In this document: piece after piece, positions 1-64,000 of the stretch | Layout of the letters: the number at the start of each line of letters is the position of its first letter | Numbering within the stretch: the first letter of the stretch is position 1 | The notes under the pieces: generated by a model | The model's input: only the letters and a program-made list of their open reading frames with translations | Told to the model about the DNA's origin: nothing | Databases searched by the model: none | Program-made: the position numbers and the translations under genes | Assembly (NCBI GenBank): GCA_024638765.1 | Contig: JAHEJT010000004.1 | Location: forward strand, 174-64,173 | Source of the DNA: Verrucomicrobiales bacterium | GTDB taxonomy: Bacteria > Verrucomicrobiota > Verrucomicrobiia > Verrucomicrobiales > DEV007 | Direction of reading: 5' to 3' | DNA: 64,000 nt

Positions 1-1
1 C

Positions 2-2569
2 CACCGCCGCAATGCGTCCGATGAGAGCCGGCCCTCTTCCGCCGGGCTCAAGTTCGAAAAATTCGCGCCTGACCGTCTCATCGACATCCTCCATCTCAAA
101 CTGGATATCGTACCGGACTTTGAATCCCGTTCCATTCGCGGCGTCTCGACCCTTACATTCACCCCCATCTCCAAATCCCTGCGCCAACTTCGCGTGGACG
201 CCTTGGATCTCGATGTTTCCTCAGTGGAAGGCGATCTCCCCATCCGCGAATTCCAGGTCGCCGAGGATCACATTATGATCACTTTTGAAAAGCCGATCCC
301 GGCCGACGAAAAAACTTCTCTGACGATCCGTTACACCGCCGCCCCGGAAGAAGGCCTCTACTTCCGCACGCCGGAAATGGGATATCCTGAGAGCGACACT
401 CATCTATGGACCCAGGGGCAGCCCGAGGACCACCGCTACTGGTTTCCCAATTACGATTATCCTAATGAACGCTTTACCACCGAAATCATCTGCCACGTTC
501 CGGAAAGCATGACGGCCCTTTCCAATGGCAGACTCCTCTCGACCCAAGCAGATCAAAAAACCGGGCTCACTACTTATCACTGGCTCCAGGACAAACCGCA
601 CGTCAATTATCTCGTCTCCCTGGTGGCGGGTCATTTCAAGAAGCTCGAAACCGTTTACCGGGACCTGCCGCTGGCCTTCTATGCATGTCCCTCAGATTTT
701 CCCGAGGCAAAAAATTCCTTCCGCGATACCGCGAAGATTCTTGAATTCTTCGAAAATGAAATTGGTGTGGAATACCCCTGGGACAAGTACTTCAACGTCT
801 GCGTCCAGGATTTCGTTGCCGGGGGAATGGAGAACACCAGCATGACTACCCTCACCACCCGCACGCTTTTCCACGAAGATTCCGAAAACATTCGCAGTTC
901 ACACCGCCTCGACGCCCACGAGGTCGCGCACCAGTGGTTCGGTGATCTTGTCACCTGCAAGGACTGGAGCCACATCTGGTTGAATGAAGGCTTCGCCACC
1001 TATTACCAGGTCCTTTACGAAGGCCATAAGTTTGGAGCTGATGCGCTGCGCTATGCCATGTTCCAAAACGCCAACCAGGTGTTGGAGAAAAAAGACGATA
1101 AACCGATGGTTTACCGCGGATACGAAGATCCCTGGGATCAGTTCGATTACCGCGCCTATCCCAAGGGCGCCTGGGTCCTGCATATGCTGCGCTCTCAATT
1201 GGGAGAAACTCTCTTTCGCCGCTGCATTCGCACCTATCTGCAGCGCAATCGCAATGGAAACGTCGTCACCGAAGATCTCAACCGCGTCATTGAGGAACTT
1301 TCCGGGAGATCCTTTGACCGCTTCTTCAATCAGTGGGTCTATCACGGCGGCCAACCGGATTTGCTGATCAAGTACAGCTGGGACTCGATCGCCAAACAGG
1401 GTAAGATCGAGGTCAAGCAGCGCCAGAAGGTGAGCGATCGAGTCCTGCTATTTCATTTCCCACTTCCGGTGCGTTTCATCACCGCGGAGGGCGAAGCCCA
1501 CGATTTCACGCTCGATGTGGACGAAGCCGAGGAAGAATTTTTCTGCAAACTTCCCGGACCTCCCGAAATCGTGCGGATCGATCCCGATTACACTTTGCTT
1601 GCGAAAATCGAATTCAAGCCCCCAAAACCGCTGCTCAACGCCCAGATCGCGAACAATAAAGACATGATGGGCCGCCTGCTGGGCGCAAAACTACTCTCCA
1701 AGCGCAAGGATATCGCCACCATCAAACAGCTGAGAGACCTTCTCAATAAAGATGCCTTTTACGGCGTGCGCATCGAAGCAGCCAAGGCGTTTGAGAAGAT
1801 TCATACGGAACAAGCCGGCAAGACGCTCATCGCTTCGCTTGAGCAGGACGACGCCCGCGTCCGCCAGCAGGTCGTCGAGTCGATCGGAAAATTTTACAAC
1901 CGGCCCGCGCGGGAAGCGCTGGAGGCGGTGGTCCGTAATGAAAAGAACCCGGACATCGTCACCAAGGCTATCGCGGCCCTGGGCAAGTTTCCGCAGACGG
2001 AAGTTTCCGCGAGTTTGTTGGCCACACTGGATCGCGATTCTTACCGTGGCCGGATTGGAGACGCCGCCATCGCCGCCATGCGCGCCCAGGATCACCCTTC
2101 TTATATCCCGCCTTTACTCAAGAAACTCGGCAAGGATGAGGCGGAGTTTACCAGTGAGGGGTTCGGCCAGGGGCTCGATGCCCTGGCTTATCTCGCCCGC
2201 AATCAGAAACAAGATGCCCGGGAGCCTATCCGGCGCTTTATCGCGGACAAAGTGAATCACCCCAAGGAAGAAATTCAGGTCCACGCCATCGACGCCTTGG
2301 GAACCCTGGAAGATCCCCGCTCCCTCGCCCTTCTCGAGACCTTTCCGAAGGAGCCCGCGGACCGCGCCGTGCCCGAGGCGGCCGCGCGCGCCATCGAAAA
2401 GCTCAACGGAAAGAAAACCCAGGCCAAGGAGGTCGGCGATCTGCGAAAGGAAGTCCTCGACCTGAAAGAATCCCTTCGCAAGCTCGAGAAAAGCGTGGAG
2501 ACGGTGGAGAAAAAAGTGTCCCCGAAAGCACCGGAGAAGAAGGAGGAGGGGGAGAAGAAAGAGGGATAG
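2..2569 (+). CDS. pepN: M1-family aminopeptidase N-like zinc metallopeptidase, 5'-partial (start lies left of the window), with C-terminal HEAT-like repeats and a Lys/Glu-rich tail
   Basis: The frame of ORF 194..2569 stays open back to nt 2, and the upstream residues (LHLKLDIVPDF..IRGVSTLTF) look like the N-terminal beta domain. GGMEN exopeptidase motif and HEVAHQWFGDLV ... WLNEGFA (HEXXH-X18-E). The C-terminal half has HEAT-like helices and a KE-rich coiled tail. Confidence 0.9.
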   Translation, partial: HRRNASDESRPSSAGLKFEKFAPDRLIDILHLKLDIVPDFESRSIRGVSTLTFTPISKSLRQLRVDALDLDVSSVEGDLPIREFQVAEDHIMITFEKPIPADEKTSLTIRYTAAPEEGLYFRTPEMGYPESDTHLWTQGQPEDHRYWFPNYDYPNERFTTEIICHVPESMTALSNGRLLSTQADQKTGLTTYHWLQDKPHVNYLVSLVAGHFKKLETVYRDLPLAFYACPSDFPEAKNSFRDTAKILEFFENEIGVEYPWDKYFNVCVQDFVAGGMENTSMTTLTTRTLFHEDSENIRSSHRLDAHEVAHQWFGDLVTCKDWSHIWLNEGFATYYQVLYEGHKFGADALRYAMFQNANQVLEKKDDKPMVYRGYEDPWDQFDYRAYPKGAWVLHMLRSQLGETLFRRCIRTYLQRNRNGNVVTEDLNRVIEELSGRSFDRFFNQWVYHGGQPDLLIKYSWDSIAKQGKIEVKQRQKVSDRVLLFHFPLPVRFITAEGEAHDFTLDVDEAEEEFFCKLPGPPEIVRIDPDYTLLAKIEFKPPKPLLNAQIANNKDMMGRLLGAKLLSKRKDIATIKQLRDLLNKDAFYGVRIEAAKAFEKIHTEQAGKTLIASLEQDDARVRQQVVESIGKFYNRPAREALEAVVRNEKNPDIVTKAIAALGKFPQTEVSASLLATLDRDSYRGRIGDAAIAAMRAQDHPSYIPPLLKKLGKDEAEFTSEGFGQGLDALAYLARNQKQDAREPIRRFIADKVNHPKEEIQVHAIDALGTLEDPRSLALLETFPKEPADRAVPEAAARAIEKLNGKKTQAKEVGDLRKEVLDLKESLRKLEKSVETVEKKVSPKAPEKKEEGEKKEG

Positions 2570-2601
2570 TGGTTAGTAAATAGTAAGTAGTGAATAGCAC
2601 G
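2567..2601 (+). repeat. Five tandem heptamers (TAGTGGT TAGTAAA TAGTAAG TAGTGAA TAGCACG) starting exactly on the stop codon of the aminopeptidase gene
   Basis: Read directly. The period is 7, so TAG falls in all three frames in turn. Confidence 0.8.
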
Positions 2602-2643
2602 AGGCTCTCGCCACCTACTGGCACTCCTACTCCCCTCAAACCA

Positions 2644-2841
2644 CGACCCTTACCCCCGGGCTGTCATCCCGAGAGAAGTCGAGGGATCCCACGCAATTAA
2701 GAAAAAACTACTCTTGCCGGGTCCATCATTCAAGTCTGAAGCGGGCGTCCGTGCCGCGTCGATCGCACGGAGCGTGCGCCAATCTCCAGGCAAATTGAGA
2801 GATCCCTCGACTCCGCTCGGGATGACACGGGTAAGAGTCGG
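2644..2841. repeat. Imperfect inverted-repeat element (MITE/REP-like) with arms at about 2644..2688 and 2801..2841 around a 112-bp spacer
   Basis: Core arms 2663..2688 GTCATCCCGAGAGAAGTCGAGGGATC and 2801..2826 GATCCCTCGACTCCGCTCGGGATGAC are reverse complements with 2 mismatches. The outer flanks CGACCCTTACCC / GGGTAAGAGTCG also pair. No ORF lies inside. Confidence 0.7.
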
Positions 2842-2862
2842 GTTCCCGTCTCCTGCCGATAA

Positions 2863-2890
2863 ACCATTAACTATTAACTATGAACCATTA
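2863..2890 (-). repeat. Four tandem heptamers on the minus strand (TAATGGT TCATAGT TAATAGT TAATGGT) starting exactly on the stop codon of the GH-like gene
   Basis: Read directly. This is the inverted counterpart of the 2567..2601 array, from the same TA[AG]T[AG][AG]N family. Confidence 0.8.
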
Positions 2891-4552
2891 ACGGCTGCGA
2901 AGCAGCCCCGCTCCCGCCCGGAAGGTGTAGAGATCCGCATCCCGCAGGAAGATCTCCAGCCGAATGACCTCACCCTTCAGTGAATCGAGCTCCTTTCCTC
3001 TCCAGTTTACGGAATGCGATACGCTGTCACCGGAAAAAGGGACACAGTCCGGATAGTCAAATCCCTCGATCGGCTTCCTCCTCGCGTCGCTCACCCGCAC
3101 TTTCAACTCGCCTTCCGAGGCGTCCGCATTCAACACCAGGTCGCCGCCGGGCCAGACGATGGTCCGCGTCGCGACCACCCCGCCCCCACGCGGTCCCCGC
3201 AATGAAATAATCCCTTCCTTGCGCACCGTGGCCAGACCCACCGCCCCATTCCGGTCCGGCGTGCCGTGTGGTCCGTCCCAGCCCGTGTAATAGAGATACC
3301 ACTTGTCGCCCACCTCCACCCACGAAGGGCTCCCGAAGATCATCTCGTCATCCCAGGATCCCTCCGGGCCGTATTCGATCAGCTTGGGCCGGCCTGGCAA
3401 GCGGTCGAACTGAATCCCATCCCGGCTCCAGGCCAGTTCCGTGTAGATGAAATCATTCATCCGGAACGGCTCCAGAAATCCCCAGTAAATCCCCGAGTAA
3501 TACCGCGTCGGCATTCCGTAAAAGAAATTGAAATTCGTTTCGTTGTCCGCCTCATCCGGAATCAGGATCGTTTGAGGCTCACTATCCTCCATCCAATCCG
3601 TCCACAGCGTCCTGCTGTGCATGCGGGCGATCCGCCGGGACGCGCCCGTGTCGAGCATATCCTCACCCCAGGCCCGGTAAATGTGCTTGGCCCGGCAGTA
3701 GAGGACATACTCCGCGCGCGTCGGATCCCAGCACACGGTGTTGGGATGATCGCTGTGCAGCTGCGCAATGCGAGTGTCGCTCGCCACGTCCCAATGGATG
3801 CCATCCCTGGATCCAATCACGCGGATCCCGTTGAGATCCCCGATGCCTCGACCCTTGGCGCGATACATCATCAGGTAACGCCAGCCGCGGCGGTCTTTTT
3901 CGGGGACCTCCAGAAGACATGGCGCACATGACTCCATCTCCGGCCGGTCGAGTCGGCCTATGAGGACATTGTTGGGCGTGCCGCGGTGCCAGGGAAAAAG
4001 GTTCAGATCCGGTTTCTCCCAGTGCACACCGTCCTTGGACTCCGCGTATGCGATGCGCGTCTGGAATTTGCGGCCTTTCATCTTGGCATCCGGCAGGACT
4101 TCCTGGTTCTCATCCGCAATACCCTCGCCACTGACTGGATAGTTCGCCTGGTAATACATGCGGAAGGGACCTGCATCCCCGTCGCGCACCACCCAGAGAT
4201 AACTGGGCTTGTCCCCGGTCATCACCGGGTTAGCTGGATGCTTTTCCGGCTGGTGGAAGATCCTTCGCACCGCTTCCCGCTTGTATTTGATCGCCCAATG
4301 ATTATCGACAATGTACCGGTCGAACACGAACTGAGGTTCCAACCCGATTGCGACCGGTTCCTCGGGAATCCCGGCGCCGTGGAGACTGCCGATCCCGAGC
4401 AGGATCAAGAGGCCGATGCAAAGGAATTTGCTGAAAGTTCCGTGTCCAAGACACGTCCTCAGTCCTCGGCCTCGGAAGTTTTGGCAACTTCCGCTACAGG
4501 CCTCAAATCGCCCGTAGCTGGTAATCTCTGCTTCGCGTCCATTCGCGTCCAT
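2888..4552 (-). CDS. Secreted beta-propeller glycoside-hydrolase-like protein (GH32/43/68/130-type fold is a guess) with a C-terminal beta-sandwich
   Basis: ORF 2888..4600. Signal-like segment FSKFLCIGLLILLGIGSLHGAG. Recurrent propeller-blade-like motifs: AESKDGVHWEKP, GSRDGIHWD, AWSRDGIQFDR, WYLYYTGWDG. The start is uncertain: ATG 4600 overlaps the upstream gene by 35 nt, and ATG 4552 lies inside a 10-bp tandem repeat. Confidence 0.55.
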   Translation of the reverse strand: MDANGREAEITSYGRFEACSGSCQNFRGRGLRTCLGHGTFSKFLCIGLLILLGIGSLHGAGIPEEPVAIGLEPQFVFDRYIVDNHWAIKYKREAVRRIFHQPEKHPANPVMTGDKPSYLWVVRDGDAGPFRMYYQANYPVSGEGIADENQEVLPDAKMKGRKFQTRIAYAESKDGVHWEKPDLNLFPWHRGTPNNVLIGRLDRPEMESCAPCLLEVPEKDRRGWRYLMMYRAKGRGIGDLNGIRVIGSRDGIHWDVASDTRIAQLHSDHPNTVCWDPTRAEYVLYCRAKHIYRAWGEDMLDTGASRRIARMHSRTLWTDWMEDSEPQTILIPDEADNETNFNFFYGMPTRYYSGIYWGFLEPFRMNDFIYTELAWSRDGIQFDRLPGRPKLIEYGPEGSWDDEMIFGSPSWVEVGDKWYLYYTGWDGPHGTPDRNGAVGLATVRKEGIISLRGPRGGGVVATRTIVWPGGDLVLNADASEGELKVRVSDARRKPIEGFDYPDCVPFSGDSVSHSVNWRGKELDSLKGEVIRLEIFLRDADLYTFRAGAGLLRSR

Positions 4553-4553
4553 T
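4532..4553. repeat. Perfect 10-bp tandem repeat TTCGCGTCCA x2.2 (ATTCGCG-N3 phasing) at the 5' end of the GH-like gene
   Basis: Read directly. Same ATTCGYG core and 10-bp period as the array at 55045..55081. Confidence 0.8.
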
Positions 4554-4565
4554 GGCGGTTCTCTT

Positions 4566-7500
4566 TCACTCCAAGCTGTCCAAGAACGCCACCAGGTCAA
4601 TCAACTCCTCCGGCGTCATCGTCTGATCCAGCCCCATCGGCATCAATGACATCCGGCCGGGACGGATCTCTTTAATCGAATCGCGCGGCACCGGCTTCTC
4701 TTCCGCAGCGGCATCGACCAGAAACAGGGTATCGGCAGTCTCGCGCCGAATGATCCCGAAGTGCGTTTGCCCGTCATCTGCGATGATTTCCCAGGGCTCG
4801 AAGTCCCGGGACAAGGTGGTGCTCGGGTAGAGTATCGACTCCAGGAGATCGCGCTTCGTCCGGATCCTGCCGACGCGATTGAGATCCGGGCCCACTTCAC
4901 GGCCCACGTCTCCGATCTTGTGGCAGGTCATGCAGGCGCCCTTCCCCGCGGCAAAAACCTCCTTGCCGCGCGCGGCACTGCCCCTGACGAGCCTGGGCGC
5001 CAACTCCGCGAGCCGCGCTTCCCGGTTCTCGAATTCTTTCTCCAAACGCTCCACCAGCGGTTTGGCCCGGTCGTAAACTTCCGGAGGAAACCGTGTCAAC
5101 GTGCGGCGGAACTCACTGGGCGAGAGTGCGGCGAGCACCTCGGATTCCTCCAACGCCTGCACCATGGCTATTCCCAGTTCCGCGTCCCGCATGCGATCGA
5201 AAACATTGATCAAGAGAGGAAGTTCCATGGGACCCGCGGTCTTCAACAACGGCGCCACCTGCATCCGTTGTTTCATCGTCAATCGCGCACCCGAAAGCAT
5301 GGCGGCAGCCTCCAACCGCTGGGATCCCGCCGCGCCGGGCGCAAGCAATCCCCGGAGCAAATCCAACGCCGCCTGGCTGATGGCCCCGGACCCTTTGGAC
5401 ACCGCAGCCAGGGCATCGATCCGGACCAGGGAAGGCCGCGAATCATCGTCCGCGATGGTACGCAACTGCTCATCGAAACGATCGGTATCGACTTTTTCCA
5501 GGGCGGCGAGCGCACCCCGGAGTAAAGTTTCTTCCTCCGAATCCAGGGCCGATGCGATCCCCCGTTCCCATTGCTGAAACAGAGGGATTTTCTTCGGGCT
5601 CCCCGCGATTATTTCGAAGCCAGTGCCCCTCTTCTTCTGACCCGCGGCACCGACGAATCGCGCCACCAGCGCCTGCATAGCTTTATGTTCCAGATGCAGG
5701 GAAGCCAATTCGGGGAGAATGACCCGTCGGCGCTCGGAGAGCCCGCCCTCGTCCAGCCACCCTTGAAATTCTGCGGCAATCCCGCCGGCCCAATCCGGGC
5801 GTCGCTTGGACACCTCCACTGCCGCGGCGGAGAGCTCGGCGGAAGCCGAGTCAAAGAAAGGCAAGACGTCACCCGCGGCCAACTTGGAAGATTCCATGCC
5901 GTCCAACGCCCAGAGCACACGCCGCTGCACATCCGCGGAGGCGCTTCGCAGTCCGCGCGCGGTGCCTTCGTAATCGTCGATCTCGATCAACGCGTAAATA
6001 GCGGCATGATCCCGGACGCGGTCGTAAGACCGCTCGGCATACTGGAGCAACGCGTCCACTGCCGCGCGATCTCCGATCCGCCCCAGCGCCCGCGCCGCCG
6101 CCATCTGCACCGCGGGCGATTCATCCTCGAGCAGCAGTTTTATCAGCGGCGCGACGGCTTCCCGGTCCCGTGTCTTCCAAATGCCGTTGCACGCCGTGTG
6201 CCGGAGGGAAGGGTGCGCATCTCCCAGCGCCCGCCGGATCACGGCGTTGGCCGCATCCGATCCGATCCGCGTCGCAGCCCAGACCGCGTTGCGCCGCGCC
6301 CCGACGGATTGCGAGCCGAGCGCTTTATTTAGTGCCGGGACACTGGCGTCTCCCCGCGCCGCCAGCTCCAGAATAGCACGGTCCCGCACCGCGAAGCGCG
6401 CGTCATCCAGCAGGCCGGCGAGCTCTTCGAAAGCAGCCTGTCCCCAATCAATCTGCAATCCGCGCGGGTCGTCCTTGAAATCCACAAGTCCGGCGTTGCG
6501 CACCCGGTAAATCGCGCCGGGGATTTCCGGCTTCGCGATCTGGGAAGTGGGACAACCGTTGCGAAACCATCCGCCGGTGTCGATCACCAGCAGGGTGCCG
6601 TCGGCGTCCTCGAGGACATCGGTCAAATGGGAGTCTGGATCGTCGATCACCAGGAAATCCTCGGTGCGCGCGTGCGAGAATGTCCCGCCTGCCGCTTCCA
6701 CGGTGGTCCGGGTGATTTTGTGAGTGTTGAAATGGGAGGTGAAAATCAGCCATTGATCATTAAACAAGGCGGCGCGCTTGAATCCGGGCACCGCTCCGTC
6801 GGTGATGGAATGCCGGTACCGGGTCATCCCGGAAATCGCGACATGCCCGAAGTTATAAAACTCCGGCAGAAGATCGCCGGTGCGCGTAAACTCCTCCAAG
6901 ACGGCTTCCTGATCGTAGCGCGGGTAAGCCCCGCCGTATTGCCAGTGGACCAGGGTGTCGCCGCGCGGTCGCCCGTACATGAGATTGACGCTCCCGACGA
7001 TCTCGCCCTCGGGCGTGAAATCGATTTCCACGGGATTATCCATGCCGCCCCCGGCGTAGATCTGGACGTCGCCCCCGTCGGGCGCGCACGACCATATGCG
7101 CGCGCCTTTCCCTTTGTGAATGAGATTGCCATCACGGTCGTGGACATCGAGGTCCTTGCGGCCGTGCACCCAGAAAATCCGTCCGTTCGGATGGAGAAAC
7201 GGGCCGTGAAGGTCCGCGGCGTTTCCCGTGTACCCGAAGCCCGTAACAATTTCCTGGCGCACATCCGCGACGCCGTCGTCATCGGTATCCTCCAGGCGCC
7301 AAATGGACGGCGCCGCAGTCACCCAGAGCGCCCCGTCATGCCAGAGCGCCCCCGAAGGAAAGGTCAGCTTGTCGGCGAAAATCTTGGACTTGTCGAAGAG
7401 ACCGTCGCCATTGGTGTCCTCCAGCAGGCGAATGAAATTCGGTTTCTCTGCATCCAGTTCCTCCGCTTTGCGATTCACGCCCGCGGCCTCCGCCACGAAG

Positions 7501-9140
7501 AGGCGGCCGCGATCGTCGAAATTAGCCATCATGGGATGACGCGTCAGCGGCGGCGCGGCCGCCACCTCCGCCACCAATCCCTCCGGCAACGTCATGGGCG
7601 GGACGTCCACTTCCGGATCCATGACCTGGGGTATCGGCCCGCGGCCTTCCTTGGCGCGATCGATGTGGCGTTGCTTCGACTCCTCGTCAAACCAGAAAAG
7701 CCGCGTCTGCGATCCGCCGCCGTTCCAGAGATCGTATTTCGCCAAGGCATGCTCCGCGAAAAAGGCGTCGACCTTTTCCTTCAACGCAGCCTGCCGGTCC
7801 GCCAACGCTTCGTCGCCCGCCAGGTTCCGCCTTTCTCCCGGATCCTCCACGAGATGATACAGCTCCTCGTGCTCCTCACCGCGTCGTTCGACGTATTTCC
7901 AGTCCTCGGTCCGCACGCAGCGCAGCCCCTCGTATTCGTAATAGACCTCGTCCTCCCAATCCGGCACCGCCTCTCCCTGCAGCACCGCAGAAAAATCGCG
8001 CCCCGGCAGTTTCGGCTCGGTCGGCTTTCGCGCCTCCAGTCCCAAATAGCCGAGCACCGAAGGCAAAAAATCGTAATTGCTCACCATGATGTCGCTCACC
8101 CTCCCGCCGGGAATGCCGGGCGCGGATTGTGCACGGTCGGCGCGATGCCGGAAAATCATGGGGATATGCATGGAGAACTCGCGCGCGTTGACCGGGCGCG
8201 TGTGATCACCCATGCCCCAGAGCCCGTGCTGACCCCCCGCCCAGCCCTGGTCCGCCGCGAAAATCACCAGGGTGTCCCCGGCGATACCGCAGTCCTCCAG
8301 TTTCTGCATGACCGCGCCGACCCCGTCATCGACCGCGCTCAACTCCTCGCCGTAGCGGCGCATGCTGGTGAGATTGCCGAAGTACTCCCGGTTGGACTGT
8401 TGCCAGGGGTGGATGGCCCCGCGCGGAAATGAGTGCATCGGTTTATCCGCGTAATAAGCCGCGTGCCGGTTGCCGGAGGACTCCAGCTGGTAGCGGCTCA
8501 ACCCGTAAGGACCGTTGAACGCAAGATAGAGAAAAAAGGGGCCGTCCTTATTTGAATCAATAAATTTGCACGCGTGCTCGGTCCACAGATCCGTCAGGTA
8601 AGTCGGCTCCACTCGGGTCTCACCATTTTCGATGACGCGCGCGCCGTGAAAGGTGCTCGTCCCGCCGTGCGGCATCGTGATCCAGTAATCGTCGAGTCCT
8701 TCCTGGGGTGATTCGTTGGCGCCCAGGTGCCACTTTCCCACCAGCCCGCACTTGTATCCCTCGGCCTTGAGAATTTCCGGGAGCGAGGTGAACTCTTCGA
8801 GGCTATTGCGAGCTTCCGGTCCCGTCTGCAGCCTGCCGCCCGAAAGAAAGTTATGCACCCCGTGCTGTGACGGCATCAGCCCGGTGAGATAGGTCGCACG
8901 TGTCGGCGAACAGACGGCATTATTGCAGAAGGCGCGTGAGAAGCGCACGCCTTCCGCCGCCAGTTTGTCGATGTGGGGCGTCTTGATATCCGGATTCCCG
9001 TAACACCCCAGGGTCCAGGCCCCGTGGTTGTCGGTGAGGATAAAGACGACGTTGGTTTTGACGGCAGAAAAAGAATTAGAACCGCAGATGGCGCAGATGG
9101 CACAGATAATAGAGGGAAGATGTGGAGGTCTTTTTCTCAT
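4566..9140 (-). CDS. Giant fusion protein: Cys-type sulfatase + PVC 'membrane-bound dehydrogenase' beta-propeller + HEAT repeats + C-terminal c-type haem domain
   Basis: ORF 4566..9308 trimmed to ATG 9140 (signal peptide MRKRPPHLPSIICAICAICGSNSFSA). Sulfatase motifs VVFILTDNHG, CSPTRATYLTG and GKWHLG. The propeller begins near PLTRHPMMANFDDRGRLFVAEA. HEAT-like repeats follow (SPAVQMAAARALGRIGD etc.). CMTCH haem motif near the C-terminus. Confidence 0.85.
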   Translation of the reverse strand: MRKRPPHLPSIICAICAICGSNSFSAVKTNVVFILTDNHGAWTLGCYGNPDIKTPHIDKLAAEGVRFSRAFCNNAVCSPTRATYLTGLMPSQHGVHNFLSGGRLQTGPEARNSLEEFTSLPEILKAEGYKCGLVGKWHLGANESPQEGLDDYWITMPHGGTSTFHGARVIENGETRVEPTYLTDLWTEHACKFIDSNKDGPFFLYLAFNGPYGLSRYQLESSGNRHAAYYADKPMHSFPRGAIHPWQQSNREYFGNLTSMRRYGEELSAVDDGVGAVMQKLEDCGIAGDTLVIFAADQGWAGGQHGLWGMGDHTRPVNAREFSMHIPMIFRHRADRAQSAPGIPGGRVSDIMVSNYDFLPSVLGYLGLEARKPTEPKLPGRDFSAVLQGEAVPDWEDEVYYEYEGLRCVRTEDWKYVERRGEEHEELYHLVEDPGERRNLAGDEALADRQAALKEKVDAFFAEHALAKYDLWNGGGSQTRLFWFDEESKQRHIDRAKEGRGPIPQVMDPEVDVPPMTLPEGLVAEVAAAPPLTRHPMMANFDDRGRLFVAEAAGVNRKAEELDAEKPNFIRLLEDTNGDGLFDKSKIFADKLTFPSGALWHDGALWVTAAPSIWRLEDTDDDGVADVRQEIVTGFGYTGNAADLHGPFLHPNGRIFWVHGRKDLDVHDRDGNLIHKGKGARIWSCAPDGGDVQIYAGGGMDNPVEIDFTPEGEIVGSVNLMYGRPRGDTLVHWQYGGAYPRYDQEAVLEEFTRTGDLLPEFYNFGHVAISGMTRYRHSITDGAVPGFKRAALFNDQWLIFTSHFNTHKITRTTVEAAGGTFSHARTEDFLVIDDPDSHLTDVLEDADGTLLVIDTGGWFRNGCPTSQIAKPEIPGAIYRVRNAGLVDFKDDPRGLQIDWGQAAFEELAGLLDDARFAVRDRAILELAARGDASVPALNKALGSQSVGARRNAVWAATRIGSDAANAVIRRALGDAHPSLRHTACNGIWKTRDREAVAPLIKLLLEDESPAVQMAAARALGRIGDRAAVDALLQYAERSYDRVRDHAAIYALIEIDDYEGTARGLRSASADVQRRVLWALDGMESSKLAAGDVLPFFDSASAELSAAAVEVSKRRPDWAGGIAAEFQGWLDEGGLSERRRVILPELASLHLEHKAMQALVARFVGAAGQKKRGTGFEIIAGSPKKIPLFQQWERGIASALDSEEETLLRGALAALEKVDTDRFDEQLRTIADDDSRPSLVRIDALAAVSKGSGAISQAALDLLRGLLAPGAAGSQRLEAAAMLSGARLTMKQRMQVAPLLKTAGPMELPLLINVFDRMRDAELGIAMVQALEESEVLAALSPSEFRRTLTRFPPEVYDRAKPLVERLEKEFENREARLAELAPRLVRGSAARGKEVFAAGKGACMTCHKIGDVGREVGPDLNRVGRIRTKRDLLESILYPSTTLSRDFEPWEIIADDGQTHFGIIRRETADTLFLVDAAAEEKPVPRDSIKEIRPGRMSLMPMGLDQTMTPEELIDLVAFLDSLE

Positions 9141-9278
9141 AAGTGAAGTTTGGACATTGCACATTGAACTTACAATGTCGAAGATCCAACGACGGTGTCT
9201 CTTCCAAAACGGTAAACGGATGAAACGGGGTCCAGCTTTCATTTTATCTATCTGCGCCATCTGCGCCATCTGCGGTTC
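9079..9278. repeat. 29-nt inverted repeat (arms 9079..9107 and 9250..9278, 1 mismatch); each arm is about 3 copies of the 9-mer ATCTGCGCC and encodes ICAICAICGS in a sulfatase signal peptide
   Basis: The reverse complement of 9079..9107 is ATCTGTGCCATCTGCGCCATCTGCGGTTC. 9250..9278 is ATCTGCGCCATCTGCGCCATCTGCGGTTC. Confidence 0.95.
9153..9179. promoter_or_regulatory. Heptamer motif GACATTG CACATTG -N6- CAATGTC in the 79-bp divergent sulfatase intergenic region; candidate operator
   Basis: Read directly: a tandem pair plus an inverted copy, centred between start codons 9140 (-) and 9220 (+). The function is inferred only. Confidence 0.35.
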
Positions 9279-10563
9279 AAAATCCGAGGCGGCACGACGG
9301 CCCAACATCCTCTTCCTGATCGCCGACGACCTCGGTTGGGCGGACGTGGGGTATCACGGCTCGGAAATCGATACCCCGCGCATCGACTCCCTTGCACGCG
9401 CCGGCGTGATCCTGGAACAGCATTATGTCACCCCGATGTGCAGCTCCACGAGAGCTTGCCTGCTTAGCGGACGTTATTCCACCCGCTTCGGACTCGACAG
9501 CGCCACCAACTCCCAGGTCTTTCCCTTCGGCACCGTGACCCTGGCTTCGGCGCTGCAATCAATGGGGTACCATACCGGTCTCACCGGCAAGTGGCATCTC
9601 GGCTCACAGCCGGTGACCGGCCCGCGCAAATTCGGGTTCACGCGCTCGCACGGAGCCTTCGCGGGCGGTGTCGATCAATACACGCACCTCTACAAAAAGG
9701 GCCCATACCAGAAGACCTGGCATCGCAACGACGTCCATATCGACGAAGAAGGCCATGCCACCGATCTTTTCGCGCGCGAAGCGATACGGTGGATCGAAGA
9801 CTCCGCCGAAGCCTCCGACAGGCGACCCTGGTATATCCAGGTCGCCTTTACCGCGGTCCATATCCCCATCCAGGAACCGGAGCAGTGGGTCGAGCCTTAC
9901 AAAGACCGCATCGAAAACGAATCACGGCGCCGCTTTGCAGCCTGCGCCGCCCACATGGATCACGCCATTGGGGAAATCGTCGACGCGCTCGCGCGGACGG
10001 GGCAGGAGGAGGACACCCTCATTATCTTCACTTCGGATAACGGCGGCTCCGGTCCCTGGAAACCCTCAGGACTCTACCCCGGCACTTACGCACCCTGCCC
10101 GGTCCTCGGCAACAATCTCCCGCTGCGCGGCGGTAAGGGCACCGTTTACGAAGGCGGGATTCGCGTGCCGGCGTTCGCCCACTGGCCCGGGATCCTGCAG
10201 CCGGGTAAATTGCACCATCCCATCCACGTGGTCGACTGGATGCCGACGCTCCTGAATTTGGCGGGCTGGGAATCGGAAGAAGATCTGCAATGGGACGGAC
10301 GGGATGTCTGGCCGCTGCTCACGGGCGCGGAAAAATTTCCCGAATCGCGTGTGCTCTACTTCAAGCGCGGCCGGAATTATGCATTACGCAAGGGGCGATG
10401 GAAGCTGGTGCAATCGGGGTCGGAGCGGGTGGAGCTCTTCAACCTCGATAAAGATCCTAATGAAGAGGACGACCTTTCCCGGCAAGACGCTTACCTGACC
10501 CGCGTCGATCAGCTCACCGCCTTGCTCGAGGAGCAGCGGCGGCTTGATGGAGGGGAGAAGTGA
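9220..10563 (+). CDS. Arylsulfatase (Cys-type, variant CSSTR motif)
   Basis: ORF 9028..10563 trimmed to ATG 9220 (signal peptide MKRGPAFILSICAICAICGSKSEA). ILFLIADDLGW, MCSSTRACLLSGR, GKWHLG, FTSDNGG. Confidence 0.9.
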   Translation: MKRGPAFILSICAICAICGSKSEAARRPNILFLIADDLGWADVGYHGSEIDTPRIDSLARAGVILEQHYVTPMCSSTRACLLSGRYSTRFGLDSATNSQVFPFGTVTLASALQSMGYHTGLTGKWHLGSQPVTGPRKFGFTRSHGAFAGGVDQYTHLYKKGPYQKTWHRNDVHIDEEGHATDLFAREAIRWIEDSAEASDRRPWYIQVAFTAVHIPIQEPEQWVEPYKDRIENESRRRFAACAAHMDHAIGEIVDALARTGQEEDTLIIFTSDNGGSGPWKPSGLYPGTYAPCPVLGNNLPLRGGKGTVYEGGIRVPAFAHWPGILQPGKLHHPIHVVDWMPTLLNLAGWESEEDLQWDGRDVWPLLTGAEKFPESRVLYFKRGRNYALRKGRWKLVQSGSERVELFNLDKDPNEEDDLSRQDAYLTRVDQLTALLEEQRRLDGGEK

Positions 10564-10596
10564 TCAGTTATTATTTATCGGTTTTCTTGAAATAAA

Positions 10597-11361
10597 ATGC
10601 ACCTCGGACTCGTCACCTACAACTGGGGAAAAGAGTGGGATCTGGACACTCTGCTCGTGAATTGCGTCGCCTCGGGATTCAGTGGAGTCGAGTTGCGCTC
10701 GACGCACGCGCACCGGGTCGAGATCGGACTGAACGCCGCGGAGCGCAGCGAAGTGGCGGCGCGATTTGTCGACAGCGGGATCTGGTGCGTCGGACTGGGA
10801 AGCGCATGCGAATACCATTCGCCCGACCCGGCGGTCCTGCGAAAAAACATCGATGAGACCAAGGAGTTTATCGAGCTGTGCCACGACATCGGCGGCAGTG
10901 GCGTCAAGGTGCGACCCAACGGCCTGCCAAAGGGCGTCCCGTTGGATAAGACCATCGCGCAGATCGGCAGGGCACTGAATGAGGTCGCAAGTCACGGCAT
11001 GGGGTTCGGAGTGGAGATACGCGTCGAGGTACATGGCAAAGGCACCAATGAGTGGCCCACCTTCAAGCACATCATGGATGCGGCGGATCACCCTGGCGTG
11101 GTGGTGTGCTGGAACTGCAACCGTCAGGACCTGGAAGGCAAGGGTCTGGCGCATAATTTTGACCTGGTGAAAAACAGGATCGGCACGGTCCACATCCACG
11201 ACCTGCGTAAGACGGATGCTTACCCGTGGAAAGAGCTTTTCTCTCTGCTGAAAAAAAGCCGCTTCGAAGGATGGACTCTGCTCGAGGAAGGGAAAGTCCC
11301 CGACGACATTCTCGCCGCCATGCGAGAGAACCGCATCCTCTGGGAAGCCCTGACCCAATAA
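10597..11361 (+). CDS. Xylose-isomerase-like TIM-barrel protein (sugar phosphate isomerase/epimerase family), no signal peptide
   Basis: 254 aa. Family-typical layout (GFSGVELR..., EVHG..., TVHIHD...). Family-level call only. Confidence 0.7.
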   Translation: MHLGLVTYNWGKEWDLDTLLVNCVASGFSGVELRSTHAHRVEIGLNAAERSEVAARFVDSGIWCVGLGSACEYHSPDPAVLRKNIDETKEFIELCHDIGGSGVKVRPNGLPKGVPLDKTIAQIGRALNEVASHGMGFGVEIRVEVHGKGTNEWPTFKHIMDAADHPGVVVCWNCNRQDLEGKGLAHNFDLVKNRIGTVHIHDLRKTDAYPWKELFSLLKKSRFEGWTLLEEGKVPDDILAAMRENRILWEALTQ

Positions 11362-11371
11362 CCCAAAATGA

Positions 11372-11390
11372 CGCAGGCGTCTCGCCTGCG
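11372..11390. repeat. REP-like hairpin CGCAGGCG-TCT-CGCCTGCG just downstream of the TIM-barrel gene stop
   Basis: 8-bp stem and 3-nt loop. Same CAGGCG-TCT-CGCCTG core as 60915..60935. Confidence 0.75.
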
Positions 11391-11477
11391 ATTATGAACC
11401 ATGCCCGCGGGAGCGGCTAATGAATGGGAGGAGCGGTGGCAAAATACCCAAAACCCGGCAGTTCCCCGTTAATTCTC

Positions 11478-11990
11478 ATGGAACTTCAGATCCATCCCGC
11501 GGTGCAAGAGGAAGAGCCGCTTTTGAGGCGACTTCTCGCGGATTATCTCGTCGAACTGACGACTTTTGAAATCGCCGGGGCAGACCGCGAAGCAGCGCCA
11601 AGTTACCACTCTCTTCCTCTCTACTGGTCGGAGTGCGACCGATTTCCCGTCCTTATTCGGATCGAAGAGGAGGTCGCCGGGTTCGCTCTCATGCGCCGTG
11701 AACCGCGGGAATCAACAGTCGACTGGCAGCTGGCCGAATTTTGTGTCCTTCCGGGACACCGCAAGCAGGGTGTGGGGCAAGCGGCGATCGAGCGCCTTTT
11801 CGGTCAGTCTCCGGGGCGCTGGGAATTGGAGGTCCTCGTGGCAAACACGCCCGCGGTGGCTTTTTGGAAAAAATGCCTGGAGCGGCCCGGTGTCAAAAAT
11901 GTCCACACGGAACCCATCCTCAAGGAGGATGGATCGAGGCTTCTTCACCGCTTCACTGTGGTCGCACAGGATTCGCCTCTAAGCGAGTAA
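11478..11990 (+). CDS. GNAT-family N-acetyltransferase
   Basis: ORF 11424..11990. ATG 11478 (MELQIHP) is preferred. Acetyl-CoA motif HRKQGVGQAAIERLF. Confidence 0.7.
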   Translation: MELQIHPAVQEEEPLLRRLLADYLVELTTFEIAGADREAAPSYHSLPLYWSECDRFPVLIRIEEEVAGFALMRREPRESTVDWQLAEFCVLPGHRKQGVGQAAIERLFGQSPGRWELEVLVANTPAVAFWKKCLERPGVKNVHTEPILKEDGSRLLHRFTVVAQDSPLSE

Positions 11991-12079
11991 CGAAAAGAAT
12001 CGGCTGGACGAGCCCGGAGTGTTAATCTGCTGGAACTCGATCCAAGCAATCCCTCTTCCTCCCGGGGGAAATTCCACTT

Positions 12080-12397
12080 ATGGATGCATCCCAGAGAATG
12101 AAATGCCCGCAGTGCGACGCGGGTCTCCACGGCAAGGAACTGGCGCGTCAGCCGAAGCTGCGGCCCTATCGCGAATGTCCCTGGTGCAAGGCCCGGATCA
12201 CGGTGGATCGCGCGACGCGGATACGCCAGAAGGTGGGAATCATCCTGGCGTTGACTTCCCTGGGGCTCACGGTGGGCATGTTCTTCAAGCCGGTTCCCTG
12301 GGTGGCGTTCGCGCTGCTCAGTTACGCGGTCCTGGCAGTGTTTATCTTCGACGCCAACCGGCGAGTCCGCTTTGAACCGTACTCCGCAAAAAAGTGA
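12080..12397 (+). CDS. Small zinc-ribbon membrane protein (hypothetical)
   Basis: CPQC ... CPWC pair, followed by two hydrophobic helices (VGIILALTSLGLTVGMFF, WVAFALLSYAVLAVFIF). Confidence 0.5.
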   Translation: MDASQRMKCPQCDAGLHGKELARQPKLRPYRECPWCKARITVDRATRIRQKVGIILALTSLGLTVGMFFKPVPWVAFALLSYAVLAVFIFDANRRVRFEPYSAKK

Positions 12398-12554
12398 TTT
12401 CTCCCCTGCGACCTGCACGCGCGGAGGCGGATGCAACTGAGAAAGCGGGGTATTACACGGCCCCTTCAGGGTCGTCATGCAATTGGGGCCATGACTCAAG
12501 GCCAATATATCTCACCCCATTGGGGTGACTTTCGGTGAGACCATGGCGCGCCGT

Positions 12555-13493
12555 TCAATCAAAAAAAGGAAAAAGCTTTTTCAACTGTTCTTTCCCCACC
12601 TGTGAGCCGTATTCTGTCACTTCAAAAGCCTCGGCGAATTTCGCCTGCTTCCCTTTTTCTTCTCCATACCAGTCCACGAGTTCTTCACGGTATTTGTTGG
12701 CAGTGCGCATGAAGCGCGCGCCTTGTGACATGCGGACCTCGGCGACCCGCTTCGGTTTATCCTCCGGAGTCGCCGGTAATCTTGCTTTGGAGCCCAGGGC
12801 ACCGCCCTCGAGGAACTGCGATTCCATCTCGGCGAGGGCATCCAGTTTTTTCTCCATCACGGAATCAATCGCGACGACGACGTCCGCTCGTGAGGGGTTG
12901 GGGCGCGTGAAACGGTCGGTATAATACATGAACACCGGATTCTTCTTCAAGGGAGGCACATCCGGGACAATGAAGGGGACCGCGACCATGAAAGAGGCGT
13001 CCTGGACGAGGACACCGGTGTAACGGTGGTCGGGATGGTAATCGTTGGGCCGGTGACTCAGCACCAGGTCGGCGTCCCACTCCCGGATCAGGCGAATGAT
13101 CCGCTTGCGATTTTCCAGACTGGGAATCAATTCACCGTCGTGGATATCGAGAACCTCCACGGTGGTCCCAAGAATTTCCGAGGCCTTTTTCACTTCCGCG
13201 AGTCGCCGCTTCGCGAGAGGACCTCCGGCTTCGCGCCAGTGACCAATATCGCCGTTGGTCACAGAGACAAATTTTACGTGATGCCCGCGTTCGGCCCACA
13301 TTGCGCCCACACCGGCAGCCTTTAACTCGCAGTCATCAGGGTGGGCGCCGAAGCAGATGATCCGGAGCTTGCCGCCGGCGTCCTCGGAGTCCTGGGCGTA
13401 AACCGGGAGGCCGGCACAATTCAATAGCGCCAGGGATAAAAGTAAGGGGATCGCTGACAAAGCGTCGCGGTGTAGTGCTGGGCGAGGGTCCAT
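12555..13493 (-). CDS. PIG-L/LmbE-family N-acetylglucosaminyl deacetylase with an N-terminal signal peptide
   Basis: ORF 12555..13715 trimmed to ATG 13493 (MDPRPALHRDALSAIPLLLSLALLNCAGLPVYA). Family motif AHPDDCEL plus GDIGH. Confidence 0.75.
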   Translation of the reverse strand: MDPRPALHRDALSAIPLLLSLALLNCAGLPVYAQDSEDAGGKLRIICFGAHPDDCELKAAGVGAMWAERGHHVKFVSVTNGDIGHWREAGGPLAKRRLAEVKKASEILGTTVEVLDIHDGELIPSLENRKRIIRLIREWDADLVLSHRPNDYHPDHRYTGVLVQDASFMVAVPFIVPDVPPLKKNPVFMYYTDRFTRPNPSRADVVVAIDSVMEKKLDALAEMESQFLEGGALGSKARLPATPEDKPKRVAEVRMSQGARFMRTANKYREELVDWYGEEKGKQAKFAEAFEVTEYGSQVGKEQLKKLFPFFD

Positions 13494-13515
13494 GGTTTTG
13501 AAGGGTTGAGTTTGA

Positions 13516-13866
13516 ATGTCCCGCTTATATGATTTCTTCCCTCGCTTCAAGGCCGGAAAAGATCTCATCCTCTCGATAGACTTGGGGCTGAAGCCGCCCA
13601 AGACAAGAGAGCCCGATTCTGTGCAAAACTCGTCTCCTGATAAAAAGAAGCGCTTGGCCGGCGTCCTCTTCGCCCTTTTTGCACTGGCGATCGTGATGGG
13701 CCCGGGACCGGGCATCCTGCTGGTGAATCCTGAAGCCTCCGATCCCGGTGCCGCGCGACTCTTTCTTGGAATGCCCGTGGTCTACGTGTGGGCGGCGTTC
13801 TGGTTTGGCGTGGAGGCACTGGCGGTCACCCTCGCTTACTTCCTGCTGTGGAGGAAACCCGCCTAA
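13516..13866 (+). CDS. Small two-helix membrane protein coupled to the symporter (DUF3311-like accessory subunit is a guess)
   Basis: Its stop overlaps the symporter start (TAATG at 13864..13868). Hydrophobic helices LAGVLFALFALAIVMG and VWAAFWFGVEALAVTLAYFLLW. ATG 13516 leaves only 22 bp to the divergent gene, so the in-frame GTG 13621 is an alternative start. Confidence 0.45.
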   Translation: MSRLYDFFPRFKAGKDLILSIDLGLKPPKTREPDSVQNSSPDKKKRLAGVLFALFALAIVMGPGPGILLVNPEASDPGAARLFLGMPVVYVWAAFWFGVEALAVTLAYFLLWRKPA

Positions 13867-15533
13867 TGATTTTCGCCCAGAACAGTCTCCCACCTTCCGC
13901 CGGTAATCTCGGAACGATCTGCGGAATTGTCCTCGCGTGTTACATGCTGGTCCTGCTTCTCATCGGTTTCGTGGGATACCTGCGCAGCCGCGGCACGGAA
14001 GAGGATTTTTATCTCGCGGGCCGGGGCCAAGGATTGCTCGTGACCGTGATGACAATCATGGCGACGTTTTTTTCGAGCGCGGCGATCCTGGGAATACCGG
14101 GAAACGTTTACAAGGACGGTGTGGCCTTCACGCTCTTTGCGCTGAATCTCCCCTGCGCGGGGGCTTGCATTTATCTTTTCGGCAGCCGCATCCGCCGCAT
14201 TGGCCGGAAACGACAATACGTCACCCAGGGTGATATGATTGCCGATTATTACGGCGATACGCCCCTGATCCGGTTGCTGGTGGCCACCATCGGATTCCTT
14301 TACGTTCTCCCTTACGTCATCATGCAGATTAAGGCGGGAGGATACCTGGCGCAGGGGATGTTTCCCGACGCGAGGACCGTGCCCATTCTCGGGACCGATT
14401 TCGGAATGTTCGAATTGGGCGCAACCGCGCTTTCGATCGTAACGATGTGCTACGTGCTTATCGGCGGGATGCGCTCCGTGGCCTGGACCGATGTCCTCCA
14501 GGGATTTCTCCTGTTCGGGGGCATGCTGGTGGCGGCGATCGCCACGATGGTGTCGCTCGGAGGAATCGGAGGCTTTTTCAAAGAGGTCTCGACACTCCCC
14601 CCGGAAGCCCTCTCGCTTCCGGGCCCTTCCGGGACGTGGACCCCGTGGAAACTGATGACGGTCTGCATCTTCGCGTCCATCGCATCGCTGATACAACCCG
14701 GTCAATGGATCCGGCTTTACGCCGCGCGCGATGACGCAACTTTAAAGAAATGCTCCCTGGTCTTCGCCATTGTCCTGCCCTCCTGCTTCCTCTTCGGCAT
14801 CATGCTGGTCGCGCTCGGTGGGCGAGCCCTCTTCCCGCCGGAAGTCGATGCGGACGTCATCCTCCCCCACCCTTTCGTGGGAGAATTCGACCAGATCGTC
14901 ATCGTGATGATCAAGGAACAGCTTCCACGCATGCTCGGCGTCGCCGGCGTGATACTCGTCGCGGTCATTCTGGTTGCGGTGCTCGCCGCATCCATGAGCA
15001 CTGCCGACAGCAATCTGCACGCCCTCAGCGCAGTCCTGACGCGTGATGTCTATGACCGATTGCTCCGGCCCGGGAGTTCGCAGCGCGAACGCGCCTGGAT
15101 CGGCCGTGTCGTGATTGTAGGCGCGACACTGCTGGCGCTCGGACTCGTTAACGCGGGCCACGACAACGAGGAATTCGCTCCGCTCAAGATGATCGCGGAT
15201 CTCATGTTCGCGGCCATCGCCTTCGCGTGCCAACTGCTTCCAGTCACCCTGGATATGCTCTACATCCGCAAGGGCACCAAAACGGGCGCGGCGGCCGGGA
15301 TGGTTGCCGGCATCGCGGTCGTTTTTCTTTTCACGCCTTTCCCGCACGCCCTTCTCGGGGACACTGCACTCTCCGAAAAAATTGAGAGCACTACCGGAAT
15401 CCTCAAGGCGCTCTTCGATGTCGGTTTCTGCGGCTTCGCGGTGAATTGTGCGGTTTTCGCGCTCGTAAGCCGGTTCACCCGTAAGTTGGAACCAGCGCAC
15501 AGGGAATCCTTTTCACGAGACTTGATTCAGTGA
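13866..15533 (+). CDS. Sodium:solute symporter (SSS) family transporter
   Basis: ORF 13788..15533 trimmed to ATG 13866. About 13 hydrophobic segments and the SSS-typical N-terminus (EDFYLAGRG). Confidence 0.85.
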   Translation: MIFAQNSLPPSAGNLGTICGIVLACYMLVLLLIGFVGYLRSRGTEEDFYLAGRGQGLLVTVMTIMATFFSSAAILGIPGNVYKDGVAFTLFALNLPCAGACIYLFGSRIRRIGRKRQYVTQGDMIADYYGDTPLIRLLVATIGFLYVLPYVIMQIKAGGYLAQGMFPDARTVPILGTDFGMFELGATALSIVTMCYVLIGGMRSVAWTDVLQGFLLFGGMLVAAIATMVSLGGIGGFFKEVSTLPPEALSLPGPSGTWTPWKLMTVCIFASIASLIQPGQWIRLYAARDDATLKKCSLVFAIVLPSCFLFGIMLVALGGRALFPPEVDADVILPHPFVGEFDQIVIVMIKEQLPRMLGVAGVILVAVILVAVLAASMSTADSNLHALSAVLTRDVYDRLLRPGSSQRERAWIGRVVIVGATLLALGLVNAGHDNEEFAPLKMIADLMFAAIAFACQLLPVTLDMLYIRKGTKTGAAAGMVAGIAVVFLFTPFPHALLGDTALSEKIESTTGILKALFDVGFCGFAVNCAVFALVSRFTRKLEPAHRESFSRDLIQ

Positions 15534-15559
15534 CAATCACACTCTAATCCTTTCACAAT

Positions 15560-16585
15560 ATGCACGCGGCCCGTTCCATTCCCGACTCCCCGCAGATTCT
15601 GGCGACGACCGTCGGTTCTTACCCGGTGCCGGATTGGTTGGCGGCGCTGCCCAGCGAGCAGGCCGTCATCGACGCCACGCGCGTCGTTTTTAATACACAG
15701 CGGGAGGCGGGCATTGACGTTCCTACCGATGGAGAACTTTACCGGTTCGATCCCAATCATCCCGACACCAACGGCATGATCGATTATTTCGTCGGCAGGA
15801 TGGGCGGGATCTCGACCCGCGTGGGCCGCAGCGACGGGGAGGCGTTCCGAGAAAAATCGGAAATGGGATGGCGCGCCAAACCCGCCGGTGTCGTCGAGGA
15901 CGCACTTTCCGAGGGAGGTTTAAACCTGCTCGATGATTGCCACCGGGCTGCGGAAGTCGCGGGAGGACCCTTCAAGTTCACGCTAACCAGTCCCTATATG
16001 CTGGCGCGCACACTCCTCGATCGGCATTACCGGGATTTCGAAGCGCTCACCATGGCCATCGCCGACGTCCTCGCGACACAGTCGCGCGGACTTCCTTGCG
16101 CCTGTGTCCAGGTCGACGAAGCCAATATCCCCGGTAACCCGGAGGACGCACCGCTTGCGGCAAAGGCCATCAACCGGGTGCTGGATGCGGTCGAGGTCGA
16201 AAAAGCCGTCCATTTCTGTTTCGGAAACTATGGCGGGCAGACAATCCAAAGCGGCAATTGGAGAGTGCTCATCGAATTCCTCAACAGCCTGCACGCGGAT
16301 CACCTGGTGCTGGAGCTGGCACACCGCCCGGAGAGCGATCTGGATGCGCTCGCGGATATCGAAGGAAAAATCGGCCTGGGGATCGGAGTAGTCGATATCA
16401 AGGTGAATCACGTCGAGACCGCGGATGAAATCGCGGCCGCCATCGAGAAAGCGGACCGTAAAACCGGCGGAGGGCGCGTCAAGTTCGTGCACCCGGACTG
16501 CGGATTCTGGATGCTGAAACGCTCGGTGGCGGATCGCAAGATCGAGGCTCTGGTGCGCGGGCGGGATAAGTTTCTGGGGGTGTGA
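15560..16585 (+). CDS. Cobalamin-independent methionine synthase (MetE C-terminal domain)-like zinc alkyltransferase
   Basis: TDGELYRFD and VQVDEANIPG. Putative Zn ligands are conserved: HFCFGNYGG (H, C), LVLELAH (E) and HPDCGFWM (C). Confidence 0.75.
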   Translation: MHAARSIPDSPQILATTVGSYPVPDWLAALPSEQAVIDATRVVFNTQREAGIDVPTDGELYRFDPNHPDTNGMIDYFVGRMGGISTRVGRSDGEAFREKSEMGWRAKPAGVVEDALSEGGLNLLDDCHRAAEVAGGPFKFTLTSPYMLARTLLDRHYRDFEALTMAIADVLATQSRGLPCACVQVDEANIPGNPEDAPLAAKAINRVLDAVEVEKAVHFCFGNYGGQTIQSGNWRVLIEFLNSLHADHLVLELAHRPESDLDALADIEGKIGLGIGVVDIKVNHVETADEIAAAIEKADRKTGGGRVKFVHPDCGFWMLKRSVADRKIEALVRGRDKFLGV

Positions 16586-18048
16586 TCTGTCCTGCGATGG
16601 CCTCCGCGGCACCATCCATCCTCGTCCGGGAAATCGCATTTCACGTGCTCCCCATGGAGACCCGCTTCCCGTTCCAATACGGGATCGCCAGCATGACGGC
16701 GCTGCCGCATCTTTTCGTCACGGCGCGTGTCCAGGTCGACGGAAGGGATACGACGGGAATGAGTTCGGACGGGCTTCCCCCGAAATGGTTTACGAAGAAC
16801 CCAGACACCACCTTTGAAGAGGATCTTCCGGAGATGATTGCCGTGATCCGGAATGCCGCAGACATCGTCACCGGCGAGAATACCCAGGTAAGCTTTTTCG
16901 ACCTTTGGCAACTCCTCTACGAAACACAGACCGAGTGGGCCGCGGAGAATGCAGTTCCTCCGCTCCTCGCCAATCTGGGCGTAAGCCTGGTGGAACGGGC
17001 GGTCCTCGATTCCGTTTGCCGTGGCCTGGAGACGCCTTTCCCGGCGCTGCTCCACAAGAATCTACTGGGCATCCGGCTTGGAGAGCTCTATTCCGAACTC
17101 GAAGGAACCGTTCCCTCGGATTATCTCCCCGCCATTCCCGGCAAAGAAATCATTGCGCGGCACACGGTAGGGCTCGGCGATCCACTCACTGAAACCGACG
17201 TCATTGAGCCGGTGAATGACGGTCTCCCCCAATCATTGGAAGCCTGCGTCGCAGCTTACGGGCTGGATCATTTCAAGATCAAGATCTGCGGCGTCCTCGA
17301 TCGTGACCGGGAACGGTTGCGCCGCCTTCACTCCCTGCTGGAGGCATCTGCGGGAGACGACTATTTCCTCACTCTCGACGGTAACGAGCAGTTCACGGAC
17401 ATGGCGGCGTTTCGAGAGCACTGGGAAGGCTGTCTGGAGGATGCCACCATTCGCGACTTGCTCACTCGCCTTCTCTTTGTGGAACAGCCGCTGCATCGAG
17501 ATCACGCGCTCAGTGAGGAGGTAAAGTCCGGCCTCGCGGATTGGCCCGGGGCGCCGCCGCTGATCATCGATGAATCGGAAGAAGAGATTGGTTGCCTCCA
17601 CCGGGCGCTGGAACTCGGTTATTCCGGCACCAGCCACAAGAACTGCAAGGGAATCGTCAAGGGGATCGCAAACGCCTGCCTCCTGGAATGCCGCCGCCGC
17701 AGCAACCCGGAGCAGGCTTACCTTCTCAGCGGAGAAGACCTGGCCAATGTGGGTCCCGTCGCCTTGCTCCAGGATCTCACGGTGATGGCGGTCCTGGGTA
17801 TCGCCCATGTCGAGCGCAACGGACACCATTACTTCAAAGGACTGAGCATGTTTCCCCGAGACACGCAGGACAGTATCCTCGCTTCGCACGGGGATCTTTA
17901 CCGCTACCACGAGGACGGATTTGCGACCCTGCGCATCGACAGAGGCCGCCTCTCGATCGCGAGTTTGCTGGAGGCGCCCTTCGGGACGCATCCCCTCATT
18001 GATGCAAGCCGGTTCCTGCCCCTGGACGAGTGGTTGCCGTCAGGTTGA
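16582..18048 (+). CDS. Enolase-superfamily protein (mandelate racemase / muconate lactonizing enzyme-like)
   Basis: FKIKICG (KxK), LDGNEQF, FVEQPL and IIDESEEE (metal ligands). The GTG start overlaps the upstream stop by 4 nt; ATG 16597 is an alternative. Confidence 0.7.
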   Translation: MICPAMASAAPSILVREIAFHVLPMETRFPFQYGIASMTALPHLFVTARVQVDGRDTTGMSSDGLPPKWFTKNPDTTFEEDLPEMIAVIRNAADIVTGENTQVSFFDLWQLLYETQTEWAAENAVPPLLANLGVSLVERAVLDSVCRGLETPFPALLHKNLLGIRLGELYSELEGTVPSDYLPAIPGKEIIARHTVGLGDPLTETDVIEPVNDGLPQSLEACVAAYGLDHFKIKICGVLDRDRERLRRLHSLLEASAGDDYFLTLDGNEQFTDMAAFREHWEGCLEDATIRDLLTRLLFVEQPLHRDHALSEEVKSGLADWPGAPPLIIDESEEEIGCLHRALELGYSGTSHKNCKGIVKGIANACLLECRRRSNPEQAYLLSGEDLANVGPVALLQDLTVMAVLGIAHVERNGHHYFKGLSMFPRDTQDSILASHGDLYRYHEDGFATLRIDRGRLSIASLLEAPFGTHPLIDASRFLPLDEWLPSG

Positions 18049-18074
18049 GAACTCCCGCCGGCCCGGCCCGGTGT

Positions 18075-19001
18075 TCAGCCCGCGGCGATGCATTCGCGCA
18101 GGACCCCAAGATGACGCGGGATCGCGACGTAAGGATCTTCGTTGTCCTCATATTCCAAGACGATGTACCCGCGATAATTCGCGTCTCGCAGAATTTTCAC
18201 GAGCCGGCCGAAATCCGCGGGCTCTTTCTGACCGTCCCGCGGAATGTGCACCTTGAACTGGACGTTGACGGCGTAAGGCGCGGCCCGAGCAAATTCTTTA
18301 TAGGGATCCGGGGTCCTGGCAAAGTTGCCGGAATCGAGATTGACGCCGAACCACGGCGAATCGACGGCTTTTACGATCCGAAGGAATCGATCGATGTCCG
18401 TCATGAAATCGTGATTTTCAATGGCCAGGATCACGCCTTGCCCGGCGGCGATCTCACAAGCCATTTGGAGATTGGCGATGATATTCTCCTCTGCCTCCTC
18501 GCTCACGGCTCCCTTTCCGCGGGGTTTTCCGCCGAAGACGCGGATTACCGGCGCCCCCATGGCGGCATAGGACTCGATCCACTGGCGCGTGTAAGTGAAT
18601 TGTTCCTCGAGTTCCGGCCCCTGCGGGAAGGAGAAGTTGTTACCGATGGCGCCTCCGCTGATGTGGAGACCGAGGATATGCGACCGGCGCTTGAGAGAGT
18701 GCGCGAGAGAGGAAGGACAGGGATGCGGCAGGAAATAGGAGGTCACCTCGGCGCCATCGAGCCCCTGCCCGGCGCAGTAGTCGAGGAATCCCAGCATGTC
18801 GAGGGGTTCGTCGCCGGTGGGGGAACCCTTGCGGTAATTCGGCAGGAACTGGCGGAAAGAATACGCAGCGAGACTGAGCTTGAATCGCGCGCCCGCGGAG
18901 CGCTCCAGAGGCTTCATCGCGTGCAGAGGTCCCGCACTCAGGAGACAGCCGGTGGCAAGACTGCCCCGGAGGAAGTCCCGGCGATTGAGGAATCGGTTCA
19001 T
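18075..19001 (-). CDS. TAT-exported xylose-isomerase-like TIM-barrel protein
   Basis: Twin-arginine signal MNRFLNRRDFLRGSLATGCLLSAGPLHA. TIM-barrel family pattern (AIENH..., YIVLEYE). Confidence 0.75.
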   Translation of the reverse strand: MNRFLNRRDFLRGSLATGCLLSAGPLHAMKPLERSAGARFKLSLAAYSFRQFLPNYRKGSPTGDEPLDMLGFLDYCAGQGLDGAEVTSYFLPHPCPSSLAHSLKRRSHILGLHISGGAIGNNFSFPQGPELEEQFTYTRQWIESYAAMGAPVIRVFGGKPRGKGAVSEEAEENIIANLQMACEIAAGQGVILAIENHDFMTDIDRFLRIVKAVDSPWFGVNLDSGNFARTPDPYKEFARAAPYAVNVQFKVHIPRDGQKEPADFGRLVKILRDANYRGYIVLEYEDNEDPYVAIPRHLGVLRECIAAG

Positions 19002-19089
19002 GAAATCGGAGGAGGACGGCTCTTCCAGGAGCGCGTCGCGTTCCGCATTATGAACGCGGGGCGAAAAATTGTCGAATCCCGTTTCCCCT

Positions 19090-19497
19090 TCAGGGGTTCT
19101 TCTTATAAGCCAGAGAACCCGCCTGGATCTCGAGGAAGGGTTCGGCGGATTCGCGGGCTTCGACGGAAAGACCCGGCAGGCCGAAGGAGTTTCCGGCTAA
19201 GGCGCCGCTGGTTGCCGTCGCCCCGGAGACGATGTTGTCGATGGTGGCTTCGACATCGCCCGGGACCACGAAATCGACGCCGGCGACCTGGGCGGCGGAG
19301 CAAATGGAAGCGAGGGTCTGGGCGTTGCGGCGGTTTATGGTGGGATCGACCGCCTCACTGGTGAGCCCGATGACGGTGGGGATCAGGATTCCGGCCATGA
19401 TACCGATGACCATAATGACGACCAGCAATTCGACCATGCTGAAGCCGGGCGCAGGGCGGCGCCTTGGAGGAGCTGAGTTCCCGTGGGGATGAATCAT
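19090..19497 (-). CDS. Type IV pilin-like protein, paralog 1 (prepilin-type N-terminus, no Cys)
   Basis: Leader MIHPHGNSAPPRRRPAPG / FSMVELLVVIMVIGIMAGILIP. Shares NRRNAQTL..AAQVAGVDF..GLPGLS with 19797..20222 and 25059..25463. Confidence 0.85.
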   Translation of the reverse strand: MIHPHGNSAPPRRRPAPGFSMVELLVVIMVIGIMAGILIPTVIGLTSEAVDPTINRRNAQTLASICSAAQVAGVDFVVPGDVEATIDNIVSGATATSGALAGNSFGLPGLSVEARESAEPFLEIQAGSLAYKKNP

Positions 19498-19518
19498 GGT
19501 TAGAATCTCTAAAATCCA

Positions 19519-19547
19519 TATCTACACTAATTTTCAGGATTAGTCAA
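19519..19547 (-). promoter_or_regulatory. Candidate sigma70-type promoter of pilin paralog 1 (TTGACT-17-TAGATA), within the shared GCTTGACTAAT context
   Basis: The minus strand reads gcTTGACTaatcctgaaaattagtgTAGATAtgg. The -10 is weak because it lacks the terminal T. The -35 context is shared by all three pilin genes. Confidence 0.35.
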
Positions 19548-19796
19548 GCTATCTTGAGCATCGCCTCCCCAGGTGGACGGCGGTTCCAGGGAGGTCCATC
19601 GTTGCGCTTCAGACAGTTACCCGGCCTTCTTTCCCCGGATGGCGGCGGCGCTCTTCGCCAAAGCCAAGGCCTGCCGGGAGAAAGGCCGGACGGAGTGTGC
19701 CGGCAGGAGGAATCGCCCAGGTCTGTTATGCCGTTTCAGCTTCCGCGGGTCGCCGTCGAGATGCGCCCTCAGGCAGGCCGCCCTTAACCACCGGGG

Positions 19797-20222
19797 TCAG
19801 CTCCCGATATCGGCGTTATACACGAGCATGCCGTGCTCAATGGCAAGGTAGGTAGCGGCGCGCTGCTGTTCCACGACGCTGAGGCCGGGAACGCTGAAGG
19901 TGTGACCGGCAAAAACGCCTCCGTTGGGCACACCGCCGTCGACAATGTTCTGAACCGTGTTCTCGAGGCTGCCGGGGTCCAGGAAATCGAGACCCGCCAC
20001 CTGAGCCGAGACGAAGACGTTGGTGAGATTCTGTGCGTTGCGCCGGTCCTTGGCGAGTTTCGAGGAAACCTCATTGAGACCGGTGATGCTCGGAATCAGG
20101 ATCGACCCGAGGATTCCGATGATCGCGATCACCGTGAGCATTTCGATGAGGCTGAAACCGCCCTGTGACTTGCGGGCGAGCCTGCGACTCTTCTTCGTCC
20201 CCTGGAATAAAGCTTGTTTCAT
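19797..20222 (-). CDS. Type IV pilin-like protein, paralog 2
   Basis: ORF 19797..20510 trimmed to ATG 20222 (MKQALFQGTKKSRRLARKSQGG / FSLIEMLTVIAIIGILGSILIP). DRRNAQNL..SAQVAGLDF..SVPGLS. Confidence 0.85.
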   Translation of the reverse strand: MKQALFQGTKKSRRLARKSQGGFSLIEMLTVIAIIGILGSILIPSITGLNEVSSKLAKDRRNAQNLTNVFVSAQVAGLDFLDPGSLENTVQNIVDGGVPNGGVFAGHTFSVPGLSVVEQQRAATYLAIEHGMLVYNADIGS

Positions 20223-20250
20223 TTTCCCCTGTCCTATTCTCAACATTATG

Positions 20251-20279
20251 AATATTGCCGATTTTGCTGTATTAATCAA
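20251..20279 (-). promoter_or_regulatory. Candidate sigma70-type promoter of pilin paralog 2 (TTGATT-17-AATATT)
   Basis: The minus strand reads gcTTGATTaatacagcaaaatcggcAATATTcat, about 22 nt upstream of ATG 20222. Confidence 0.4.
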
Positions 20280-20627
20280 GCTTATTCTGCTCATTATTAG
20301 CAATTTTTTATTTTTACGGCTCTCATTTTTGAGAGGAGGGCCGGCCCTTGCGCGCTGCATGGGGCGACAAAGAGGGAGATAATTCACATAACTCATTGAA
20401 CATGAGTTATTTATAGATTCTTGCCGGGCCTGCTGGAGAATCCTTACGCGGTGCAAGCGTCGCGGAACCGGGGTGAGAGCGGGGAGCGGGAGTCCGAGGA
20501 CGCCCATCAAGGCACCGCAAGTGCGCGTCAGGGCATTGAAATCAAGGCGCCTCCCAAAGGGCGCCCGGGGGGAAGGGAGTCACGGACCGGGATCAGCCGG
20601 CGCCTCGCACCCCTCAAAGAGCTGGGA

Positions 20628-21068
20628 TTAGAGGGCCGCTGATTCGGGCTTGGAGAGCCCCCACTGCACCATCTGGGAGAGCTTTTCTACAGTCACCGGC
20701 TTGTGCAGCACCCCGAAAAATCCTTCGGCGCGGAACATCTTGCCGGCGCCTTCTTCGAAGTAGCCGCTGGTCGCGATGATGCGGATGTTCGGATCGAACT
20801 CGAGCAGGGCCTTGGCGGCTTCGATTCCGGAAAGACCACCTCCCGGAAAAGTGAGATCCATGATCACGAGCGAAATCGGCTCTCCGCACTCGTAATTCTC
20901 CCGATAGATATCGAGAGCTTCCTCGCCGTTGGCTGCCAAGACTGGCTTGTGCCCGAGAGTTTCGAGGACCGCTTTGGTCACCATGAGCATACCCTCTTCG
21001 TCGTCGACGACCAGGACCCTGGCCCCGCTTTCGACGCGAGGTTGATCTTCTGTTGCAGTAGATTCCAT
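20628..21068 (-). CDS. Stand-alone CheY-like response-regulator receiver protein
   Basis: ORF 20628..21116 trimmed to ATG 21068. VLVVDDEEG, LVIMDLTFPG (phospho-Asp), IIATSGY and HKP are all present. No output domain. Confidence 0.85.
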   Translation of the reverse strand: MESTATEDQPRVESGARVLVVDDEEGMLMVTKAVLETLGHKPVLAANGEEALDIYRENYECGEPISLVIMDLTFPGGGLSGIEAAKALLEFDPNIRIIATSGYFEEGAGKMFRAEGFFGVLHKPVTVEKLSQMVQWGLSKPESAAL

Positions 21069-21129
21069 TGTTTTCCTTGGTTTGTTTCTTATCCGCAGAT
21101 GTCGCTCCCGCGTCACAGCTTGCCAGTGT

Positions 21130-23304
21130 CTACGCGGTGTAACTCAGTCCCCGGATTTCCTCGAGAGTTGTGTTTCCAGCCAGGATGTTGCGAAGTCCTT
21201 CCTGGTAAAGCGTCAGCATGCCGTTTCTGGCGGCCAACTCGCGGAGCTTGCTTTGGGGGGCGCCTTCCTCGACGAGATCGCGCATCTCCATAGTCACGGT
21301 CGTCATTTCCATGAGAGCCAATCTCCCTTTGTAACCCGTGTTATGGCATTCCTCGCAGCCGACCTTCTCGTAAATGGGATGTTTCAGCTCGCCCTTGATT
21401 ATTCCCTGCTTTTGAAGAATCTCTTCGATTTCCTTGGTCTCTTCGGAAGGTCTCTTGCAGTAAGGGCAGATCCGGCGCACCAGCCTCTGTGCCTGGGTCA
21501 TGGCCAGAGAGTCGCAAAGCAGGAAGGCGGGCACCCCCATGGAAAGCAGCCGGGAGATAGCGCGCAGGCAGTCGTTAGCATGCAATGTGGTCAAGACGAG
21601 GTGACCCGTAAGCGCCGCATTCACTGCGGCGGTGGCGGTCTCTTCGTCGCGACACTCACCGATCAGAATGACATCCGGGTCGGAACGCAGTAAGGCGCGC
21701 AGACCTGTAAGGAAATCGATGCCGTGGATAACATCGGTCTGCGTCTGGTTGATCCCTTCGATTTCATATTCGATCGGGTCCTCGATAGTGTGAATGTTGA
21801 TATCCTCTTCATTGACGCTGTTGAGCAAGGCGTAAAGGGTGGTGGTTTTACCACTACCGGTCGGTCCCGTCACAAGGATGAGACCCTGGTCGCGCGTCAT
21901 GGCGTTGGCCACGATATCGCTTTGCCGCTTGGAGAAATTCAACTCCGAGAGTTCTTTCAAGCCGTCCTGCTTGTCGAGGAATCGAAGAATCAATTTCTGA
22001 AGATCCTTCCGGCAAGGTACCGCTGCGGCACGGACGTCGACGCGGCGCGAGCCAAGAGACATCGCAAAGCGACCGTCCTGGGTATCCTTCCGGTTCTGCC
22101 CCATGTTGGCATAGTTCTTGATCAGGGCGATGAATCGCGGGAGGAGTTCCTCGGAACCGCTGTAAATAGTTTTCAGACTCCCGTCGATACGGGCGCGGAA
22201 GCGGGCCGTGTTATAATAGCGCTCGAGATGGACGTCACTGGCGCCTGCCGAAACCGAGTTGTAAAGAACCCAGTGGATGATTTCTTCGGCACTATGATTG
22301 ACGTTCTTGGGATCGATCGCGTAAACATCCTCAGGAATGATTTCGACCAAGTTCGTGCTGTCGGAATAAGCGTAATCATCGTCAGAAAGCGTGGCCGAAT
22401 CCATGCTTAGGCCGATGTCGTTACTGCGGGCAATGGCTTTGCGGATGGCCTTGCTGTCAGCAAGGACGTTGACGAACTCGATGGGATCGTTGCCTGAGGA
22501 GAGCCATTCGTCCTCGAAGGCGTAATTCTTTTCGGTCTCGCTGAGCAGGTATACGCGATGCTTGCCGGTATAGACCGGGTAGACGCCGTGCTTTTCCAGG
22601 AGCAGGTTCGGAAACTCTTCCTGGCGAGGCGCGTCCTCGGGATTAAAGCAGAGCACCGGCCGGCTGGCCGCGAGATAATGGAGGGCGATTCCCAGATGCG
22701 GCTGTATCGCATTGAACTTGGCGATATCCATTTCATCGCCTTTTTTCGCCGCGTCATGGTAAGCGCGCGCAAGCCGCTCACGCTCCACTTCATCGTAGGG
22801 GTAATTCTTGATCAGCCAGTCAAAGGCCGCTTCCAAATTCCCCTGTTCGATCTCGGGTTTGGGGAGGTGCTCGAGAGGATTTTCCTTGGGCAGCGGATTC
22901 GCAGAAACGCGCTGCACGATTTCCCGGCGGATATTCTCGTACTGAGTGGGGTTAATCGCCACCTTGACACTGAGGCAATCAGGCACTCCCCAGACTTCCT
23001 CTGATTTAGGATTGTGGTGGGCGAAGACAAGCAGCGGGCCGAGGTTGGTTACGGGAAGCCAGGGCTCCTCGCTGTGGGGCCAGCGGCCGAGGTGGCGGAC
23101 CAGCATCTCCGCCTCTACGTTGCAGGAAGCGCGCGGCAGTTCCACCGGCATGATGCCAAAGTGAACGGCCACGCCTTCGAGCGAAACCAGGCTACTGGCT
23201 TCTTTAGGCTGATCCCGCTCCGGGTTCAACAGGCGCGATTCGAAGGCGGAACTCACTTCTCCGGCTTCGTTGCCTTGGTTGACTTCTACTTGGCCTAGGT
23301 TCAT
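21130..23304 (-). CDS. pilB: PilB/GspE-family secretion/pilus-assembly ATPase with a long N-terminal region
   Basis: Walker A GPTGSGKTTTLYA. Tetracysteine CPYCKRP...CEECHNTGYKGR. 724 aa. Confidence 0.9.
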   Translation of the reverse strand: MNLGQVEVNQGNEAGEVSSAFESRLLNPERDQPKEASSLVSLEGVAVHFGIMPVELPRASCNVEAEMLVRHLGRWPHSEEPWLPVTNLGPLLVFAHHNPKSEEVWGVPDCLSVKVAINPTQYENIRREIVQRVSANPLPKENPLEHLPKPEIEQGNLEAAFDWLIKNYPYDEVERERLARAYHDAAKKGDEMDIAKFNAIQPHLGIALHYLAASRPVLCFNPEDAPRQEEFPNLLLEKHGVYPVYTGKHRVYLLSETEKNYAFEDEWLSSGNDPIEFVNVLADSKAIRKAIARSNDIGLSMDSATLSDDDYAYSDSTNLVEIIPEDVYAIDPKNVNHSAEEIIHWVLYNSVSAGASDVHLERYYNTARFRARIDGSLKTIYSGSEELLPRFIALIKNYANMGQNRKDTQDGRFAMSLGSRRVDVRAAAVPCRKDLQKLILRFLDKQDGLKELSELNFSKRQSDIVANAMTRDQGLILVTGPTGSGKTTTLYALLNSVNEEDINIHTIEDPIEYEIEGINQTQTDVIHGIDFLTGLRALLRSDPDVILIGECRDEETATAAVNAALTGHLVLTTLHANDCLRAISRLLSMGVPAFLLCDSLAMTQAQRLVRRICPYCKRPSEETKEIEEILQKQGIIKGELKHPIYEKVGCEECHNTGYKGRLALMEMTTVTMEMRDLVEEGAPQSKLRELAARNGMLTLYQEGLRNILAGNTTLEEIRGLSYTA

Positions 23305-23365
23305 TTCGGGGCAGTCTCTAGTCTCTAGTTCTTCTTAAATCGGATTCTGGGAGGAAAGTCCGGTG

Positions 23366-23938
23366 CTATGGGGCGGCCTGAGGTGGGATCGGAGGGATCT
23401 TGGGTTCCGGATCCTGGCTGGTGTAACTTGAAAGCGCAGAAGACATCCGCCCTTGACCGGAAGTGCCATCCGCGCCATTGGTAAAATCGATTTTGATACC
23501 GCTGCCCGCTGTGCCGGCCTTTAACAGTTCGAAAACTTTTCCGTTCCATCGGATACGATAGGTCTCGTCGTCGCTGGAGACTGCAGGATCCCAGTAAGGA
23601 GTCACGTACGGTGAACCGGCGTCGGCCAGTTCGTCGTCAGGGTGCCGCCACTGCAAAGTGGTAAGGACATCCATCTCGTCATCGGTATTGGCATCATCCC
23701 GGGCGAGCACGATCTCGTAATTGGTCTGCCCGAAACTGGCGATACAGTTGTTCAGATGGTTGATGAGATCCTGTGCAGCCCCATTTTTCGAGCCCTCGCG
23801 CACGCGGCTGAAAGCGGCCAGGGCACCGGCGGTGAGCACTCCGACGATAGTGATGGTCGTCAGGATTTCAACCAGCGACATGCCTCCGCGATTGGTGCGC
23901 GCGGTGGATGAAATTCCTTTGTGAAGTGATGTCCTCAT
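23366..23938 (-). CDS. Pseudopilin / minor pilin (prepilin-type N-terminus)
   Basis: NRGG / MSLVEILTTITIVGVLTAGALAAF. Confidence 0.8.
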   Translation of the reverse strand: MRTSLHKGISSTARTNRGGMSLVEILTTITIVGVLTAGALAAFSRVREGSKNGAAQDLINHLNNCIASFGQTNYEIVLARDDANTDDEMDVLTTLQWRHPDDELADAGSPYVTPYWDPAVSSDDETYRIRWNGKVFELLKAGTAGSGIKIDFTNGADGTSGQGRMSSALSSYTSQDPEPKIPPIPPQAAP

Positions 23939-24002
23939 GTCTATCCAGCAGCTTCGGCGTAAAACCTGCGAACCGCGCCTGTCGCGGAAACCACAGGGCC
24001 GA

Positions 24003-24404
24003 TTAGTAGTCGATCGCGATTGACGATCCGCCTTCAGTCTTGGTCAGTCCGCATTTCTTCAGCGTGGTAACCGCCGTCGGCAACGCGAGACCATAGTTTG
24101 TCGGCATATAGCTGTTGAACGAGTTAGGCGCGAACGCCAGGTAAGGACTCACCAGGTTGTAGCGCTGCTCGCTCGTAGCGCCGCTCCAGGCAGTGCCCGC
24201 GGCGTCACGGCCGTTGGCCTGGACAAAAGAGGCAACTCCCATGTTCATCGCTTCCGCCCGGGCGATGGCGAGGTTGGTTTCGCTGTCGCTCTTCATCTGC
24301 ACGATATTGGGAATCGCGAGGAAAGCCATAATGCCGAGGATGGCGACCGCGGCGAGGACTTCCACCAGGGAAAAGCCTTTTACTAGGGACGTCGAGTGTT
24401 TCAT
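24003..24404 (-). CDS. Pseudopilin / minor pilin
   Basis: VKG / FSLVEVLAAVAILGIMAFLAIPNI. Confidence 0.8.
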   Translation of the reverse strand: MKHSTSLVKGFSLVEVLAAVAILGIMAFLAIPNIVQMKSDSETNLAIARAEAMNMGVASFVQANGRDAAGTAWSGATSEQRYNLVSPYLAFAPNSFNSYMPTNYGLALPTAVTTLKKCGLTKTEGGSSIAIDY

Positions 24405-24434
24405 TGGAGTCTCCGATTTTCGATTTGTGGCAGT

Positions 24435-24890
24435 TTAGGATTTGATGAGACTTACTTTGGGATAAGAGGAAGATTGCCACGTTGGAAGCTCCAACCACCA
24501 TCCCAGCTTCACCATCGCGTGCGTTTGCAGGCGCGTGTTATTGGTGGTGTGATCCGTAAAGTGATCCATGGTCTCCTCGTCGAGATAAGGTTGAATCAGA
24601 TCCTCGAGTCGTTCTTGGAAAGTCCGAGCCGTGCCCCCGTCTTCGTTGTAGAGCAGGCGGGCGTCCTCGACGGTATTGAGCCCGGAGATTTCGCTGGCAA
24701 CCCAGGCGTTGACCGCGGTTTGCAAGGTAGCCTGTTGCTGACGGGCGATGACCCGGCGAGTGTCCTGGGAGGCGTTCGAGAACTGGCTGACCGCCAGGGC
24801 TCCCATGATCGCGATCACGGAGATGACAAGGAGGAGTTCCACGAGGGTAAATCCCCCCCTGCGCTTGTGCTTGTCTTTCAGGATATTCAT
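24435..24890 (-). CDS. Pseudopilin / minor pilin (G7 tract at the leader cleavage-site codons)
   Basis: MNILKDKHKRRGG / FTLVELLLVISVIAIMGALAV. Confidence 0.8.
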   Translation of the reverse strand: MNILKDKHKRRGGFTLVELLLVISVIAIMGALAVSQFSNASQDTRRVIARQQQATLQTAVNAWVASEISGLNTVEDARLLYNEDGGTARTFQERLEDLIQPYLDEETMDHFTDHTTNNTRLQTHAMVKLGWWLELPTWQSSSYPKVSLIKS

Positions 24891-24974
24891 TCGCGGGCTT
24901 CGGGTGTGATGAGATTTTGTCGAAGTAAGCGCTGGCGATTGGGGAGTGCGGAAAATTCGTAGAGGGGAAATATT

Positions 24975-25015
24975 TTGTGGAGAAAGGGCCCTCCGGCGCC
25001 GAAGCGCCGGAGGGC
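24975..25015 (-). terminator. Strong hairpin terminator after pilin paralog 3
   Basis: The minus strand reads GCCCTCCGGCGC-TTCG-GCGCCGGAGGGC (12-bp perfect stem, UUCG loop) followed by CCTTTCTCC. A second 7-bp hairpin lies at 25029..25051. Confidence 0.6.
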
Positions 25016-25058
25016 ATTGACAATTTTGTTTCAGCTAAACTTCAGCTGAAAGCCGTGA

Positions 25059-25463
25059 TCAGGTGCCGCCACCGGGAAGGTAAACGAGCATTCCGTCCGC
25101 GGTGAGGTCCAGGAAGGTACCCGCGCGGCCCTGCTCCAGGGAGCTCAAGTTCGGAACACCAAAGAAGGTGCCGTTGAACGGGCTGCCTGCGGCAGACACG
25201 GTCGCACCGGTGACAACCTTGGCGATGGTGTTGCCTTCGTTGCCGCTCACGAGGAAGTCGAGCCCAGCGGCTTGCGCCGAAGCGTAGACAGAAGCGAGGT
25301 TCTGCGCGTTACGCTTGCTCTTGGCTTCTTCGGCTGCATCGTTGATCCGGCCGATATTCGGCACGGCGATAGCGGCGATAATGCCGATGACTGCGATAAC
25401 GACGAGCATTTCAACAAGGCTGAAGCCCGAAGTATTTTTCTTTGCGATTAGTTTCGTATTCAT
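25059..25463 (-). CDS. Type IV pilin-like protein, paralog 3 (candidate major pilin; own promoter and terminator)
   Basis: ORF 25059..25493. ATG 25463 gives MNTKLIAKKNTSG / FSLVEMLVVIAVIGIIAAIAVP. KRNAQNL..SAQAAGLDF..GVPNLS. ATG 25493 is an alternative start. Confidence 0.85.
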   Translation of the reverse strand: MNTKLIAKKNTSGFSLVEMLVVIAVIGIIAAIAVPNIGRINDAAEEAKSKRNAQNLASVYASAQAAGLDFLVSGNEGNTIAKVVTGATVSAAGSPFNGTFFGVPNLSSLEQGRAGTFLDLTADGMLVYLPGGGT

Positions 25464-25532
25464 TGGTTTTGTTTCTCCAGTTATACAATGCATGACTTTT
25501 ATTGATTTTATAAGGCCATGTATAGTTGCCGG

Positions 25533-25561
25533 AATATTCCATAATTTCTATAATTAGTCAA
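25533..25561 (-). promoter_or_regulatory. Candidate sigma70-type promoter of pilin paralog 3 (TTGACT-17-AATATT) in an AT-rich island
   Basis: The minus strand reads ccTTGACTaattatagaaattatggAATATTcc. Confidence 0.4.
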
Positions 25562-25693
25562 GGAATTGCTATGGATTTTATGGAAATTGCCGGAAAAATT
25601 TCCCCGTAGCCTTCGCATTGGGGCCAGCATCCCCTGCTCTCGGTCCCCGAGAGTGAAGATTTCGTTATAACTCGTTGATTACGAGCTATTTAC

Positions 25694-26920
25694 TTAACTT
25701 TTCGGCAGGATGGTATCGCCGAGGCTGAAGATCGGGCCGTAAATGGCGTACACCAGGAGACCTACCAGGCTGCCCAGCGCCATGATCGTGATCGGCTCAA
25801 TGATCTTATCAATCTGACTCGCGATCGCGTCCAACTCCTCTTCATAGTCGTCCGCGATCTCGTTGAGCGGCTCGGTGCCCGAGCCCGTCTCCCCAGCGAC
25901 CTCCATGATTCCGCAGATGTTGCGGCCGTCGTCCCCCAGCCAGTGGGACTCCACCATGAAGCTCTCCTGAATGGAGCGCCCTTCCGAGATATGGTCCCTG
26001 ACCCGGTTGAAAAACTCCTTGTAATAGTAATTGCCCGCCCCATCCGAGGTGATGTCCAGGGCAGTGTTCAGACGCACATTCGAATCCACCAGCATGGACA
26101 GCGTGCGGAAGCTGACCGTGGCAGCCGCTTTGCGGATGATATTTCCCAGCACCGGAATCCTCACCATCACCTTCTGAACCGGCGTCTGACTCATGATCCA
26201 TCCCCATTTCTTAAAGAGCATCACCAGCCCGACTATCGGGATAAGCACGAGGTAAGGCTGTTTCAATAGGGTGTCGGAAAGCTTCATGAGAACCATGGTC
26301 GGCAGTGGCAATTCCGCCTTGAGCGAACCGTAAAGTTTCACCATCGCCGGCACCAAAGTGAAACTCATGGTAATGATGACGCCCAGCCCCAGAGTCAGGA
26401 CGATGGCCGGGTAAATCATCCCGCCGCGAAGCTTCCGGATGATGGTCATGGTCTTCTTCTGCCCGGTGGCAAGCTGCCGGAATACCCGGGGCAGCTGCCC
26501 GGATTCTTCACCGGCCCGGATCAGGGCCAGGATCTCCGTGGTGAACACCCGGGGATGTTTGGCCATGGCGTCACTTATTTTTTCACCATTGGAGATATCG
26601 TGGCAGAGATCGGCTATGATCCCCCGGTAAACCGGAGATTTCATGCGGTTGCTCTGCAACTGGAAACTCTTGACCGTGGGAATGTCTCTCTCAAAACACT
26701 TTGCCAGACCGCTGAAAAACGCCACGCGGTCAGCCAAGGGCAGGCTGGGGCTCGTCAGCCGCTGAATCTTCTCATCCAGTCCCGTGATGGTGGTGACTTG
26801 GGCAGTCTCACTGGTAGTTTGTCCCGCGCCGATCAGGGCGCGATCATCGCTAAAGGTGTCGACGAGCAAGTGCATTACCCGTCCTGTATGAACATTGGTC
26901 AGAGAGACTTTCTTAAGCAT
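25694..26920 (-). CDS. pilC: PilC/GspF-family inner-membrane platform protein
   Basis: 408 aa. Duplicated GspF-type domains with three TM segments, and a typical C-terminus (AIYGPIFSLGDTI). Confidence 0.9.
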   Translation of the reverse strand: MLKKVSLTNVHTGRVMHLLVDTFSDDRALIGAGQTTSETAQVTTITGLDEKIQRLTSPSLPLADRVAFFSGLAKCFERDIPTVKSFQLQSNRMKSPVYRGIIADLCHDISNGEKISDAMAKHPRVFTTEILALIRAGEESGQLPRVFRQLATGQKKTMTIIRKLRGGMIYPAIVLTLGLGVIITMSFTLVPAMVKLYGSLKAELPLPTMVLMKLSDTLLKQPYLVLIPIVGLVMLFKKWGWIMSQTPVQKVMVRIPVLGNIIRKAAATVSFRTLSMLVDSNVRLNTALDITSDGAGNYYYKEFFNRVRDHISEGRSIQESFMVESHWLGDDGRNICGIMEVAGETGSGTEPLNEIADDYEEELDAIASQIDKIIEPITIMALGSLVGLLVYAIYGPIFSLGDTILPKS

Positions 26921-26980
26921 CGTAATTCTCCAGCAGGTTTAAGATCGGAAATTTTCGGGCGGAATTGAAATGTCAGTGCC

Positions 26981-27430
26981 CTAGCGAATCGTATTTCGAA
27001 AGGCGCGCACCGAGAATTGGCGCGTCGGCAACGTCCCCTGAGATCCGCCGGTCCAGGAGCCCTCGGTCCAACCCCCTTCGTCCTTCACGGAATCAAGAGT
27101 GAGCGTAATCACCTGTCCCTCCAGGTTGGCTTCAGCGGGCGAGACGGTCACAAAGGTCGGTGCGCCGCTCCGGGCGGGCTCGGGTGGCATGATAGCTCCG
27201 ATTGCCGCCGGATCGAGGCCCAACTGGTAAAGGCGGGCATGGCATTCCAGGTAATTGACCCCGCGCGCCAGACGATGGCCCATTTCCTCCTGGGTCGTCA
27301 TCGTCAGGCTGAAGGAAGCAGCTGCGCTGATCCCTATCAGGAGAATTCCGCTAGCGACGAGCACTTCTATGAGCGAATAGCCCGAACCCTTCTTCCGCGC
27401 TGTTTGTGTATGAAATTCTGCTGGTTTCAT
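26981..27430 (-). CDS. Pseudopilin / minor pilin
   Basis: KKGSG / YSLIEVLVASGILLIGISAAASF. The start overlaps the upstream stop by 4 nt. Confidence 0.8.
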   Translation of the reverse strand: MKPAEFHTQTARKKGSGYSLIEVLVASGILLIGISAAASFSLTMTTQEEMGHRLARGVNYLECHARLYQLGLDPAAIGAIMPPEPARSGAPTFVTVSPAEANLEGQVITLTLDSVKDEGGWTEGSWTGGSQGTLPTRQFSVRAFRNTIR

Positions 27431-28821
27431 TTTCTATACATCTCTATCCAGGCGTTACGCACATCAAAGCCGGCAAGGCTCAGCGGATCGACAGCCTCTG
27501 CAAACACGTCGACTCGGCCGGGCCCCCCAAGATTCTCCTGAATAATGCTCCGGTCAGTTCGGATTCCTCCCTTTAATGTCACGGTCCCGCCGAAAGCGTT
27601 CTGAAGCCTCGTCGTCGTGTTCTCCACAACCAGCATCAGACGCCACTGCGGGTTGGAATTGGAGTTCCAGAAAACCACGCCGGTTTCTCCCCCTCCGGGA
27701 GGATCCTTCTTGACTCCGAGAATCAGCAGGCGGTTGTTGGCGCCTAACATGAAAACCGATCTGAGATCGTTCAGGTCGGTCGGCCGCTGATTAAGCACGA
27801 TATAAAGGGGTGGAAGTAACGCGGCGTTGGCATAGTCCGTCGGCGTCTCCTGTCCCTGCAGAAAGAGCCACTGCGCGTTTTCGATGTAGGCGCCTTCCAG
27901 GGCGCCGTCATCCAGTTGGATCGTGACGGTGCCACTGCCGTCGGATATGACCCCACGGTCGGGTCCGTGCGCCGTATTTCCGTTGACCGACACCGGGCCC
28001 TTGGAGAGCACTACCTGATAAAGGGAGTTTTCCTCGTTTCCAACGCCGGGGCGGATGACGTTCAGCTCTCCGCCGTAAGCTTCCGCTCCTGAATACTTGT
28101 TGTTGGTTCTGGGCGGAAAGGGGTAATTGCTTGGAAAAACGGCCGGACCGGTGGGATCTACCGGGCTCTGCAATGCCAAAGTCGATGTGGGCAACGGCGG
28201 GGTGATGTAGTCGATGGAAGTCAAGGTGCCCATATTGCCACCGGGTTCCGCCGTATAGATGAGCGATCGGCCGTAGATATTGAGACTTCCATCGACGAGA
28301 TTCGTCTCCCCCGGACTCAGTGTCGGCGTGTGCAGTGCGAAGATTTCTCCGCTCAGCGGACTGGAGCGCGATCGGATCTGCGCGGTGTAAGTCTCCGCGG
28401 ACACACCTTGCTTATCTGAAACGACGAAATCCAAGTCCTGGGTGTTGAGGGTGCCGGAAGACGTGGCAAACTGGTTGAACAACCCGGTGGTCGGGGATGC
28501 CAGCGGCGACTGGGCCCATGTCGCGGGGGCCGGAATCTCGTACCTAAACCAATTGCCGGTTCCGAGGACCGCGGGGGAAACGGTCGGCGGAGTGGTTTCC
28601 GTGACTACGTCCCGGTAAATCTTTTCCTTGGCGGCAGCCTTACTGTTTTGGATGCTGATACGGCGGTCCATGGTGAGGTCAAGCGCGTCAACGGCGTTAA
28701 TGCGCGCGTTGATCAGGGAGACCCAAGCGGTGAGGCCGAGGGTTCCCAGAAGGCATATAACAAGCGCCATAATCGCGATGCTGCCTTTCTGACCTTTTCT
28801 TGGTGAGATAGTTCTTTTCAT
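27427..28821 (-). CDS. Large (464 aa) PilX/GspK-like minor pilin lacking Glu5
   Basis: ORF 27427..29145 trimmed to ATG 28821. N-terminus MKRTISPRKGQKGSIAIMALVICLLGTLGL resembles the E5-less GspK/PilX_N type. The rest has no motif I recognise. Confidence 0.55.
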   Translation of the reverse strand: MKRTISPRKGQKGSIAIMALVICLLGTLGLTAWVSLINARINAVDALDLTMDRRISIQNSKAAAKEKIYRDVVTETTPPTVSPAVLGTGNWFRYEIPAPATWAQSPLASPTTGLFNQFATSSGTLNTQDLDFVVSDKQGVSAETYTAQIRSRSSPLSGEIFALHTPTLSPGETNLVDGSLNIYGRSLIYTAEPGGNMGTLTSIDYITPPLPTSTLALQSPVDPTGPAVFPSNYPFPPRTNNKYSGAEAYGGELNVIRPGVGNEENSLYQVVLSKGPVSVNGNTAHGPDRGVISDGSGTVTIQLDDGALEGAYIENAQWLFLQGQETPTDYANAALLPPLYIVLNQRPTDLNDLRSVFMLGANNRLLILGVKKDPPGGGETGVVFWNSNSNPQWRLMLVVENTTTRLQNAFGGTVTLKGGIRTDRSIIQENLGGPGRVDVFAEAVDPLSLAGFDVRNAWIEMYRK

Positions 28822-28846
28822 TTTGATCGGTGAAATCACGGTGACA

Positions 28847-29872
28847 TTAAAAGGCAGGAAACATTGGAAACACGAACATGTAGCTGGTTCGCCCTCCCAT
28901 CCAGGCGTACTCAGACACCGGATTGGAGGCCGGAAGGGCGGCAGGCAGTTCGTCCACTCGCATGGATGAAGCACCGGGATCCGGCCACCACATGAAGTAA
29001 AAAGGCCTGTTCTCCGCGACCTTGAACCGGTCGGCCCAATTTCTTTCCGCCGCGATATCGTCATCTTCGACGATCGAAAGCCGGCTCCGGCGTTCAAAAG
29101 AGACGAAAAGCGGCCGAAAAAGCACCTCATTGTCCACCTGCCCATAGAAGCAATCGTAGTAATTGGTAAGTCTCATCGGCAGACTTGCCACCGCTTGGTC
29201 CGGCGCGTAGCGGCGCACGGAGACGTAAGTGCCCGCGGGACTTGACGGCACGATCAGGTCGATCTCATAGATGGCCAGAGTATTCAGAAGAGACTCATCG
29301 TTGTTTTGCCGGAACATGAATATCGTTCCGCTGCTGGCGTCTCCCGCGACATTGAAGTAGGCCGGAGCATTTTCGAAAATCAAGCCGGCATCCGGTATCA
29401 TCGCGATAAGGTGTTGGCGGAAAGCCTCCGGTGTATCCAGCATGGGGGTGCCGGCGGGGAAATTGATGGCCTCGTCCGGATGTGGGGAAGGTCGGACTGT
29501 ATTAAGCTTGTTTCTCCCCAGACAAAAAATCGCGGAAGCACGTTCGACGTCTTCATAAAAACGCCCGCGTAATTCATCAGAGCGCGCCATTCTTCCGTAG
29601 TTTGGCGTCGCATAGACGTTTATGCTGCTCTGCGGCAGATCATACAGGTTCGTAAGCACGGTGTTATCCGGGAAAGTCACCGTAACAACGCTCGAAAGCC
29701 TCTTGTTATTCGAGGTGATGCTCTGGAAAACGAGGGAAGCCGCACTGAATGCCAGCGCGGAAATGCTCAAAGCAGCCAGAGCTTCAATCAGGGTGAACCC
29801 ATGTCCCCCCGTAGACTGCCGTACCGTCCCTCTTGGGGCGATCCGGAGTCTTCTTGGCCATTTCTTCTTCAT
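28847..29872 (-). CDS. Large (341 aa) pilin-like protein with a canonical prepilin N-terminus
   Basis: GGHG / FTLIEALAALSISALAFSAASLVF. Confidence 0.7.
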   Translation of the reverse strand: MKKKWPRRLRIAPRGTVRQSTGGHGFTLIEALAALSISALAFSAASLVFQSITSNNKRLSSVVTVTFPDNTVLTNLYDLPQSSINVYATPNYGRMARSDELRGRFYEDVERASAIFCLGRNKLNTVRPSPHPDEAINFPAGTPMLDTPEAFRQHLIAMIPDAGLIFENAPAYFNVAGDASSGTIFMFRQNNDESLLNTLAIYEIDLIVPSSPAGTYVSVRRYAPDQAVASLPMRLTNYYDCFYGQVDNEVLFRPLFVSFERRSRLSIVEDDDIAAERNWADRFKVAENRPFYFMWWPDPGASSMRVDELPAALPASNPVSEYAWMGGRTSYMFVFPMFPAF

Positions 29873-29973
29873 TGGTTTGTTTGTGTTTCCAGGCGGCCGC
29901 GAAGATCTTTCCTGTAACTTCCCGGCTGGTCCTCAGAACTCAACCCGGGAAATCACTCTGTTTTCGCAGGGCC

Positions 29974-30585
29974 TCAGTTCTTCTTCCCTCCAGGACCCTC
30001 GCCAAAGGAAGGCAAAGAAACGACACCTTCCCTCGCCTTCTTCGTCTGGGTGTAGGTCTGGATGTCTCGTTCCTTGGCATTGCTGTCTCCAGGTTGTCCT
30101 TTGAGGACAAACTCGACGCTTGGTTCCATGTTGATCGGTAAAATAAGTTTTCTGCCGTCGTAACGGGATGTTCTCTTGTCCAGCCAGGCCAGCTCCGCCT
30201 GTACTTCCGAAACGTCGCTGACAATAATCAACTCGGTCTGCCCCTTAAGGAGCTTGGGAACGAGTTTCCCTTTTTCCAGGATCAGATCTCCCACGAGAAC
30301 CTTAACCGAGCCGTTGTCGCCTTCGCTGACACCGTTGACAGCGAGATTGGCGAAAATCCTCCGGATCCGGCTTTCTTCGGACTCCTTGTCATAATAGGCT
30401 TGAACCTGTTTTTCGGCTCGGACTGCAAAGGGATTCCTTTCCGATTCCGGAATAATGATCGGACTTTTCTGCTCCGGGAGGATCCCGATGGCTAAAGCGG
30501 TTTCCTGTGCTTTCGAAGAAAGCGCGCAGAGCGATAACAGGGCCGAGAGAAGGCTGCAAAGTTTCAATGAGTTTCGCGATTTCAT
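29974..30585 (-). CDS. Secreted hypothetical protein in the PilP position
   Basis: ATG 30585 gives the signal peptide MKSRNSLKLCSLLSALLSLCALSSKAQE. A TTG at 30606 that overlaps the upstream stop is an alternative. Assigned by position only. Confidence 0.5.
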   Translation of the reverse strand: MKSRNSLKLCSLLSALLSLCALSSKAQETALAIGILPEQKSPIIIPESERNPFAVRAEKQVQAYYDKESEESRIRRIFANLAVNGVSEGDNGSVKVLVGDLILEKGKLVPKLLKGQTELIIVSDVSEVQAELAWLDKRTSRYDGRKLILPINMEPSVEFVLKGQPGDSNAKERDIQTYTQTKKAREGVVSLPSFGEGPGGKKN

Positions 30586-30602
30586 GGCGACTTGATTCTG
30601 CT

Positions 30603-31163
30603 TCAACTATTTTCGTTTCCTTGTCCGGTCTGAATCAGGGGAACATCCATGAGCACCTCTATATTGATGTCATTGCCCCCTCCTCCTTTGGAAATCCGGT
30701 AAGTCGAAATTCTTGAGGTGGGCATGCTTTCTTCCAAGTGTCCCAGCCAGTTCATGGTCTTAATGTATTCATCCTGAATCTTCAGATGCGCCCTCAATCT
30801 TTTCTGGATGAATCCGCTCTTACTCTTTTGACCGAGGATCTGGGTGCGTTGTGAGGTCGCGAACACCTGTCCGGATTTGATCAGTTCGATAATGCGCTGC
30901 TCCTCCTGCTCGGTATTCCAGGTGCTGGCCATGTAAGGCAGCCATTTTTCAAAGTACTCACGTAACCCCGAGGACTTTTGCTTGAGATCGGTAAGCTTCT
31001 TCTCGGACTCGCCTCGTTGAAACTCAGACGCTTTAGCCTTGGATTCAGCGTCCCCTGCTTCCTTCCGGATGCTATTCAGTTCACTTCGCATTTTTTGCAT
31101 CCCGTAACCCACAATCGCGATGAGCAGTGCGATCACAATGCATGCCATTTGTTTCTCTTTCAT
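30603..31163 (-). CDS. Bitopic coiled-coil protein in the PilO position
   Basis: One N-terminal TM (ACIVIALLIAIVGYG) followed by a charged coiled coil. Assigned by position and topology only. Confidence 0.5.
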   Translation of the reverse strand: MKEKQMACIVIALLIAIVGYGMQKMRSELNSIRKEAGDAESKAKASEFQRGESEKKLTDLKQKSSGLREYFEKWLPYMASTWNTEQEEQRIIELIKSGQVFATSQRTQILGQKSKSGFIQKRLRAHLKIQDEYIKTMNWLGHLEESMPTSRISTYRISKGGGGNDINIEVLMDVPLIQTGQGNENS

Positions 31164-31181
31164 GATGATCGATGAGTTAAA

Positions 31182-31751
31182 CTACTGTTTGTTGGGATTC
31201 TGCCAGATAAGTGTGGCCCTGTAATCGAGGGAGTCTTTGACCTTGTTCTGCTGGGCGGAATAGGCGCGATAGCTCAGCTCCTTGATCGACTTCAAAGTGC
31301 GCTCCAACTGCTCCGGACCCGCACCGTTAAGCTTGAGGCCCAGGTAAAGCTGCGCCGGAATTTCGGCGTTACGCGTTATCGTGAGTTCGGAAATCGTTAC
31401 CGAGGGATCCATGCTTCGCGTGATGGCAACGGTGAGCGGTTGGATGGCATGCGCGCCTTCCATCCAAGCGACAATGTCGCGAGCGCGCAGGTTCTGCTTG
31501 GTGATGGCATCCATCTCGGAAGTGAGCTTCTGGTTGGCCTGGTTTTGGCGCGCATCCTCGGCGAGCCACTTCTCCTTGCCGGCAGTGGCTTGGCGGATTC
31601 CGAGATAAAACCACGCTCCCAGCACCAGTGCTCCCACCACGGAAGCGTAAAAGAGAATCGGGACCAACCGGAGATAACCGGGGAGGCCATGGGAAACATC
31701 CGGGCGTTCCGATTTGAGATCGTGACAGAGTAAGGCGTCTTTTGCGTCCAT
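31182..31751 (-). CDS. Bitopic protein in the PilN position
   Basis: TM LVPILFYASVVGALVLGAWFYLGI followed by a coiled coil. Assigned by position and topology only. Confidence 0.5.
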   Translation of the reverse strand: MDAKDALLCHDLKSERPDVSHGLPGYLRLVPILFYASVVGALVLGAWFYLGIRQATAGKEKWLAEDARQNQANQKLTSEMDAITKQNLRARDIVAWMEGAHAIQPLTVAITRSMDPSVTISELTITRNAEIPAQLYLGLKLNGAGPEQLERTLKSIKELSYRAYSAQQNKVKDSLDYRATLIWQNPNKQ

Positions 31752-31772
31752 AGCGTGATTGCCAATTGTGCT

Positions 31773-32642
31773 TTAATTCCTCCCCAACACCGTCCACAGG
31801 TGGTCGGGCTGGGTAACATCCTGAAGGCTAAAATTCTTAAGGCCCTCCACCATCCGCTGCGCGAATGGCGTTTCCAGGCGATCGTTGAGGAATACGACAG
31901 GCGTCCCTGGTTCCAGATCCTGGAAAAATGGAGCGGTCAGCTGCGCTACGGGACCGATATCGTCTTCGTAAACGCCGCTGCGGGCACGCAGCTCAGACCA
32001 CTGCCCCTGCCGTTGCCGGAGCACGAACACCGACCCCTCGCAGCAAGTCAGCAGGATCAGGTCCTTCGGTCTTTCTTCCTCGGAGAGACGGTTTAGACCG
32101 TTCAAGTATTCGGCGACCATTCCAAAAATGCCGACGCTGATGCGCGCCGGCTGAAGACCGATCATCTTTAATACCTCATCGCTCGATTTCACCAACGACT
32201 CATCGCAGGCGAGCAGGATGCTCGCGCTGGTTTCCGGATTGTGATAGACGGCGTATTTCTTGGTTCGGTCGCATTTCGCTCCCAGGACCGCCTTCGGATT
32301 ACTACGAATGAGCTTTTCATATCCGGCACGGCGCGAGAGATTGTTTTCCAAACTGATGACAAAGCGATTGTTGATGGAAACGCAAACCCAGCCGTTGTCT
32401 GTCAGCGATTTCCACTCTTCAGCCATCTGTGGGGCAACTTCCTTGAGTTCCCCCTCGACCGATCCTGCGTCTTCGAAATCCCCCTTCTTACCAACCGATC
32501 TCCAGGAGATCTTATCGCGGCTGATATTGAGCAGGAGGTAGCGTCTCCCGACCATCCTCTTGCTCATGGCAGAGCTGCTGTCATCGGAATCGGGCTGAAA
32601 AGCCGAGAAAGTAAGAACGTCTTTAATATCCTGGAGCTTCAT
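31773..32642 (-). CDS. Cytoplasmic hypothetical protein in the PilM position
   Basis: 289 aa with no TM, 1 nt downstream of the PilT-like stop. I could not see an actin-like ATPase motif. Confidence 0.4.
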   Translation of the reverse strand: MKLQDIKDVLTFSAFQPDSDDSSSAMSKRMVGRRYLLLNISRDKISWRSVGKKGDFEDAGSVEGELKEVAPQMAEEWKSLTDNGWVCVSINNRFVISLENNLSRRAGYEKLIRSNPKAVLGAKCDRTKKYAVYHNPETSASILLACDESLVKSSDEVLKMIGLQPARISVGIFGMVAEYLNGLNRLSEEERPKDLILLTCCEGSVFVLRQRQGQWSELRARSGVYEDDIGPVAQLTAPFFQDLEPGTPVVFLNDRLETPFAQRMVEGLKNFSLQDVTQPDHLWTVLGRN

Positions 32643-32643
32643 T

Positions 32644-33702
32644 TTAAGTCGTTGGTATCGTTATGGATTCAGCCTCGAGATATTCGACGATCTCGTGTGC
32701 GGTGAATCCGCTCTTAGTAGTCGAGGAACTCTGGAAACCCTCTTCGGCACGAATGCCAATGCTTCTCTCGAAGTTCATCATTCCGCGGCTCCAGCCGGCT
32801 TCCAGCTCGTGGTCGAGCTTCTTGAATTCGTTGGCCCGGATAATCGCGGAAACGGAGTCGTATTTCAGAAGAATTTCGTGAATGGGAAAGCGCTTGTCTT
32901 TGTTCTCATCCAGCATGAGCTGCTGACACAGAATCATGCGCATGCTATCCGCGAAGGAGAGCACCGCGCTTTCCACGCGCTCCACCGGGATCAGCTTAAT
33001 GAAGCGTTGCACCGTTTCTGCGGCGGAAGAGGTGTGCAGGGTGGCGACCACAACGTGACCCGTTTCCGCAGCCTGCAGGGCAATTTCCGCGGTCTCGCCG
33101 TCACGAATTTCACCAATGATGATCACGTCGGGAGCCTGGCGCAGAGCCGCTTTAAGCGAAGCGCCGAAATCGTGCTCATCCGAGCCCATTTCCCGTTGCG
33201 AGATTAGAGAAGGTAAATCCTCGGGATAAATGTATTCGATGGGATCCTCGAAGCTGATGACGTGCTCTCGACGGCGTTCCGCGCGGGCGAGAACCAGGGA
33301 GGCAATGGTCGTCGATTTACCGCTTCCCGTCGCGCCGCACACGAGAAAGAGGCCGTTGCGTGCCTCCAGGACGGCCTTGGTGGCTGCGGGGGGCACCTTG
33401 ATCTGGTCGGTGCTGGGAATGCTCTCCGGGAGCAGGCGCATGACCCAACGGTAACGCCCCCGGGTCACCATGCGGCTGACGCGGAAGCGCCGTCCACCAA
33501 GGGTGATGGCGTAATCCAGGCAGCCGGGCTTGACCTCCATGGCCTCGGAGGGCTGGTAAACAAAAGAGTCGTAACAGAGTTTTCCGTTACGCTTGTAACA
33601 AAGCTGTTCCCAGGGAGTGATGTAGAAGTCACTGACGCCGGAATCCTGCGAGACGTGCATGATCCGGTGACCCAATTGACTCTGTTCGTTGATGTCGTCC
33701 AT
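32644..33702 (-). CDS. pilT: PilT/PilU-family hexameric ATPase (first gene of the minus-strand pilus operon)
   Basis: Walker A GATGSGKSTTIASL. DVIIIGEIRD. ETGHVVVATLHTSSA. Confidence 0.85.
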   Translation of the reverse strand: MDDINEQSQLGHRIMHVSQDSGVSDFYITPWEQLCYKRNGKLCYDSFVYQPSEAMEVKPGCLDYAITLGGRRFRVSRMVTRGRYRWVMRLLPESIPSTDQIKVPPAATKAVLEARNGLFLVCGATGSGKSTTIASLVLARAERRREHVISFEDPIEYIYPEDLPSLISQREMGSDEHDFGASLKAALRQAPDVIIIGEIRDGETAEIALQAAETGHVVVATLHTSSAAETVQRFIKLIPVERVESAVLSFADSMRMILCQQLMLDENKDKRFPIHEILLKYDSVSAIIRANEFKKLDHELEAGWSRGMMNFERSIGIRAEEGFQSSSTTKSGFTAHEIVEYLEAESITIPTT

Positions 33703-34005
33703 CGGTGGCTCAGCAGAGGAACCCGGGACTCCACGTAGAGGGATCCGGCGGGGCGGACGTGGGATACAGGGTGTGGAAGGGTTTGTTAGATTCTATGGTA
33801 ATTATGAAAAATTTGGCAATCTTTGCTTATCAAATTAATCTAGTTCACCTCTTTATTATGGATTTTTATTATAGAGTGAGTCAATACAAATTGATAGTTT
33901 TTTTTATCATAAACATATTTTTCCTTTATCAAAGTGGGAATTTCATGATATATAAATCTTTAACTTGTTCTAATTACATCTGAAGATCTCGAGAAGCTGA
34001 GTATC
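33703..34005. promoter_or_regulatory. Sharply AT-rich divergent control region between the PilT-led operon and the secretin gene
   Basis: From about 33780 to 33990 the sequence is dominated by A/T runs, unlike the flanks. There is a perfect TATAAT on the minus strand (33873..33868). On the plus strand, TTGATA-17-CATATT lies at 33891..33919. Confidence 0.5.
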
Positions 34006-35970
34006 ATGAAAAAACTAAGCCTTGTTCTACTGTCAGTGTTCCTGCTCGCCTCGGGCTCGTCCGCCCAGGACCCCAGGCAGCTTGTCCTCGCCAATTCTCC
34101 CGCCTATGAAGCTGCCGCCATTCCCCTTCGCAGTTCGTCTCCTCAGCAATACGAGTTCTCCCAAGCCGTCCTCGGGGATGTTCTTCGGCTCCTCGCTCAC
34201 GACGCCGGCATCTCCTTCTTTTCACTTCCCACGGAAGCGGATGGCGCCGACACCCTCGTCACCTTCAACATCACCTCGAGTCCCTTTAAAGCCCTGGAGA
34301 CCCTCGCCTCGGCCAACGGCGTCGCTCTCATCTACGACGAAGGGATCTGGTACATGCGGCCCGCCAACGATAAGGAGCTCATCGGCCGCACCTATTTCAT
34401 CAAGTACAACTCGCTGGAAAGCGTCACCTCCAGCGGCGGCGGCAGTGGTGGCGGCGGTGGTAGTAGTAGCGGCCTCAATACCGGGATCAGCCTCCAAGGC
34501 AACACTTCGACCTTTACCGTCGAGCCCAGCGCCCTCCTCGAAGATATTCGCGAGCTTCTCGATCTTCAAACCACCGGCTTCAGCGCGAACATTGCGGGCT
34601 CCGTCACTGTCGATAGCCTCGGGCAGACCGTCGCACCTGCCACCCTGATCAATGACCAGAGCCTGATGACCAGCAACAATACCAACTCGAGCACAGGCAA
34701 GGTCATCTGGAATTCCGACACCAACTCCCTTTACGTCGTCGCCACCCGGCAACAGCACCAGTGGATCGAAGCTTACCTCGCCTCTGCCGACCAGCCGCAG
34801 TCGCTGATCGCCCTCGAAGTGAAGTTCTTCGAAACCTCCAAGGATCCCAAGGAACAATTCGGCCTGGACTGGACCGGCACACTCGGGAAGGGATACGAAG
34901 GCGTCTTCTTCACACCCGACCCGCCGGCGGCGGGCACTCCTGCCACCCCCCGTGCGGCCGGTGATGCTGAGAATATCTTCGGCCTCGTCAACCCCAACCG
35001 GCTCGGCGATTTCGCGGCCCCGACGACCGCGGTCCTCAGCCTCGACGATGTGCGCGTCCGCCTTCGCGCGCTGGTGGACGATTCCAAGACCACGACCGTC
35101 TCTTACCCGCGGATGCTGACACTTAACAACCGTGAAGTCGTCCTGCGCAGCGTTATCAACCAGCCGGTCCTGGCCTCTTCCTCGAGCACCTCGGTCGGAG
35201 CAGGCGCCACCACGACGTCCTCGGTCGATTACCTGCCAATCGGAACCGTCCTCAACATTCTCCCCAAGACAATGTCCGACGATCAGATCTTGCTCAACAT
35301 CTCGCTGACCATCTCCAGCATCCTTACCACCGAGAACATCGAGGGCAATCCCTTCCCGGTGGCAAGTTCGCGCGTTTACTCCGCACCGGTGCTCGTGGGA
35401 TCGGGATACACGGTCGCCATTGGTGGCCTGGATGAGGCGGACGAATCTGTCTCCAATGTTGGCGTCCCCATCCTTGGAAGAATTCCCCTGTTCGGCACCG
35501 CGTTCTCTTACCGTGACCGCGCCAAGAGCCGCAAGAATCTGCTCATGATGATTACGCCGACCCTCGTCGACTCCCGTGGCGGCGGCCTTCCGGATGAACC
35601 CCAGGCGGTCGTCCGGCAGACTCCAGAGAAAACCGCTAAGCCTCGAATTTTTGCCGACGGAACCCTCGTCCAGGACATCTCGGAGTTTCCGCAGGCGCTC
35701 GAGGCGCTCTCCAACGAACTGGACGTCCTGACTCAGACAGTGCGAGAAGGGCGCAGCAGCAAGCAGGTCATCGAAAAGCTCGCGGAACTCAACGAGGCAA
35801 CCGAACTTACGGTCAGAAAAATCCGGCTGACCATCGAGCAAAATCCTGACAGCTGGGAAGAGCTTCGGCCCTACGAAATCGGATTCGTGGAAATGACCGA
35901 TCGGGTCGGACGCATTCGCCGCGACAGCAAGAAGAGCGATTACGATCGCAAGTTTCCGTTTAATTTCTAG
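34006..35970 (+). CDS. pilQ: Secretin (PilQ/GspD family) outer-membrane channel
   Basis: Signal peptide MKKLSLVLLSVFLLASGSSAQ. Gly/Ser linker. C-terminal secretin motif VPILGRIPLFGTAFSYRDRAKSRKNLLMMITPTLV. Confidence 0.9.
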   Translation: MKKLSLVLLSVFLLASGSSAQDPRQLVLANSPAYEAAAIPLRSSSPQQYEFSQAVLGDVLRLLAHDAGISFFSLPTEADGADTLVTFNITSSPFKALETLASANGVALIYDEGIWYMRPANDKELIGRTYFIKYNSLESVTSSGGGSGGGGGSSSGLNTGISLQGNTSTFTVEPSALLEDIRELLDLQTTGFSANIAGSVTVDSLGQTVAPATLINDQSLMTSNNTNSSTGKVIWNSDTNSLYVVATRQQHQWIEAYLASADQPQSLIALEVKFFETSKDPKEQFGLDWTGTLGKGYEGVFFTPDPPAAGTPATPRAAGDAENIFGLVNPNRLGDFAAPTTAVLSLDDVRVRLRALVDDSKTTTVSYPRMLTLNNREVVLRSVINQPVLASSSSTSVGAGATTTSSVDYLPIGTVLNILPKTMSDDQILLNISLTISSILTTENIEGNPFPVASSRVYSAPVLVGSGYTVAIGGLDEADESVSNVGVPILGRIPLFGTAFSYRDRAKSRKNLLMMITPTLVDSRGGGLPDEPQAVVRQTPEKTAKPRIFADGTLVQDISEFPQALEALSNELDVLTQTVREGRSSKQVIEKLAELNEATELTVRKIRLTIEQNPDSWEELRPYEIGFVEMTDRVGRIRRDSKKSDYDRKFPFNF

Positions 35971-36015
35971 CCTTGGACCACAGCCCGAACGGGCCTTTTC
36001 ATTGGTTTTGCCAAG

Positions 36016-36056
36016 CGCCCGGTTCCTCTCTGCGGGGACCGGGCGTTTCTCTTTTC
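36016..36056 (+). terminator. Rho-independent terminator of the secretin gene
   Basis: CGCCCGGTTCC-loop-GGGGACCGGGCG (11-bp stem including one G-U pair) followed by TTTCTCTTTTCT. Confidence 0.65.
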
Positions 36057-36296
36057 TCGCGAGAACCGTTGTATTCCGGAACCCGGCAATGCGGCTGGAT
36101 CTGTGCCGAGGGAGAGGATTCTCCAGCCTCTGCCCCTCCCGCACTTTTCGTCGGCCCCGCACTTCACCGGAACTCCGGCTTCTTCCCCGACTCTAATGCT
36201 CCTGAGGCTATCGGGATCCGACTCACCGAGAGACCGCGGGCGAAGTCTCTCTACCCTGGAATCAAGGAGAGTCCCCGGCGCCGGATGTGACTCAAA

Positions 36297-39095
36297 TCAG
36301 GCTTTCGCCGGTTCCTTGAAGGACCGCGCAAACGACTTCTTGATATCATCGAGCTCCACCGGCTTGGTCAGGAAATCATTCATTCCCGCTTCCTTACAGG
36401 TCTCCCGCACTCCGGTAAGCGCATGCCCTGTGAGCCCGATGACGATCGGTTGGCGCGGGAGCCGGAAATTGCCGCGAATCTCTTTGGTCGCTTCGACGCC
36501 ACCCATGACCGGCATCTGGAGATCCATCAAAATAACCGCGTAATCCTGCTGGACCACCATGTCCACGGCTTCCTGGCCGTTGCTCGCGAAATCGACCTCG
36601 TAACCCAGCTTCTCAAGAATCATCCCAACGATCTTCTGGTTCATGGCGACATCTTCCACCACCAGCACTTTACCAGGATATTCATCTGCAAACTTTGGTC
36701 CAGCCGCATCACCTCCGCCGGACGTTCCGGAGCCTCGGGCCGGTGGGGTCTGCGCCGCTGGGGCTTGCTCCGCCGGGGTCTGCGCCGCTGGGGCTTGCTC
36801 CGCCGGGGCCTGCGCCGCCGAGGCCTGCACGGGCGCCTGAGCGCCTGCGGCCGCTCCTGGAGTGCCGGTGCTTTCAGCCGATCCTGTCCCAGTGTTCACC
36901 GCGGATGCCGCAGCCGGCTGCGCAGGCTGCTGACGGGAGGCGGGAGCGCCGCCCTGCGTGGGGGCAGCCGCCTGACCATCCTCCTCGGCAAGTTCAGCAA
37001 TAGCGCGCAGGAATCCTTCGTCGCGGATGGGCTTGTGAAGTTCCCGGATAAAAGGGTTGTTTGAATCAAGGGAAGGCGGTGCTCCGCTGGACGCGCCCAC
37101 CGACAGGAAATAAATGCGACGCGCCTCTTTCGAATCGAGATGGCATGAATAAGCGTCCAGGATTGCCGGATCCTTTACCGCAGTATCCATCACGATGATG
37201 TCCGGCTTGAACCCATCCACAGCGGCCACCGACTCGCGGCTAAGGGATGATTCAACGTGGCTGGTGATTCCCCAGTCACCCAGATAGTGATTGAGCAGTT
37301 CGCACATCGTCTCGTTCTCGCAGAGCAGGGCGACACGTTTGCCTTCCACACTGGGCTTCAATTCCTGAACGATCTTAGCGTTTTTCTGCTCGTGATTGGG
37401 AACGATGCGGAAGGGGATTTCGAAGTAGAAATTGGAACCGACACCCGGTTCACTTTCCAGGTAAATATCGCCGCCCATATGATGGCACAGACTCCGGCAA
37501 ATCGCCAAGCCAAGCCCGGAACCGCCATACTTACGCGTTGTCGTCGCATCAGCCTGTGAGAATGCATCGAAAACAAGCTCCAACTTATCCTCAGGAATTC
37601 CGATACCCGAGTCCCGCACGGAGGCATGGAGCCGGGGCACCTCTTGACCATTCGCATCCTTAGCCGTCTTCAGGCTCAGCATCACCAGAATCTCACCCTG
37701 CTCGGTAAATTTAACGGCATTGCCGATGAGATTGACGAGAATCTGTTTCATCTTCTCGAAATCCCCGTAAATCGCCTGTGGCACTTCCGGATCAACGAAA
37801 TAAATAAGCTCGACGCTTCGTTCGGATAAGGTGAACGCAAACATATCGAGCACCTCGATGACGAGTTCCCGGAGGTCGACCGGAGATTCTTCCAACGCCA
37901 TCTTTGTGGACTCGAGTTTCGAATAATCCAGAACATCGTTAATCAGATGTGTCAGGGATTGTCCGCTGGACCGGATGATCCGGGCGAGTTCCCTCTGGGA
38001 GTCGCTCAGGTCCGTTTCCATAAGCAAGCTGATGGTACCGATGATTCCGTTCATCGGGGTGCGAATCTCGTGACTCATATTTGCCAGGAAATCGGATTTG
38101 GCCGCTGTCGCCACCTCCGCCTGCTTCTTGGATCGCAGAATCTCCTGAATGGCATCGTGATTCTTTTTCTCGGCCTCCTCGATTTTCTGGGACATCAGGT
38201 TGAAGCCGCGCTGAGCCTCGCCGACTTCGTCCTTGCGGCATGCGTCGAGCTGAAATCCGACTCTACCCTCTTTGACCTCGTGGATGCCCTTGGTCAGGCG
38301 CTTCACCTCACTGGCAAATCGGTTTGCCATCCAGGCGGAAGCAAGCAGAGCAGGAATTATGGTAAGCAGCCCGCCAAGCAGCATTTTTGAGGAAAGAGGG
38401 TTGAGGCCCAGGTATCCTTCCTTCAGGGGACGGACTGCGTGCAAAACGCCAACAATTTTCCCCGAGGAATCTTTAACCGGAGCTACAGCCGAAATTGTCC
38501 GGCCTTGGCTCCAGTTCCTCCCGAAGAGAATACTTGCTTCTTCTTTGAACTCACTGAACCAGCTGAGCTCATCGCCTTCGGCGTTATGATGATCGATATC
38601 GTAGAGCGACATCCCGGCCATGGCCCTGCGCAACATGGGGCTGGAGGCATCCGAGGACTCGACCAGCTTGCCTTCCTTTGTGGACGTGCCCGATGAAAAC
38701 CGGCATTCCAATCCTCCAGGCTGATTCTCGTTCGGAGTCCAGCAAAAGAGGACTAGGGAGCTGTCACCGGATTGGAGCAGGTTCAGTTGGGCAACACGCT
38801 CCAGTTTCTGCTGGAGTTCCCTGAAGCTTGCCCTCCTCTCCGGGTCGTCGATGACTCCCCTGGGCTCCAAGTCACTGATAATCGAGCCGTCGATCCCGGC
38901 AGCGGTGCTGTTGACGACAGCCAGAAGCTCCTGACCGATAGAGACTTCCACTTTGTGGCGTTCGTACGAAAACACGCTGGCGAAGAAGATGACACCCGCG
39001 ACGAGGACGATCGAAAGCGAGAGCAGCAGCATTCGCAGCGGAAGAGGCAGCAGCGGAAGAGAGATTTTAGGCATACACGTCGGAAACGATAGCAC
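36297..39095 (-). CDS. Hybrid sensor histidine kinase (periplasmic sensor, HAMP, HisKA, HATPase, pseudo-receiver, Ala/Pro/Gln linker, receiver)
   Basis: H-box [13 protein letters not shown] boxes [10 protein letters not shown] and [10 protein letters not shown]-terminal receiver [10 protein letters not shown]...ILMDLQMP...KP. Confidence 0.9.
36745..36804. repeat. Perfect 30-bp tandem duplication inside the kinase linker (encodes [10 protein letters not shown] x2)
   Basis: GGGGTCTGCGCCGCTGGGGCTTGCTCCGCC occurs twice back to back, followed by a degenerate third copy. Confidence 0.9.
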
Positions 39096-39200
39096 ATAGA
39101 AATTACTGAAACAATTAGAAAATATGAATATTATAGTAAATATTTAAGCTGCTGGACATCTCTGTGTCCTTGATTCTGAATGGATTGGGCAGAATTTCCC

Positions 39201-39222
39201 AAAAAAACCACCCACCCGGTGG
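39201..39222 (-). terminator. Weak candidate terminator after the cupredoxin giant
   Basis: The minus strand reads CCACC-GGGTG-GGTGG followed by TTTTTTT. The stem is only 5 bp. Confidence 0.35.
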
Positions 39223-39254
39223 CACGGATCCCCCTCGGCAGGCCCTCGAGCCCC

Positions 39255-42113
39255 TTAATCCGCCTTTTCGACTCCGACGCGCATCACCCCGCGCATCACC
39301 CTCCAATGCCCTGGAAACGTGCACAGGTAAGGGTAATCCCCCGGCTCCTCGGGCGCGAAAAATTGCAACCGATGCCGCTTGCGGAGGGCGAGCTGCGGCG
39401 TCCAATGCAGAACCTTCTCAGTATCAGGCACATAATTCCGCTCCAGCCCCTCCGGCGTGGCCGCCATGGCATCCGCCGCCAGCCCGACCTCTTCTTCCGC
39501 ACCCGGCATCACGATCACCAGGTTGTGATACAGGTTGTCCGGATTGACAAACTCGAGCTCCACCGCGCTGCCGGCGGGCACCGCGAAACTCGCCGGCGAG
39601 AACTTTAAATCGGGAGTGGCCGTAATCCTCACCAGGGTGACCTGCTTTTCGCGGTGTTCCAACGGCCACATCTGCCGGGGGACTCTCTGCATTGATTTCA
39701 GGGCAGCGAAGCTCAGTGCCAGATCGCCGGATCCACCTTCGGCATCCACCACCCCGCCCAGTAACTCGACCGCGGCTTCTTCGCGGCCGGCGATCCCCGT
39801 GATGGCCTCCGCCGCAGCCACCCTGATGGCCTTGGGAGCTTTCTCAAGCCGCTCAGCGATAAAAGGAAAAAGATCGCCGGGAGTATCCTCCCGCCCCAAC
39901 AAAGACACTGCCAACAATAAGTCGACCACCGCCAGCGGTCCTTTCGCCGCAGCCAATTCCGCGGCCCGCAACCCGGAACCCTGCACCTTGATCATCAATC
40001 CATATCCATATCGGGACAGATTGCGATTTTTTGATCTGGTCCAACGTTCAGCCGTCTCTTCCGCGACAGTCCTGATCTCATCGGGGCGCGGCCACTTGAT
40101 GAGTAATTTCGACATGCTTGCCAAATAACGGCCCTCCGTATCCTCCTCGACAAGAGACGCCATCAACGCAAAGGAAGCCGAGTCCTCCCCGCCACTCAGA
40201 TGCGCCAGCGCCTCGATGTAAGACCCTGTATCCAGGCCTACTCTCCTCAATATTTCGTAAGCCACCGGTTCCGTCAGCTCTTTCGCCAAAAGTTGCGCGT
40301 CCTCCAGCGTCGGTAAGAGAAACACCTCGACCTCGGACGGCGCGCGACCGGTTACTCCCGCGAGATATCCCAGTGTTTCCTGCGCCGCCAGTTGGAAACC
40401 GGTGTCCATATCGCGATCGAGCGCAAGTGCCGCCACCTCGATGGCAGACTCCGGTTCTACATGGTATCCGCATGCCAGGAGGGCCTCGAGCCGGACTGCT
40501 TGGTGTTCATCCGTGATGGCACGCTCCAGCAACTTTAGAGCGCGATCCGGTGCCATAGACCCCTGCCAGAACCGCAGGACTCGCCCGGCCGCGGTCCGCA
40601 CATGATAATCCTCGCCTCCCAAAAGTCTTTCCAGCAACGCGAAATCGTAATGATTTTGCCCCTGGTAAAGCCATAGCGCTTCCACCTGATGATGCCAGGA
40701 CGCCGGATCCGAGGTCTCCAATCCATGCACCCACTTTTCGATTTCCGGGACAACCGCTCCAGCGTCCCTTTCCTGCAGTTCCCGCCTCGCAAAATACCGG
40801 GTCCGGTAATTGGGATCCTTCAAGAGTTCCAATAAGACATCGACAGAGGCTCCGCGGATCTCCGGTTGCCATACCAGAGGCCGGGACTTATGCGTGATAC
40901 GCCACACTCGGCCATGCGTCTGGATACGGCGGGCATCCCTGAAATTGTAGGTCGTGTGCCCCACGATCGGGTTGTAATAGTCGAGCACGTAAAGAGCCCC
41001 ATCGGGCCCGAGTTGCAGGCCCGTGGGCCGAAACGTGATGTCCGTGGTCGTGAGGAGCTCCTCTTCTCCTCGAGGTTGGGTCGTCCCATAACCCGCGCCT
41101 TCCTCATGGAGTTGATACCACCGGATCCCATGCCAGCCCTTCATTTGATTGGTCACATACCATCCACGCACTTCTTCCGGAAAATGCTCGCTCAATAACA
41201 ACTCGTTCCCGCAGGAGGGCCGGCGTCCCGCCGGCGTGAACGAGTACTGATTCCTGACCGTCGTGAAGCTCTCGTACTTGCCGGGCTTGGGATAATGAAA
41301 GTTGCTCGTCATGTAAGGGAGGTAATAGTTCAAAGCCGGCGACGCGTCCGCGAGCAAAGGTTGCCCCCAATGATCGAAGACAATTCCCCAGGGATTCGAC
41401 CACCCGAAGCTCCCATGGACTTCCAGCTTGTGAGTTCGCGGATCAAAGCGGAACACCGTGGCTTCAAAGGCGCGCACCGGACCGTGGGGGGTTTCAATCT
41501 GAGTGTTCAAGAACAGCCCCTGCCCGAAATACAGTCTCCCGTCGGGCCCCCATTGAAAGCCCGAGGCAACGTGGTGATTGTCCTCAGTCCCCAGCCCGTG
41601 TAATTCGATCCGCTCCTCGTCCGCGACTCCGTCGCCATCGGTATCGGTCAAGCGGAGCAGATTGGGTTCACTAACCACGAACACCGTCCTTCCACCATCC
41701 GCCAGGGCGAATCCCATGGGCAGATAAAGCTTGTCGTAAAACACCGTGCACTTGTCCGCAGACCCGTCCCGGTCCTCGTCTTCGAGAATCAGAATCGAAT
41801 CCCGCGGTTCTACCCCGGGAAGCGCATGGGGATGGCTCGTCACACAGGAAACCCAGAGTCGGCCCCGGGAATCAAATGTCATCGCCGCGGGGCTTTGAAT
41901 CGGAAAATCTTTTTCCGAAGCAAACAAGTTGACCTGGTAATCCTCCGCGACCGTGAAGGCTTCCAAGGCCTCCTCCGGCGACAGCATTTCCGGCAGCGCG
42001 CCCCCAATGAGATCCGTCGCCACCGCGTCGCCACCGGAAATCGAAAGCAGGATTGCCGCCCCCATCGCCGGCCATTTACCGCGCGGAATCCAGTTTTTGA
42101 CTCCGATCCTCAT
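39255..42113 (-). CDS. PVC 'membrane-bound dehydrogenase' beta-propeller + HEAT repeats + C-terminal azurin-like cupredoxin domain
   Basis: The propeller begins near PIQSPAAMTFDSRGRLWVS. The C-terminus has type-1 copper ligands in azurin spacing: YHNLVI (His) and CTFPGHWRVM (Cys-X4-His-X3-Met). Confidence 0.85.
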   Translation of the reverse strand: MRIGVKNWIPRGKWPAMGAAILLSISGGDAVATDLIGGALPEMLSPEEALEAFTVAEDYQVNLFASEKDFPIQSPAAMTFDSRGRLWVSCVTSHPHALPGVEPRDSILILEDEDRDGSADKCTVFYDKLYLPMGFALADGGRTVFVVSEPNLLRLTDTDGDGVADEERIELHGLGTEDNHHVASGFQWGPDGRLYFGQGLFLNTQIETPHGPVRAFEATVFRFDPRTHKLEVHGSFGWSNPWGIVFDHWGQPLLADASPALNYYLPYMTSNFHYPKPGKYESFTTVRNQYSFTPAGRRPSCGNELLLSEHFPEEVRGWYVTNQMKGWHGIRWYQLHEEGAGYGTTQPRGEEELLTTTDITFRPTGLQLGPDGALYVLDYYNPIVGHTTYNFRDARRIQTHGRVWRITHKSRPLVWQPEIRGASVDVLLELLKDPNYRTRYFARRELQERDAGAVVPEIEKWVHGLETSDPASWHHQVEALWLYQGQNHYDFALLERLLGGEDYHVRTAAGRVLRFWQGSMAPDRALKLLERAITDEHQAVRLEALLACGYHVEPESAIEVAALALDRDMDTGFQLAAQETLGYLAGVTGRAPSEVEVFLLPTLEDAQLLAKELTEPVAYEILRRVGLDTGSYIEALAHLSGGEDSASFALMASLVEEDTEGRYLASMSKLLIKWPRPDEIRTVAEETAERWTRSKNRNLSRYGYGLMIKVQGSGLRAAELAAAKGPLAVVDLLLAVSLLGREDTPGDLFPFIAERLEKAPKAIRVAAAEAITGIAGREEAAVELLGGVVDAEGGSGDLALSFAALKSMQRVPRQMWPLEHREKQVTLVRITATPDLKFSPASFAVPAGSAVELEFVNPDNLYHNLVIVMPGAEEEVGLAADAMAATPEGLERNYVPDTEKVLHWTPQLALRKRHRLQFFAPEEPGDYPYLCTFPGHWRVMRGVMRVGVEKAD

Positions 42114-42119
42114 TTTTCG

Positions 42120-43166
42120 TTATGGCTGGGCGCGCAACTCTTTCGCAGCTTGGCTTATCTTCAAATCCAGTTCCCTGATCATGCTATCAAGCTGCATCAT
42201 TTCTGGAGGATAGGAGAGCACTCCGAAGGGTTCCTTACGGCGGCCGAAAATGTATTCGGCGTTTACCGGGCGCCAGCGAAGAAAGAACTGCTTGTTCTTC
42301 GCGACCACCAGTTCTCGCAATCTCGTGAGACTCCGCTCGGAAATTGTCAGGCTCATTTCAAGTTGATCGGCCATCATCCGGCTAACCATGGCATACCCTT
42401 TCCCGTTCAAATGGATTCCATTGATCGTCAGAGACTCTATCCCACCTCGCGCACGCATGAGGTTGAGCGTAGGCCGGAACAGATCCACGAATTGCGTGCT
42501 CTTTGCGCGCGCCACTTCTTCCATCGCCTCGGTGTAAAGAGCGAGGTCGGCATTGTGCGCTGCGGGATCCGGCCAGAAGCCACCCAGATTCTCGTGCGCA
42601 ATCGGTGAAACCAGAACCAACCGGGGTGGGGATTCACCGTTGAATCTGCCCGCGCTGAGCCGATCCACGAAATCTGCCAGATCATCCGCAAATTCCCGGA
42701 CCCCCTCGGCGCCCTTGAAAGATTCATTCATTCCGAAACACAGAAAAATCAGATCCGCTTTCGCCTCGCTCAAGTGTGTCTCCAACTCCCCGAAATTGAG
42801 GGGACGTGGCATCAGCGTCAGTTCATCGGCGCTCCATCCCATATTCCGCACCACCGGCGCCTGATCGACGAAGTGGTAGTGCAGCAGACTTTCAAAAAAA
42901 CCGTGGCCCTGCATCCGCTCGGCAAAGGTGTTCCCCAGAAAGACAATGTGGTCGCCGTCGCGCACCTCAAATGCCCGGGCGGACATTCCCCACGCGACAA
43001 AACAGCTCGCCACGCAACACCTCAGCGCCAGGCAGGCCACGCCCGCCAACTCGGAAGTCAATCTCACAGCGCCAAGATAGAAACGATTCCCAGGTAAGGC
43101 GACCGGATTTTCGCGAAGATCAAGCCCGCAGTTTCTCGTTGCCTCAGGCCCTTGCCGCCGGTTCAA
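42120..43166 (-). CDS. SGNH/GDSL-fold hydrolase-like protein with variant catalytic blocks
   Basis: Block I IVFLGNTF (GNT in place of GDS). Block II NMGWSAD. Block III FGMNESF. Block V NGIHLN (N in place of D). The start is uncertain: in-frame GTG 43067 gives a cleaner signal peptide, MRLTSELAGVACLAL... Confidence 0.55.
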   Translation of the reverse strand: MNRRQGPEATRNCGLDLRENPVALPGNRFYLGAVRLTSELAGVACLALRCCVASCFVAWGMSARAFEVRDGDHIVFLGNTFAERMQGHGFFESLLHYHFVDQAPVVRNMGWSADELTLMPRPLNFGELETHLSEAKADLIFLCFGMNESFKGAEGVREFADDLADFVDRLSAGRFNGESPPRLVLVSPIAHENLGGFWPDPAAHNADLALYTEAMEEVARAKSTQFVDLFRPTLNLMRARGGIESLTINGIHLNGKGYAMVSRMMADQLEMSLTISERSLTRLRELVVAKNKQFFLRWRPVNAEYIFGRRKEPFGVLSYPPEMMQLDSMIRELDLKISQAAKELRAQP

Positions 43167-43246
43167 TCGGATCTCCCCGAAAACCCCTTCCCCTCAGCAT
43201 TTCCCTTGCATTGATAACCTTGCTCCGCCAACTCCACCGGACACGC

Positions 43247-43984
43247 ATGCCCGATTTCATGGGCATCGGCGCCATGCGCGCCGGCACCAGCTGGCTGCGC
43301 AAAAACCTGGAGCGCCATCCCGGTATCTGGATGGCCACTCCCAAGGAACTGCACTTCTTCGACCGGCACGTCGATGAACGGCGCTGGAAATTGCTCTCCC
43401 GGGATACTGATGCGCGGCTCCGCTACGGCCTGCACTTTTCAAAATGTCCTCGGGACTGCCTGGCCGGAGAAATCACACCGGCATACGCCATTCTTCCCGA
43501 AGAAAAAATAGCGGTCATCAAACGGTGGATCCCGGGATTGAAGATTATCTATTTGTTGCGCGATCCGGTGGAGCGAGCCTGGTCCCATGCCCGCAAAGAC
43601 TTTGCGACTTACTGGGGAAAACAGATCGAAGAGGCGACCCTGGACGATCTCCGCCCTTTCTTCACTTCCCCGGATGTCGCACGCCGGAACGACTACCTCG
43701 CGTGCTTGCGCACCTGGTTGCGCCACTTTGAAAAGGAAAATATCCACGTCGCCTTCTTGGAAGATATCGAGGAGACCCCTGAAAGAATCCTGCGGCAGAC
43801 TTTCGGGTTTCTCGGCGCCGACGACTCGGTGTCCCTCGATGCGGAGGAGATTTCCGCGGTGCAAAACCCGCGCCCCCCGCTCCCGATCCCCGAGGAGGTG
43901 CGGGATTACCTGGTGGAATCACGAGAGCGGCAGGATGCGGAACTCGCCGACCTTCTCGGCCGCAGACTCCCCTGGGTGCGGTAA
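43247..43984 (+). CDS. PAPS-dependent sulfotransferase-family protein
   Basis: ORF 42806..43984 trimmed to ATG 43247. 5'-PSB-like GAMRAGTSWL. 3'-PB-like YLLRDPVERAWSH. Confidence 0.75.
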   Translation: MPDFMGIGAMRAGTSWLRKNLERHPGIWMATPKELHFFDRHVDERRWKLLSRDTDARLRYGLHFSKCPRDCLAGEITPAYAILPEEKIAVIKRWIPGLKIIYLLRDPVERAWSHARKDFATYWGKQIEEATLDDLRPFFTSPDVARRNDYLACLRTWLRHFEKENIHVAFLEDIEETPERILRQTFGFLGADDSVSLDAEEISAVQNPRPPLPIPEEVRDYLVESRERQDAELADLLGRRLPWVR

Positions 43985-43991
43985 CCGGTCT

Positions 43992-45944
43992 CTATTTTCC
44001 CCGGTAACGGTAAACGTGATAACTGAACAGCTCTTCAAGCCCTTTGAACGCGTCCCGTCCCGGCAGCTTTTCAAAGCGGGTCCCATCCTCCACCATCGCC
44101 AGCATCTCCGGGTCGTCTTTGTGCGCCTGAATGCGCCCGCATAAGTACACGAACAGGGGCTTTCCGGTTTTCTCCGCCTCCTCGATCAATGCCTCCAGAT
44201 CGCCGGCGCCCTTGAGCACCCGGTCCCACGGGTCGTAACTCTTGATCATGCCCTTGCTGGTCCCGAAGGAACCTGTGAGAGTGGCCGCGCCGGCCGGCGA
44301 CCACGCGGGCGATTCCCCCCGCACCTCCTGCACCACTGACCGCAGCGGCTGACGATCATATTTCCTTATCCGCGCCCGCGCATCTGCGGTAACCCAGGCA
44401 TACATGCACAAGAACACCGTGTGCACGGCTAGGATCATCCGGGTCTGTGCAAGCGGCCGCTTCCCACCCGGCACAAGACGCGCCACCGATTCCACTCCGA
44501 AGCAAATCAGGATCGCGGCGCCTCCCAATCCGTAGAGCACATACCACACGTGCATCCAACTCTCTCTCAACGCTCCGTGCAGGAATCCCACCAGCGCCCC
44601 GCCCAGCAGCGCGGCGCCGACCAACAAGATGCGCTTGTCACGGGCATAACTGTCAATTATTCCCGCGAGCAAGAGAAAGGGCAGGACCCACACCACCATG
44701 AAATAGGTGATCCCGCTTCTTTCCGCCTGGTCGAGCAGGCTGGTGCCGCCATGCAGGGTCGTGTCCGCCGTCTGCCAGGGAATTCCCGCACAACAGTGCG
44801 TCCACCAGTCACGCAACCAGGTCCACCCCATCGCCGCTTGGAAATTTTCGCCCGCCAGGTATTCCCGAATTTGCGGCAACGAGGGCGCCAGCACCTGTAA
44901 CACTGCCATTCCCGACACAATGTTCGCCACCACCAAACGCCCCAGCTGGGCGCGAGCCTCTTCTCCACCCTTCAATTTCAAAGCCGCAACCGCGAAGGCG
45001 ATGCCATTCTGCACCAACAGCAGGTAGAAGCTGCCCGGGTAACTCAGCATCAAGACAAATTGTACCGCCGAGTAGGCCAGCCAGTGGCTCCAACGTCCCG
45101 ATCGCATCGCCTTCAACAAGAACACCAGGGCCAGGAATCCGAATAACAGGACGTAGGCATACCCGCGCGCCTCCACCGAGTACCGCAAATGCCAGGGGTT
45201 CAATGCCAGGAAACATGCTGTCGCCAGGCCGGTGACCGGACGCCCCAGCATCGCCAGCAGGTATGCCGCCGCCACAAGACTTCCAAGCCCCGCGAGGAAC
45301 GGAATAAATCGCACCACCGATTCTTTGAAAACCGCGGACTCGTTGCCCGCAACCGCGCGCCACAACCCGTGACTGATCCGCGCGAATACGCTGTAAAAAA
45401 TGTGATTGTTGCTCTTGTTCCGGAAAAAAGTTTCCTGCCAGCTCACGGGCTCGAATTCCAGGGCCCCCTCGTCGCCCGGTGCTCCCACTCCCCAAATATA
45501 AGTGCGGAAGCCATACTCCTCGTCGTTCCAGAAACTGTGATTCAGGCGGGGAATGCGCTCCCAGGCGCCCACCCCGACGATCAGCATTAGGCCCATCCAG
45601 AACCATCGAGGCATTTGCGCCTTCTGCTCCCGGCGGGCCACCCCCGCCAGGGGCCGCGCCCACCAGCCCGAAGTGATAAGCAACCCCGCCGTCAGCACCA
45701 GGTTTCCCAGCGCCGCCCACCACAGATAAACTGCAGCGTAATGCTCGACCTTCCACGGCTTCCCATCCGCCTCCCGGCGCCCGATGCTTTCGAGAAGAGT
45801 TCCGTCCCAAGGTTTTTCCGCGGCCGCGAGAAACGCGATCAGTCCGGCGATCGTCACGATCAGTGCCCAGCGCCACGCTTTCATACCGGGATTTTTCCTG
45901 CCCCCATCGAAGCGGATGCTGCGCCGAAATTTTTCCAGCCGCAA
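43992..45944 (-). CDS. GT-C fold (ArnT/PMT-like) polytopic membrane glycosyltransferase with a C-terminal soluble domain
   Basis: More than 10 hydrophobic segments. Acidic first-loop motif FWNDEEYGF. ATG 45884 (MKAWRWALIV) is an alternative start. Confidence 0.6.
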   Translation of the reverse strand: MRLEKFRRSIRFDGGRKNPGMKAWRWALIVTIAGLIAFLAAAEKPWDGTLLESIGRREADGKPWKVEHYAAVYLWWAALGNLVLTAGLLITSGWWARPLAGVARREQKAQMPRWFWMGLMLIVGVGAWERIPRLNHSFWNDEEYGFRTYIWGVGAPGDEGALEFEPVSWQETFFRNKSNNHIFYSVFARISHGLWRAVAGNESAVFKESVVRFIPFLAGLGSLVAAAYLLAMLGRPVTGLATACFLALNPWHLRYSVEARGYAYVLLFGFLALVFLLKAMRSGRWSHWLAYSAVQFVLMLSYPGSFYLLLVQNGIAFAVAALKLKGGEEARAQLGRLVVANIVSGMAVLQVLAPSLPQIREYLAGENFQAAMGWTWLRDWWTHCCAGIPWQTADTTLHGGTSLLDQAERSGITYFMVVWVLPFLLLAGIIDSYARDKRILLVGAALLGGALVGFLHGALRESWMHVWYVLYGLGGAAILICFGVESVARLVPGGKRPLAQTRMILAVHTVFLCMYAWVTADARARIRKYDRQPLRSVVQEVRGESPAWSPAGAATLTGSFGTSKGMIKSYDPWDRVLKGAGDLEALIEEAEKTGKPLFVYLCGRIQAHKDDPEMLAMVEDGTRFEKLPGRDAFKGLEELFSYHVYRYRGK

Positions 45945-46161
45945 CCCTATTTCCTTTCGTCGAACATTATCCGCGCAAAGCGGACCCGCAATCCGCCCGG
46001 GCGCGCGACTCCCGCTCGAACCCGCTTTTTCGCGCTTGGATTTCCGCGTCTTCCCCGTATTCTCGTGCCCACGGCGATCGCGGGCCCCGGCCTTGAAAGT
46101 GCCACCTGCCTGCGCATTTCAACTGCCCCCGGTTTTCGTCCAGCCTGATAAAATCCATCCC

Positions 46162-46674
46162 ATGCTCTGCACCCTTGCCGACATCCTCAGGCGCATCCCC
46201 GTGAAAACCATGCTCGTGGTCGTCTTTCTCTGTTTCGTCGACCTGAAGAACCCTCCCCTCTCGATAAAAATGGGTTTCGCCGAGTTCTATCCGCTCTCGT
46301 GCTTTCCCATGTTTTCCACGTTCTCGCCCTATGCGAATTACGTCTACATCACTGATGCGAAGGACGAGCCCCTGGCGCTCTCGCCCACCTTCCATATGAC
46401 CTGCGGAGCCCTGACAAAAAGCTATCGCCGCTTTATCAAGGACCTGCGCGCCGGTATCGGCGGCAAGATCGGCGACCTGAGCCCGGCACAGAAACGTCCC
46501 GCCGGCGAGGCGCTCCTCCGCCGGTTGAGAGATGACATTGCGCCTTCCGCGTTTGCCGACGGCGCATTGCCTCATCTCAAGCTTTACGAGGTCATCCTCT
46601 CGCGTAAGGAAAGCGGGGAAATCGTCCGGGACACGTATCTTGTCGGAGAGCTCAAGGAAAATCCGGATGCCTGA
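46162..46674 (+). CDS. Hypothetical protein
   Basis: ORF 45784..46674 trimmed to the first ATG, 46162. It overlaps the next gene by 8 nt (ATGCCTGA), which supports translation. No motif recognised. Confidence 0.4.
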   Translation: MLCTLADILRRIPVKTMLVVVFLCFVDLKNPPLSIKMGFAEFYPLSCFPMFSTFSPYANYVYITDAKDEPLALSPTFHMTCGALTKSYRRFIKDLRAGIGGKIGDLSPAQKRPAGEALLRRLRDDIAPSAFADGALPHLKLYEVILSRKESGEIVRDTYLVGELKENPDA

Positions 46675-47578
46675 TTGGCTCAAATCGTTTCTGCGTCCGC
46701 TCTTCTCGAAGGTTCATTACGAATCCTGGGAGTGGGTCCTGATGCGCCTGGCCTTCGCCTGGTTCGGCATATACGGGGGCACTGCTTTCAATCTCGACAG
46801 ACAGGCCCAGCCTGATCCCGCCGGGATCGCCCGGTTCCTGGATATCACCTGGATCACCTCGACCCCCTGGCAACCGATCCTGACGTTTGCCCTCTACGTC
46901 TTGCTTTTCCTCTACTGCATTAACCGGCTTCCCTTGCTCGCGACCGCCGGACTCCTCGCTATCCACACGTTATACGGCACACTCGGGAATTCCCAGGGCG
47001 CCACCCATCACCACACGCAAATCGTCGGCTTCATTCTTCTCGGCCAGGTCCTCGCGCATCTCTACTGGAAGATCCGTCGCCGCCACGATGATTCGCTCTC
47101 GGGACCAACGCCCCCCTCCTCGCTGATCTATCTGTCCCAACAACTCATCGCCGCCGGTTACGTGGCTTCAGCCTTCAGCAAACTGATCCGCTCCCGCGGC
47201 CACTGGATCGCCGACACCGTGCATTTCCCGGTCCAACTGGCGAAAGGACGCGACAAGCAATACTATGATTTCCTCGTGGAAACTCCGGCCGCACCCGGTG
47301 ACTGGCTGATTCGTTTCGTCACCGATTACCCTGCGCTCGCGAAAACTTTCCTGGGGACCGGGTTATTCCTGGAACTGTTCGCTTTCCTCGCGCTCATGAA
47401 CCGGCCTTTCCTCGCCTTTTTCGGGGTCGCCCTTTATGGGATGCACGCGACCATTAGCGAACTCATGGGCCTGGGATTCGGCTTGAATAAGGTCGCGCTG
47501 CTCATTTTCTTCGTCAACGTCCCGTGGTGGCTGTTGCGGCTCTTCGAGTCCATGCGCGGAGAAACGACGCCCCGCTAG
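46667..47578 (+). CDS. Polytopic membrane protein (hypothetical)
   Basis: ORF 46532..47578 trimmed to ATG 46667. At least 6 hydrophobic segments. Confidence 0.5.
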   Translation: MPDWLKSFLRPLFSKVHYESWEWVLMRLAFAWFGIYGGTAFNLDRQAQPDPAGIARFLDITWITSTPWQPILTFALYVLLFLYCINRLPLLATAGLLAIHTLYGTLGNSQGATHHHTQIVGFILLGQVLAHLYWKIRRRHDDSLSGPTPPSSLIYLSQQLIAAGYVASAFSKLIRSRGHWIADTVHFPVQLAKGRDKQYYDFLVETPAAPGDWLIRFVTDYPALAKTFLGTGLFLELFAFLALMNRPFLAFFGVALYGMHATISELMGLGFGLNKVALLIFFVNVPWWLLRLFESMRGETTPR

Positions 47579-47789
47579 TGTGGTGTCCCGGAAATAATGT
47601 GACATGGGGCGCGAGTAATTTTTTTCAAATTCGAGGCGCGAGGAGGTCGCGGAGCCCGCTCCGCGACCAACGAGCGACGAAGAGGTTGGGAAAAAGGGCC
47701 GCGCATTCTTAATCAATGCGAGCGAAGCGAGGTGATTCTAAAATCGTTCAATACTTTTTATGTTGCAGGATTTCCGGGACACCCCGCTA
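47576..47789. repeat. 20-nt inverted repeat (18/20 match) whose two arms each begin with the TAG stop codon of a convergent gene
   Basis: 47576..47595 is TAGTGTGGTGTCCCGGAAAT. The reverse complement of 47770..47789 is TAGCGGGGTGTCCCGGAAAT. A 10-bp-stem hairpin GGTCGCGGAG-CCCG-CTCCGCGACC lies inside at 47645..47668. Confidence 0.8.
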
Positions 47790-49283
47790 AGGCAACCGGT
47801 TCAGGGTGTAATACCCCTGCGGATGCAGCACGGGATCGCCCGCTTTCGACCGCACCCCCAGGGCGTGCAACTCGTGCACGTACCCTTCCCGCAGATCCTT
47901 GCACACCAGTTCCACCGACATCCCGTCCTTCGACACCCGCGCTTCTTCGATCTTCACATCCTCCGTTTCCACCTCTTCACTGCCGTAGAGTTGGTGATAA
48001 ATGTAGGTGTAACTCGTCATCTCGTAAGAAGTGAGCTTCTCTGCCGCTGCCGCATCCACCGGCTTCGTGAACGTCAAACGAAAGCCGGTGGACATCGCCT
48101 CCATCTTCTCGATTTCGAAAGGCATCTCCCCTGTCCACACCATGCGCTCAAGACCAAAGGATCGCGTCCCCAGAGAATTCCATCCCCGATTGGATTCCCC
48201 CACCATCATTGAGCCGTCCTCGAGGAAAGCCATTTGCAGGACCGCACTTTGGAATCCTCTCCTGAAATGAAAACATGCGCCCTGGTATTCTCCTTTCACC
48301 TTCTCCAGGAACACACGGCTCACAAAAGCCTGCGTGAATTCTCCGACAAAAAACTGATGTGCAAAGGGGCCGAACTTGCCTCCGGAGTCATCCAATACGA
48401 TCCCGGTGGTACTCTGACCGACCTTATTGTAAGGAAACCACACCGCAGGCAGGACGTACCCCGGAATCGTCCGGGAAGCGTCGACCACCGTGAGTCCCTT
48501 CGGAACCGCTCCCGGATGCTCCAGTGGGGATTCAGGCCGCTTCGCGTCCGGCAGGCTTTCGGCGTGTCCGTGAAAGACGCCCTTCCGCAGGTGTACCAGA
48601 GGATTGGTGCCCCAGTAATTCCCCTGCTGATCGGTCGCAAATACGTCGCCCAGGTGATTGACCCCGATACCGAACGGGGATCGCAACCCGCAACTTATCG
48701 GCTCCAGTTTACCACCGGGTTGCATCATCATGGACCAGCCCCGCCAGGGAAATTCCGTGACCCGGTGCCCGGGAATCTCGGTGGGATCGCCGATCGTGAT
48801 GTTCAGCGTGACCCAGAGATTCCCGTCGTGATCGAAGACCGGGCCATACGCGTATTCGTGATAATTTCCGGATACCCCCCACCCCTTTGCCGCCGTCAGG
48901 TATTCGTCCGCAATCCCGTCACCGTCGCCATCGCGCAGCCGAGTGACCTCGCTTCGCTGTGTCGTGTAGAGGGCCCCCTCATGCCAGGTGAGCCCCAGGG
49001 GTTCGTGCAAACCCGATGCAAAGCGCGTGAACTTGGTATTCTCCCTGGTCGGAGGATCCGCTGCCGGATCGTCCAGGATCCAGATCTCTCCTTTCCGGAT
49101 TGCGATCGCCAATTTTCCGTCCGGCAAAGGAGCGAGACCGCTGGCTTCCAGCTTGAGCCCGGCCGGGAGAGGAATCGTAACGATGCGATAGTAATCTGCT
49201 TCCGTGGGTTCGGCCCGTCCCGGGAGCACGCAGGCGAACAGTAGAAGCAATGTTCCGAAAACTCTGTGCCAACGCGTTACCAT
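47787..49283 (-). CDS. Secreted beta-propeller protein of the PVC dehydrogenase-like family (no haem motif of its own)
   Basis: Signal peptide MVTRWHRVFGTLLLLFACVLPGRA. LPDGKLAIAIRKGEIWILDD. The start overlaps the upstream cytochrome gene's stop by 7 nt (ATGGTAA). Confidence 0.7.
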   Translation of the reverse strand: MVTRWHRVFGTLLLLFACVLPGRAEPTEADYYRIVTIPLPAGLKLEASGLAPLPDGKLAIAIRKGEIWILDDPAADPPTRENTKFTRFASGLHEPLGLTWHEGALYTTQRSEVTRLRDGDGDGIADEYLTAAKGWGVSGNYHEYAYGPVFDHDGNLWVTLNITIGDPTEIPGHRVTEFPWRGWSMMMQPGGKLEPISCGLRSPFGIGVNHLGDVFATDQQGNYWGTNPLVHLRKGVFHGHAESLPDAKRPESPLEHPGAVPKGLTVVDASRTIPGYVLPAVWFPYNKVGQSTTGIVLDDSGGKFGPFAHQFFVGEFTQAFVSRVFLEKVKGEYQGACFHFRRGFQSAVLQMAFLEDGSMMVGESNRGWNSLGTRSFGLERMVWTGEMPFEIEKMEAMSTGFRLTFTKPVDAAAAEKLTSYEMTSYTYIYHQLYGSEEVETEDVKIEEARVSKDGMSVELVCKDLREGYVHELHALGVRSKAGDPVLHPQGYYTLNRLP

Positions 49284-51580
49284 TTCACCTCCTCCTCGAT
49301 CACCGCTTCGCCCTTCTTGAACATCACCACCCGCGGCACTGCCTTTTTCCCAAGCCCTCGGAAGTAGATGTCACTCCCCTCTCCTCTCAGCCGAACCGTG
49401 CGCCGCAATTTCTCTCCGTCCGCGCTCGGCGAAAGGGTGTCTTCGACCTGCAGGCCGTCGAATGAATAGAGAAACGTCGGCACGCCGCCGGCATCCAGCC
49501 GGAATCCTCCGAACTCATAACCCGCTTCCGCTCCCGTGCCTTCCGGCCACGCGGTTTCCGCAGTCTCGAGGCGCGCCAGCGGCATCCACAACGGAAATTC
49601 ATTCACCTCGTCGCCCAGCGGCCTGGCCGGAGTCGCTTTGCGTTCGTCCCAGGTGCTCATGGCATCCAGAAACCGGCCGCGCCACGCGATGGCCCAGCGG
49701 ATTTCAAGGGAATCGAAGGCGACATGAACCCCTGCCGGGTAACCGGTGGTGACCGCCTGCATTCCCGCGCCTTCGAGGAAGGTGCGAAAGACGATCGGTT
49801 CCTGGTCCGGCACCAGTTCAAAATCTTCGGTCTTCAAGAGTCCTTCCGGGAGACGGCGCTGATCGATTTCTTTCAAGTAAGTCCAGATTTGTTCCACTTC
49901 CTCTTCGGCTTTTTTCCGACCCAGGAACAGCGGCGGCATCAGGGTCCCCGGCAGGACGCCCTGGGGATCGAGCAGCAATTCTTTGAAGAACCCGGGCTGG
50001 AGCCGGTTCACGGTGTGCGTCAGGTTGATCGCCGGCGCCCCCAAGGCCTTGGCATCTTTGAGCCCGTGACAAGTGATGCATCCCAATCCGTCGGCCCCGA
50101 GCAAATCCCGGCCGTAATGCCCCCGCTGATGACGTTGCAGTCCGCTGACGTCCATCTCCATGGCAGGCTCGCGCACGTCCGCCGCCGCAAAGCCTGCCGT
50201 CAGCGCACTGACGTTGGCTTCACCGAACGCGGGCATCCGCACCGTCATGTGGGGACGCACCTCACCCCCCTCTCCGAACAGTATCTTCTCCATCCATGAC
50301 CGGGTCAGCTTGCGGCCCACGTGGGTCAGGGAAGGCGGGATATTTCCGAAGTCACCGAGTGAGATCGCAGCGGAGTCAGTCACCCCGAAATAGGCGGCCC
50401 GGGCCAGCTCCGCCCCGCCTTTCCCGTCGCGCGCATGGCAGGCGTAACAGTTGAGTGCGGTCATCACCCGGTCGACGCGCTCCCCGGGTGCGAGCGTCAT
50501 GCGTCCCGCCGGCTTTTTCAGCTTCCTCAGCGCCAGGGTAATGGCTTCCCGCTGGATATAATCGAGGTAATAAAAAGGAATACCCCCGGCCAGAGGTCTC
50601 TCCGAAAGACAACTCCTCTCCGCCGCGGGATCGAGGGCCTCCAGATGCTTGGTCGTCGCCGGGACCGCCCCGGCGCCACTCTTATCAGTCCCCGCGTCGT
50701 GACACGCCACGCAATTCTTTCTCGCGAACACTTTTTCTCCCTCTGCGGCCAGCGCCGGATCGAGCACAAATTCCGGCTCCGTTTCTTCCTCGGCGGGCCA
50801 GCCGGCCTGCAGGTATTTCGCCACGTCAGCGGCTTCCTGGGCGTTCAACTTCATGTCCGGCATCCTGCCCGCGGGACGCACTGCCAGGGGATCCTGCAAA
50901 AAAGCCGCCAGGGCCGCCTCGTCATAGAGATAGGCCATCGCAAGGGGAACCGAAGGAAAACCGGGTAATTCCGGTTCCGTGCCGGGTGGAAAACTTTTGG
51001 GTACGTAACCTTGTTCCACATCGTGACAGGCCACGCATCCCACCTCGTGATAAATCTCTTTGCCCCGCTCGACGTCGCCTGCGGGTAACGGCTCGCGTTT
51101 CAATCCCTTCCGCGAAGCCAGAAAATGGGTGAGCGCTTCGATCGCATCAAGATCCCGGTCCGGTCCGCCGAAGAGACTCGGCATGGTCGTACCCCGCTTC
51201 ACGAAGCGCGGGTTGCGGGCCATCAAGCGAAGATCCGCCGGCTCCAGCCGCTCTCCCACCGAGTGCAGCAGCGGTCCGCTTTTCCCGGGCAATCGCGCGC
51301 GCAAAGATTTATCCTTGGGACGGTGACAAGCGACGCAATTGAGTTCGTTGAGCAGCAGTTCACCGCCCTGCGCCAGGTAATCTTCGCTGTCTTCCTGGAT
51401 GTAGAAATTTTCGAAGCCAGCGACGACAGGGTATTCGATCGATTCAAGGGCATGCGTCGGATGCGCGTCGACAGCGCCCGGTAAAACGAATGCGATCCCC
51501 GTCGCGCAGACAAGAATCCTCGCGACCGGCAAGAGGAAAATCCGCGCCGGATACCGCGTGCTCCGTCCCATCCGCGCCAT
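49277..51580 (-). CDS. Multihaem c-type cytochrome (five CXXCH motifs)
   Basis: CVACHRP, CVACHDV, CVACHDA, CYACHAR, CITCHGL. N-terminal signal/anchor. Confidence 0.85.
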   Translation of the reverse strand: MARMGRSTRYPARIFLLPVARILVCATGIAFVLPGAVDAHPTHALESIEYPVVAGFENFYIQEDSEDYLAQGGELLLNELNCVACHRPKDKSLRARLPGKSGPLLHSVGERLEPADLRLMARNPRFVKRGTTMPSLFGGPDRDLDAIEALTHFLASRKGLKREPLPAGDVERGKEIYHEVGCVACHDVEQGYVPKSFPPGTEPELPGFPSVPLAMAYLYDEAALAAFLQDPLAVRPAGRMPDMKLNAQEAADVAKYLQAGWPAEEETEPEFVLDPALAAEGEKVFARKNCVACHDAGTDKSGAGAVPATTKHLEALDPAAERSCLSERPLAGGIPFYYLDYIQREAITLALRKLKKPAGRMTLAPGERVDRVMTALNCYACHARDGKGGAELARAAYFGVTDSAAISLGDFGNIPPSLTHVGRKLTRSWMEKILFGEGGEVRPHMTVRMPAFGEANVSALTAGFAAADVREPAMEMDVSGLQRHQRGHYGRDLLGADGLGCITCHGLKDAKALGAPAINLTHTVNRLQPGFFKELLLDPQGVLPGTLMPPLFLGRKKAEEEVEQIWTYLKEIDQRRLPEGLLKTEDFELVPDQEPIVFRTFLEGAGMQAVTTGYPAGVHVAFDSLEIRWAIAWRGRFLDAMSTWDERKATPARPLGDEVNEFPLWMPLARLETAETAWPEGTGAEAGYEFGGFRLDAGGVPTFLYSFDGLQVEDTLSPSADGEKLRRTVRLRGEGSDIYFRGLGKKAVPRVVMFKKGEAVIEEEVKW

Positions 51581-51588
51581 GCCTCACT

Positions 51589-52167
51589 TCAGGCAGCCAC
51601 GCTGGCGGCCTCGCGCGCTTCCTCCAGTAGCTTGATCCAAGGGCCGATGAAGTGCCCGTGATCGTGAAAAGTGCGGCCGCTCACCAGGTTCCCGTCGATG
51701 ACGCAGGACTCGTTGACGAAGGTCCCGCCGCAGATCTCTAGATCGAACTGGCATTTCGGCACCGTGGCCATCCGCCGGCCCTTGACGCAATCGGCGCGCG
51801 CCGGAATTTCCACCCCATGACACACACTTGCGGCGGGCTTGTTCTTCTCAAAGAAATGCCTGGTGATCCGGATCAGATCCTCGTCGTCCCGGATGTATTC
51901 CGGCGCCCGCCCGCCGCTGAAGAAAATCCCGAGGTAATCGTCTTCGACGACATCCTTGAAGGCGATGTCGGCTTCAATGGTATACCCTTCCCACTCCTTG
52001 GTGATCGTCCAGCCCGGTTTCACTTCGTGCATCACCATCTGGTAAAGGCGCTGTTCCGGAGCGGCCACCACCGGCTCGAAACCGGCCTCGATCAAACGAT
52101 AGTAGGGATACAGCGTGTCCACGGTCTCCGTGGCATCCCCGACAATGATCAGGACTTTCTCGCTCAT
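51589..52167 (-). CDS. DJ-1/PfpI-family protein
   Basis: 192 aa. Nucleophile elbow AASVCHGVE. No signal peptide. Confidence 0.8.
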   Translation of the reverse strand: MSEKVLIIVGDATETVDTLYPYYRLIEAGFEPVVAAPEQRLYQMVMHEVKPGWTITKEWEGYTIEADIAFKDVVEDDYLGIFFSGGRAPEYIRDDEDLIRITRHFFEKNKPAASVCHGVEIPARADCVKGRRMATVPKCQFDLEICGGTFVNESCVIDGNLVSGRTFHDHGHFIGPWIKLLEEAREAASVAA

Positions 52168-52189
52168 AACTTATCTATAACACAGTTGC

Positions 52190-53107
52190 TCACGCCTGTT
52201 TCACCAAATTCTCCAGGTAATTCCGCGACCGGTTAATCTCCGCGGTGATCGCTTCGGCGCTATCAAGGATCGGAATCCCTCGCGGCACCGGGTGCATGAA
52301 TATCTCGGTAAACCCGCGGTAATCGATTTTCTTGAGAGCCTCTACGAGGGGATTAAAGTCGAGATCGCCCCGCCCCGGCATTTGCAGAAGCTCCTGCGCC
52401 TTGGGCAGCTGTTCTTTCGAACCCATTCCGTGCTGCTGCGCGTAAAAGAAAGCCGTCTTGTCACCGAGCGTTGCAATCAGTTTCCCCTGCATCTCCCCGT
52501 CCTGCGGCAGATGATGCGGTGCAAAGGCAATGCCCAGGTGTTGCGAAGTCGCGTGCTCCGCGAACCACTTCATGGAATCGGGACTGCTGACCAGGCTGTT
52601 CGCGTGGTTCTCGACGGCGATCGTGACGCCGTGCGCCTCCGCCACCGCCACGTGCGGCTGCATTTTTTTGCAAAACTCGGCGACCGCCTTCTTCAATTCC
52701 GCGCCCTCGAGACCCTTGGGACCCCGGGAACCACACACCATGACCGGGCATCCGAACCGCTTGGCCACCGGCATCTCTTCCTCCAATCCAAACGGCCCGA
52801 GATTGTAATGCGTGAGCACACCCAACTTGACATCGTGCTCCTTCAATAGGGCTTCAAACGCATCCAGCCCCATCTCCGTAATCTGCTCTCGCTGGTTCCC
52901 ATGCTTCAACGGCCAGATGTCGATGTGCCCCGCCCCGACCTTGCGCACTTCCGGCAGGATCTCCGCCAGCGGCATTGTCCCGAACATGGCCGACGAGAGA
53001 ATGTAGCGCAGGGAGAAAGTGTCGGGCACTCCCCGGAGCTGCGATGGACCCCCCAACGTGGAGGCGCTTCCCAACGCGAGAGTTTGCAGAAAATGACGGC
53101 GATTCAT
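52190..53107 (-). CDS. TAT-exported xylose-isomerase-like TIM-barrel protein
   Basis: MNRRHFLQTLALGSASTLGG. AVENH. The RBS-like sequence AGGAGGAG lies upstream. Confidence 0.75.
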   Translation of the reverse strand: MNRRHFLQTLALGSASTLGGPSQLRGVPDTFSLRYILSSAMFGTMPLAEILPEVRKVGAGHIDIWPLKHGNQREQITEMGLDAFEALLKEHDVKLGVLTHYNLGPFGLEEEMPVAKRFGCPVMVCGSRGPKGLEGAELKKAVAEFCKKMQPHVAVAEAHGVTIAVENHANSLVSSPDSMKWFAEHATSQHLGIAFAPHHLPQDGEMQGKLIATLGDKTAFFYAQQHGMGSKEQLPKAQELLQMPGRGDLDFNPLVEALKKIDYRGFTEIFMHPVPRGIPILDSAEAITAEINRSRNYLENLVKQA

Positions 53108-53191
53108 AATCGGACTCCTCCTATAAACGAGACGAGAATAAGAAATCTTTCGCTCTCAATCCACGCATAATTTCTACTCGGCCGACGCAAA

Positions 53192-53235
53192 CCCCTGACA
53201 TAACTTGTTACAATTATAACAAGTTATGTCAGGGG
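53192..53235. promoter_or_regulatory. 44-nt near-perfect palindrome between the sulfatase stop and the TIM-barrel operon
   Basis: CCCCTGACATAACTTGTTA-CAATTA-TAACAAGTTATGTCAGGGG: 19-bp arms plus an AATT core, with one mismatched pair. It could be a terminator hairpin, an operator, or both. Confidence 0.6.
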
Positions 53236-53237
53236 CG

Positions 53238-55031
53238 TCACTTCCCTCCCGTGGAGTCCACTTTCCGCAACCAGATCCCATTGAGCCGCATCAACTCATC
53301 CCCCGGCACTTCCACGGCTTCCGCCACGAGCAAAACCCGGCCCTCGGCCAGTTGCAACGTCCCCACCTTCTGCCTTCGAAACACTTCCGGCGTCGCCGTC
53401 GCCCGCACGCGGTGCTCGACGAAATTTCCGTCCGCGGAAATTCGCAGTAATCCCCCCGCATCACTGAATCGGCAGCCGTATCGAATGAGGATCTCGTATT
53501 CGCCTCCGCCCCGGACATCCAGGTTCCATTCGGCTCTCTCTCCCGGCGATTTCCAACCCTCGATCGTGTCCCAGTCATACCCCTGGAAATTGTATTCAAT
53601 CGCGTCCCCGTGCCAGGTCGCCCAGCTCGCTTGAATCTCGACCGGGTTCTCCTCCGGATGACCCACCGGCACGGCAATGGGGCGGTATTCCACCCCCTGC
53701 GTCACTTCCTTAAACCACCGAAGGAACTCTTCGCGCAATCTTTGCACGGTCTCTGGATTCTTTTTTGCGATGTTCGTTTCTTCTGAAGAATCTTTTTCAA
53801 GATCGAAGAGCATCCACTTTGCGGGATCCGGCGTCCCGCCGGTCCCCACCTGGCCCAGCAATTTGTAGCGTTGATCGCTGATCGACCAGCGGTTGTCCGG
53901 GTTCGGAACATACCGGTCCCAGGTGTGATACACATAATCGTGGTGCTTTTTCCCTTTCCCCGCCACCAGCAACGAAAGGAGACTCACGCCGTCGAACTCC
54001 CGGTCCGTGGGCAAATCGACGCCTGCAAGTTCGCAGAGAGTCGGCATGATATCGACGTGCCAAGCCTGGCCGGAGACCACTCCCCCCGCAGGAAACTTGC
54101 CGGGCCAACGCACGAACAGCGGACTCCGCACGCCGCCTTCGTAGACTTGGGCTTTGTTCCCGCGGATGCCTGCCTTGAAAAATTTGCTGACCCCTCCGTT
54201 GTCGCTCATGAACAACACCACGGTGTCTTCTTGCAGGTCGAGCTCCTCGAGCCGGGCCAGGATCCGGCCGATGTTCACGTCGACCCGGTCGACCAGCGAA
54301 TAAATGCGGGCCTCGCGCAGAGGCAGTCCGCGCCCCAGGTATTTCTCGAGGATCTTGTCCCCTTCCGGCTGCCCGTAATGCGAGGTATCGAGAATCCACG
54401 GCGAGTGCGGCGCGTTAAAAGCCAGCACGCAGAAAAAGGGATCCTTGCCGCTCTCCGCGATGAAATCCCCGGCGGCATCTGTGAACAAATCGCTGACATA
54501 ACCCCGGGCCTCCACCGGCCTGCCATTCTCGACGATCTGATCGGGAAACTCGTATCTCTCCATGTGTCCGTGGTAATGCCCGAGGAACCGGTCAAATCCC
54601 CGTTGGTCGGGTTGATACCCGTAATACTTCCCGAGGTGCCACTTGCCGAATAATCCCGTCCGGTATCCGGCTTTTTTCAGAAGCTGGGCCACCGTGATCT
54701 CGCCGATCCCAAGGGTATCCCCGCCGAAACGCGTGTTGTAGAGCCCGGTCCGCAGGTAATAGCGTCCGGTCATCAATCCCGCCCGCGTCGGGGCGCACAC
54801 CGGTGCCGCGTAAAATCGCGAAAAGCGCACGCCCTCCCTTGCCAATCGATCCATGTGCGGCGTGTCGATGTGGGGATTTCCGGAGACACCCGTGTCCCAC
54901 ACCCCTTGGTCATCCGTGATGATGAGGAGAACGTTCGGCTTGGAACCGCACAGATCCTCGGCGCGAGCGATCGACGCGGAAGCAATGCCTAGAGCTGAGA
55001 AAAGAATCCCGACGCTTAGACGGAAATACAT
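53238..55031 (-). CDS. Arylsulfatase (Cys-type) with a C-terminal beta-sandwich-like extension
   Basis: ORF 53238..55157 trimmed to ATG 55031 (MYFRLSVGILFSALGIASASIARA). LLIITDDQG, CAPTRAGLMTGRY, GKWHLG, MSDNGG. Confidence 0.9.
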   Translation of the reverse strand: MYFRLSVGILFSALGIASASIARAEDLCGSKPNVLLIITDDQGVWDTGVSGNPHIDTPHMDRLAREGVRFSRFYAAPVCAPTRAGLMTGRYYLRTGLYNTRFGGDTLGIGEITVAQLLKKAGYRTGLFGKWHLGKYYGYQPDQRGFDRFLGHYHGHMERYEFPDQIVENGRPVEARGYVSDLFTDAAGDFIAESGKDPFFCVLAFNAPHSPWILDTSHYGQPEGDKILEKYLGRGLPLREARIYSLVDRVDVNIGRILARLEELDLQEDTVVLFMSDNGGVSKFFKAGIRGNKAQVYEGGVRSPLFVRWPGKFPAGGVVSGQAWHVDIMPTLCELAGVDLPTDREFDGVSLLSLLVAGKGKKHHDYVYHTWDRYVPNPDNRWSISDQRYKLLGQVGTGGTPDPAKWMLFDLEKDSSEETNIAKKNPETVQRLREEFLRWFKEVTQGVEYRPIAVPVGHPEENPVEIQASWATWHGDAIEYNFQGYDWDTIEGWKSPGERAEWNLDVRGGGEYEILIRYGCRFSDAGGLLRISADGNFVEHRVRATATPEVFRRQKVGTLQLAEGRVLLVAEAVEVPGDELMRLNGIWLRKVDSTGGK

Positions 55032-55044
55032 CACGCCTGTCCTG

Positions 55045-55132
55045 ATTCGCGCTAATTCGTGCTCATTCGTGTTCATTCGTGTCAGAAAATCTTTAAACAC
55101 GAATTTTACGAATTCCACGAATGGCCACGAAT
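55045..55132. repeat. Inverted arrays of the heptamer ATTCGYG / CACGAAT (4 + 4 copies, 9-10-bp phasing) in the 5' leader of the sulfatase gene
   Basis: ATTCGCG, ATTCGTG, ATTCGTG, ATTCGTG start at 55045, 55055, 55065 and 55075. CACGAAT, TACGAAT, CACGAAT, CACGAAT start at 55098, 55107, 55116 and 55126. Confidence 0.9.
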
Positions 55133-55170
55133 AAAAAGAGGCTCCCCGCGCCAGCAAATCCCAATAACGA

Positions 55171-56142
55171 TTAACGAATCACCCCCTCCACATCCAGGAT
55201 CTGGGAGTTCGGCACCGAATTTCCGAAGGTCTCGAATTGATCGAAGGTCCACACCACCTTCTTCGTCCTCGGCTCGATCTCCACCAGCAACGGATTCTCC
55301 GGCCCGGCGTGGCAATTCCCGATGACATAATTCCCATTGGGCAACACTTCGAGCGTCGTGACCCAGGCGAACTGAATCTCCTCCAGGTCGTCCTGGTGCA
55401 GCTCCCAGACGATCTCTTTTGCGGGCGTCACTTCGATGACACTGTGCCCGTTCCCCGTGGCAATGACGGTGTTTCCGGTGGGCAACCGCAGGGCGCTGAA
55501 GCACTGGTTGCCGAATCCCTCGACCCCATGCCCCTTGGCCGGTTCCTTTCCGAACATCGGCACCTCGTATTCCCAGACCACTTTACCGGTCTCGCCGTGG
55601 TATTCGCGCACCTTGCCGTCGCCCTCATGGCAAACCAGGTAATTCCCGTTGGCAATTTTTCTCACCAGGCGCGTGTCCCGGTGTGGGTGCGGATCATCGA
55701 TCACGAGCTTGATCGTCTTCTGAATCTCTCCCTCGCGATTGATCTCGATGATCCTGCCCGCGCCGCTCTCGGCGATCATGATGTGACCGTCCCCAAGGGG
55801 CTGAAAGGCGTGCACCTCGATCTTTTTTCCCTGGTTGCCGTTCATCGTGGCGCTGTCGTAACTCCAGACCACCTTTTTGGTCGCGGGATCGATCTCCACC
55901 ACCTTGCGCATTTTTTCCTGCACCATGATGTGCCCGTCCGGCAGGACGTGGATATCGTGAATGCCGCCCCAGGGCATCTCCCACTCGATCTTGCCGCCGG
56001 CATCGACAATCGCCAGCTTGCCGTTGCCGCCGGTGATGAGGCGGTGTCCGGCGGCAGCGGGAAGAATTCCCGTCAAAAGAAAAACGAGGATCAGCACCGG
56101 AGCCGGAAATCTGAAAAGGCGCGGCAACGAAAATACATGCAT
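55171..56142 (-). CDS. Secreted beta-propeller repeat protein (PQQ/BamB-like fold is a guess)
   Basis: ORF 55171..56538 trimmed to ATG 56142 (MHVFSLPRLFRFPAPVLILVFLLTGILPAAAG). Repeated blade-like segments (GKIEWEM, KKVVWSY, GKVVWEY, KEIVWEL, KKVVWTF). Confidence 0.65.
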   Translation of the reverse strand: MHVFSLPRLFRFPAPVLILVFLLTGILPAAAGHRLITGGNGKLAIVDAGGKIEWEMPWGGIHDIHVLPDGHIMVQEKMRKVVEIDPATKKVVWSYDSATMNGNQGKKIEVHAFQPLGDGHIMIAESGAGRIIEINREGEIQKTIKLVIDDPHPHRDTRLVRKIANGNYLVCHEGDGKVREYHGETGKVVWEYEVPMFGKEPAKGHGVEGFGNQCFSALRLPTGNTVIATGNGHSVIEVTPAKEIVWELHQDDLEEIQFAWVTTLEVLPNGNYVIGNCHAGPENPLLVEIEPRTKKVVWTFDQFETFGNSVPNSQILDVEGVIR

Positions 56143-56516
56143 GGGATCAGGCGGGGTTGGGATCTCGAGGGGCAGGGATGAATCCGGGTTTCCGCTTCTA
56201 CACATTCGCCTTCGAAATTCCAACGATTTAAGATTCCTGCTTCTCGACCACACACGCCCCCCTGGGGATCGGGAAAATCGAGCTGACGGACCACCGCGCG
56301 CTCCCCGGATTCCTCTGTGAAGCCCATGCGCTGGAAAGCCGAGGAGATCTCTCACCTGGGCAGCTGGCGGAATTTGACCAAATAAGCTCGGAAACAGGCA
56401 GTTCCCCCCGATAAGACCAATGCCGGGCCCAAAATTGAACGAATAATCATACTTGAAAAAATTGCGTCTTAATACCATACTTCGCCCCGGGACCCGGGGG
56501 AGGAATACCTCAGACT

Positions 56517-56532
56517 TGGCACATCCATTGCT
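56517..56532 (+). promoter_or_regulatory. Sigma54 (RpoN) -24/-12 promoter match, TGGCAC-N5-TTGCT, upstream of the porin gene
   Basis: cTTGGCACatccaTTGCTctg. The GG and GC are at canonical spacing, about 75 nt upstream of ATG 56606. Confidence 0.55.
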
Positions 56533-56605
56533 CTGCAATGGGCTGTCCAGCTTGGCTTGTCAGGGCCAGCCGGTTTCACACTCAATTAAATCAGAAAAAC
56601 ACATA

Positions 56606-57421
56606 ATGATTACAAGAACCCTAACTTCAGTGGCCGGCCTTGGTCTTGCTTCGCTCCTTTTTGTGAGCACTGCCTTCGCAGGCGAATCCGCCTCAACCAG
56701 CGGCTATGGAAAAGCCCCCGCCTACGGCACCGGCGCAGCCATGCCCGCAAGCACCGACTCCGATTTCCCGCTCTACGGCGGAGTATCGCTCGGCTACGAA
56801 ACCCACTACATGTTCCGTGGGGTCAACCTGGGAGAGAACGCTCCCTGGGGGGAGATTGACCTCAACTACGATCTCACCGAAACCCTGTCGCTGAACTTCG
56901 GGGCTTGGTACATCAATCCGACCAGCGATGTCGGGGGCATTAATCCCACCGATGAACTCGACGTCTACGGCTTCCTTATCTTTCCCATCGGAGACCTCAG
57001 CGTCAGCGTGGGCATGACCGCTTTCTTCTTCCCGGAGGTGGACGGGGACAGCCAGGAATACGGCATCGCACTCGGATACCCGATCGGTGACCTGTTTGAT
57101 CTCGGCTTCGAATATTGGGCAGATGCCAATGCCAAAGGCCCTGATGCCTTCGGACATTACTTCGAGTTGAACGGCTCCAAATCCATCGAGTTGAGCGATG
57201 TCATTGCTCTCAACCTTGGCACGGGTGTCGGCTTCGGCGAGAATTACTTCGGTGTCTCCGGTTGGAACCACGTCTTCGCTCTCGGGGGTTTGAGCTTTGC
57301 GCTCACGGACACCGCCGCGCTCGACCTTTACGTCGGTGGCAACTGGCCGGTCGGAGACCTCAAGGACTTCGGAGAAAAAGATCGCGTGCACGGTGGCGCC
57401 AGTATCTCCGTTTCCTTCTAA
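56606..57421 (+). CDS. Outer-membrane beta-barrel porin-like protein (TorF-type is a guess)
   Basis: ORF 56453..57421 trimmed to ATG 56606 (MITRTLTSVAGLGLASLLFVSTAFA). Alternating beta-strand pattern, YMFRGVNLG motif, C-terminal Phe (ISVSF). Confidence 0.65.
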   Translation: MITRTLTSVAGLGLASLLFVSTAFAGESASTSGYGKAPAYGTGAAMPASTDSDFPLYGGVSLGYETHYMFRGVNLGENAPWGEIDLNYDLTETLSLNFGAWYINPTSDVGGINPTDELDVYGFLIFPIGDLSVSVGMTAFFFPEVDGDSQEYGIALGYPIGDLFDLGFEYWADANAKGPDAFGHYFELNGSKSIELSDVIALNLGTGVGFGENYFGVSGWNHVFALGGLSFALTDTAALDLYVGGNWPVGDLKDFGEKDRVHGGASISVSF

Positions 57422-57462
57422 TTGATCTCAACTCACGGTTGTCGAGTAGACCTCTTATTCCA

Positions 57463-57496
57463 GCCCGTCCCGCCGCAAAGCGGGGCGGGCTTTTTT
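57463..57496 (+). terminator. Rho-independent terminator between convergent genes
   Basis: GCCCGTCCCGC-CGCAAA-GCGGGGCGGGC (11-bp stem with one G-U pair) followed by TTTTTT. Confidence 0.8.
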
Positions 57497-57547
57497 GTGC
57501 CGCGCCCGCATCACCGCCTCCGGCGCGGGCGATCCTCTCCGTTCAAC

Positions 57548-59824
57548 TTACTTACTCTTGCCCATCTGCCGTATCCACTCGGTGACCAATTCGAGCCCCT
57601 TCTCGTCCACCCGGTCGCTTCCGATCAAGGGCATCTTCCCTGGCCCGCGCGTCGCCATGCGCCGCCAGATCTCCGAGCGCTCCGGTTGTCCCGGCGCGAT
57701 GATCCGCGCATCCTCCACTCCCGGCAGCCCCACCACCGGCCTGGCGCCGACGGCTCCCGTCTCTTCCAGCGTCAACCAGCGCAGCAACTGAAATTCCGCC
57801 CGCCCGCCCAGGCCCGTCTCCCGGTGACAATGCGCGCAGTTGACATGCAGATACGTCCGCACCCGCTCGTCCAGCGAGGCGCTCTCATCGCACGGAGCCA
57901 CCGAGCGCGGCCATTCCCCACGCACCTTAGGCAGCTTCTTCCCCTTGAAAAAACCCAGGCTCGAAAACGTCTCCAACTGGTTTCCCTTGCTCCCTCCGAT
58001 CGCATGGTAGTCGAAATCCCGGTTCAGTTGCCCCATATTCATTCCCAGCACAAAAAAAGAACGGTGCGTGTGACAGGCTCCGCACTCGGCCCGGCTCATG
58101 AATCGCCATTCCCGGTCCCCGATCTTCCGCGTCTCCCCGGCCTCCGGGACCAGCACCGCATCCTCCTGATTCTCGCGCCACCGGTAAGTGTAAAAATGCC
58201 ATTCCTCCGCCTCATTGAAACTCACCTGCGTTTCCACCCGCCTCTTTCCCCCTCGCGCCTTTGCATCCGGAAGATAATACGTTTGCATAAAGGCGCTCCC
58301 GCCCAGGAAACGCCATCGATCGAGCCCCGCCGCGCGCGTGCCCGCCGCCTCGATATCGAAATCCGGCATTCCCGGCGGTTTTTTCTGCACCTGGATGGAG
58401 GCATCGGCCGGCATCGCAAAAAATCGCTCCCGCTCCATCCCGTCCCACCAGGCCGGCGCGTTGAGATCGTAGGGTATCACTCCCGATTCGATTCGATGCG
58501 CCGCGGTCGACGCAAAAAGACCGGTCTCACTCAAGAGACGCGGCACCGGGCGATAAACCTGTTGCTCAGATGGCCGCGCCAGCCGCAGGACCGGCCCGTC
58601 CAGCGGTAGCACGTAAACTTCGCCCTCGCCGTCCCCGGCAAAGGAAACCACCTGCAGCCCCGCATCGGCCAATCTTCGCGGCTCCCCCGGCGTATCGCCA
58701 TCCACGGGGACCGACCACACCTTCTTCGTGACGTAACAACCGTAAAGATAATGTCCGCGCAATTCCGGGAACTTTTCTCCCCGATAAAAAAAGCCCCCGA
58801 TCACCGAACGCATTTCCGTGTGGGGATGCTCGACCGCCGGAGGCGTCAGTCCCCGCACCGGTCCGCCCAGGCCCGTGCGCGTGCGAAACGGATGACTGCC
58901 TTCAAACGCGCTCCACCCACCGTTATCCCCGCGCCGGAGCCGGCGCACCATTTCCCAGTGCTCGTCCCCGTTGTCGCCCAACCAAATCTCTTCGTGGTCC
59001 GGACGAAAGGTCATTCTCCACGGATTACGCAATCCATACGCCCATACTTCCGGCCGCACACCGGGCATGCCGACGAACGGATTGTCATCGGGAATCCTAT
59101 ACGGCGTCGCTTTCCCCGCACGATCCACGTCGATGCGCAGAATCGAACCCAGCACATTATCGACCGTTTGTCCCACGTTCCCCGGGTCACCCGGCGATTC
59201 GCCATCCCCGGTCGACAGATAAAGAAAGCCGTCGGGACCGAACTTGAGATCGCCCCCGGCGTGGCCCCGGCCTCCCCATTCCAGGAGCACCTCCTCGGTT
59301 TCACGATCGGCGCGCGGTGGATCTCCGACGGACACTTGGAAACGCGAGAGCCGGTTAATGCGTTCTCCGTTATCAAAACGGGAATTGTAACTCACAAATA
59401 CCGTGGGGTCACGCGGGTAATCCCGGTGGAACGCCACCGCGATGATGCGAATAGGGAGCTTGTTAGGCGCTCTTGATCCCGTCGCTTCGCCTCCACCTAA
59501 GCCCAAAAACAGCACTCGCTCCGCCGCGTCCGGTGCGTTGACAAAGGTCCAGAGTTTTCCCGCGAGCTCCGCCAACAGGAATCGCACATTATCACCGGCT
59601 CCCGGCACGACCGCCAGGTAGATCGGGGCATCCATCTCCAGATCCGGAAACGCCTCCACGGTCACGAACGGAAGCGGCGCGTCCCCGGTGCCTTCGAGTT
59701 TTGATGAATCCCAACGCGGAAATTCCGTCAAACCGGAAGCGCCATGCACGCCGGAAATCGTCCCCAGCAATGCCAGCAAATTCGAAAGGAAACAAAGGAC
59801 CGGCCGCGGCCCGCGACAATTCAT
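57548..59824 (-). CDS. Soluble glucose/sorbosone-dehydrogenase-like beta-propeller fused to a C-terminal haem-binding region (two CXXCH)
   Basis: ORF 57548..59902 trimmed to ATG 59824 (MNCRGPRPVLCFLSNLLALLGTISGVHG). GLRNPWRM propeller motif. CGACHTH and CAHCHRE. Confidence 0.75.
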   Translation of the reverse strand: MNCRGPRPVLCFLSNLLALLGTISGVHGASGLTEFPRWDSSKLEGTGDAPLPFVTVEAFPDLEMDAPIYLAVVPGAGDNVRFLLAELAGKLWTFVNAPDAAERVLFLGLGGGEATGSRAPNKLPIRIIAVAFHRDYPRDPTVFVSYNSRFDNGERINRLSRFQVSVGDPPRADRETEEVLLEWGGRGHAGGDLKFGPDGFLYLSTGDGESPGDPGNVGQTVDNVLGSILRIDVDRAGKATPYRIPDDNPFVGMPGVRPEVWAYGLRNPWRMTFRPDHEEIWLGDNGDEHWEMVRRLRRGDNGGWSAFEGSHPFRTRTGLGGPVRGLTPPAVEHPHTEMRSVIGGFFYRGEKFPELRGHYLYGCYVTKKVWSVPVDGDTPGEPRRLADAGLQVVSFAGDGEGEVYVLPLDGPVLRLARPSEQQVYRPVPRLLSETGLFASTAAHRIESGVIPYDLNAPAWWDGMERERFFAMPADASIQVQKKPPGMPDFDIEAAGTRAAGLDRWRFLGGSAFMQTYYLPDAKARGGKRRVETQVSFNEAEEWHFYTYRWRENQEDAVLVPEAGETRKIGDREWRFMSRAECGACHTHRSFFVLGMNMGQLNRDFDYHAIGGSKGNQLETFSSLGFFKGKKLPKVRGEWPRSVAPCDESASLDERVRTYLHVNCAHCHRETGLGGRAEFQLLRWLTLEETGAVGARPVVGLPGVEDARIIAPGQPERSEIWRRMATRGPGKMPLIGSDRVDEKGLELVTEWIRQMGKSK

Positions 59825-59990
59825 CCACCCATTAAACGAGTCCGCGCCCCACGGCACAAGCGGAATGCAGCGCGTCTCGCCATGTCCGGAAAATGGTCTC
59901 AATCCACAATTCTAATGCTTGGCCTCGAAGCGCTCCCTGTTGTATACCGGAGATTCTTCTTCCCCTGAACACTCCTAAAGAAATCGAATC

Positions 59991-60899
59991 ATGACCGCTC
60001 ACAATTTCTCCCGCTTCCTCGGAACCGCCCTCCTGGCCGCCTTCTCTCTCATTCTCCTCAACCCGCCCGCCATCGCCGCGGAGAAATCCAAGAAAGCAGG
60101 CAAAGCTCCGCCGGCAAATCCGGCACCCAAAAAACATCCCACCGGTTACACCGACACGCCGTTCCTGCCCGGCGACAAATGGCGTGTCCACGACGACACC
60201 CGGCCCCGGCCCAAGGTGGTCACCCCCGGCCCGGGATACGGCGCCCCTCCCGCGGATGCCATCGTCCTCTTCGGCGGCACCGACCTCTCCCAGTGGCGGA
60301 AGTCCAACGAAGCCGCCAACGACTGGATCATCCGGGACGGGTACATGGAAGTCCCGCCATCAAAGAAAGATCCCAACAACCCGAAGAAAACCATCAAGGG
60401 CGATCTCTTCACCAAGAAAAAATTCGGCGACATCCAGCTGCACATCGAGTGGGCCGCGCCGGCGGAGGTCGTCGGCGATTCGCAGGGCCGCGGCAACAGT
60501 GGCGTCTTCTTTTGCGACGGCGTCTACGAACTGCAGGTCCTCGATTCCTACAACAACAAGTCCTACGCAGACGGCCAGGCTTCGGCCCTCTATGGCTGGA
60601 AGCCTCCCCTGGTGAACGCATCCCGCAAGCCCGGCGAGTGGCAGACCTACGATATTGTCTGGGAAGCGCCACGCTTCAAAAAAGACGGCAAGCTGGTCAA
60701 GAAAGCGCACATCACCGTCCTGCATAACGGCATCGTCACGCACAATCGCCAGGAATACATCGGCGCCACGGGGCACAAGAAAGTCGGCGAATACAAAGCC
60801 CATCCCCCAAGAGGCAGCCTCAAGCTCCAGGACCACAACAATCCCATGCGATTCCGCAATATCTGGGTGCGTGAACTCGATTTGAAGGCCAACGAGTGA
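59991..60899 (+). CDS. DUF1080 (PF06439, 3-keto-disaccharide hydrolase-like) jelly-roll protein, secreted
   Basis: Signal peptide, then GDIQLHIEWA, NSGVFF, YELQVLD, GEWQTYDI, LKLQDHNNPMRFRNIWVREL. Confidence 0.8.
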   Translation: MTAHNFSRFLGTALLAAFSLILLNPPAIAAEKSKKAGKAPPANPAPKKHPTGYTDTPFLPGDKWRVHDDTRPRPKVVTPGPGYGAPPADAIVLFGGTDLSQWRKSNEAANDWIIRDGYMEVPPSKKDPNNPKKTIKGDLFTKKKFGDIQLHIEWAAPAEVVGDSQGRGNSGVFFCDGVYELQVLDSYNNKSYADGQASALYGWKPPLVNASRKPGEWQTYDIVWEAPRFKKDGKLVKKAHITVLHNGIVTHNRQEYIGATGHKKVGEYKAHPPRGSLKLQDHNNPMRFRNIWVRELDLKANE

Positions 60900-61612
60900 G
60901 CGAAGGGCATAGTGACACAGGCGTCTCGCCTGTGTTTGGTGGCAGACACAGGCAGGATGCCTGTGCTGCATTAGCCTTCCTACTCATCGGAGCCGCCGCC
61001 CTATCGAGTGTCGCCGGCGACCACCCCTGGACCCCGCTCTTTGACGGGTGCACACTCAACGGCTGGCAAGGGCACCGCGGAGAAACCACCCATTGGATCG
61101 CCCGGGACGGCGTCCTCGCATGGACCGGCGGCGATGGCGCCCGGTTGCTCGCGACCGAGAAGGTGTTCTCGGACTTCGAACTTCATCTGGAATTCAAATA
61201 CGCCCCCGGAACCAACAGCGGCGTGTTCTTCCGCACCCCCCTCACTTCGGGAAGACCGGCCTTCGATGGAAATGAATTCCAGATCGTCGACGAAGCCGCC
61301 CCGGAATTCGCGGAGAAAATGACCGATGACCGCCGCATGGGCGCCCTCTACGCCGTCCAACCGCCCGCCCCCAGCGTCGAAGCGCCCCCCGGAAAATGGC
61401 ATCGCCTTCGCATCCGCTGTGAGGGCAGCCGTCTCCTCGTCCGGCTCAACGGCCAAACCATACTCGAGACTGATCTCTCTTCCTATCCCGCGAGTATTCA
61501 AGAGGAACATCCCGGTCTCTCCCGACGAAATGGGCATATTGCGCTGCAGAGCAAACCCGGCTCCAAGATAGAATTTCGCAACATCAAAGTGGCATCGGTG
61601 TCGAACCCATGA
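60896..61612 (+). CDS. Second DUF1080-family protein
   Basis: WTPLFDG..LNGW, FELHLEFKY, NSGVFFR, EFQIVD, GALYAV, GHIALQSKPGSKIEFRNIKV. GTG 60896 overlaps the upstream stop. In-frame GTG 60932 gives a cleaner signal peptide, MFGGRHRQDACAALAFLLIGAAALSSVAG. Confidence 0.75.
   Translation: MSEGHSDTGVSPVFGGRHRQDACAALAFLLIGAAALSSVAGDHPWTPLFDGCTLNGWQGHRGETTHWIARDGVLAWTGGDGARLLATEKVFSDFELHLEFKYAPGTNSGVFFRTPLTSGRPAFDGNEFQIVDEAAPEFAEKMTDDRRMGALYAVQPPAPSVEAPPGKWHRLRIRCEGSRLLVRLNGQTILETDLSSYPASIQEEHPGLSRRNGHIALQSKPGSKIEFRNIKVASVSNP
60915..60965. repeat. Two tandem REP-like hairpins: ACACAGGCG-TCT-CGCCTGTGT and CACAGGCA-GGA-TGCCTGTG
   Basis: 9-bp and 8-bp stems. The first shares TGACRCAGGCGTCTCGCCTGYG with 11368..11390. 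They overlap the 5' coding region of the next gene. Confidence 0.8.
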
Positions 61613-61629
61613 CTTTCAGCAATCTCGCC

Positions 61630-61650
61630 CCCTCTCCCCCGGGGAGAGGG
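61630..61650. repeat. GC-rich palindrome CCCTCTCCCC-C-GGGGAGAGGG downstream of the DUF1080 gene (REP-like / terminator hairpin)
   Basis: Read directly; followed by CTGGGGTGAGG. No T-tract. Confidence 0.6.
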
Positions 61651-61711
61651 CTGGGGTGAGGAGAAGCCGAATTGGGAAATGTCATTTGTCACCTAACCAT
61701 CCCGCCAACTC

Positions 61712-63088
61712 ATGCAAATCGAAAATCATAAATCGGAAATCGAAAATTCTCCGGCTCTCCCCCGCCGCGATTTCATGCGCGGCGCCGCCGCAGCGGCCGT
61801 CGGAGGCGCCCTCACGAAAGTCGCCATCCCCCGCGTCCACGCCGCCGGCAGCGACGAACTCAAAATCGCCCTCATCGGGTGCGGCGGCCGCGGCACCGGC
61901 GCCTGTGTCCAGGCCTTGAGCACCGATGGGCCCGTCAAACTCTGGGCCATGGCCGACGCCTTCCCGGACAGCCTCGAGAAGAGCCATCAAAATCTTCTCA
62001 AGGGCGCTTCCTTCAGCCGTTCGGAAGATGCCGGACCGCAGACCAGCAAGATGGACGTCCCGCCGGAACGCCGCTTCGTCGGCCTGGACGCTTACCGCAA
62101 AGTGATGGCGCTCGAGGAAATTGACGTCGTCCTCATCACCGGACCTCCCGGCTTCCGCCCGATCCATTTTGACGCTGCCGTCAAAGCCGGCAAACACGTC
62201 TTCATGGAAAAGCCCGTCGCCGTCGATGCGCCGGGCATTCGAAAAGTCCTCGCGACCGCCGCGAAAGCGAAAAAGAAAAACCTCAAGGTCGGCGTGGGCC
62301 TGCAGCGCCGTCACAGCCCCCTCTACCGCGAGTGGATCCAACGCGTCCAAGCAGGTGAAATCGGCCGCATCATTACAGAACGCATCTATTACCTCGGCCG
62401 CGGTGTCGGCAAGTATTACGCACGTAGTCCCGAGGATACAGAACTCGAATACCAGATCCGCAACTGGTATTACTTCACCTGGCTTAGCGGCGATCACATT
62501 GTCGAGCAGCAGATCCACCAGTTCGATGTGGCCTGCTGGATGAAAGACCAGTATCCCGTGTCCGCCCAGGGTCAAGGTGGCCGAGAAGTCCGCACCGGAA
62601 ATGATTACGGCCAGATTTACGATCATCACAACGTGGATTTTACTTTCGCTGACGGCACCCACCTCATTACCCAATGCCGCCACATTCCCGGCTGCTGGAA
62701 TCACCAGGGCGAATACGTCGATGGAAGCAAAGGCACCGGTGCAATGATCTCGAAACGGGCGGCAACTCTCCGCCTCTGGGAACAGGAACAACCGTTCTGG
62801 CGCGACACGCTCGAAGAAAATCCTTACCAGATCGAACACGACGACCTCTTTGCGGCGATCCGCAACGATAGGCCTTATAATGAAGCCGAATACGGCGCAA
62901 AAAGCAGCATGGCCGCCATTCTCGGGCGCATGGCCACTTACTCCGGGAAAGTTGTCACCTGGGATCAAGCCATAAATTCGGATGTGTCTCTCGGCACCGA
63001 CGCCGAGCGTTTCGACGCCCCCGCGCCCATCCAACCCGGCGATGGAGACTATTACCCCGTCGCAATCCCAGGATCTACGGAAGTGTGA
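61712..63088 (+). CDS. TAT-exported Gfo/Idh/MocA-family oxidoreductase
   Basis: RRDFMRGAAAAAVGG twin-arginine signal. Rossmann motif IALIGCGGRG. FMEKP. Confidence 0.85.
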   Translation: MQIENHKSEIENSPALPRRDFMRGAAAAAVGGALTKVAIPRVHAAGSDELKIALIGCGGRGTGACVQALSTDGPVKLWAMADAFPDSLEKSHQNLLKGASFSRSEDAGPQTSKMDVPPERRFVGLDAYRKVMALEEIDVVLITGPPGFRPIHFDAAVKAGKHVFMEKPVAVDAPGIRKVLATAAKAKKKNLKVGVGLQRRHSPLYREWIQRVQAGEIGRIITERIYYLGRGVGKYYARSPEDTELEYQIRNWYYFTWLSGDHIVEQQIHQFDVACWMKDQYPVSAQGQGGREVRTGNDYGQIYDHHNVDFTFADGTHLITQCRHIPGCWNHQGEYVDGSKGTGAMISKRAATLRLWEQEQPFWRDTLEENPYQIEHDDLFAAIRNDRPYNEAEYGAKSSMAAILGRMATYSGKVVTWDQAINSDVSLGTDAERFDAPAPIQPGDGDYYPVAIPGSTEV

Positions 63089-63155
63089 TCGACGGTCTCG
63101 TCCGCCTCCAGGTAGAGTCATCACTCATCCGCGCGACAAAGCCGCGCCCTGACAT

Positions 63156-64000
63156 ATGCCCGCACCCATTCGCTTCGGTCTCATCGGCTTCGGCCGCTTT
63201 GGCAAAAACCACGCCCGGGCCATCGCGCACACCGAGGGCGCGGAACTCGTCGCCATCGCGGCACGCTCGCCCGGGTCTTGCAAGGAAGCTGAGGCCGCAC
63301 ACCCCGGAGTCGCCACTTTCACTGATTTCCGCGACATGCTCGCGCGTGACGATATCGATGTCGTCGATGTCGCCGTGCCCACGCACCTGCACTTCGAGTG
63401 CGGCAAGGCTGCCCTGGAGTCCGGTAAACACCTCTTCATCGAAAAACCCATGGCGCCCACCGTCGCCGAATGCCGGGAACTGATTCGGTGCGCCGAGGAG
63501 AAAAACCTGAAGCTCGTGGTCGGATTCAAACGCCGCGTCGCCCACCTTTGGAAAGGCGTCAAGGAACTCGTCGACAAAGGAGTCGTCGGGACACCCCAAT
63601 ACGCCGTCTTCGAACTCTGGCGCTGGCCTTATCGGCAGGGCTCCGGGGGCTGGCGTTACGACATCGACCGGGTCGGCAGCTGGGTGCTTGAGGAACCGGT
63701 CCATTGCTTCGATAAAGCGCGCTGGCTGCTCGGCCCCGCCCTCGGGGAACCGGAATCCGTTTTCGCGGCCGCCAGTTCACGGCAATCCGGGCATCCGGAG
63801 TTACAGGATAATTTCTCCGCCATGCTCAACTTTCGGGAGGGCTGTCACGCCGTGGTCACCCAAACCCTCAGTGCCTGGGGTCACCATCACGGCTTGAAAT
63901 TGACCGGGACCGAGGGCGCGATCCTCGCAAAATGGGACGGCGCTACCGACGACGCCCTGCCAACCTCCTCCCTGCACTACATGCACAGCACGACGCGCGA
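63156..64000 (+). CDS. Gfo/Idh/MocA-family oxidoreductase, 3'-partial (runs off the window); absent from the supplied ORF track
   Basis: My own translation from ATG 63156 gives MPAPIRFGLIGFGRFGKNHARAI...DVVDVAVPTHLH...LFIEKPMA..., open to nt 64000 with no stop. No signal peptide. Confidence 0.8.
   Translation, partial: MPAPIRFGLIGFGRFGKNHARAIAHTEGAELVAIAARSPGSCKEAEAAHPGVATFTDFRDMLARDDIDVVDVAVPTHLHFECGKAALESGKHLFIEKPMAPTVAECRELIRCAEEKNLKLVVGFKRRVAHLWKGVKELVDKGVVGTPQYAVFELWRWPYRQGSGGWRYDIDRVGSWVLEEPVHCFDKARWLLGPALGEPESVFAAASSRQSGHPELQDNFSAMLNFREGCHAVVTQTLSAWGHHHGLKLTGTEGAILAKWDGATDDALPTSSLHYMHSTTR

Follow-up and report, generated by a model that had tools for sequence, protein, structure and literature searches.

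The window, by which we mean the whole 64-kb stretch of DNA analysed here, comes from an uncultured verrucomicrobium and contains two divergent sulfatase genes, a large fusion gene on the minus strand and a shorter gene on the plus strand, whose starts agree with the recorded gene calls and whose start codons (9140 and 9220) stand 79 bp apart (Table 1). The signal peptide of the minus gene is MRKRPPHLPSIICAICAICGSNSFSAV, and that of the plus gene is MKRGPAFILSICAICAICGSKSEA, followed by ARRPNILFLIADD. Judged by inspection and hydropathy, both would qualify as Sec-type signal peptides, with a basic n-region (MRKR and MKR), an h-region of about ten residues and small residues at positions -3 and -1 (candidate cleavage between SEA and A in the first, and between SNS and F or FSA and V in the second). 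Their Kyte-Doolittle maxima over ten residues are 2.87 and 2.96, compared with 2.40 and 2.97 in the two orthologues for which they were computed. A lipobox reading of ICAIC-G was rejected because the residue at -1 is Ile.

Table 1. Features of the divergent sulfatase locus and of the related repeat arrays in the window
Feature	Position	Strand	Description
Sulfatase fusion gene	4566..9140	-	Pfam: Sulfatase, DUF7133, HEAT and cytochrome c; 1524 aa (P0121)
Sulfatase gene	9220..10563	+	Pfam: Sulfatase; 447 aa (P0001)
Left arm	9073..9108 (core 9079-9107)	-	Codons 12-23 (ICAICAICGSNS) of the large sulfatase gene; minus-strand reading (T)ATC TGT GCC ATC TGC GCC ATC TGC GGT TCT AAT TC
Right arm	9249..9284 (core 9250-9278)	+	Codons 11-22 (ICAICAICGSKS) of the 447-aa sulfatase gene; reading (T)ATC TGC GCC ATC TGC GCC ATC TGC GGT TCA AAA TC
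Interior	9109..9248		140 bp, ~42-49% G+C; both starts, both n-regions and the 79-bp spacer
GACATTG-C-ACATTG-N6-CAATGTC	9153..9179		ACATTG in two direct copies and one inverted copy, between the start codons
Lone array	4531..4561		CTTCGCGTCC ATTCGCGTCC ATTGGCGGTTC; 5 nt past the stop of the large sulfatase gene
Hairpin	55045..55132		(ATTCGTGnn)x4, ~14-nt loop, (CACGAATnn)x4

The hydrophobic cores of the two signal peptides are encoded by the arms of an inverted repeat, and here the original prediction was borne out by reading and translating the sequence. The 29-nt arm cores (GAACCGCAGATGGCGCAGATGGCACAGAT and ATCTGCGCCATCTGCGCCATCTGCGGTTC) are reverse complements of one another with a single mismatch, TGT against TGC, both of which encode Cys; they begin at codon 12 of the minus gene and codon 11 of the plus gene, as counted from the two ATGs, and each is translated as ICAICAICGS. 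The roughly three copies of a unit claimed for each arm correspond to 2.8 copies of a 9-nt unit per side according to Tandem Repeats Finder. A repeat search extends the pair to 36 nt at 92% identity, 140 nt apart, and ranks it as the top short-range inverted repeat of the 64-kb window, the longest stretch of perfect identity being 23 nt; a search with an 18-mer, allowing up to three mismatches, returned six matches where 0.10 were expected. The identity also spans a non-repeat tail, GGTTCwAAwTC, and the 2-nt spacers of the arms pair as well, better than in many pairs of the repeat family described below. Direct reading of the sequence found no direct repeat flanking the arms. Chance or an assembly artefact is a negligible explanation for such a structure, with nothing to recommend it except that a tandem 9-mer is low in complexity: the number of such inverted repeats expected in 64 kb is effectively zero, both flanking genes are intact, one N-terminus agrees with its orthologues, and the repeat is far shorter than the assembler k-mers that cause inversions.

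Neither gene has an in-frame start between its arm and the catalytic N-terminus, and we therefore infer that the arms are translated; as read from the sequence, they would also function in export. When the repeat unit is read in all six frames, ICA is the sole hydrophobic outcome, so that the presence of both arms in this frame can be attributed to selection for export. The demands of the peptide do not account for the identity of the DNA, however. Eight of the ten codons are identical between the arms, the rare GGT among them, which has a probability of about 0.03 even if the peptide is the same and codons are chosen independently. The DNA identity of the arms thus exceeds what the peptide requires.

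The orthologues reach no more than 71% and 63% identity with the two proteins. Those of the minus gene keep the MRKR or MRKQ start and have signal peptides of 25-28 residues (27 here, so that the length is unchanged) with unrelated cores of equal length, and the DNA upstream of them resembles that of the window. Since the orthologues share the N-terminus and the upstream DNA and not the core, the start codon within the interior is the ancestral one, and the replacement affected the core alone. The core of orthologue P0125, CFAFCAFCF, is weakly periodic, and in P0003 the sequence is FCPFCPF. The comparison of orthologous sulfatase pairs proposed with the original prediction, carried out on the nearest relatives, found the orthologues of the two genes never adjacent and none with the repeat, which speaks against a conserved cassette. 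Exact look-ups with both proteins, and with an alternative protein start at 9175, retrieved no further contig, and the 90% clusters of both proteins have one member each. When the 30-residue N-terminus was searched exhaustively with phmmer, nothing comparable was found among 1.84 billion representative proteins; the two matches were an unrelated repetitive protein and a spurious ORF that spans repeat arrays. A protein search with the joined signal peptides gave a single weak match to an unrelated zinc-ribbon.

At the level of DNA, the arms have many counterparts. A module of the form (ATCTGCGnn)x2-3, ending in ATCTGCGGTTC or ATCTGCGGATAA, is found in several Verrucomicrobiota genomes and in metagenome contigs: GCCATCTGCGCCATCTGC matched at least 120 genome loci, and CATCTGCGCCATCTGCGGTTC at least 120 metagenome contigs, compared with fewer than two by chance. 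Three-unit arrays ending in CTGCGG (n = 16) occur in seven assemblies, five of which are Verrucomicrobiota. Elsewhere, the module is intergenic and its ICA frame usually ends within two codons (GGA TAA/TAG); the arrays are wedged tightly between ORFs of unrelated function and usually form hairpins with a partner 11-35 or 80-84 nt away. A tie of these elements to sulfatases in other genomes was considered and rejected, as their neighbours are functionally unrelated. With many non-coding arrays of unrelated genomes, the arms share an exact identity of 26-29 nt, which includes the non-repeat GGTTC tail. For a 135-nt element of Verrucomicrobiota, RNAalifold supports the terminal arms only. No Rfam family matched the locus, any other part of the window or the elements from other genomes; in the literature, the exact sequence retrieved only an unrelated primer, and we found no description of this class of hairpin repeat. 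Scanned viral contigs contained two incidental coding matches. Hairpin repeats built of 9-10-nt units thus appear to be widespread in Verrucomicrobiota and other environmental bacteria.

Within the window, the repeat class accounts for six arrays at three loci, where 0.43 would be expected. The lone array past the stop of the large sulfatase gene ends in GCGGTTC, as do the arms, and the hairpin is flanked by the stop of a PQQ_2-domain gene on one side and by a third sulfatase gene's ATG (55031) on the other, so that all three loci adjoin sulfatase genes. As RNA, the class folds into 7-bp helices with small internal loops between them. The exact array of the arms, ATCTGCGCC, has no further copy in the 64-kb window; from the other genomes and the two sister arrays with different units, we infer that the same module would occur elsewhere in this genome.

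The proximity to sulfatase genes raises the question of whether the arms have been retained for regulation. A protein could loop the 170 bp that hold both promoters, the arms could extrude a cruciform, or an element shared by both mRNAs could bring the two sulfatases under common control; for the last of these options, we note a common 29-nt sequence at codons 11-21 of both mRNAs that a single RNA or protein regulator might read. Besides the position of the three loci, this proposal can draw on the near-perfect arms, on units that recur about once per helical turn and on the strong fold of the single strand (-50.5 kcal/mol, z = -6.7). We nevertheless regard it as unlikely, because the genes flanking the repeat in other genomes are functionally unrelated, transcripts probably start in the interior so that neither mRNA would carry both arms, the arrangement is not conserved in relatives, no candidate binding protein was identified, and three loci are a small sample, two of them being at one gene.

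The explanation we favor, and consider reasonably probable, is that dispersed hairpin-repeat DNA was captured as coding sequence and that one arm was copied locally, with no switch involved. The note that raised this locus had offered a dispersed short repeat co-opted as signal peptide as an alternative, and the spread of the module elsewhere lends support to it. The arms would be copies of the hairpin-forming module (two to three 9-nt units with the core ATCTGCG and the end ATCTGCGGTTC), which elsewhere is non-coding and found mostly in Verrucomicrobiota, and which would have landed in the 5' coding regions of the two divergent genes, where the peptide ICAICAIC would have taken over the h-region of both Sec-type signal peptides from the ancestral cores. 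Because the interior has no relation to those of the elements elsewhere and includes ancestral gene sequence, the layout cannot be the result of one complete hairpin inserting in a single step. The second arm may be a templated local copy of the first, made through a switch of strand or template or through a short patch of gene conversion between the inverted 5' ends. Such a copy would place the same sense sequence in the divergent gene, with survival limited to in-frame outcomes. That one arm was copied from the other is probable. The pairing of the spacers would fit a recent copy, and would equally fit selection on the inverted repeat itself.

A quasipalindrome mutation makes or perfects, in one step, an inverted copy close to the short sequence that it repeats. 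The arms resemble its products in forming a sharply bounded patch without change of length, although it is a mutational mechanism and not an element, and accounts for the second arm alone and not for the source of the first. It is also possible to imagine a purely local origin for both arms, in which a 9-nt tandem slipped into being in one signal peptide and was carried to the neighbor by template switching or gene conversion, the likeness to sequences elsewhere being coincidental. Several observations would accommodate this: the patch has sharp boundaries (36-41 nt) with no inverted similarity inside them, paralogous similarity of only about 65% begins about 20 nt outside it, the length of the signal peptides is as in orthologues, and two orthologous cores (those of P0125 and P0003) have the CFAFCAFCF and FCPFCPF patterns given above. 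However, the exact identity with so many non-coding arrays, down to the tail, and the sister arrays with the GCGGTTC end in the same window make an independent origin very unlikely, and we give the purely local account only a small chance. The local copying step itself is retained within the captured-repeat explanation.

The main reading of the original prediction was that the arms may delimit an invertible promoter and leader cassette. Its inner GACATTG/CAATGTC motif is indeed present between the start codons; it occurs once in the window and, on its sequence, looks like an operator. We assume that the promoters lie within the 79-bp spacer, where, as in the rest of the interior, no sigma-70 consensus was found. 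The two halves of the interior have no inverted similarity to one another; inverted symmetry reaching the start codons was likewise rejected, as the similarity does not extend that far. A relationship of the interior with that of the 135-nt Verrucomicrobiota element was also rejected for want of similarity. In a MITE, terminal inverted repeats enclose an interior that is conserved among copies, and the target site is duplicated; the locus differs in that its interior is unrelated to the 80-84-nt interiors of the Verrucomicrobiota elements and includes ancestral gene sequence, and in the missing flanking direct repeat.

A programmed inverton, in which a site-specific recombinase would flip the interior and swap promoters, leaders and N-termini of the sulfatases, has points in its favor. 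The geometry fits, with inverted repeats of 29-36 nt around a segment of about 140 bp that lies beside genes and holds both starts; the arms are unusually perfect and in the same frame, so that both chimeras would be open and hydrophobic; the interior holds the operator-like motif; and some known invertible regions have no recombinase close by (PMC9881135). Against this, a scan of 30 large ORFs in the 64-kb window found no domain of a recombinase, integrase or transposase, no sigma-70-like promoter lies inside the segment, and neither the gene pair nor the repeat is conserved in orthologues. No switch is needed to explain why the arm sequence is there, since it is common elsewhere as a non-coding repeat. 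The original prediction was formally correct that inversion keeps both ORFs in frame, but selection for the hydrophobic ICA frame explains the coincidence without any inversion. Inversion would not alter the expression state either: because each orientation is predicted to leave both genes a promoter, a start codon and a working signal peptide, there would be no on/off switch and hence no phase variation, and at most a swap of promoter strength. For recombination of the RecA type, the 23 nt of perfect identity do not exceed the shortest length reported to be efficient in E. coli. With no recombinase in the scanned ORFs, no conservation and no on/off outcome, the cassette has no positive evidence behind it, and we consider a programmed inverton very improbable; that the 140-bp segment is truly invertible, as a coding-compatible, promoter-swapping inverton made from a domesticated dispersed repeat, is if anything more doubtful still. 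If it were true, one flip would swap the promoter, leader and N-terminus of two sulfatases, both of which would still be exportable.

Like invertible promoters (fimS, the Bacteroides invertons) and programmed inversions that alter genes, the locus has short inverted repeats around a segment of at most a few hundred base pairs at the 5' ends of genes; in some known cases it is coding sequence that an inversion changes (PMC9881135). Those systems, however, have on/off states or alternative alleles, usually an invertase nearby, and both orientations in reads or strains, whereas the two orientations here would be nearly equivalent in function. REPs are imperfect palindromes of 20-40 nt with a GTAG or CGTC tag (PMC3733652). 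The present class shares with REPs, BIMEs and REPINs a high copy number, a mostly intergenic position, often past stops, and inverted pairs 20-100 bp apart that form larger hairpins; many dispersed intergenic copies and inverted doublets are found in other genomes and metagenomes, with three loci here. It differs in that the arms are tandem 9-10-nt units that lack both self-complementarity and the GTAG/CGTC tag, and, while REPs are mobilised by RAYT transposases, no RAYT gene was seen when 30 large ORFs of the 64-kb window were scanned. Rickettsia palindromic elements (RPEs) are dispersed palindromic repeats that lie in frame in genes, and REPs too are intragenic in several species (PMC3733652). 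As with RPEs, a hairpin-type repeat is here read in frame, the host gene is intact and the orthologues are without it. An RPE, however, inserts whole and adds a peptide to one protein, while here there is one arm per gene in two genes, the arms replace the signal-peptide core with no extra residues, and the peptide has an evident use as a hydrophobic h-region.

For pipelines that search for invertons in sequence only, the locus is a caution, as the arms of such scattered hairpin repeats can pass for invertible cassettes, also where they are intragenic and in frame. If the favored explanation holds, it would be a clean natural case of selfish or structural repeat DNA turned into useful coding sequence, in which one frame of a common hairpin repeat reads as a hydrophobic helix and is used by two neighboring enzymes that are presumably exported.

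Two divergent sulfatase genes carry, within their first codons, the arms of the top short-range inverted repeat in a whole-window comparison. The arms had been described as reverse complements with one mismatch, which matches the sequence, and a repeat search lengthens the pair at both ends (see table). Each arm holds 2.8 copies of a 9-nt unit. An 18-mer search allowing up to three mismatches gave six occurrences in the window against 0.10 expected, four of the six being overlapping registers of the two arms. The inverted repeat is real and beyond chance. Eight of the 10 arm codons are identical, the rarely used GGT among them, and, at the window's codon frequencies, an equally good match between two genes encoding this peptide independently has P ~0.03. 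The identity runs on into a nonrepeat tail (GGTTCwAAwTC). Inverted similarity between the halves of the interior, the segment between the arms, scores below the shuffle mean, and outside the arms about 20 nt without similarity give way to the ordinary paralogous similarity of sulfatase N-termini (~65%). Arm identity is therefore at the DNA level, in a sharply bounded patch.

Coordinates of the repeat loci, genes and other features (L-numbers are contigs of other genomes or metagenomes)
Feature	Position	Strand	Sequence	Description
Large sulfatase gene (P0121)	4566-9140	-		1524 aa; Sulfatase + DUF7133 + HEAT + cytochrome c fusion
Plus-strand sulfatase gene (P0001)	9220-10563	+		447 aa; plain sulfatase
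Left arm	9079-9107		GAACCGCAGATGGCGCAGATGGCACAGAT	Read directly from sequence
Right arm	9250-9278		ATCTGCGCCATCTGCGCCATCTGCGGTTC	Read directly from sequence
Lengthened arm pair	9073-9108 / 9249-9284			Repeat search; 36 nt, 92%, spacing 140 nt
ACATTG triple	9153-9179		GACATTG-C-ACATTG-AACTTA-CAATGTC	Two direct copies and one inverted, between the start codons
Lone array	4531-4561		CTTCGCGTCC ATTCGCGTCC ATTGGCGGTTC	5 nt beyond the large-sulfatase stop
Hairpin	55045-55132		(ATTCGTGnn)x4 + complement	Units of ~9-10 nt, loop ~14 nt
~135-nt hairpin elements	L016 1029-1164; L032 2365-2498; L033 5351-5485; L045 2007-2127 and 4454-4588; L052 1273-1406; L055 6938-7073; L058 1138-1281; L072 246-388; L105 2388-2519			
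Direct duplication, orthologue contig	L248 5771-5840 and 5943-6015		ATGAGAAAG (start)	Large-sulfatase promoter region and start; duplicate copy ~170 nt upstream, small hairpin-rich insert between copies
Inverted repeat	2662-2688 / 2801-2827		GATCCCTCGACTCCGCTCGGGATGACA (arm)	27 nt, 93%, 112 nt apart; downstream of M1 peptidase gene
Secretion/pilus cluster	21130-36162			Type II secretion / type IV pilus-like; two T2SSE ATPases, T2SSF, secretin
Tandem repeat	36739-36828		GCCGCTGGGGCCTGC	6 copies, period 15, 30 or 45 nt; inside hybrid histidine kinase / response regulator gene 36297-39095 (minus strand)
Palindrome	53192-53235			Near-perfect, 22+22 nt (95%), no spacer; between xylose-isomerase-like gene and third-sulfatase stop

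The start codons of both genes agree with the proteins on record, and gene translation confirms that the minus-gene arm begins at codon 12 and the plus-gene arm at codon 11, both reading ICAICAICGS. Neither gene has an alternative in-frame start between its arm and its catalytic N-terminus (NVVFILTDNHG and NILFLIADDLG, respectively), so the arms are translated if the enzymes are made. Both leaders have a basic n-region and a plausible predicted cleavage site, and their ICAICAIC cores equal those of the two orthologues computed in hydrophobicity (10-residue Kyte-Doolittle maxima of 2.87 and 2.96 vs 2.40 and 2.97). No comparable N-terminus was found among 1.84 billion representative proteins. 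Of the six readings of the unit (ICA, SAP, LRH, GAD, AQM and RRW), ICA alone is hydrophobic, and an array inside a signal peptide can survive only in that frame. As the 9-nt unit is three codons, slippage would alter the length of the core and never the frame.

Comparison with orthologues separates what is old from what is new. The large gene has its nearest homologues in Verrucomicrobia/Verrucomicrobiota genome bins, at no more than 63% identity. Its four closest orthologues start with MRKR or MRKQ, 25-28 residues ahead of KTNVVF, as the window protein does (MRKR, 27 residues), and an MRK start occurs in no other protein among roughly 240 homologues examined. Their upstream DNA (..CACACTyyrGAAATGAGAAAG) also resembles that of the window (..CAAACTTCACTTATGAGAAAAAG). 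The supposed cassette thus contains an old start codon and an old n-region. Judged by these comparisons, the hydrophobic core alone is replaced, with its length unchanged, and the interior is ancestral rather than imported. In other genomes, the orthologues of this gene pair never adjoin one another and carry signal peptides without relation to ICAICAIC, which indicates a young, lineage-specific arrangement. One orthologue contig has its large-sulfatase promoter region and start directly duplicated.

The original prediction favoured an invertible promoter/leader cassette, a programmed switch in which recombination between the arms inverts the interior. As that prediction stated, such an inversion would formally preserve the two reading frames, and the chimeric leaders are both good predicted signal peptides; however, survival in the ICA frame explains the coincidence of frames without inversion, and either orientation keeps both genes on. 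Perfect identity between the arms runs to 23 nt at most, about the minimum that RecA-dependent exchange requires in E. coli. A scan of 30 large ORFs in the window turned up no recombinase or transposase domain; the neighbouring genes include those for peptidase M1, an SSF transporter, T2SS/pilus components, a histidine kinase, DUF7133 proteins and sulfatases. No sigma-70-type promoter was found within 8800-9600, and the repeat arrangement is not conserved in relatives. Programmed inversions usually, though not always, adjoin an invertase, and yield on/off states or alternative alleles (PMC9881135). The switch is thus unsupported, and we consider it very improbable.

The same repeat class recurs within the window. 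Arrays of at least two ATyyGyGnn(n) units number six, at three loci (the arm pair, the lone array and the hairpin), against 0.43 in Markov shuffles; none was found in 147 kb from the nearest relatives. The lone array shares the GCGGTTC end of the arms, and no inverted partner was found close to it. The hairpin at 55045-55132 separates a PQQ_2-domain gene from the third sulfatase, sits just upstream of the latter's ATG (55031), and as RNA forms 7-bp helices with small internal loops between them (-47 kcal/mol, z = -4.1).

The repeat family also extends well beyond this organism. A genome scan with GCCATCTGCGCCATCTGC, one genome per species, gave at least 120 loci; the matches listed comprise, alongside incidental coding matches, 16 three-unit arrays ending ...ATCTGCGG, from seven assemblies. 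Five of the seven are Verrucomicrobiota (two Limisphaerales bins, UBA6176, Ja1_bin-3224 and an Akkermansia-labelled bin, which supplies seven contigs among the matches listed). In these genomes, an inverted partner (CCGCAGATnnCGCAGAT...) lies 80-84 nt upstream of the array, forming a hairpin element of ~135 nt squeezed between ORFs of unrelated function (FG-GAP, peptidase M3, ABC exporter, PLP enzyme, GNAT), and the ICA frame mostly stops immediately (GGA TAA or GGA TAG). The intergenic element has arms (CGCAGATnn)3 / (ATCTGCGCC)3, ends TATCC...GGATA, an interior of 80-84 nt and often an apical CACCCnGCGGGTGA; RNAalifold supports its terminal arms alone.

A metagenome scan with the window's own tail, CATCTGCGCCATCTGCGGTTC, gave at least 120 contigs, and nearly all matches listed are three-unit arrays ATCTGCGnnCATCTGCGCCATCTGCGGTTC. 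Many of those listed are parts of a longer, very abundant repeat of a single sample series (L121-L240, contigs Ga01940xx; three copies in 12 kb of L201, two in L183), which contains ATCTGCGTTCATCTGCGCCATCTGCGGTTCATTCCC and then tandem GTTCAAGG-type units, translating as ...GAGPGALPSAFICAICGSFPAGRAGGGPGAFKVQRFKVQRFK. Others among those listed are short hairpins with arms 11-60 nt apart, one of which (L144) has a stop codon 5 nt before it and the ATG of a secreted protein about 30 nt after it. Among the matches listed from either scan, no array has a signal-peptide role. None of these arrays or elements has an Rfam family, and the exact repeat sequence is absent in this context from the searchable literature.

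The family elsewhere, the window arrays and the hydrophobic-frame argument together give good support to the original alternative, a dispersed short repeat co-opted as signal-peptide sequence. One arm would have been acquired from the dispersed family and then have served as template for a local copy in the other gene, made through a quasipalindrome-type strand switch or else a short conversion patch; between divergent genes, such a copy automatically has the same sense sequence. We infer this order, acquisition before copying, as the simplest path. Had a whole hairpin element been inserted in one step, ancestral sequence could not lie between the arms. A MITE copy was also rejected, as the interior is unrelated to those of other elements and there is no flanking target duplication.

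Rickettsia palindromic elements and intragenic REPs (PMC3733652) come closest among known systems: both are dispersed palindromic repeats through which the reading frame of the host gene continues. Unlike these, the window arms are divided between two genes, replace a segment rather than adding one, and encode a peptide with an evident predicted function. The repeat class is distributed like REP/REPIN doublets and likewise forms hairpins, but lacks their defining self-palindromic unit and GTAG or CGTC tag.

A single strand across the locus folds strongly (-50.5 kcal/mol, z = -6.7). Both mRNAs probably start within the interior, each carrying only its own arm, and since the genes are divergent they share the same sequence rather than complementary ones. 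The predicted GACATTG/CAATGTC motif between the start codons is present, with a second direct ACATTG copy; the triple is unique in the window and looks like a possible operator common to both promoters. Sulfatase genes adjoin the repeat at each of its three loci in the window, which could hint at co-regulation, but the sample is tiny and the other genomes show no such link.

Elsewhere in the window, the palindrome at 53192-53235 is probably a bidirectional terminator, and the arm of the inverted repeat behind the M1 peptidase gene resembles a palindromic repeat common in many environmental bacteria (ORF artefacts ...LGMT...). With its three sulfatases, three DUF7133 proteins and two 3-keto-disaccharide hydrolase genes, the window points to a PVC-type bacterium that degrades glycans.

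As a variant of a known in-frame repeat phenomenon, the locus is a single-locus curiosity of moderate interest. It calls for caution in predicting invertons from sequence alone, as arms like these can mimic invertible cassettes, and it provides a lead to an undescribed class of hairpin repeats.

Follow-up and report, generated by a model that had tools for sequence, protein, structure and literature searches.

An 18-gene type IV filament locus conserved across Verrucomicrobiales that most likely encodes a T4aP-like machine

The survey of type IV filament systems by Denise et al. 2019 (PMC6668835) left 884 systems unassigned by its specific models, and Verrucomicrobia are not mentioned in it. 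The same work describes the loss of PilT in type II secretion systems (T2SS) and attributes natural transformation in many diderms to T4aP-like machines with PilT. In the pilus-like Akkermansia cluster Amuc_1098-1102, the secretin Amuc_1098 is a 907-aa protein with an N-terminal tetratricopeptide-repeat (TPR) domain (PMC4960237).

We analysed a 64-kb stretch of DNA from a Verrucomicrobiales bacterium (the window), in which an initial annotation had placed 18 filament ORFs between positions 19090 and 35970. All 18 were present and the proposed layout was confirmed, namely a secretin gene divergent from a 17-gene minus-strand string headed by a PilT-family ATPase and forming with it a complete filament locus. 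Besides the secretin and this ATPase, the locus encodes a PilB/GspE-type ATPase, a PilC/GspF platform, a receiver, four ORFs designated M, N, O and P, and a pilin-type set of eight proteins with a class III signal peptide plus one large pilin-like protein lacking Glu at position 5 (E5-less). Pfam gathering scores were passed for Secretin, T2SSE (twice), T2SSF, Response_reg and N_methyl (eight ORFs), and none of the core components reached an NCBIfam cutoff, equivalog and subfamily models included; the PilB/GspE, PilC/GspF and PilQ/GspD models scored about equally on the locus proteins. Up to 35 Verrucomicrobiales loci, from different genera, keep this gene order. We conclude that the 18-gene locus is a real and complete type IV filament (pilus-like) machine, conserved across the order, about half of whose parts have diverged beyond the reach of standard annotation. 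As also noted initially, the 64 kb contained no prepilin peptidase gene detectable by Pfam (Peptidase_A24) or by tblastn with E. coli GspO, nor was one found near any related locus.

The putative retraction motor, a PilT-family ATPase of 352 aa (32644..33702, minus strand; T2SSE 148 bits), heads the operon as claimed, 1 bp ahead of M, and a PilT-like gene lies directly upstream of M in 23 of 23 related loci, with a median gap of 5 bp. The distant relative L038 has the same kit, in which a PilT-like gene precedes an M-N fusion, O and P. The best NCBIfam model for the window protein was pilT_fam (267.7 bits, cutoff 319.1), and its best PDB matches were PilT and PilU (172-146 bits), compared with about 90 bits for PilB/GspE and no more than 105 bits for any of PilB, GspE or DotB. 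The extension ATPase, of PilB/GspE type (724 aa, 21130..23304, minus strand), carries its T2SSE domain at residues 339-717 (348 bits) and scored 394.6 bits with the PilB and 387.5 bits with the GspE model of NCBIfam, and 301, 286 and 283 bits with M. xanthus PilB, GspE and PilF, respectively, in the PDB. Its N-terminal region of about 330 aa is conserved (52-64% at residues 41-120 and 201-280) and received no Pfam recognition; CxxC...CxxC motifs (CPYC and CEEC) could be read directly in the sequence of this ATPase. The inner-membrane platform (408 aa, 25694..26920, minus strand; T2SSF 125 bits, two repeats) scored 189.6 bits with PilC and 184 bits with GspF, and was 56-66% identical to its orthologues in 35 Verrucomicrobiales loci.

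In the secretin (654 aa, 34006..35970, plus strand; Pfam Secretin 110 bits), a signal peptide and one detectable N-domain (Secretin_N 23 bits, under cutoff) precede the secretin domain, which spans residues 355-522. The C-terminal tail of some 130 aa is poorly conserved, residues 561-654 reaching only 13-18% in five orthologues. The NCBIfam models GspD (132 bits), PilQ (107 bits), MshL (98 bits) and Amuc_1098_fam (63 bits) all remained under their cutoffs. The intergenic region that separates the secretin gene from the PilT-led operon (33703..34005) contains promoter-like hexamer pairs on both strands (33884-33855 and 33819-33790, minus; 33844-33872 and 33891-33919, plus), which are consensus matches in a number not above chance. 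A terminator-like hairpin with a 15-bp stem, likewise a pattern match only, lies 3' of the secretin gene (36013..36048, plus strand).

The small ORFs M, N, O and P, initially placed in PilM/N/O/P positions, are not standard PilMNOP by HMM, either in the window or in 73 singly scanned orthologues, and they had no match in Pfam, NCBIfam or PDB sequence profiles; in topology, however, they correspond exactly to PilM/N/O/P. M (289 aa, 31773..32642, minus strand) is a soluble, cytoplasmic actin-like adaptor whose AlphaFold2 model (pLDDT 90.4, pTM 0.87) matched cyto-EpsL (1yf5, E 1e-12), PilM (5eou and 2ych, about 1e-10) and FtsA in Foldseek. The model thus assigns M the GspL-cytoplasmic/PilM fold, marginally nearer GspL than PilM. 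Sequence relatives of M are scarce, with only 119 clusters among 1.84 billion representatives. N (189 aa, 31182..31751, minus strand) is a bitopic protein with a 28-aa cytoplasmic tail, a transmembrane segment at residues 29-47 and a periplasmic domain. The conserved motif of its cytoplasmic N-terminus, HDLKxxRxDxSxGLP, recurs in natural M-N fusions, where it lies in the linker, and the invariant residues of N are D11, K13, R16, L23 and P31. N was homologous to the C-terminal half of two such fusions (P0315 and P0333; hhalign 96% and 95%) and is a putative analogue of PilN and of the GspL C-terminal part. O (186 aa, 30603..31163, minus strand), also bitopic, has an N-terminal transmembrane/coiled-coil helix and an alpha-beta-beta x2 domain; its AlphaFold2 model (pLDDT 83) was closest to M. 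xanthus PilO (3jc8_Oa, E 1.3e-4), with P. aeruginosa PilO (2rjz), PulM (8ab1_B), EpsM (1uv7) and Amuc_1100 (6kny) among the further matches, so that, as modelled, O carries the PilO/GspM fold. P (210 aa, 29974..30606, minus strand) is periplasmic, has a signal peptide and contains a conserved ERNPF motif; its gene shares 4 bp with that of O, and in one relative (L025) the two proteins are naturally fused. Its conserved residues include P59, N58, E56, G92, G113 and Q123, and it is a putative PilP/GspC-like connector to the secretin.

All eight N_methyl ORFs, encoded like the other pilin-type genes on the minus strand, visibly carry the class III signal peptide G↓F(S/T)LxE. The largest of them, a minor pilin of 341 aa (28847..29872; G↓FTLIE, N_methyl 21.3 bits), is conserved in 20 loci and matched PDB profiles with its N-terminal pilin helix alone. 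The neighbouring E5-less protein of 464 aa (27427..28821; KG↓SIAIM, N-terminal transmembrane segment 14-32) evolves fast, has the family consensus RGxxLxxAL without Glu and, across 17 orthologues, matched no T2SSK, PilX_N, other Pfam, NCBIfam or PDB profile; its size, position and E5-less N-terminus tentatively suggest a GspK/PilX-type protein, and it is a candidate tip or cap subunit. The longest ORF of this gene has 572 aa (27427-29145) and the start in the NCBI record gives 447 aa; because the 572-aa ORF runs into the upstream gene, the start that yields 464 aa is the more plausible. The gene for a minor pilin of 149 aa (26981..27430; G↓YSLIE, N_methyl 24.7 bits) shares 4 bp with the 464-aa gene. 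The candidate major pilin, pilA3 (144 aa, 25059..25493; no Cys, N_methyl 34.1 bits), has a promoter-like site nearby (25561-25533) and is the pilin copy with a conserved position, where one copy occurs in 16 loci. Three minor pilins follow, of 151 aa (24435..24890; 28.6 bits), 133 aa (24003..24404; 23.7 bits) and 190 aa (23366..23938; G↓MSLVE, 21.2 bits, exactly at the N_methyl cutoff). The first matched the GspH model at its N-terminus only (30.6 bits, cutoff 80) and the second is the most conserved minor pilin, with 49-58% identity across loci. Two extra paralogues, pilA2 (143 aa, 19797..20228; 31.3 bits) and pilA1 (135 aa, 19090..19497; 26.1 bits), are respectively 48% and 44% identical to pilA3. 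The pilA2 ORF reaches 237 aa from a TTG, with the pilin start at ATG 20228, and its position is empty of pilin in related loci. Position is the only basis for the roles given to the six minor pilins.

A single-domain CheY-like receiver (REC; 20628..21116, minus strand; Response_reg 57.6 bits), with the signature residues DD, D, T/S and K visible, starts 13 bp after the 724-aa ATPase gene and is encoded downstream of PilB in nine related loci. Beyond the originally delimited span lies a gene for a 932-aa hybrid histidine kinase (36297..39095, minus strand; HAMP-HisKA-HATPase_c-REC by Pfam), convergent with the secretin gene. Relatives of this kinase follow the REC gene in L009, L015, L016 and L035 (tblastn, 30-41% identity), the copy in L016 having an identical domain architecture, and the window kinase is probably the sensor for the filament locus.

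The best reading is that of a complete, secretin-gated, lineage-specific T4aP-like filament machine whose alignment complex has diverged strongly and to which a two-component system is linked; judged entirely by homology and fold, this machine probably makes a retractile surface pilus. This reading is favored by the Pfam-passing cores, the PilT/PilU match, the M and O folds, the M/N/O/P topology, the natural M-N and O-P fusions, the kit of L038, the conserved gene order and the receiver and kinase genes that accompany PilB in related loci. In such a machine, M would dock on the conserved cytoplasmic N-terminal peptide of N, both being part of a single GspL-like polypeptide in distant relatives; N would partner O in the periplasm, and the secretin would be connected to this ring by P, which is O-fused in one relative. 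The PilB-like motor would power the platform for polymerisation of pilA3, primed by two minor pilin triplets (pp341-big464-pp149 and pp151-pp133-pp190), and the PilT-like motor would replace PilB to depolymerise the fibre. Prepilins would be cleaved by a peptidase whose gene lies at another site in the genome. The receiver and the neighbouring kinase may balance assembly against retraction.

A secretion role retains some likelihood because the secretin scores slightly higher on GspD than on PilQ (132 vs 107 bits) and M is marginally nearer GspL. In this alternative, which we consider unlikely, a short pseudopilus piston would drive folded exoproteins, possibly the sulfatases and glycan-degrading enzymes plentiful in genomes of these bacteria, through the secretin, and the PilT-like ATPase would reset the pseudopilus. 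The top structural match of M to cyto-EpsL, the relatives with M-N fusions of GspL architecture, PulM and EpsM among the O matches, the cysteine-less pilins, the GspG model covering pilA3 residues 22-108 (under cutoff) and the sulfatase-rich flanks all speak for an exporter. However, the operon consistently includes a PilT-family gene, at odds with PilT loss in T2SS (PMC6668835), no orthologue has a T2SSG, GspH/I/J/K, GspC or PDZ signature, and GspD, GspE and GspF scores are far under cutoffs and no better than those of T4aP models. More doubtful still is a dedicated pilus for DNA uptake (competence), which would be a functional subtype within the T4aP-like reading: PilT-bearing T4aP-like machines do drive transformation in many diderms (PMC6668835) and several pilin-like proteins weakly match ComG-type models, but these matches are under cutoffs and confined to the shared N-terminal helix, and the 64 kb contains no ComEA, ComEC or DprA gene.

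The mixture of T4aP and T2SS features proposed initially is borne out insofar as core scores fall midway between the two sets of models; the implied hybrid or foreign origin is contradicted by order and content kept across Verrucomicrobiales and by GC3 matching the flanks. The impression of an A/T-rich locus holds slightly for coding GC (0.567 vs 0.593 in the flanks; 0.52-0.58 vs about 0.58-0.63 in 2-kb windows) but not for GC3 (0.694 vs 0.708), the gap residing in GC1 and intergenic DNA, and the near-flank GC3 therefore gives no sign of a recent chimera or island. That the locus is a recently acquired chimeric island built from T4aP and T2SS modules is highly improbable, since its GC about 2.6 points under that of flanking CDS and its codon-frequency distance to the flanks (0.275, above the 0.156 between flank halves) are outweighed by a GC1 gap reflecting amino-acid composition, identical gene order across genera with PilC at 56-66% identity, and borders without integrase, transposase or tRNA. 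The filament locus is a vertically inherited, coherent and lineage-specific variant, not a hybrid.

Among described systems, the Akkermansia cluster (PilQ Amuc_1098, Amuc_1100) resembles the window locus as a verrucomicrobial pilus-like system with a secretin, and O and Amuc_1100 (6kny) share a PilO-like fold (rmsd 3.3 Å over 98 columns). The window secretin reaches only 63 bits on Amuc_1098_fam (cutoff 750), and the O profile gave no sequence match to Amuc_1100; with the TPR layout of Amuc_1098, these observations therefore set the window system apart from the Akkermansia cluster. The locus also resembles the 'generic' systems of Denise et al. 2019 (PMC6668835), for which ATPase, inner-membrane platform and pilin define the model. 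Like the 884 unassigned systems, it would probably not satisfy the specific models for T4aP and T2SS; this generic category collects leftovers and does not amount to a described class.

With T2SS (GspC-M, GspO), the locus shares its organization as one large locus including the secretin and many pseudopilin-like genes, an M that matches the GspL cytoplasmic domain in fold and size, the resemblance of O to GspM, M-N fusion in relatives as in GspL, and an E5-less large pilin-like protein comparable to GspK. It differs in its PilT-family ATPase, in the split of M and N in Verrucomicrobiales and in lacking a T2SSG domain, a GspC-type PDZ, recognisable GspH/I/J/K and gspO. The differences from T4aP lie in the position of pilT in the operon just before M rather than in a separate pilT/pilU locus, in a divergent secretin gene instead of one after pilP, in a secretin with no detected AMIN domain and in the absence of pilD from the locus. 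M, about 60 aa shorter than PilM, has cyto-GspL as its nearest match, neither M/N/O/P nor the minor pilins could be related by sequence to PilMNOP or FimU/PilVWX, the 724-aa PilB has an unrecognised N-terminal region, and all scores are below NCBIfam cutoffs. What the locus has in common with the T4aP of Myxococcus, Pseudomonas and Thermus (PilA/B/C/T, PilMNOPQ) is the combination of extension and retraction ATPases, platform and secretin, a soluble actin-like M apart from a bitopic N, the gene order M-N-O-P, an O with the PilO fold, and a small major pilin accompanied by several minor pilins.

All 18 ORFs between positions 19090 and 35970 are filament-related, and Pfam searches together with inspection of the sequence confirmed the gene-level description given in the initial annotation. 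Seventeen of them lie on the minus strand, with the secretin gene (34006-35970, +; Pfam Secretin, 110 bits) divergent from the rest. Scores above the Pfam gathering threshold were obtained for this secretin, a PilT-like T2SSE ATPase of 352 aa (32644-33702, -; 148 bits), a PilB-like T2SSE ATPase of 724 aa (21130-23304, -; 348 bits), the T2SSF platform protein PilC (25694-26920, -; 125 bits) and a receiver domain protein (20628-21116, -), as well as for the N_methyl motif in eight ORFs, in all of which a class III signal peptide of the form G|F(S/T)LxE could be read. The 464-aa pilin-like protein had been described as E5-less, and its N-terminus (KG|SIAIM) indeed has no Glu5. Overlaps or short gaps prevail within the minus-strand string (1 bp between the PilT-like gene and M, -4 bp between O and P and between the genes for the 149-aa and 464-aa pilin-like proteins, 13 bp between the PilB and receiver genes), and the pilin genes are preceded by larger gaps.

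Two pilin paralogues, pilA1 and pilA2 (19090-20228), are located downstream of the receiver gene, each with a gap of 300-400 bp upstream. They are 44-48% identical to the candidate major pilin pilA3 and could be alternative major pilins. No additional pilins were detected 3' of the receiver gene in those related loci that reach that far, and the extra pair is one of three variants of an otherwise conserved layout. Long ORFs of 444-646 aa also run antisense to Pfam-supported genes, at 34222-36162 (-), 18030-19364 (+) and 61682-63124 (-); they had no family match and are most likely high G+C artefacts and not genes.

The top NCBIfam model for the 352-aa ATPase was pilT_fam (267.7 bits; cutoff 319.1), and against solved structures it scored 172-146 bits with PilT/PilU, 105 with DotB and about 90 with PilB/GspE; judged from these scores it is most probably a PilT-family protein. 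The 724-aa ATPase scored almost equally with the PilB model TIGR02538 (394.6 bits; cutoff 675.65) and the GspE model (387.5 bits; cutoff 630), its PDB matches being M. xanthus PilB (301 bits), GspE (286 bits) and PilF (283 bits). CPYC and CEEC motifs can be read in its sequence, and roughly 330 residues at its N-terminus are conserved in orthologues and unrecognized by Pfam. The platform protein gave 189.6 bits with PilC and 184 with GspF (GspF cutoff 424), and the secretin 132 with GspD (cutoff 351) and 107.5 with PilQ TIGR02515 (cutoff 284). Near-equal PilB/GspE and PilC/GspF scores place the machine equidistant from the reference families of the type IVa pilus (T4aP) and the type II secretion system (T2SS), and by these scores the core proteins belong to no curated equivalog. 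Pfam detected no AMIN domain in the secretin, where the matches were Secretin and one sub-cutoff Secretin_N. This protein also has a Gly/Ser-rich linker at residues 140-155 and, after the secretin domain, a tail of about 130 aa (residues 525-654, ending ...FPFNF) that is helix-rich by eye and poorly conserved (13-18% identity among orthologues).

The four small ORFs in PilM/N/O/P positions, M (31773-32642, -), N, O and P, are not standard PilMNOP by HMM. Pfam and NCBIfam gave no match for the window proteins, profiles of 24-25 orthologues each found nothing in the PDB sequence set, and PF11104, PF05137, PF04350 and PF04351 (PilM/N/O/P) matched neither the window proteins nor 73 N/O/P orthologues, which when searched singly against Pfam returned noise only (T2SSM in 2/73, E 0.06). 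For M, these searches comprised the window protein against Pfam and the family profile against PDB. Alignment of the family profiles (hhalign) with single E. coli sequences of HofM/N/O/P and GspC/I/J/K/L/M yielded nothing significant, the best match being the shared pilin N-terminus, and the N and O profiles aligned over a coiled-coil segment alone (probability 28%), giving no support for N-O paralogy.

Their topology is exactly that of PilM/N/O/P, with a soluble M, a cytoplasmic tail of 28 aa ahead of the TM segment in N, a TM segment at the N-terminus of O and a signal peptide in P. The predicted structure of M (50-sequence alignment; pLDDT 90.4, pTM 0.87) matched in Foldseek the EpsL/GspL cytoplasmic domain (1yf5, E 1e-12), PilM (5eou and 2ych, ~1e-10) and FtsA. 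That of O, a long N-terminal helix followed by alpha-beta-beta-alpha-beta-beta (pLDDT 83), matched PilO of M. xanthus and P. aeruginosa, PulM and EpsM, and more weakly Amuc_1100. In T2SS terms, M has a cytoplasmic-GspL fold and O a GspM-like fold, and sequence searches gave no GspL, GspM or GspC match. In P an ERNPF motif is conserved and the core is rich in Gly and Leu; N has an invariant cytoplasmic motif, HDLKxxRxDxSxGLP. In T4aP the N-terminal peptide of PilN binds PilM (PDB 2ych, 5eou), and by analogy the motif of N would dock on M. Within residues 1-24 of M, predicted with pLDDT <50, the first ~20 are strongly conserved (K7, V9, L10, F12, A14, F15, P17, D20), and this N-terminus looks like a short linear motif for binding a partner, perhaps an ATPase. 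At what we take to be the phosphate-1 Asp position of PilM/FtsA, M reads LLLNIS, and the nearly invariant Asn39 would hint at lost ATP hydrolysis.

None of the pilin-like proteins matched a named pilin family beyond the shared N-terminal segment. T2SSK, PilX_N, T2SSJ, T2SSI and PilW were detected in 0/49 orthologues of the 464-aa, 341-aa and 149-aa proteins, where single Pfam searches gave N_methyl and otherwise noise, profiles of the first two matched only the pilin helix in PDB, and with the core minor pilins FimU/PilV/PilW/PilX/PilE the window proteins shared the N_methyl segment only. The locus likewise had no T2SSG, T2SSI, T2SSJ or T2SSK match (GspG model, 32.6 bits; cutoff 88.85), and tblastn with E. 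coli GspH-K was negative. A deep homologue search with the 464-aa protein, whose family is fast-evolving, returned four hits; the putative GspK/PilX-type label of this protein comes from its size, its position and the missing Glu5. The initial annotation had also noted that the 64 kb contain no prepilin peptidase gene. Pfam accordingly found no Peptidase_A24 among the ORFs, and tblastn with E. coli GspO was negative for the window and for each of 35 related loci. Systems often share one such peptidase or have its gene at another site (Denise et al. 2019, PMC6668835), so that its absence from these loci is a lineage trait and not an anomaly.

Those 35 loci were found by a genome scan with the platform protein (56-66% identity), and all but two bear verrucomicrobial names, one being unlabelled and one labelled Enterobacteriaceae. 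Named carriers include Verrucomicrobium, Prosthecobacter, Phragmitibacter and several Verrucomicrobiales MAGs, with some labelled Akkermansia. When all window proteins were compared with the related loci by tblastn, a conserved order emerged: a divergent secretin gene, then PilT-like, M, N, O, P, the 341-aa, 464-aa and 149-aa pilin-like proteins and PilC, followed by pilA, the 151-aa, 133-aa and 190-aa minor pilin-like proteins, PilB, the receiver and often a hybrid kinase. The PilT-type ATPase that was reported to lead the minus-strand string keeps the same place in this order. Its gene lies immediately 5' of M in 23/23 loci (median gap 5 bp), which excludes a recent chimera. The 341-aa/464-aa/149-aa set, a putative tip module, is missing between P and PilC in the three closest full-length loci (L001, L002, L034) and seems mobile within genomes or dispensable. 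About 12 loci have no pilus-related gene after PilC, a variation indicating that the system consists of two separable modules; in one locus (L028) NUDIX, aminopeptidase and hydrolase genes follow PilC.

By eye the locus had seemed more A/T-rich than its flanks. This holds slightly for coding GC (0.567 vs 0.593 in 17 flanking genes, with 2-kb windows over the locus down to 0.52-0.58) but not for GC3, which is near-identical (0.694 vs 0.708). First codon positions differ (0.577 vs 0.633) and intergenic DNA is also shifted; the lower GC reflects protein composition and not foreign codon usage. The window contains no tRNA gene, and the flanking ORFs scanned with Pfam include neither an integrase nor a transposase. 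Horizontal transfer of the locus was rejected on the GC3 match and the synteny. A hybrid or foreign origin is not supported; the locus is a coherent, vertically inherited, lineage-specific type IV filament variant. Products that Pfam recognized in the flanks are sulfatases, DUF7133/HEAT/cytochrome c proteins and sugar-phosphate-isomerase-like enzymes, the usual gene content of PVC bacteria. Very large DUF7133 proteins with HEAT repeats, cytochrome c or cupredoxin are encoded at 4566-9308, 39255-42113 and 47787-49283, one large DUF7133-type protein (1580 aa) is fused to a sulfatase, other sulfatases stand alone, and 3-keto-disaccharide hydrolases are present as well; sulfated-glycan catabolism dominates the neighbourhood.

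A HMMER search of 1.84 billion representative proteins with the M profile returned 119 clusters at E <= 1e-3, 25 of them at E <= 1e-30, and ten distant members examined had no Pfam family. In several distant members of about 495 aa, a linker bearing the N-type motif HDLNPERQAPRPPLP joins the M domain to a TM segment, beyond which lies a periplasmic part. The N profile aligned with the C-terminal portion of two such proteins (96% and 95% probability), and natural M-N fusions of GspL architecture thus exist. One is encoded in a distantly related single-strand cluster (L038; GC 0.50) that reads secretin, two pilins, five further ORFs, PilT-like, M-N fusion, O-like, P-like (TTNPF), a 726-aa PilB-like protein, PilC and an HDOD protein, at 23-40% identity to the window proteins. 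Of the five ORFs, the first has a class III signal peptide and the second, of 458 aa, is E5-less. In a Verrucomicrobia MAG (L025:6233-7312), O and P form one polypeptide of 359 aa whose P part lacks a signal peptide. Such fusions speak for a physical link between M and N and between O and P, and with the L038 cluster they extend the PilT-like/M/N/O/P module beyond close relatives. Some 2-5 kb past the L038 cluster (L038:17900-21170; Logan SRR26844656 contig, 26.9 kb) are genes for a ParA-like ATPase and a ResT/TelK-type protelomerase; this pilus-like system may lie on a linear plasmid or phage-plasmid or near a hairpin telomere.

The receiver has canonical residues (acidic pocket, phospho-Asp, Thr/Ser, Lys), and its gene comes after PilB in nine loci. 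A hybrid kinase (36297-39095, -; HAMP-HisKA-HATPase_c-REC by Pfam) is encoded convergently to the secretin, and relatives of this kinase follow the receiver in four loci (L009, L015, L016, L035), the L016 copy having the same domain architecture. The two proteins may provide a dedicated two-component input, functionally comparable to Pil-Chp or PilSR, the regulatory inputs of T4aP. Promoter-like sites precede pilA3 and are also present between the divergent secretin and PilT-like genes, in numbers not above chance, and pattern matching revealed a strong terminator-like hairpin 3' of the secretin gene. An Rfam scan of the window gave no family, riboswitch or sRNA.

Oceans, soils and guts harbour abundant Verrucomicrobiales, which degrade polysaccharides there; to our knowledge there is hardly any work on their surface machines other than that on the Akkermansia Amuc_1098-1102 cluster. 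With this locus a second filament system, spread across the order, is defined. Pfam, NCBIfam and PDB profiles miss about half of its components, namely M, N, O, P, the 341-aa and 464-aa pilins and the small minor pilins, which therefore appear as 'hypothetical protein' in all database records examined; these are unannotated families, the predicted folds of M and O being newly revealed here, and the orthologue alignments could seed new annotation family models. The system stands between the split PilM+PilN and the fused GspL designs, both states occurring in nature. Together with the tight linkage of the PilT-like gene to that of the adaptor, this makes the system useful for comparative work on the divergence of T4P and T2SS and on the docking of motors to the alignment complex.

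A generic type IV filament (TFF) is defined by a clustered T2SSE ATPase, T2SSF platform and class III pilin, with the secretin (in diderms) and prepilin peptidase as accessory parts; 884 generic systems were left unassigned, and Verrucomicrobia were not mentioned (Denise et al. 2019, PMC6668835). The locus fits this generic definition, with T2SSE (348 bits), T2SSF (125 bits), N_methyl in eight ORFs and the diderm secretin (110 bits); of the accessory parts, a peptidase gene was not found within the 64-kb window and the 35 related loci. An MSH pilus was set aside on the MshL score (TIGR02519, 97.9 bits; cutoff 250.2), and the Verru_Chthon cassette on matches confined to the N-terminus (TIGR02596/02599, 17-22 bits; cutoffs 70 and 256). 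In Akkermansia, the PilQ protein Amuc_1098 is a secretin of 907 aa that carries a TPR domain at its N-terminus (PMC4960237); it belongs to a system different from that of the window, whose 654-aa secretin gave 63.1 bits with NF042912 (cutoff 750). We found no paper describing a locus of this type.

The machine probably works most like a T4aP, as a retractile pilus. The main alternative, a T2SS-like exporter to which a retraction motor has been added, is unlikely: it agrees with the single large locus, an adaptor M of cytoplasmic-GspL size and fold, the M-N fusions of relatives (M and N are separate genes in the window and fused in distant relatives only) and the E5-less large pilin, whereas a PilT-like gene, which the T2SS definition excludes, stands in the operon in 23/23 loci, and the GspD, GspE and GspF equivalog scores are 132, 387.5 and 184 bits against cutoffs of 351, 630 and 424. 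A further unlikely reading is an unrecognised TFF class, present in Verrucomicrobiales and in one or more distant lineages and defined by a module of the PilT-like ATPase, a GspL-like adaptor (split or fused), the PilO/GspM-like protein and P. A machine of this class could serve in secretion, a dedicated PilT-family motor that is coupled to the GspL-like protein actively retracting its pseudopilus. If true, it would be a natural model for disassembly of the T2SS pseudopilus. The favoured retractile pilus differs from T4aP in its PilB, PilMNOP, PilQ and core minor pilin components, none of which falls within the respective T4aP families by sequence models, but shares with it an extension ATPase and a putative retraction ATPase, separate M and N proteins, a secretin, a PilO-fold protein and the M-N-O-P gene order.

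Follow-up and report, generated by a model that had tools for sequence, protein, structure and literature searches.

The 64,000-nt stretch of Verrucomicrobiales DNA analysed here (the window) carries three small pilin genes, A, B, and C, all found on the minus strand where the initial annotation had placed them, together with genes for a pilus-type assembly machinery (Table 1). PilT-like ATPase, PilC, A, minor pilins, PilB, receiver protein, and a divergent secretin make up a pilus locus of Verrucomicrobiales. The presumed minor-pilin genes D, E, and F are tightly packed (gaps of 30–64 nt), encode heads unlike those of A, B, and C, and have counterparts at the same positions in relatives. No prepilin peptidase was detected among the window ORFs scanned with Pfam, and the gene may lie elsewhere in the genome.

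Table 1 Features of the pilus-like locus, in window coordinates.
Feature	Coordinates	Strand	Description
Pilin C	19090..19497	−	ORF; 135 aa (18-residue leader, 117-residue mature protein); one Cys; most divergent paralog
Promoter-like unit of C	19519..19548	−	CTTGACTAAT; −35 TTGACT, 17-nt spacer, −10 TAGATA; motif count and repeat family D3
Pilin B	19797..20222	−	ORF; 141 aa (22-residue leader, 119-residue mature protein); accessory-clade paralog
Promoter-like unit of B	20251..20280	−	CTTGATTAAT; −35 TTGATT, 17-nt spacer, −10 AATATT; motif count and repeat family D3
Receiver-only response regulator	20628..21116	−	PF00072; conserved locus member, after PilB in loci L001, L002, and L092
PilB/GspE-type assembly ATPase	21130..23304	−	724 aa; PF00437 348 bits; TIGR02538 395 bits against a cut-off of 676
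Presumed minor pilins: three unrelated pilin-like genes	23366..24890	−	D 24435–24890, E 24003–24404, F 23366–23938; N_methyl matches
Hairpin with UUCG loop	24988..25015	−	12-bp GC stem; 43 nt past the A stop; followed by CCUUUCUCC, a weak U tract
Second hairpin	25029..25051	−	AU-rich, 10-bp; directly past the A stop
Pilin A	25059..25463	−	ORF; 134 aa (13-residue leader, 121-residue mature protein)
AT-rich PilC–A intergenic region	25464..25693	−	230 nt; 40% GC against ~59% in window coding sequence
Promoter-like unit of A	25533..25562	−	CTTGACTAAT; −35 TTGACT, 17-nt spacer, −10 AATATT preceded by TG; promoter scan
PilC/GspF-type platform protein	25694..26920	−	PF00482; PilC and GspF models match below equivalog cut-offs
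Pilin-like genes upstream of PilC	26981..29872	−	G 26981–27430; ~464–572-aa protein 27427–29145; 341-aa pilin-like protein 28847–29872
PilT/PilU-like ATPase	32644..33702	−	352 aa; PF00437; TIGR01420 268 bits against a 319-bit cut-off
Secretin	34006..35970	+	PF00263; divergent from the other locus genes; matches to GspD and PilQ models below cut-offs

Each of the three pilins has a class III signal peptide (G−1, F1, and E5) and scored above the cut-offs of PF07963 (N_methyl; 26–34 bits against 21.2) and TIGR02532 (23–30 bits against 16.3). The helix-breaking residues G14 and P22 that mark type IVa pilins are present in A, B, and C alike and invariant in a family alignment of 50 sequences, and among five other pilin-like proteins checked (D–G and the 341-aa protein) only E has both. 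Leaders in the orthologues of A are 10–12 residues long, which favours a start of A at 25463 over one at 25493. The C-terminal disulfide pair of type IVa pilins is missing from all three proteins, as was originally observed; cysteine counts were 0 in A, 0 in B, and 1 in C (ASICSAAQ), so that the accompanying label “Cys-free” is inexact and wrong for C. Codon usage did not single out A.

A, B, and C are true full-length paralogs that lack the type IVa disulfide. They align end to end, in agreement with the initial annotation (A–B 48% identity, A–C 41%), and the similarity is not confined to the generic N-terminal helix: past mature residue 30, local BLOSUM62 scores among the three were 141–186 (z = 20–33), with 0 of 500 shuffles scoring as high, while every pair involving D, E, F, or G, the four other small pilin-like genes compared, had z < 4. 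The previously listed motifs GFS[LM][VI]E[ML]L, [KR]RNAQ[NT]L, AQ[VA]AG[LV]DF, and a C-terminal L[VA]Y are shared by the three proteins, but G[LV]P[GN]LS does not extend to B, which has SVPGLS. Having several pilin copies is ordinary, and paralogous pilins are a known theme.

The element CTTGAYTAAT occurs three times in the window, each time 5′ of one paralog and on the strand of that gene, against 0.07 expected occurrences and with three or more copies in 0 of 100 shuffles; a repeat finder independently recovered it as family D3. In each case TTGAYT is followed by a 17-nt spacer and then AATATT (A and B) or TAGATA (C), a sigma-70-like −35/17/−10 layout, with the qualification that the calls are consensus matches and both −10 hexamers are imperfect. 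These signals are conserved in relatives. The AT-rich gap ahead of A is common to them, and A orthologues have similar TTGAC...ATTATRG...ATTAT promoter-like sequences upstream. At locus L091, which has a homologous tandem pair with matching promoter-like units at both genes, the B-like gene keeps the −35 and AATATTCATAATRTTRAGAAT upstream with a different spacer, and CTTGACT...TAGATA...CTAACC also precedes the second gene. Locus L090 matches in part, and CTTGACT occurs there again ~105 nt 3′ of the B orthologue.

A lies between the AT-rich promoter region and the UUCG hairpin, as had been described. The central 26 nt of the hairpin fold at −25.6 kcal/mol, and the surrounding 99-nt region has z = −6.3. 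It is likely a terminator or attenuator; it lacks a good U tract and therefore may stabilise the mRNA instead of terminating transcription. Hairpins of ≤ −12 kcal/mol within 120 nt downstream were found for 44 of 63 family genes, mostly A orthologues, often with a U tract. Terminators comparable to that of A were not found for B and C, where the best structures are imperfect (−16.7 and −11.9 kcal/mol). The proposal that each pilin has its own transcription signals consequently stands for the promoter-like units, found at all three genes, but not for termination, since B and C have no clean terminator.

We compared the three pilins with their relatives and found that, contrary to what the initial annotation had implied, they are not equivalent copies. 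A has 672 homologues (best 69% identity), with named matches essentially all in Verrucomicrobiota, while B has 51 (best 84%, then 61–62%) and C only 9 (best 47–49%, the window’s own protein aside). In the family tree, A groups within a compact clade that evolves slowly and is linked to pilus machinery, and B and C fall in a separate, long-branched accessory clade whose members elsewhere are arranged as tandem pairs. In L001, L002, and L092, the slot between PilC and the minor pilins likewise holds a single A orthologue; this placement, together with the promoter-like region and hairpin, bears out the earlier description of A as resembling a major pilin unit. Copy number, which it had been suggested to survey in related genomes, varies: among the 59 other loci in which the head domain was matched, most have one member within ~20 kb, and B- and C-type genes are absent from the locus in most relatives. 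In L084, the one case of a confirmed pair on a long contig, the pair lies in a stretch without pilus-assembly genes. C and the second gene of the L091 pair share 50% identity. All three genes are under purifying selection, with dN/dS of 0.17–0.18 for A, 0.18–0.37 for B (0.18 against the L090 orthologue), and 0.32 for C (against the L091 second gene), values that are rough because dS is near saturation.

The head domain had no family match in Pfam or NCBIfam. An AlphaFold model of A (pLDDT 91.3) predicted an N-terminal helix at residues 16–65, its C-terminal half packing against the head, and a head-only model (pLDDT 95.4, pTM 0.86) was similarly confident; the predicted head has helices at 76–85 and 108–115 and strands of just 2–3 residues. 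Foldseek searches of the PDB with the predicted model retrieved no pilin (best E = 1.7 at full length and 2.5 for the head), and sequence matches in the PDB (PilA5 chain 8qqj and other solved pilins) covered the N-terminal helix only. The same ~88-residue head also occurs in proteins that lack a prepilin motif, where it is complete and repeated in tandem (2–4 copies).

With the type IVa major pilins (PilA of Pseudomonas or Myxococcus, PilE of Neisseria), the three proteins share the class III signal peptide and F1, E5, G14, and P22 within a predicted N-terminal helix of ~50 residues; the type IVa gene likewise adjoins PilB, PilC, PilT, and secretin genes, with a promoter of its own and a hairpin downstream. 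They differ in having no C-terminal disulfide or D-region, mature proteins of 117–121 residues, leaders of 13–22 residues, and promoters that are sigma-70-like, a search for a sigma-54 element having found none. The four-stranded antiparallel beta-sheet of a type IVa head is absent from the predicted model, which has helices and only very short strands, and the PilA equivalog NF041775 matched the N-terminal region alone, at 19–34 bits against a cut-off of 400. A small pilin with a non-canonical head has also been reported from the competence pilus of Bacilli, whose major pilin ComGC has a purely helical head (PMC7212644), but the ComGC model NF040999 gave 19–32 bits against a cut-off of 75, the head predicted here has strands, Foldseek returned no ComGC, and the present host is diderm, with a secretin and a PilT-like ATPase in the locus. 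The Verru_Chthon cassette models also fell short (TIGR02596, 12–22 bits against 70; TIGR02599, matching only A, 15 bits against 256.5).

Taken together, these observations probably describe a type IV pilus-like machine in which A is the main subunit and the accessory-clade pair B and C serves as alternative or mixed-in subunits. The machine would comprise the secretin, PilT-like ATPase, PilC platform, PilB ATPase, several minor pilins, and receiver-only regulator. Its main filament subunit would be A, a member of a Verrucomicrobiales-wide family that combines an ordinary pilin N-terminus (a leader with a final G; F1, E5, G14, and P22) with a compact, disulfide-free head. From sequence we infer that the three genes are transcribed and their products processed, assembled, and functional. 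A would be transcribed from a strong sigma-70-type promoter of its own in the PilC–A gap, and this promoter and the stable hairpin after the gene suggest that A can be made in far larger amounts than the minor pilins and ATPase encoded downstream. B and C appear to be an older, faster-evolving tandem pair, each probably with its own promoter of the same design, and since they keep the family-invariant residues and a filament-type helix they most likely use the same prepilin peptidase and the same machine. They may form alternative filaments or be mixed into A filaments, changing surface properties under particular conditions; that they are major pilins interchangeable with A, as first suggested, is plausible. 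A precedent is Thermus thermophilus, in which two major pilins, PilA4 and PilA5, give rise to two kinds of pilus (PMC7203116). It likewise has more than one main-type pilin gene per genome and offers a model for alternative filaments from one cell; the three pilins here, known from sequence, belong to a single paralogous family.

Low-abundance roles for B and C, as minor pilins priming or decorating filaments of A, seem unlikely but deserve some weight: both have diverged further than A and have a narrower distribution, most related loci manage without them, and their leaders are longer (22 and 18 residues against 13). Yet at least five other pilin-like genes already fill conserved minor-pilin positions, B and C have the whole head and the G14/P22 helix in common with the main pilin, and each has its own promoter of A’s design, unlike the tightly packed D–E–F. 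The presence of the head in non-pilin proteins makes a role outside filaments conceivable for B and C, which would then be membrane-anchored or periplasmic and use the head for another job, as the multi-repeat proteins presumably do. The L090 orthologue of B, which lacks the GFxxxE motif, and the L084 pair away from machinery are consistent with such a role; we nevertheless regard it as improbable, given the intact class III signal peptides with G−1, F1, E5, G14, and P22 and the adjacent machinery in this genome, and orphan genes are common for genuine pilins too.

It is more improbable still that the machine is a type II secretion system with A, B, and C as GspG-like pseudopilins forming a periplasmic piston. 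The secretin scores slightly higher with GspD than with PilQ, the ATPase and platform score similarly with GspE/GspF and PilB/PilC models, and GspG, the major pseudopilin, has a similar size, an N-terminal helix, and no disulfide. However, the GspG model TIGR01710 gave 24–33 bits against a cut-off of 88.85 and matched only the helix in B and C; the structure searches retrieved no GspG; the conserved locus includes a PilT/PilU-like ATPase; and no GspC, GspL, or GspM families were detected among the locus proteins scanned. A strong separate promoter and terminator around one pilin gene, as candidate signals around A would provide, are expected of the main subunit of a surface pilus. Long branches and few homologues, above all for C, would fit decaying, functionless duplicates, but this reading is hardly credible when both ORFs are intact, 19 of 19 family-invariant residues are kept in B and in C, dN/dS is 0.18–0.37, and the pair arrangement and promoters are conserved in another organism (L091).

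More speculatively, and with the balance somewhat against it, the head (RRNAQNL...AQAAG.DF...F.VP.LS...L.Y) may be an undescribed autonomous domain of unclassified fold that Verrucomicrobiales fuse to a pilin helix for pili and repeat in tandem in non-pilin proteins that are secreted or anchored in the membrane. If so, A, B, and C would build filaments of a new subunit architecture, with the accessory pair providing switchable surfaces.

Within the phylum of the present host, a pilus has been proposed for Akkermansia muciniphila from the PilQ/Amuc_1098 secretin and from filaments seen by electron microscopy, and the parts of that paper searched do not identify a pilin subunit (PMC4960237). The secretin of our locus differs: it reaches only 63 of the 750 bits set as the cut-off of the Amuc_1098 family. 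More distant members of the pilin family are present in MAGs labelled Akkermansia (L026 and L032).

We compared three minus-strand pilin genes of the pilus locus, A, B and C, which the initial annotation had described as paralogous along their full length. They aligned end to end, with 48% identity between A and B and 41% between A and C. After the leader and first 30 mature residues were stripped, local BLOSUM62 comparison of the remaining heads (the ~88 residues beyond the N-terminal helix) gave scores of 141–186 and z = 20–33 for the A/B/C pairs, with none of 500 shuffles equalling them, against z < 4 for all pairs with the four other small pilin-like genes of the locus (D, E, F and G); the likeness is therefore not limited to the generic N-terminal helix. 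The three lack a disulfide pair as had been described, but C has one cysteine and is not Cys-free, and the supposedly shared motif G[LV]P[GN]LS fails in B, which has SVPGLS. A likely starts at 25463, because its orthologues have leaders of 10–12 residues.

The pilus gene cluster occupies ~19.0–33.7 kb of the window. No prepilin peptidase was found by Pfam scans among the window's larger ORFs, and neither Rfam (at gathering thresholds) nor tRNA scanning gave a match anywhere in the window. Four conserved proteins without a family occupy a place in which one might look for PilM/N/O/P-type alignment proteins, and three relatives (loci L001, L002 and L092) have similar-sized genes at the same positions. 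The mechanically called 572-aa ORF overlaps the gene for the 341-aa pilin-like protein by ~300 nt; it probably begins in reality further in, with MKRTISPRKGQKGS... at ~28821, giving ~464 aa. The receiver-only response regulator is conserved among relatives as the final gene of the locus. Just past the secretin gene, 36297–39095 encodes a 932-aa hybrid histidine kinase, and the two proteins may jointly control the pilus motor.

Genes of the pilus cluster in reading order, from 33.7 kb downward, and the adjoining secretin gene
Feature	Position	Strand	Remark
PilT/PilU-like ATPase	32644–33702	−	first in reading order
Four proteins (210, 186, 189 and 289 aa)	29974–32642	−	without Pfam or NCBIfam family
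341-aa pilin-like protein	28847–29872	−	
Protein of ~464–572 aa	27427–29145	−	
Pilin-like G	26981–27430	−	
PilC/GspF platform protein	25694–26920	−	
Pilin A	25059–25463	−	
Pilin-like D, E, F	23366–24890	−	
PilB/GspE ATPase	21130–23304	−	724 aa
Receiver-only response regulator	20628–21116	−	
Pilin B	19797–20222	−	
Pilin C	19090–19497	−	
Secretin	34006–35970	+	divergent from cluster

Each paralog had also been credited with its own transcription signals, which held for promoter-like units, found at A, B and C, and not for terminators, since no clean one follows B or C. The 64-kb window has three copies of the sequence CTTGAYTAAT, against 0.07 expected, each copy 5' of one paralog and on its strand, and a repeat finder independently recovered the same element as a 21-nt family. 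The layout is TTGAYT, 17 nt, then AATATT (B, and A with a preceding TG) or TAGATA (C); no sigma-54 promoter (TGGCAC-N5-TTGC) was present upstream of any of the three. The unit of A lies within a 230-nt gap of 40% GC, and A orthologues in many genomes have comparable TTGAC...TTATRG...ATTATA sequences in the equivalent position, with long CA-rich leaders after them. Among 1.4 Mb of fetched loci, ATTATRG-N1-4-ATTAT occurred in nine copies, seven of them in the family genes' promoter zone, a zone covering 0.9% of the sequence searched. The units of B and C have phylogenetic footprints in relatives: on contig L091 the B-like gene keeps the −35 TTGA and AATATTCATAATRTTRAGAAT with a different spacer and the C-like gene keeps CTTGACT...TAGATA...CTAACC, while contig L090 ends in CTTGACT, ~105 nt past its B orthologue.

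Family promoters also contain a 9-bp unit, AATTATAGT or AATTATGG, in tandem (L084 at ~2240–2270 and 3205–3225, with three copies in that locus; L019, L021 and L042; the window at 25541–25554), which might be a regulator binding site and not just a −10-like sequence. Upstream of the A-type genes in L027–L059 (Prosthecobacter/Verrucomicrobiaceae group), a conserved TCCATAATTCGAG is followed by a short hairpin-forming stretch and then a long G-poor, CA-rich stretch (e.g. ...CAACAGCCAAACACACACA...) with no evident Shine-Dalgarno sequence, and the region looks like a conserved 5' leader.

The UUCG hairpin reported downstream of A was confirmed as a perfect 12-bp stem at 24988–25015, with −25.6 kcal/mol for the central 26 nt and z = −6.3 for the 99-nt region. 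Because the U tract directly after it (CCUUUCUCC) is weak, the hairpin may terminate only partly; a simple scan detected no canonical terminator at A, B or C, and the A hairpin alone stands out. Among 63 family genes in relatives, 44 are followed within 120 nt of the stop by a hairpin of ≤ −12 kcal/mol, in many cases with a U tract. The 405-nt gap that precedes B opens with a 60-nt structure (−24.3 kcal/mol; 20563–20622, minus strand), which begins 5 nt past the receiver stop and may end the PilB–receiver transcript. Pyrimidine-ending codons reach 0.68–0.76 in A, B and C against a background of 0.50, and 0.63–0.68 in PilB, PilT and the secretin; because other pilus genes share the preference, codon usage is uninformative on the expression rank of A, and we rejected it as a sign that A is the most highly expressed.

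Searches retrieved 672 homologues of A (best identity 69%), 51 of B (best 84%, next 61–62%) and 9 of C (best 47–49%). The organism-named matches to A, all from Verrucomicrobiota, carry annotations that include "PilA". An exhaustive profile search gave ~1,080 clusters (50% identity) at E ≤ 1e-10, 119 of them at E ≤ 1e-30, and a genome scan placed the family in Verrucomicrobiales, Akkermansiaceae, Verrucomicrobiaceae (Prosthecobacter, Brevifollis) and a few Chthoniobacterales. In a neighbour-joining tree, A fell within a tight clade of machinery-linked pilins, and B and C in a separate long-branched clade, whose members outside the window occur as tandem pairs. In L001, L002 and L092, PilC and a trio of small genes directly flank an A-type gene; PilB and the receiver protein lie downstream of the small genes, and no B- or C-type gene follows. 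The copy-number survey that had been proposed, with a head-domain profile run on 83 fetched loci and matching in 59, showed mostly one member per ~20-kb locus, tandem pairs in four loci and three members in the window. L084 has two family members in tandem and no pilus-assembly gene within the 12.8 kb read. L091, a 1.6-kb contig, has two members separated by 290 nt, compared with 299 nt between B and C; in L085 a single confirmed member precedes a 133-aa gene without a head-profile match.

The closest B orthologue (L090, 85–453; 78–84% identity) has neither the GFxxxE cleavage motif nor a complete hydrophobic helix (MKRKTSDKSKLSVSIIGILSAILIP...): either pilin processing has truly been lost or the 563-nt contig is misassembled. 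L026, from a MAG labelled Akkermansia muciniphila, has two distant and longer family members in tandem (9923–11455; 152 and 174 aa) that adjoin a 1176-aa gene, with pilus-assembly genes not adjacent.

We consider it probable that A is the main pilin and that B and C are an accessory, independently promoted tandem pair using the same machine. A would have a strong promoter to itself and the hairpin as its boundary, a familiar route to a filament subunit in excess; B and C would serve as alternative subunits or be mixed into A filaments. Sets of pilin paralogs under separate promoters are already known in pilus biology, and Thermus thermophilus, whose two major pilins, PilA4 and PilA5, give rise to two pilus types (PMC7203116), is a precedent. 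A role of B and C as minor pilins has a modest chance of being correct, and action outside filaments is improbable. That the genes encode type II secretion pseudopilins is very unlikely.

Least credible of all is that B and C are decaying duplicates. Both retain 19 of 19 family-invariant residues, and Nei-Gojobori dN/dS was 0.17–0.18 for A against its orthologues, 0.18 for B against L090, 0.37 for B against L091 and 0.32 for C against L091, rough values given dS of 0.9–2.2, near saturation; together these indicate that B and C are maintained genes under weaker constraint than A. We rejected the idea that A was recently duplicated to give B and C, which belong to a different clade (dS ~1.5). 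We also rejected silent-cassette antigenic variation as in Neisseria pilS, since both genes are complete and have leaders and promoters.

N-terminal methylation-motif models were passed by A, B and C, all of which contain F1, E5, G14 and P22. Of the locus's remaining pilin-like proteins, D, E, F, G and the 341-aa protein were checked, and G14 and P22 occur together in E alone. No Pfam or NCBIfam model covered the remainder of the three proteins, and the GspG, ComGC, PilA, GspH and Verru_Chthon cassette models were far under their cut-offs, mostly matching the N-terminal helix alone. AlphaFold, given an alignment of 50 sequences, confidently predicted an N-terminal helix of 50 residues along with two short helices and only very short strands (pLDDT 91.3 at full length; 95.4 and pTM 0.86 for the head only). 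Foldseek against the PDB retrieved no pilin (best E = 1.7 for the full model and 2.5 for the head), its top matches to ribosomal protein chains and the DYRK1A kinase having TM-scores < 0.35 and being taken as noise, and a PDB sequence-profile search matched solved pilins through the N-terminal helix only. Because the structure is predicted and the domain small, these results are suggestive of a head without a structural neighbour in the PDB. ComGC, with a purely helical head (PMC7212644), is a precedent for a non-canonical pilin head.

Among the best 146 representatives found only by the exhaustive search, 11 proteins of 215–822 aa without a prepilin motif contain two to four complete head copies in tandem (four in P0204; three each in P0227, P0220, P0225, P0265 and P0309; also P0173, P0174, P0192, P0193 and P0172; loci L087–L089), with per-domain E-values down to 1e-20 and no Pfam or NCBIfam family for the repeat. 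Because of these tandem copies, we tentatively suggest that the head could be an autonomous domain common to pilins and non-pilin proteins. By eye, some of the multi-copy proteins have an apparent signal peptide at the start or an apparent membrane-spanning stretch, and P0220 weakly resembles a YscD-type cytoplasmic domain, scoring below the cut-off.

An Akkermansia pilus has been proposed from a secretin and filaments seen by electron microscopy, with no pilin subunit identified in the passages searched in that paper (PMC4960237), and our literature search found no characterised main pilin or pilus subunit from Verrucomicrobia or Akkermansia. The family of A is likely the main pilin family of Verrucomicrobiales; its conserved promoter–gene–terminator unit, with an accessory tandem pair in some genomes, offers concrete targets for proteomics, antibodies and cryo-EM. 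Specialist interest would centre on the head, which has no disulfide, no Pfam or NCBIfam family and, as modelled, no solved-structure match, and which is reused as a repeat in non-pilin proteins.

Beyond the pilus genes, Pfam scans of the larger ORFs matched sulfatases, DUF7133/HEAT and cytochrome c proteins and 3-keto-disaccharide hydrolases. The flanks (194–18048 and 36297–63704) have many sulfatases (4566–9308, 9028–10563 and 53238–55157) and are also rich in DUF7133/HEAT or cytochrome c proteins, xylose-isomerase-like TIM barrels and 3-keto-disaccharide hydrolases, a gene content that suggests a polysaccharide-degrading Verrucomicrobium.
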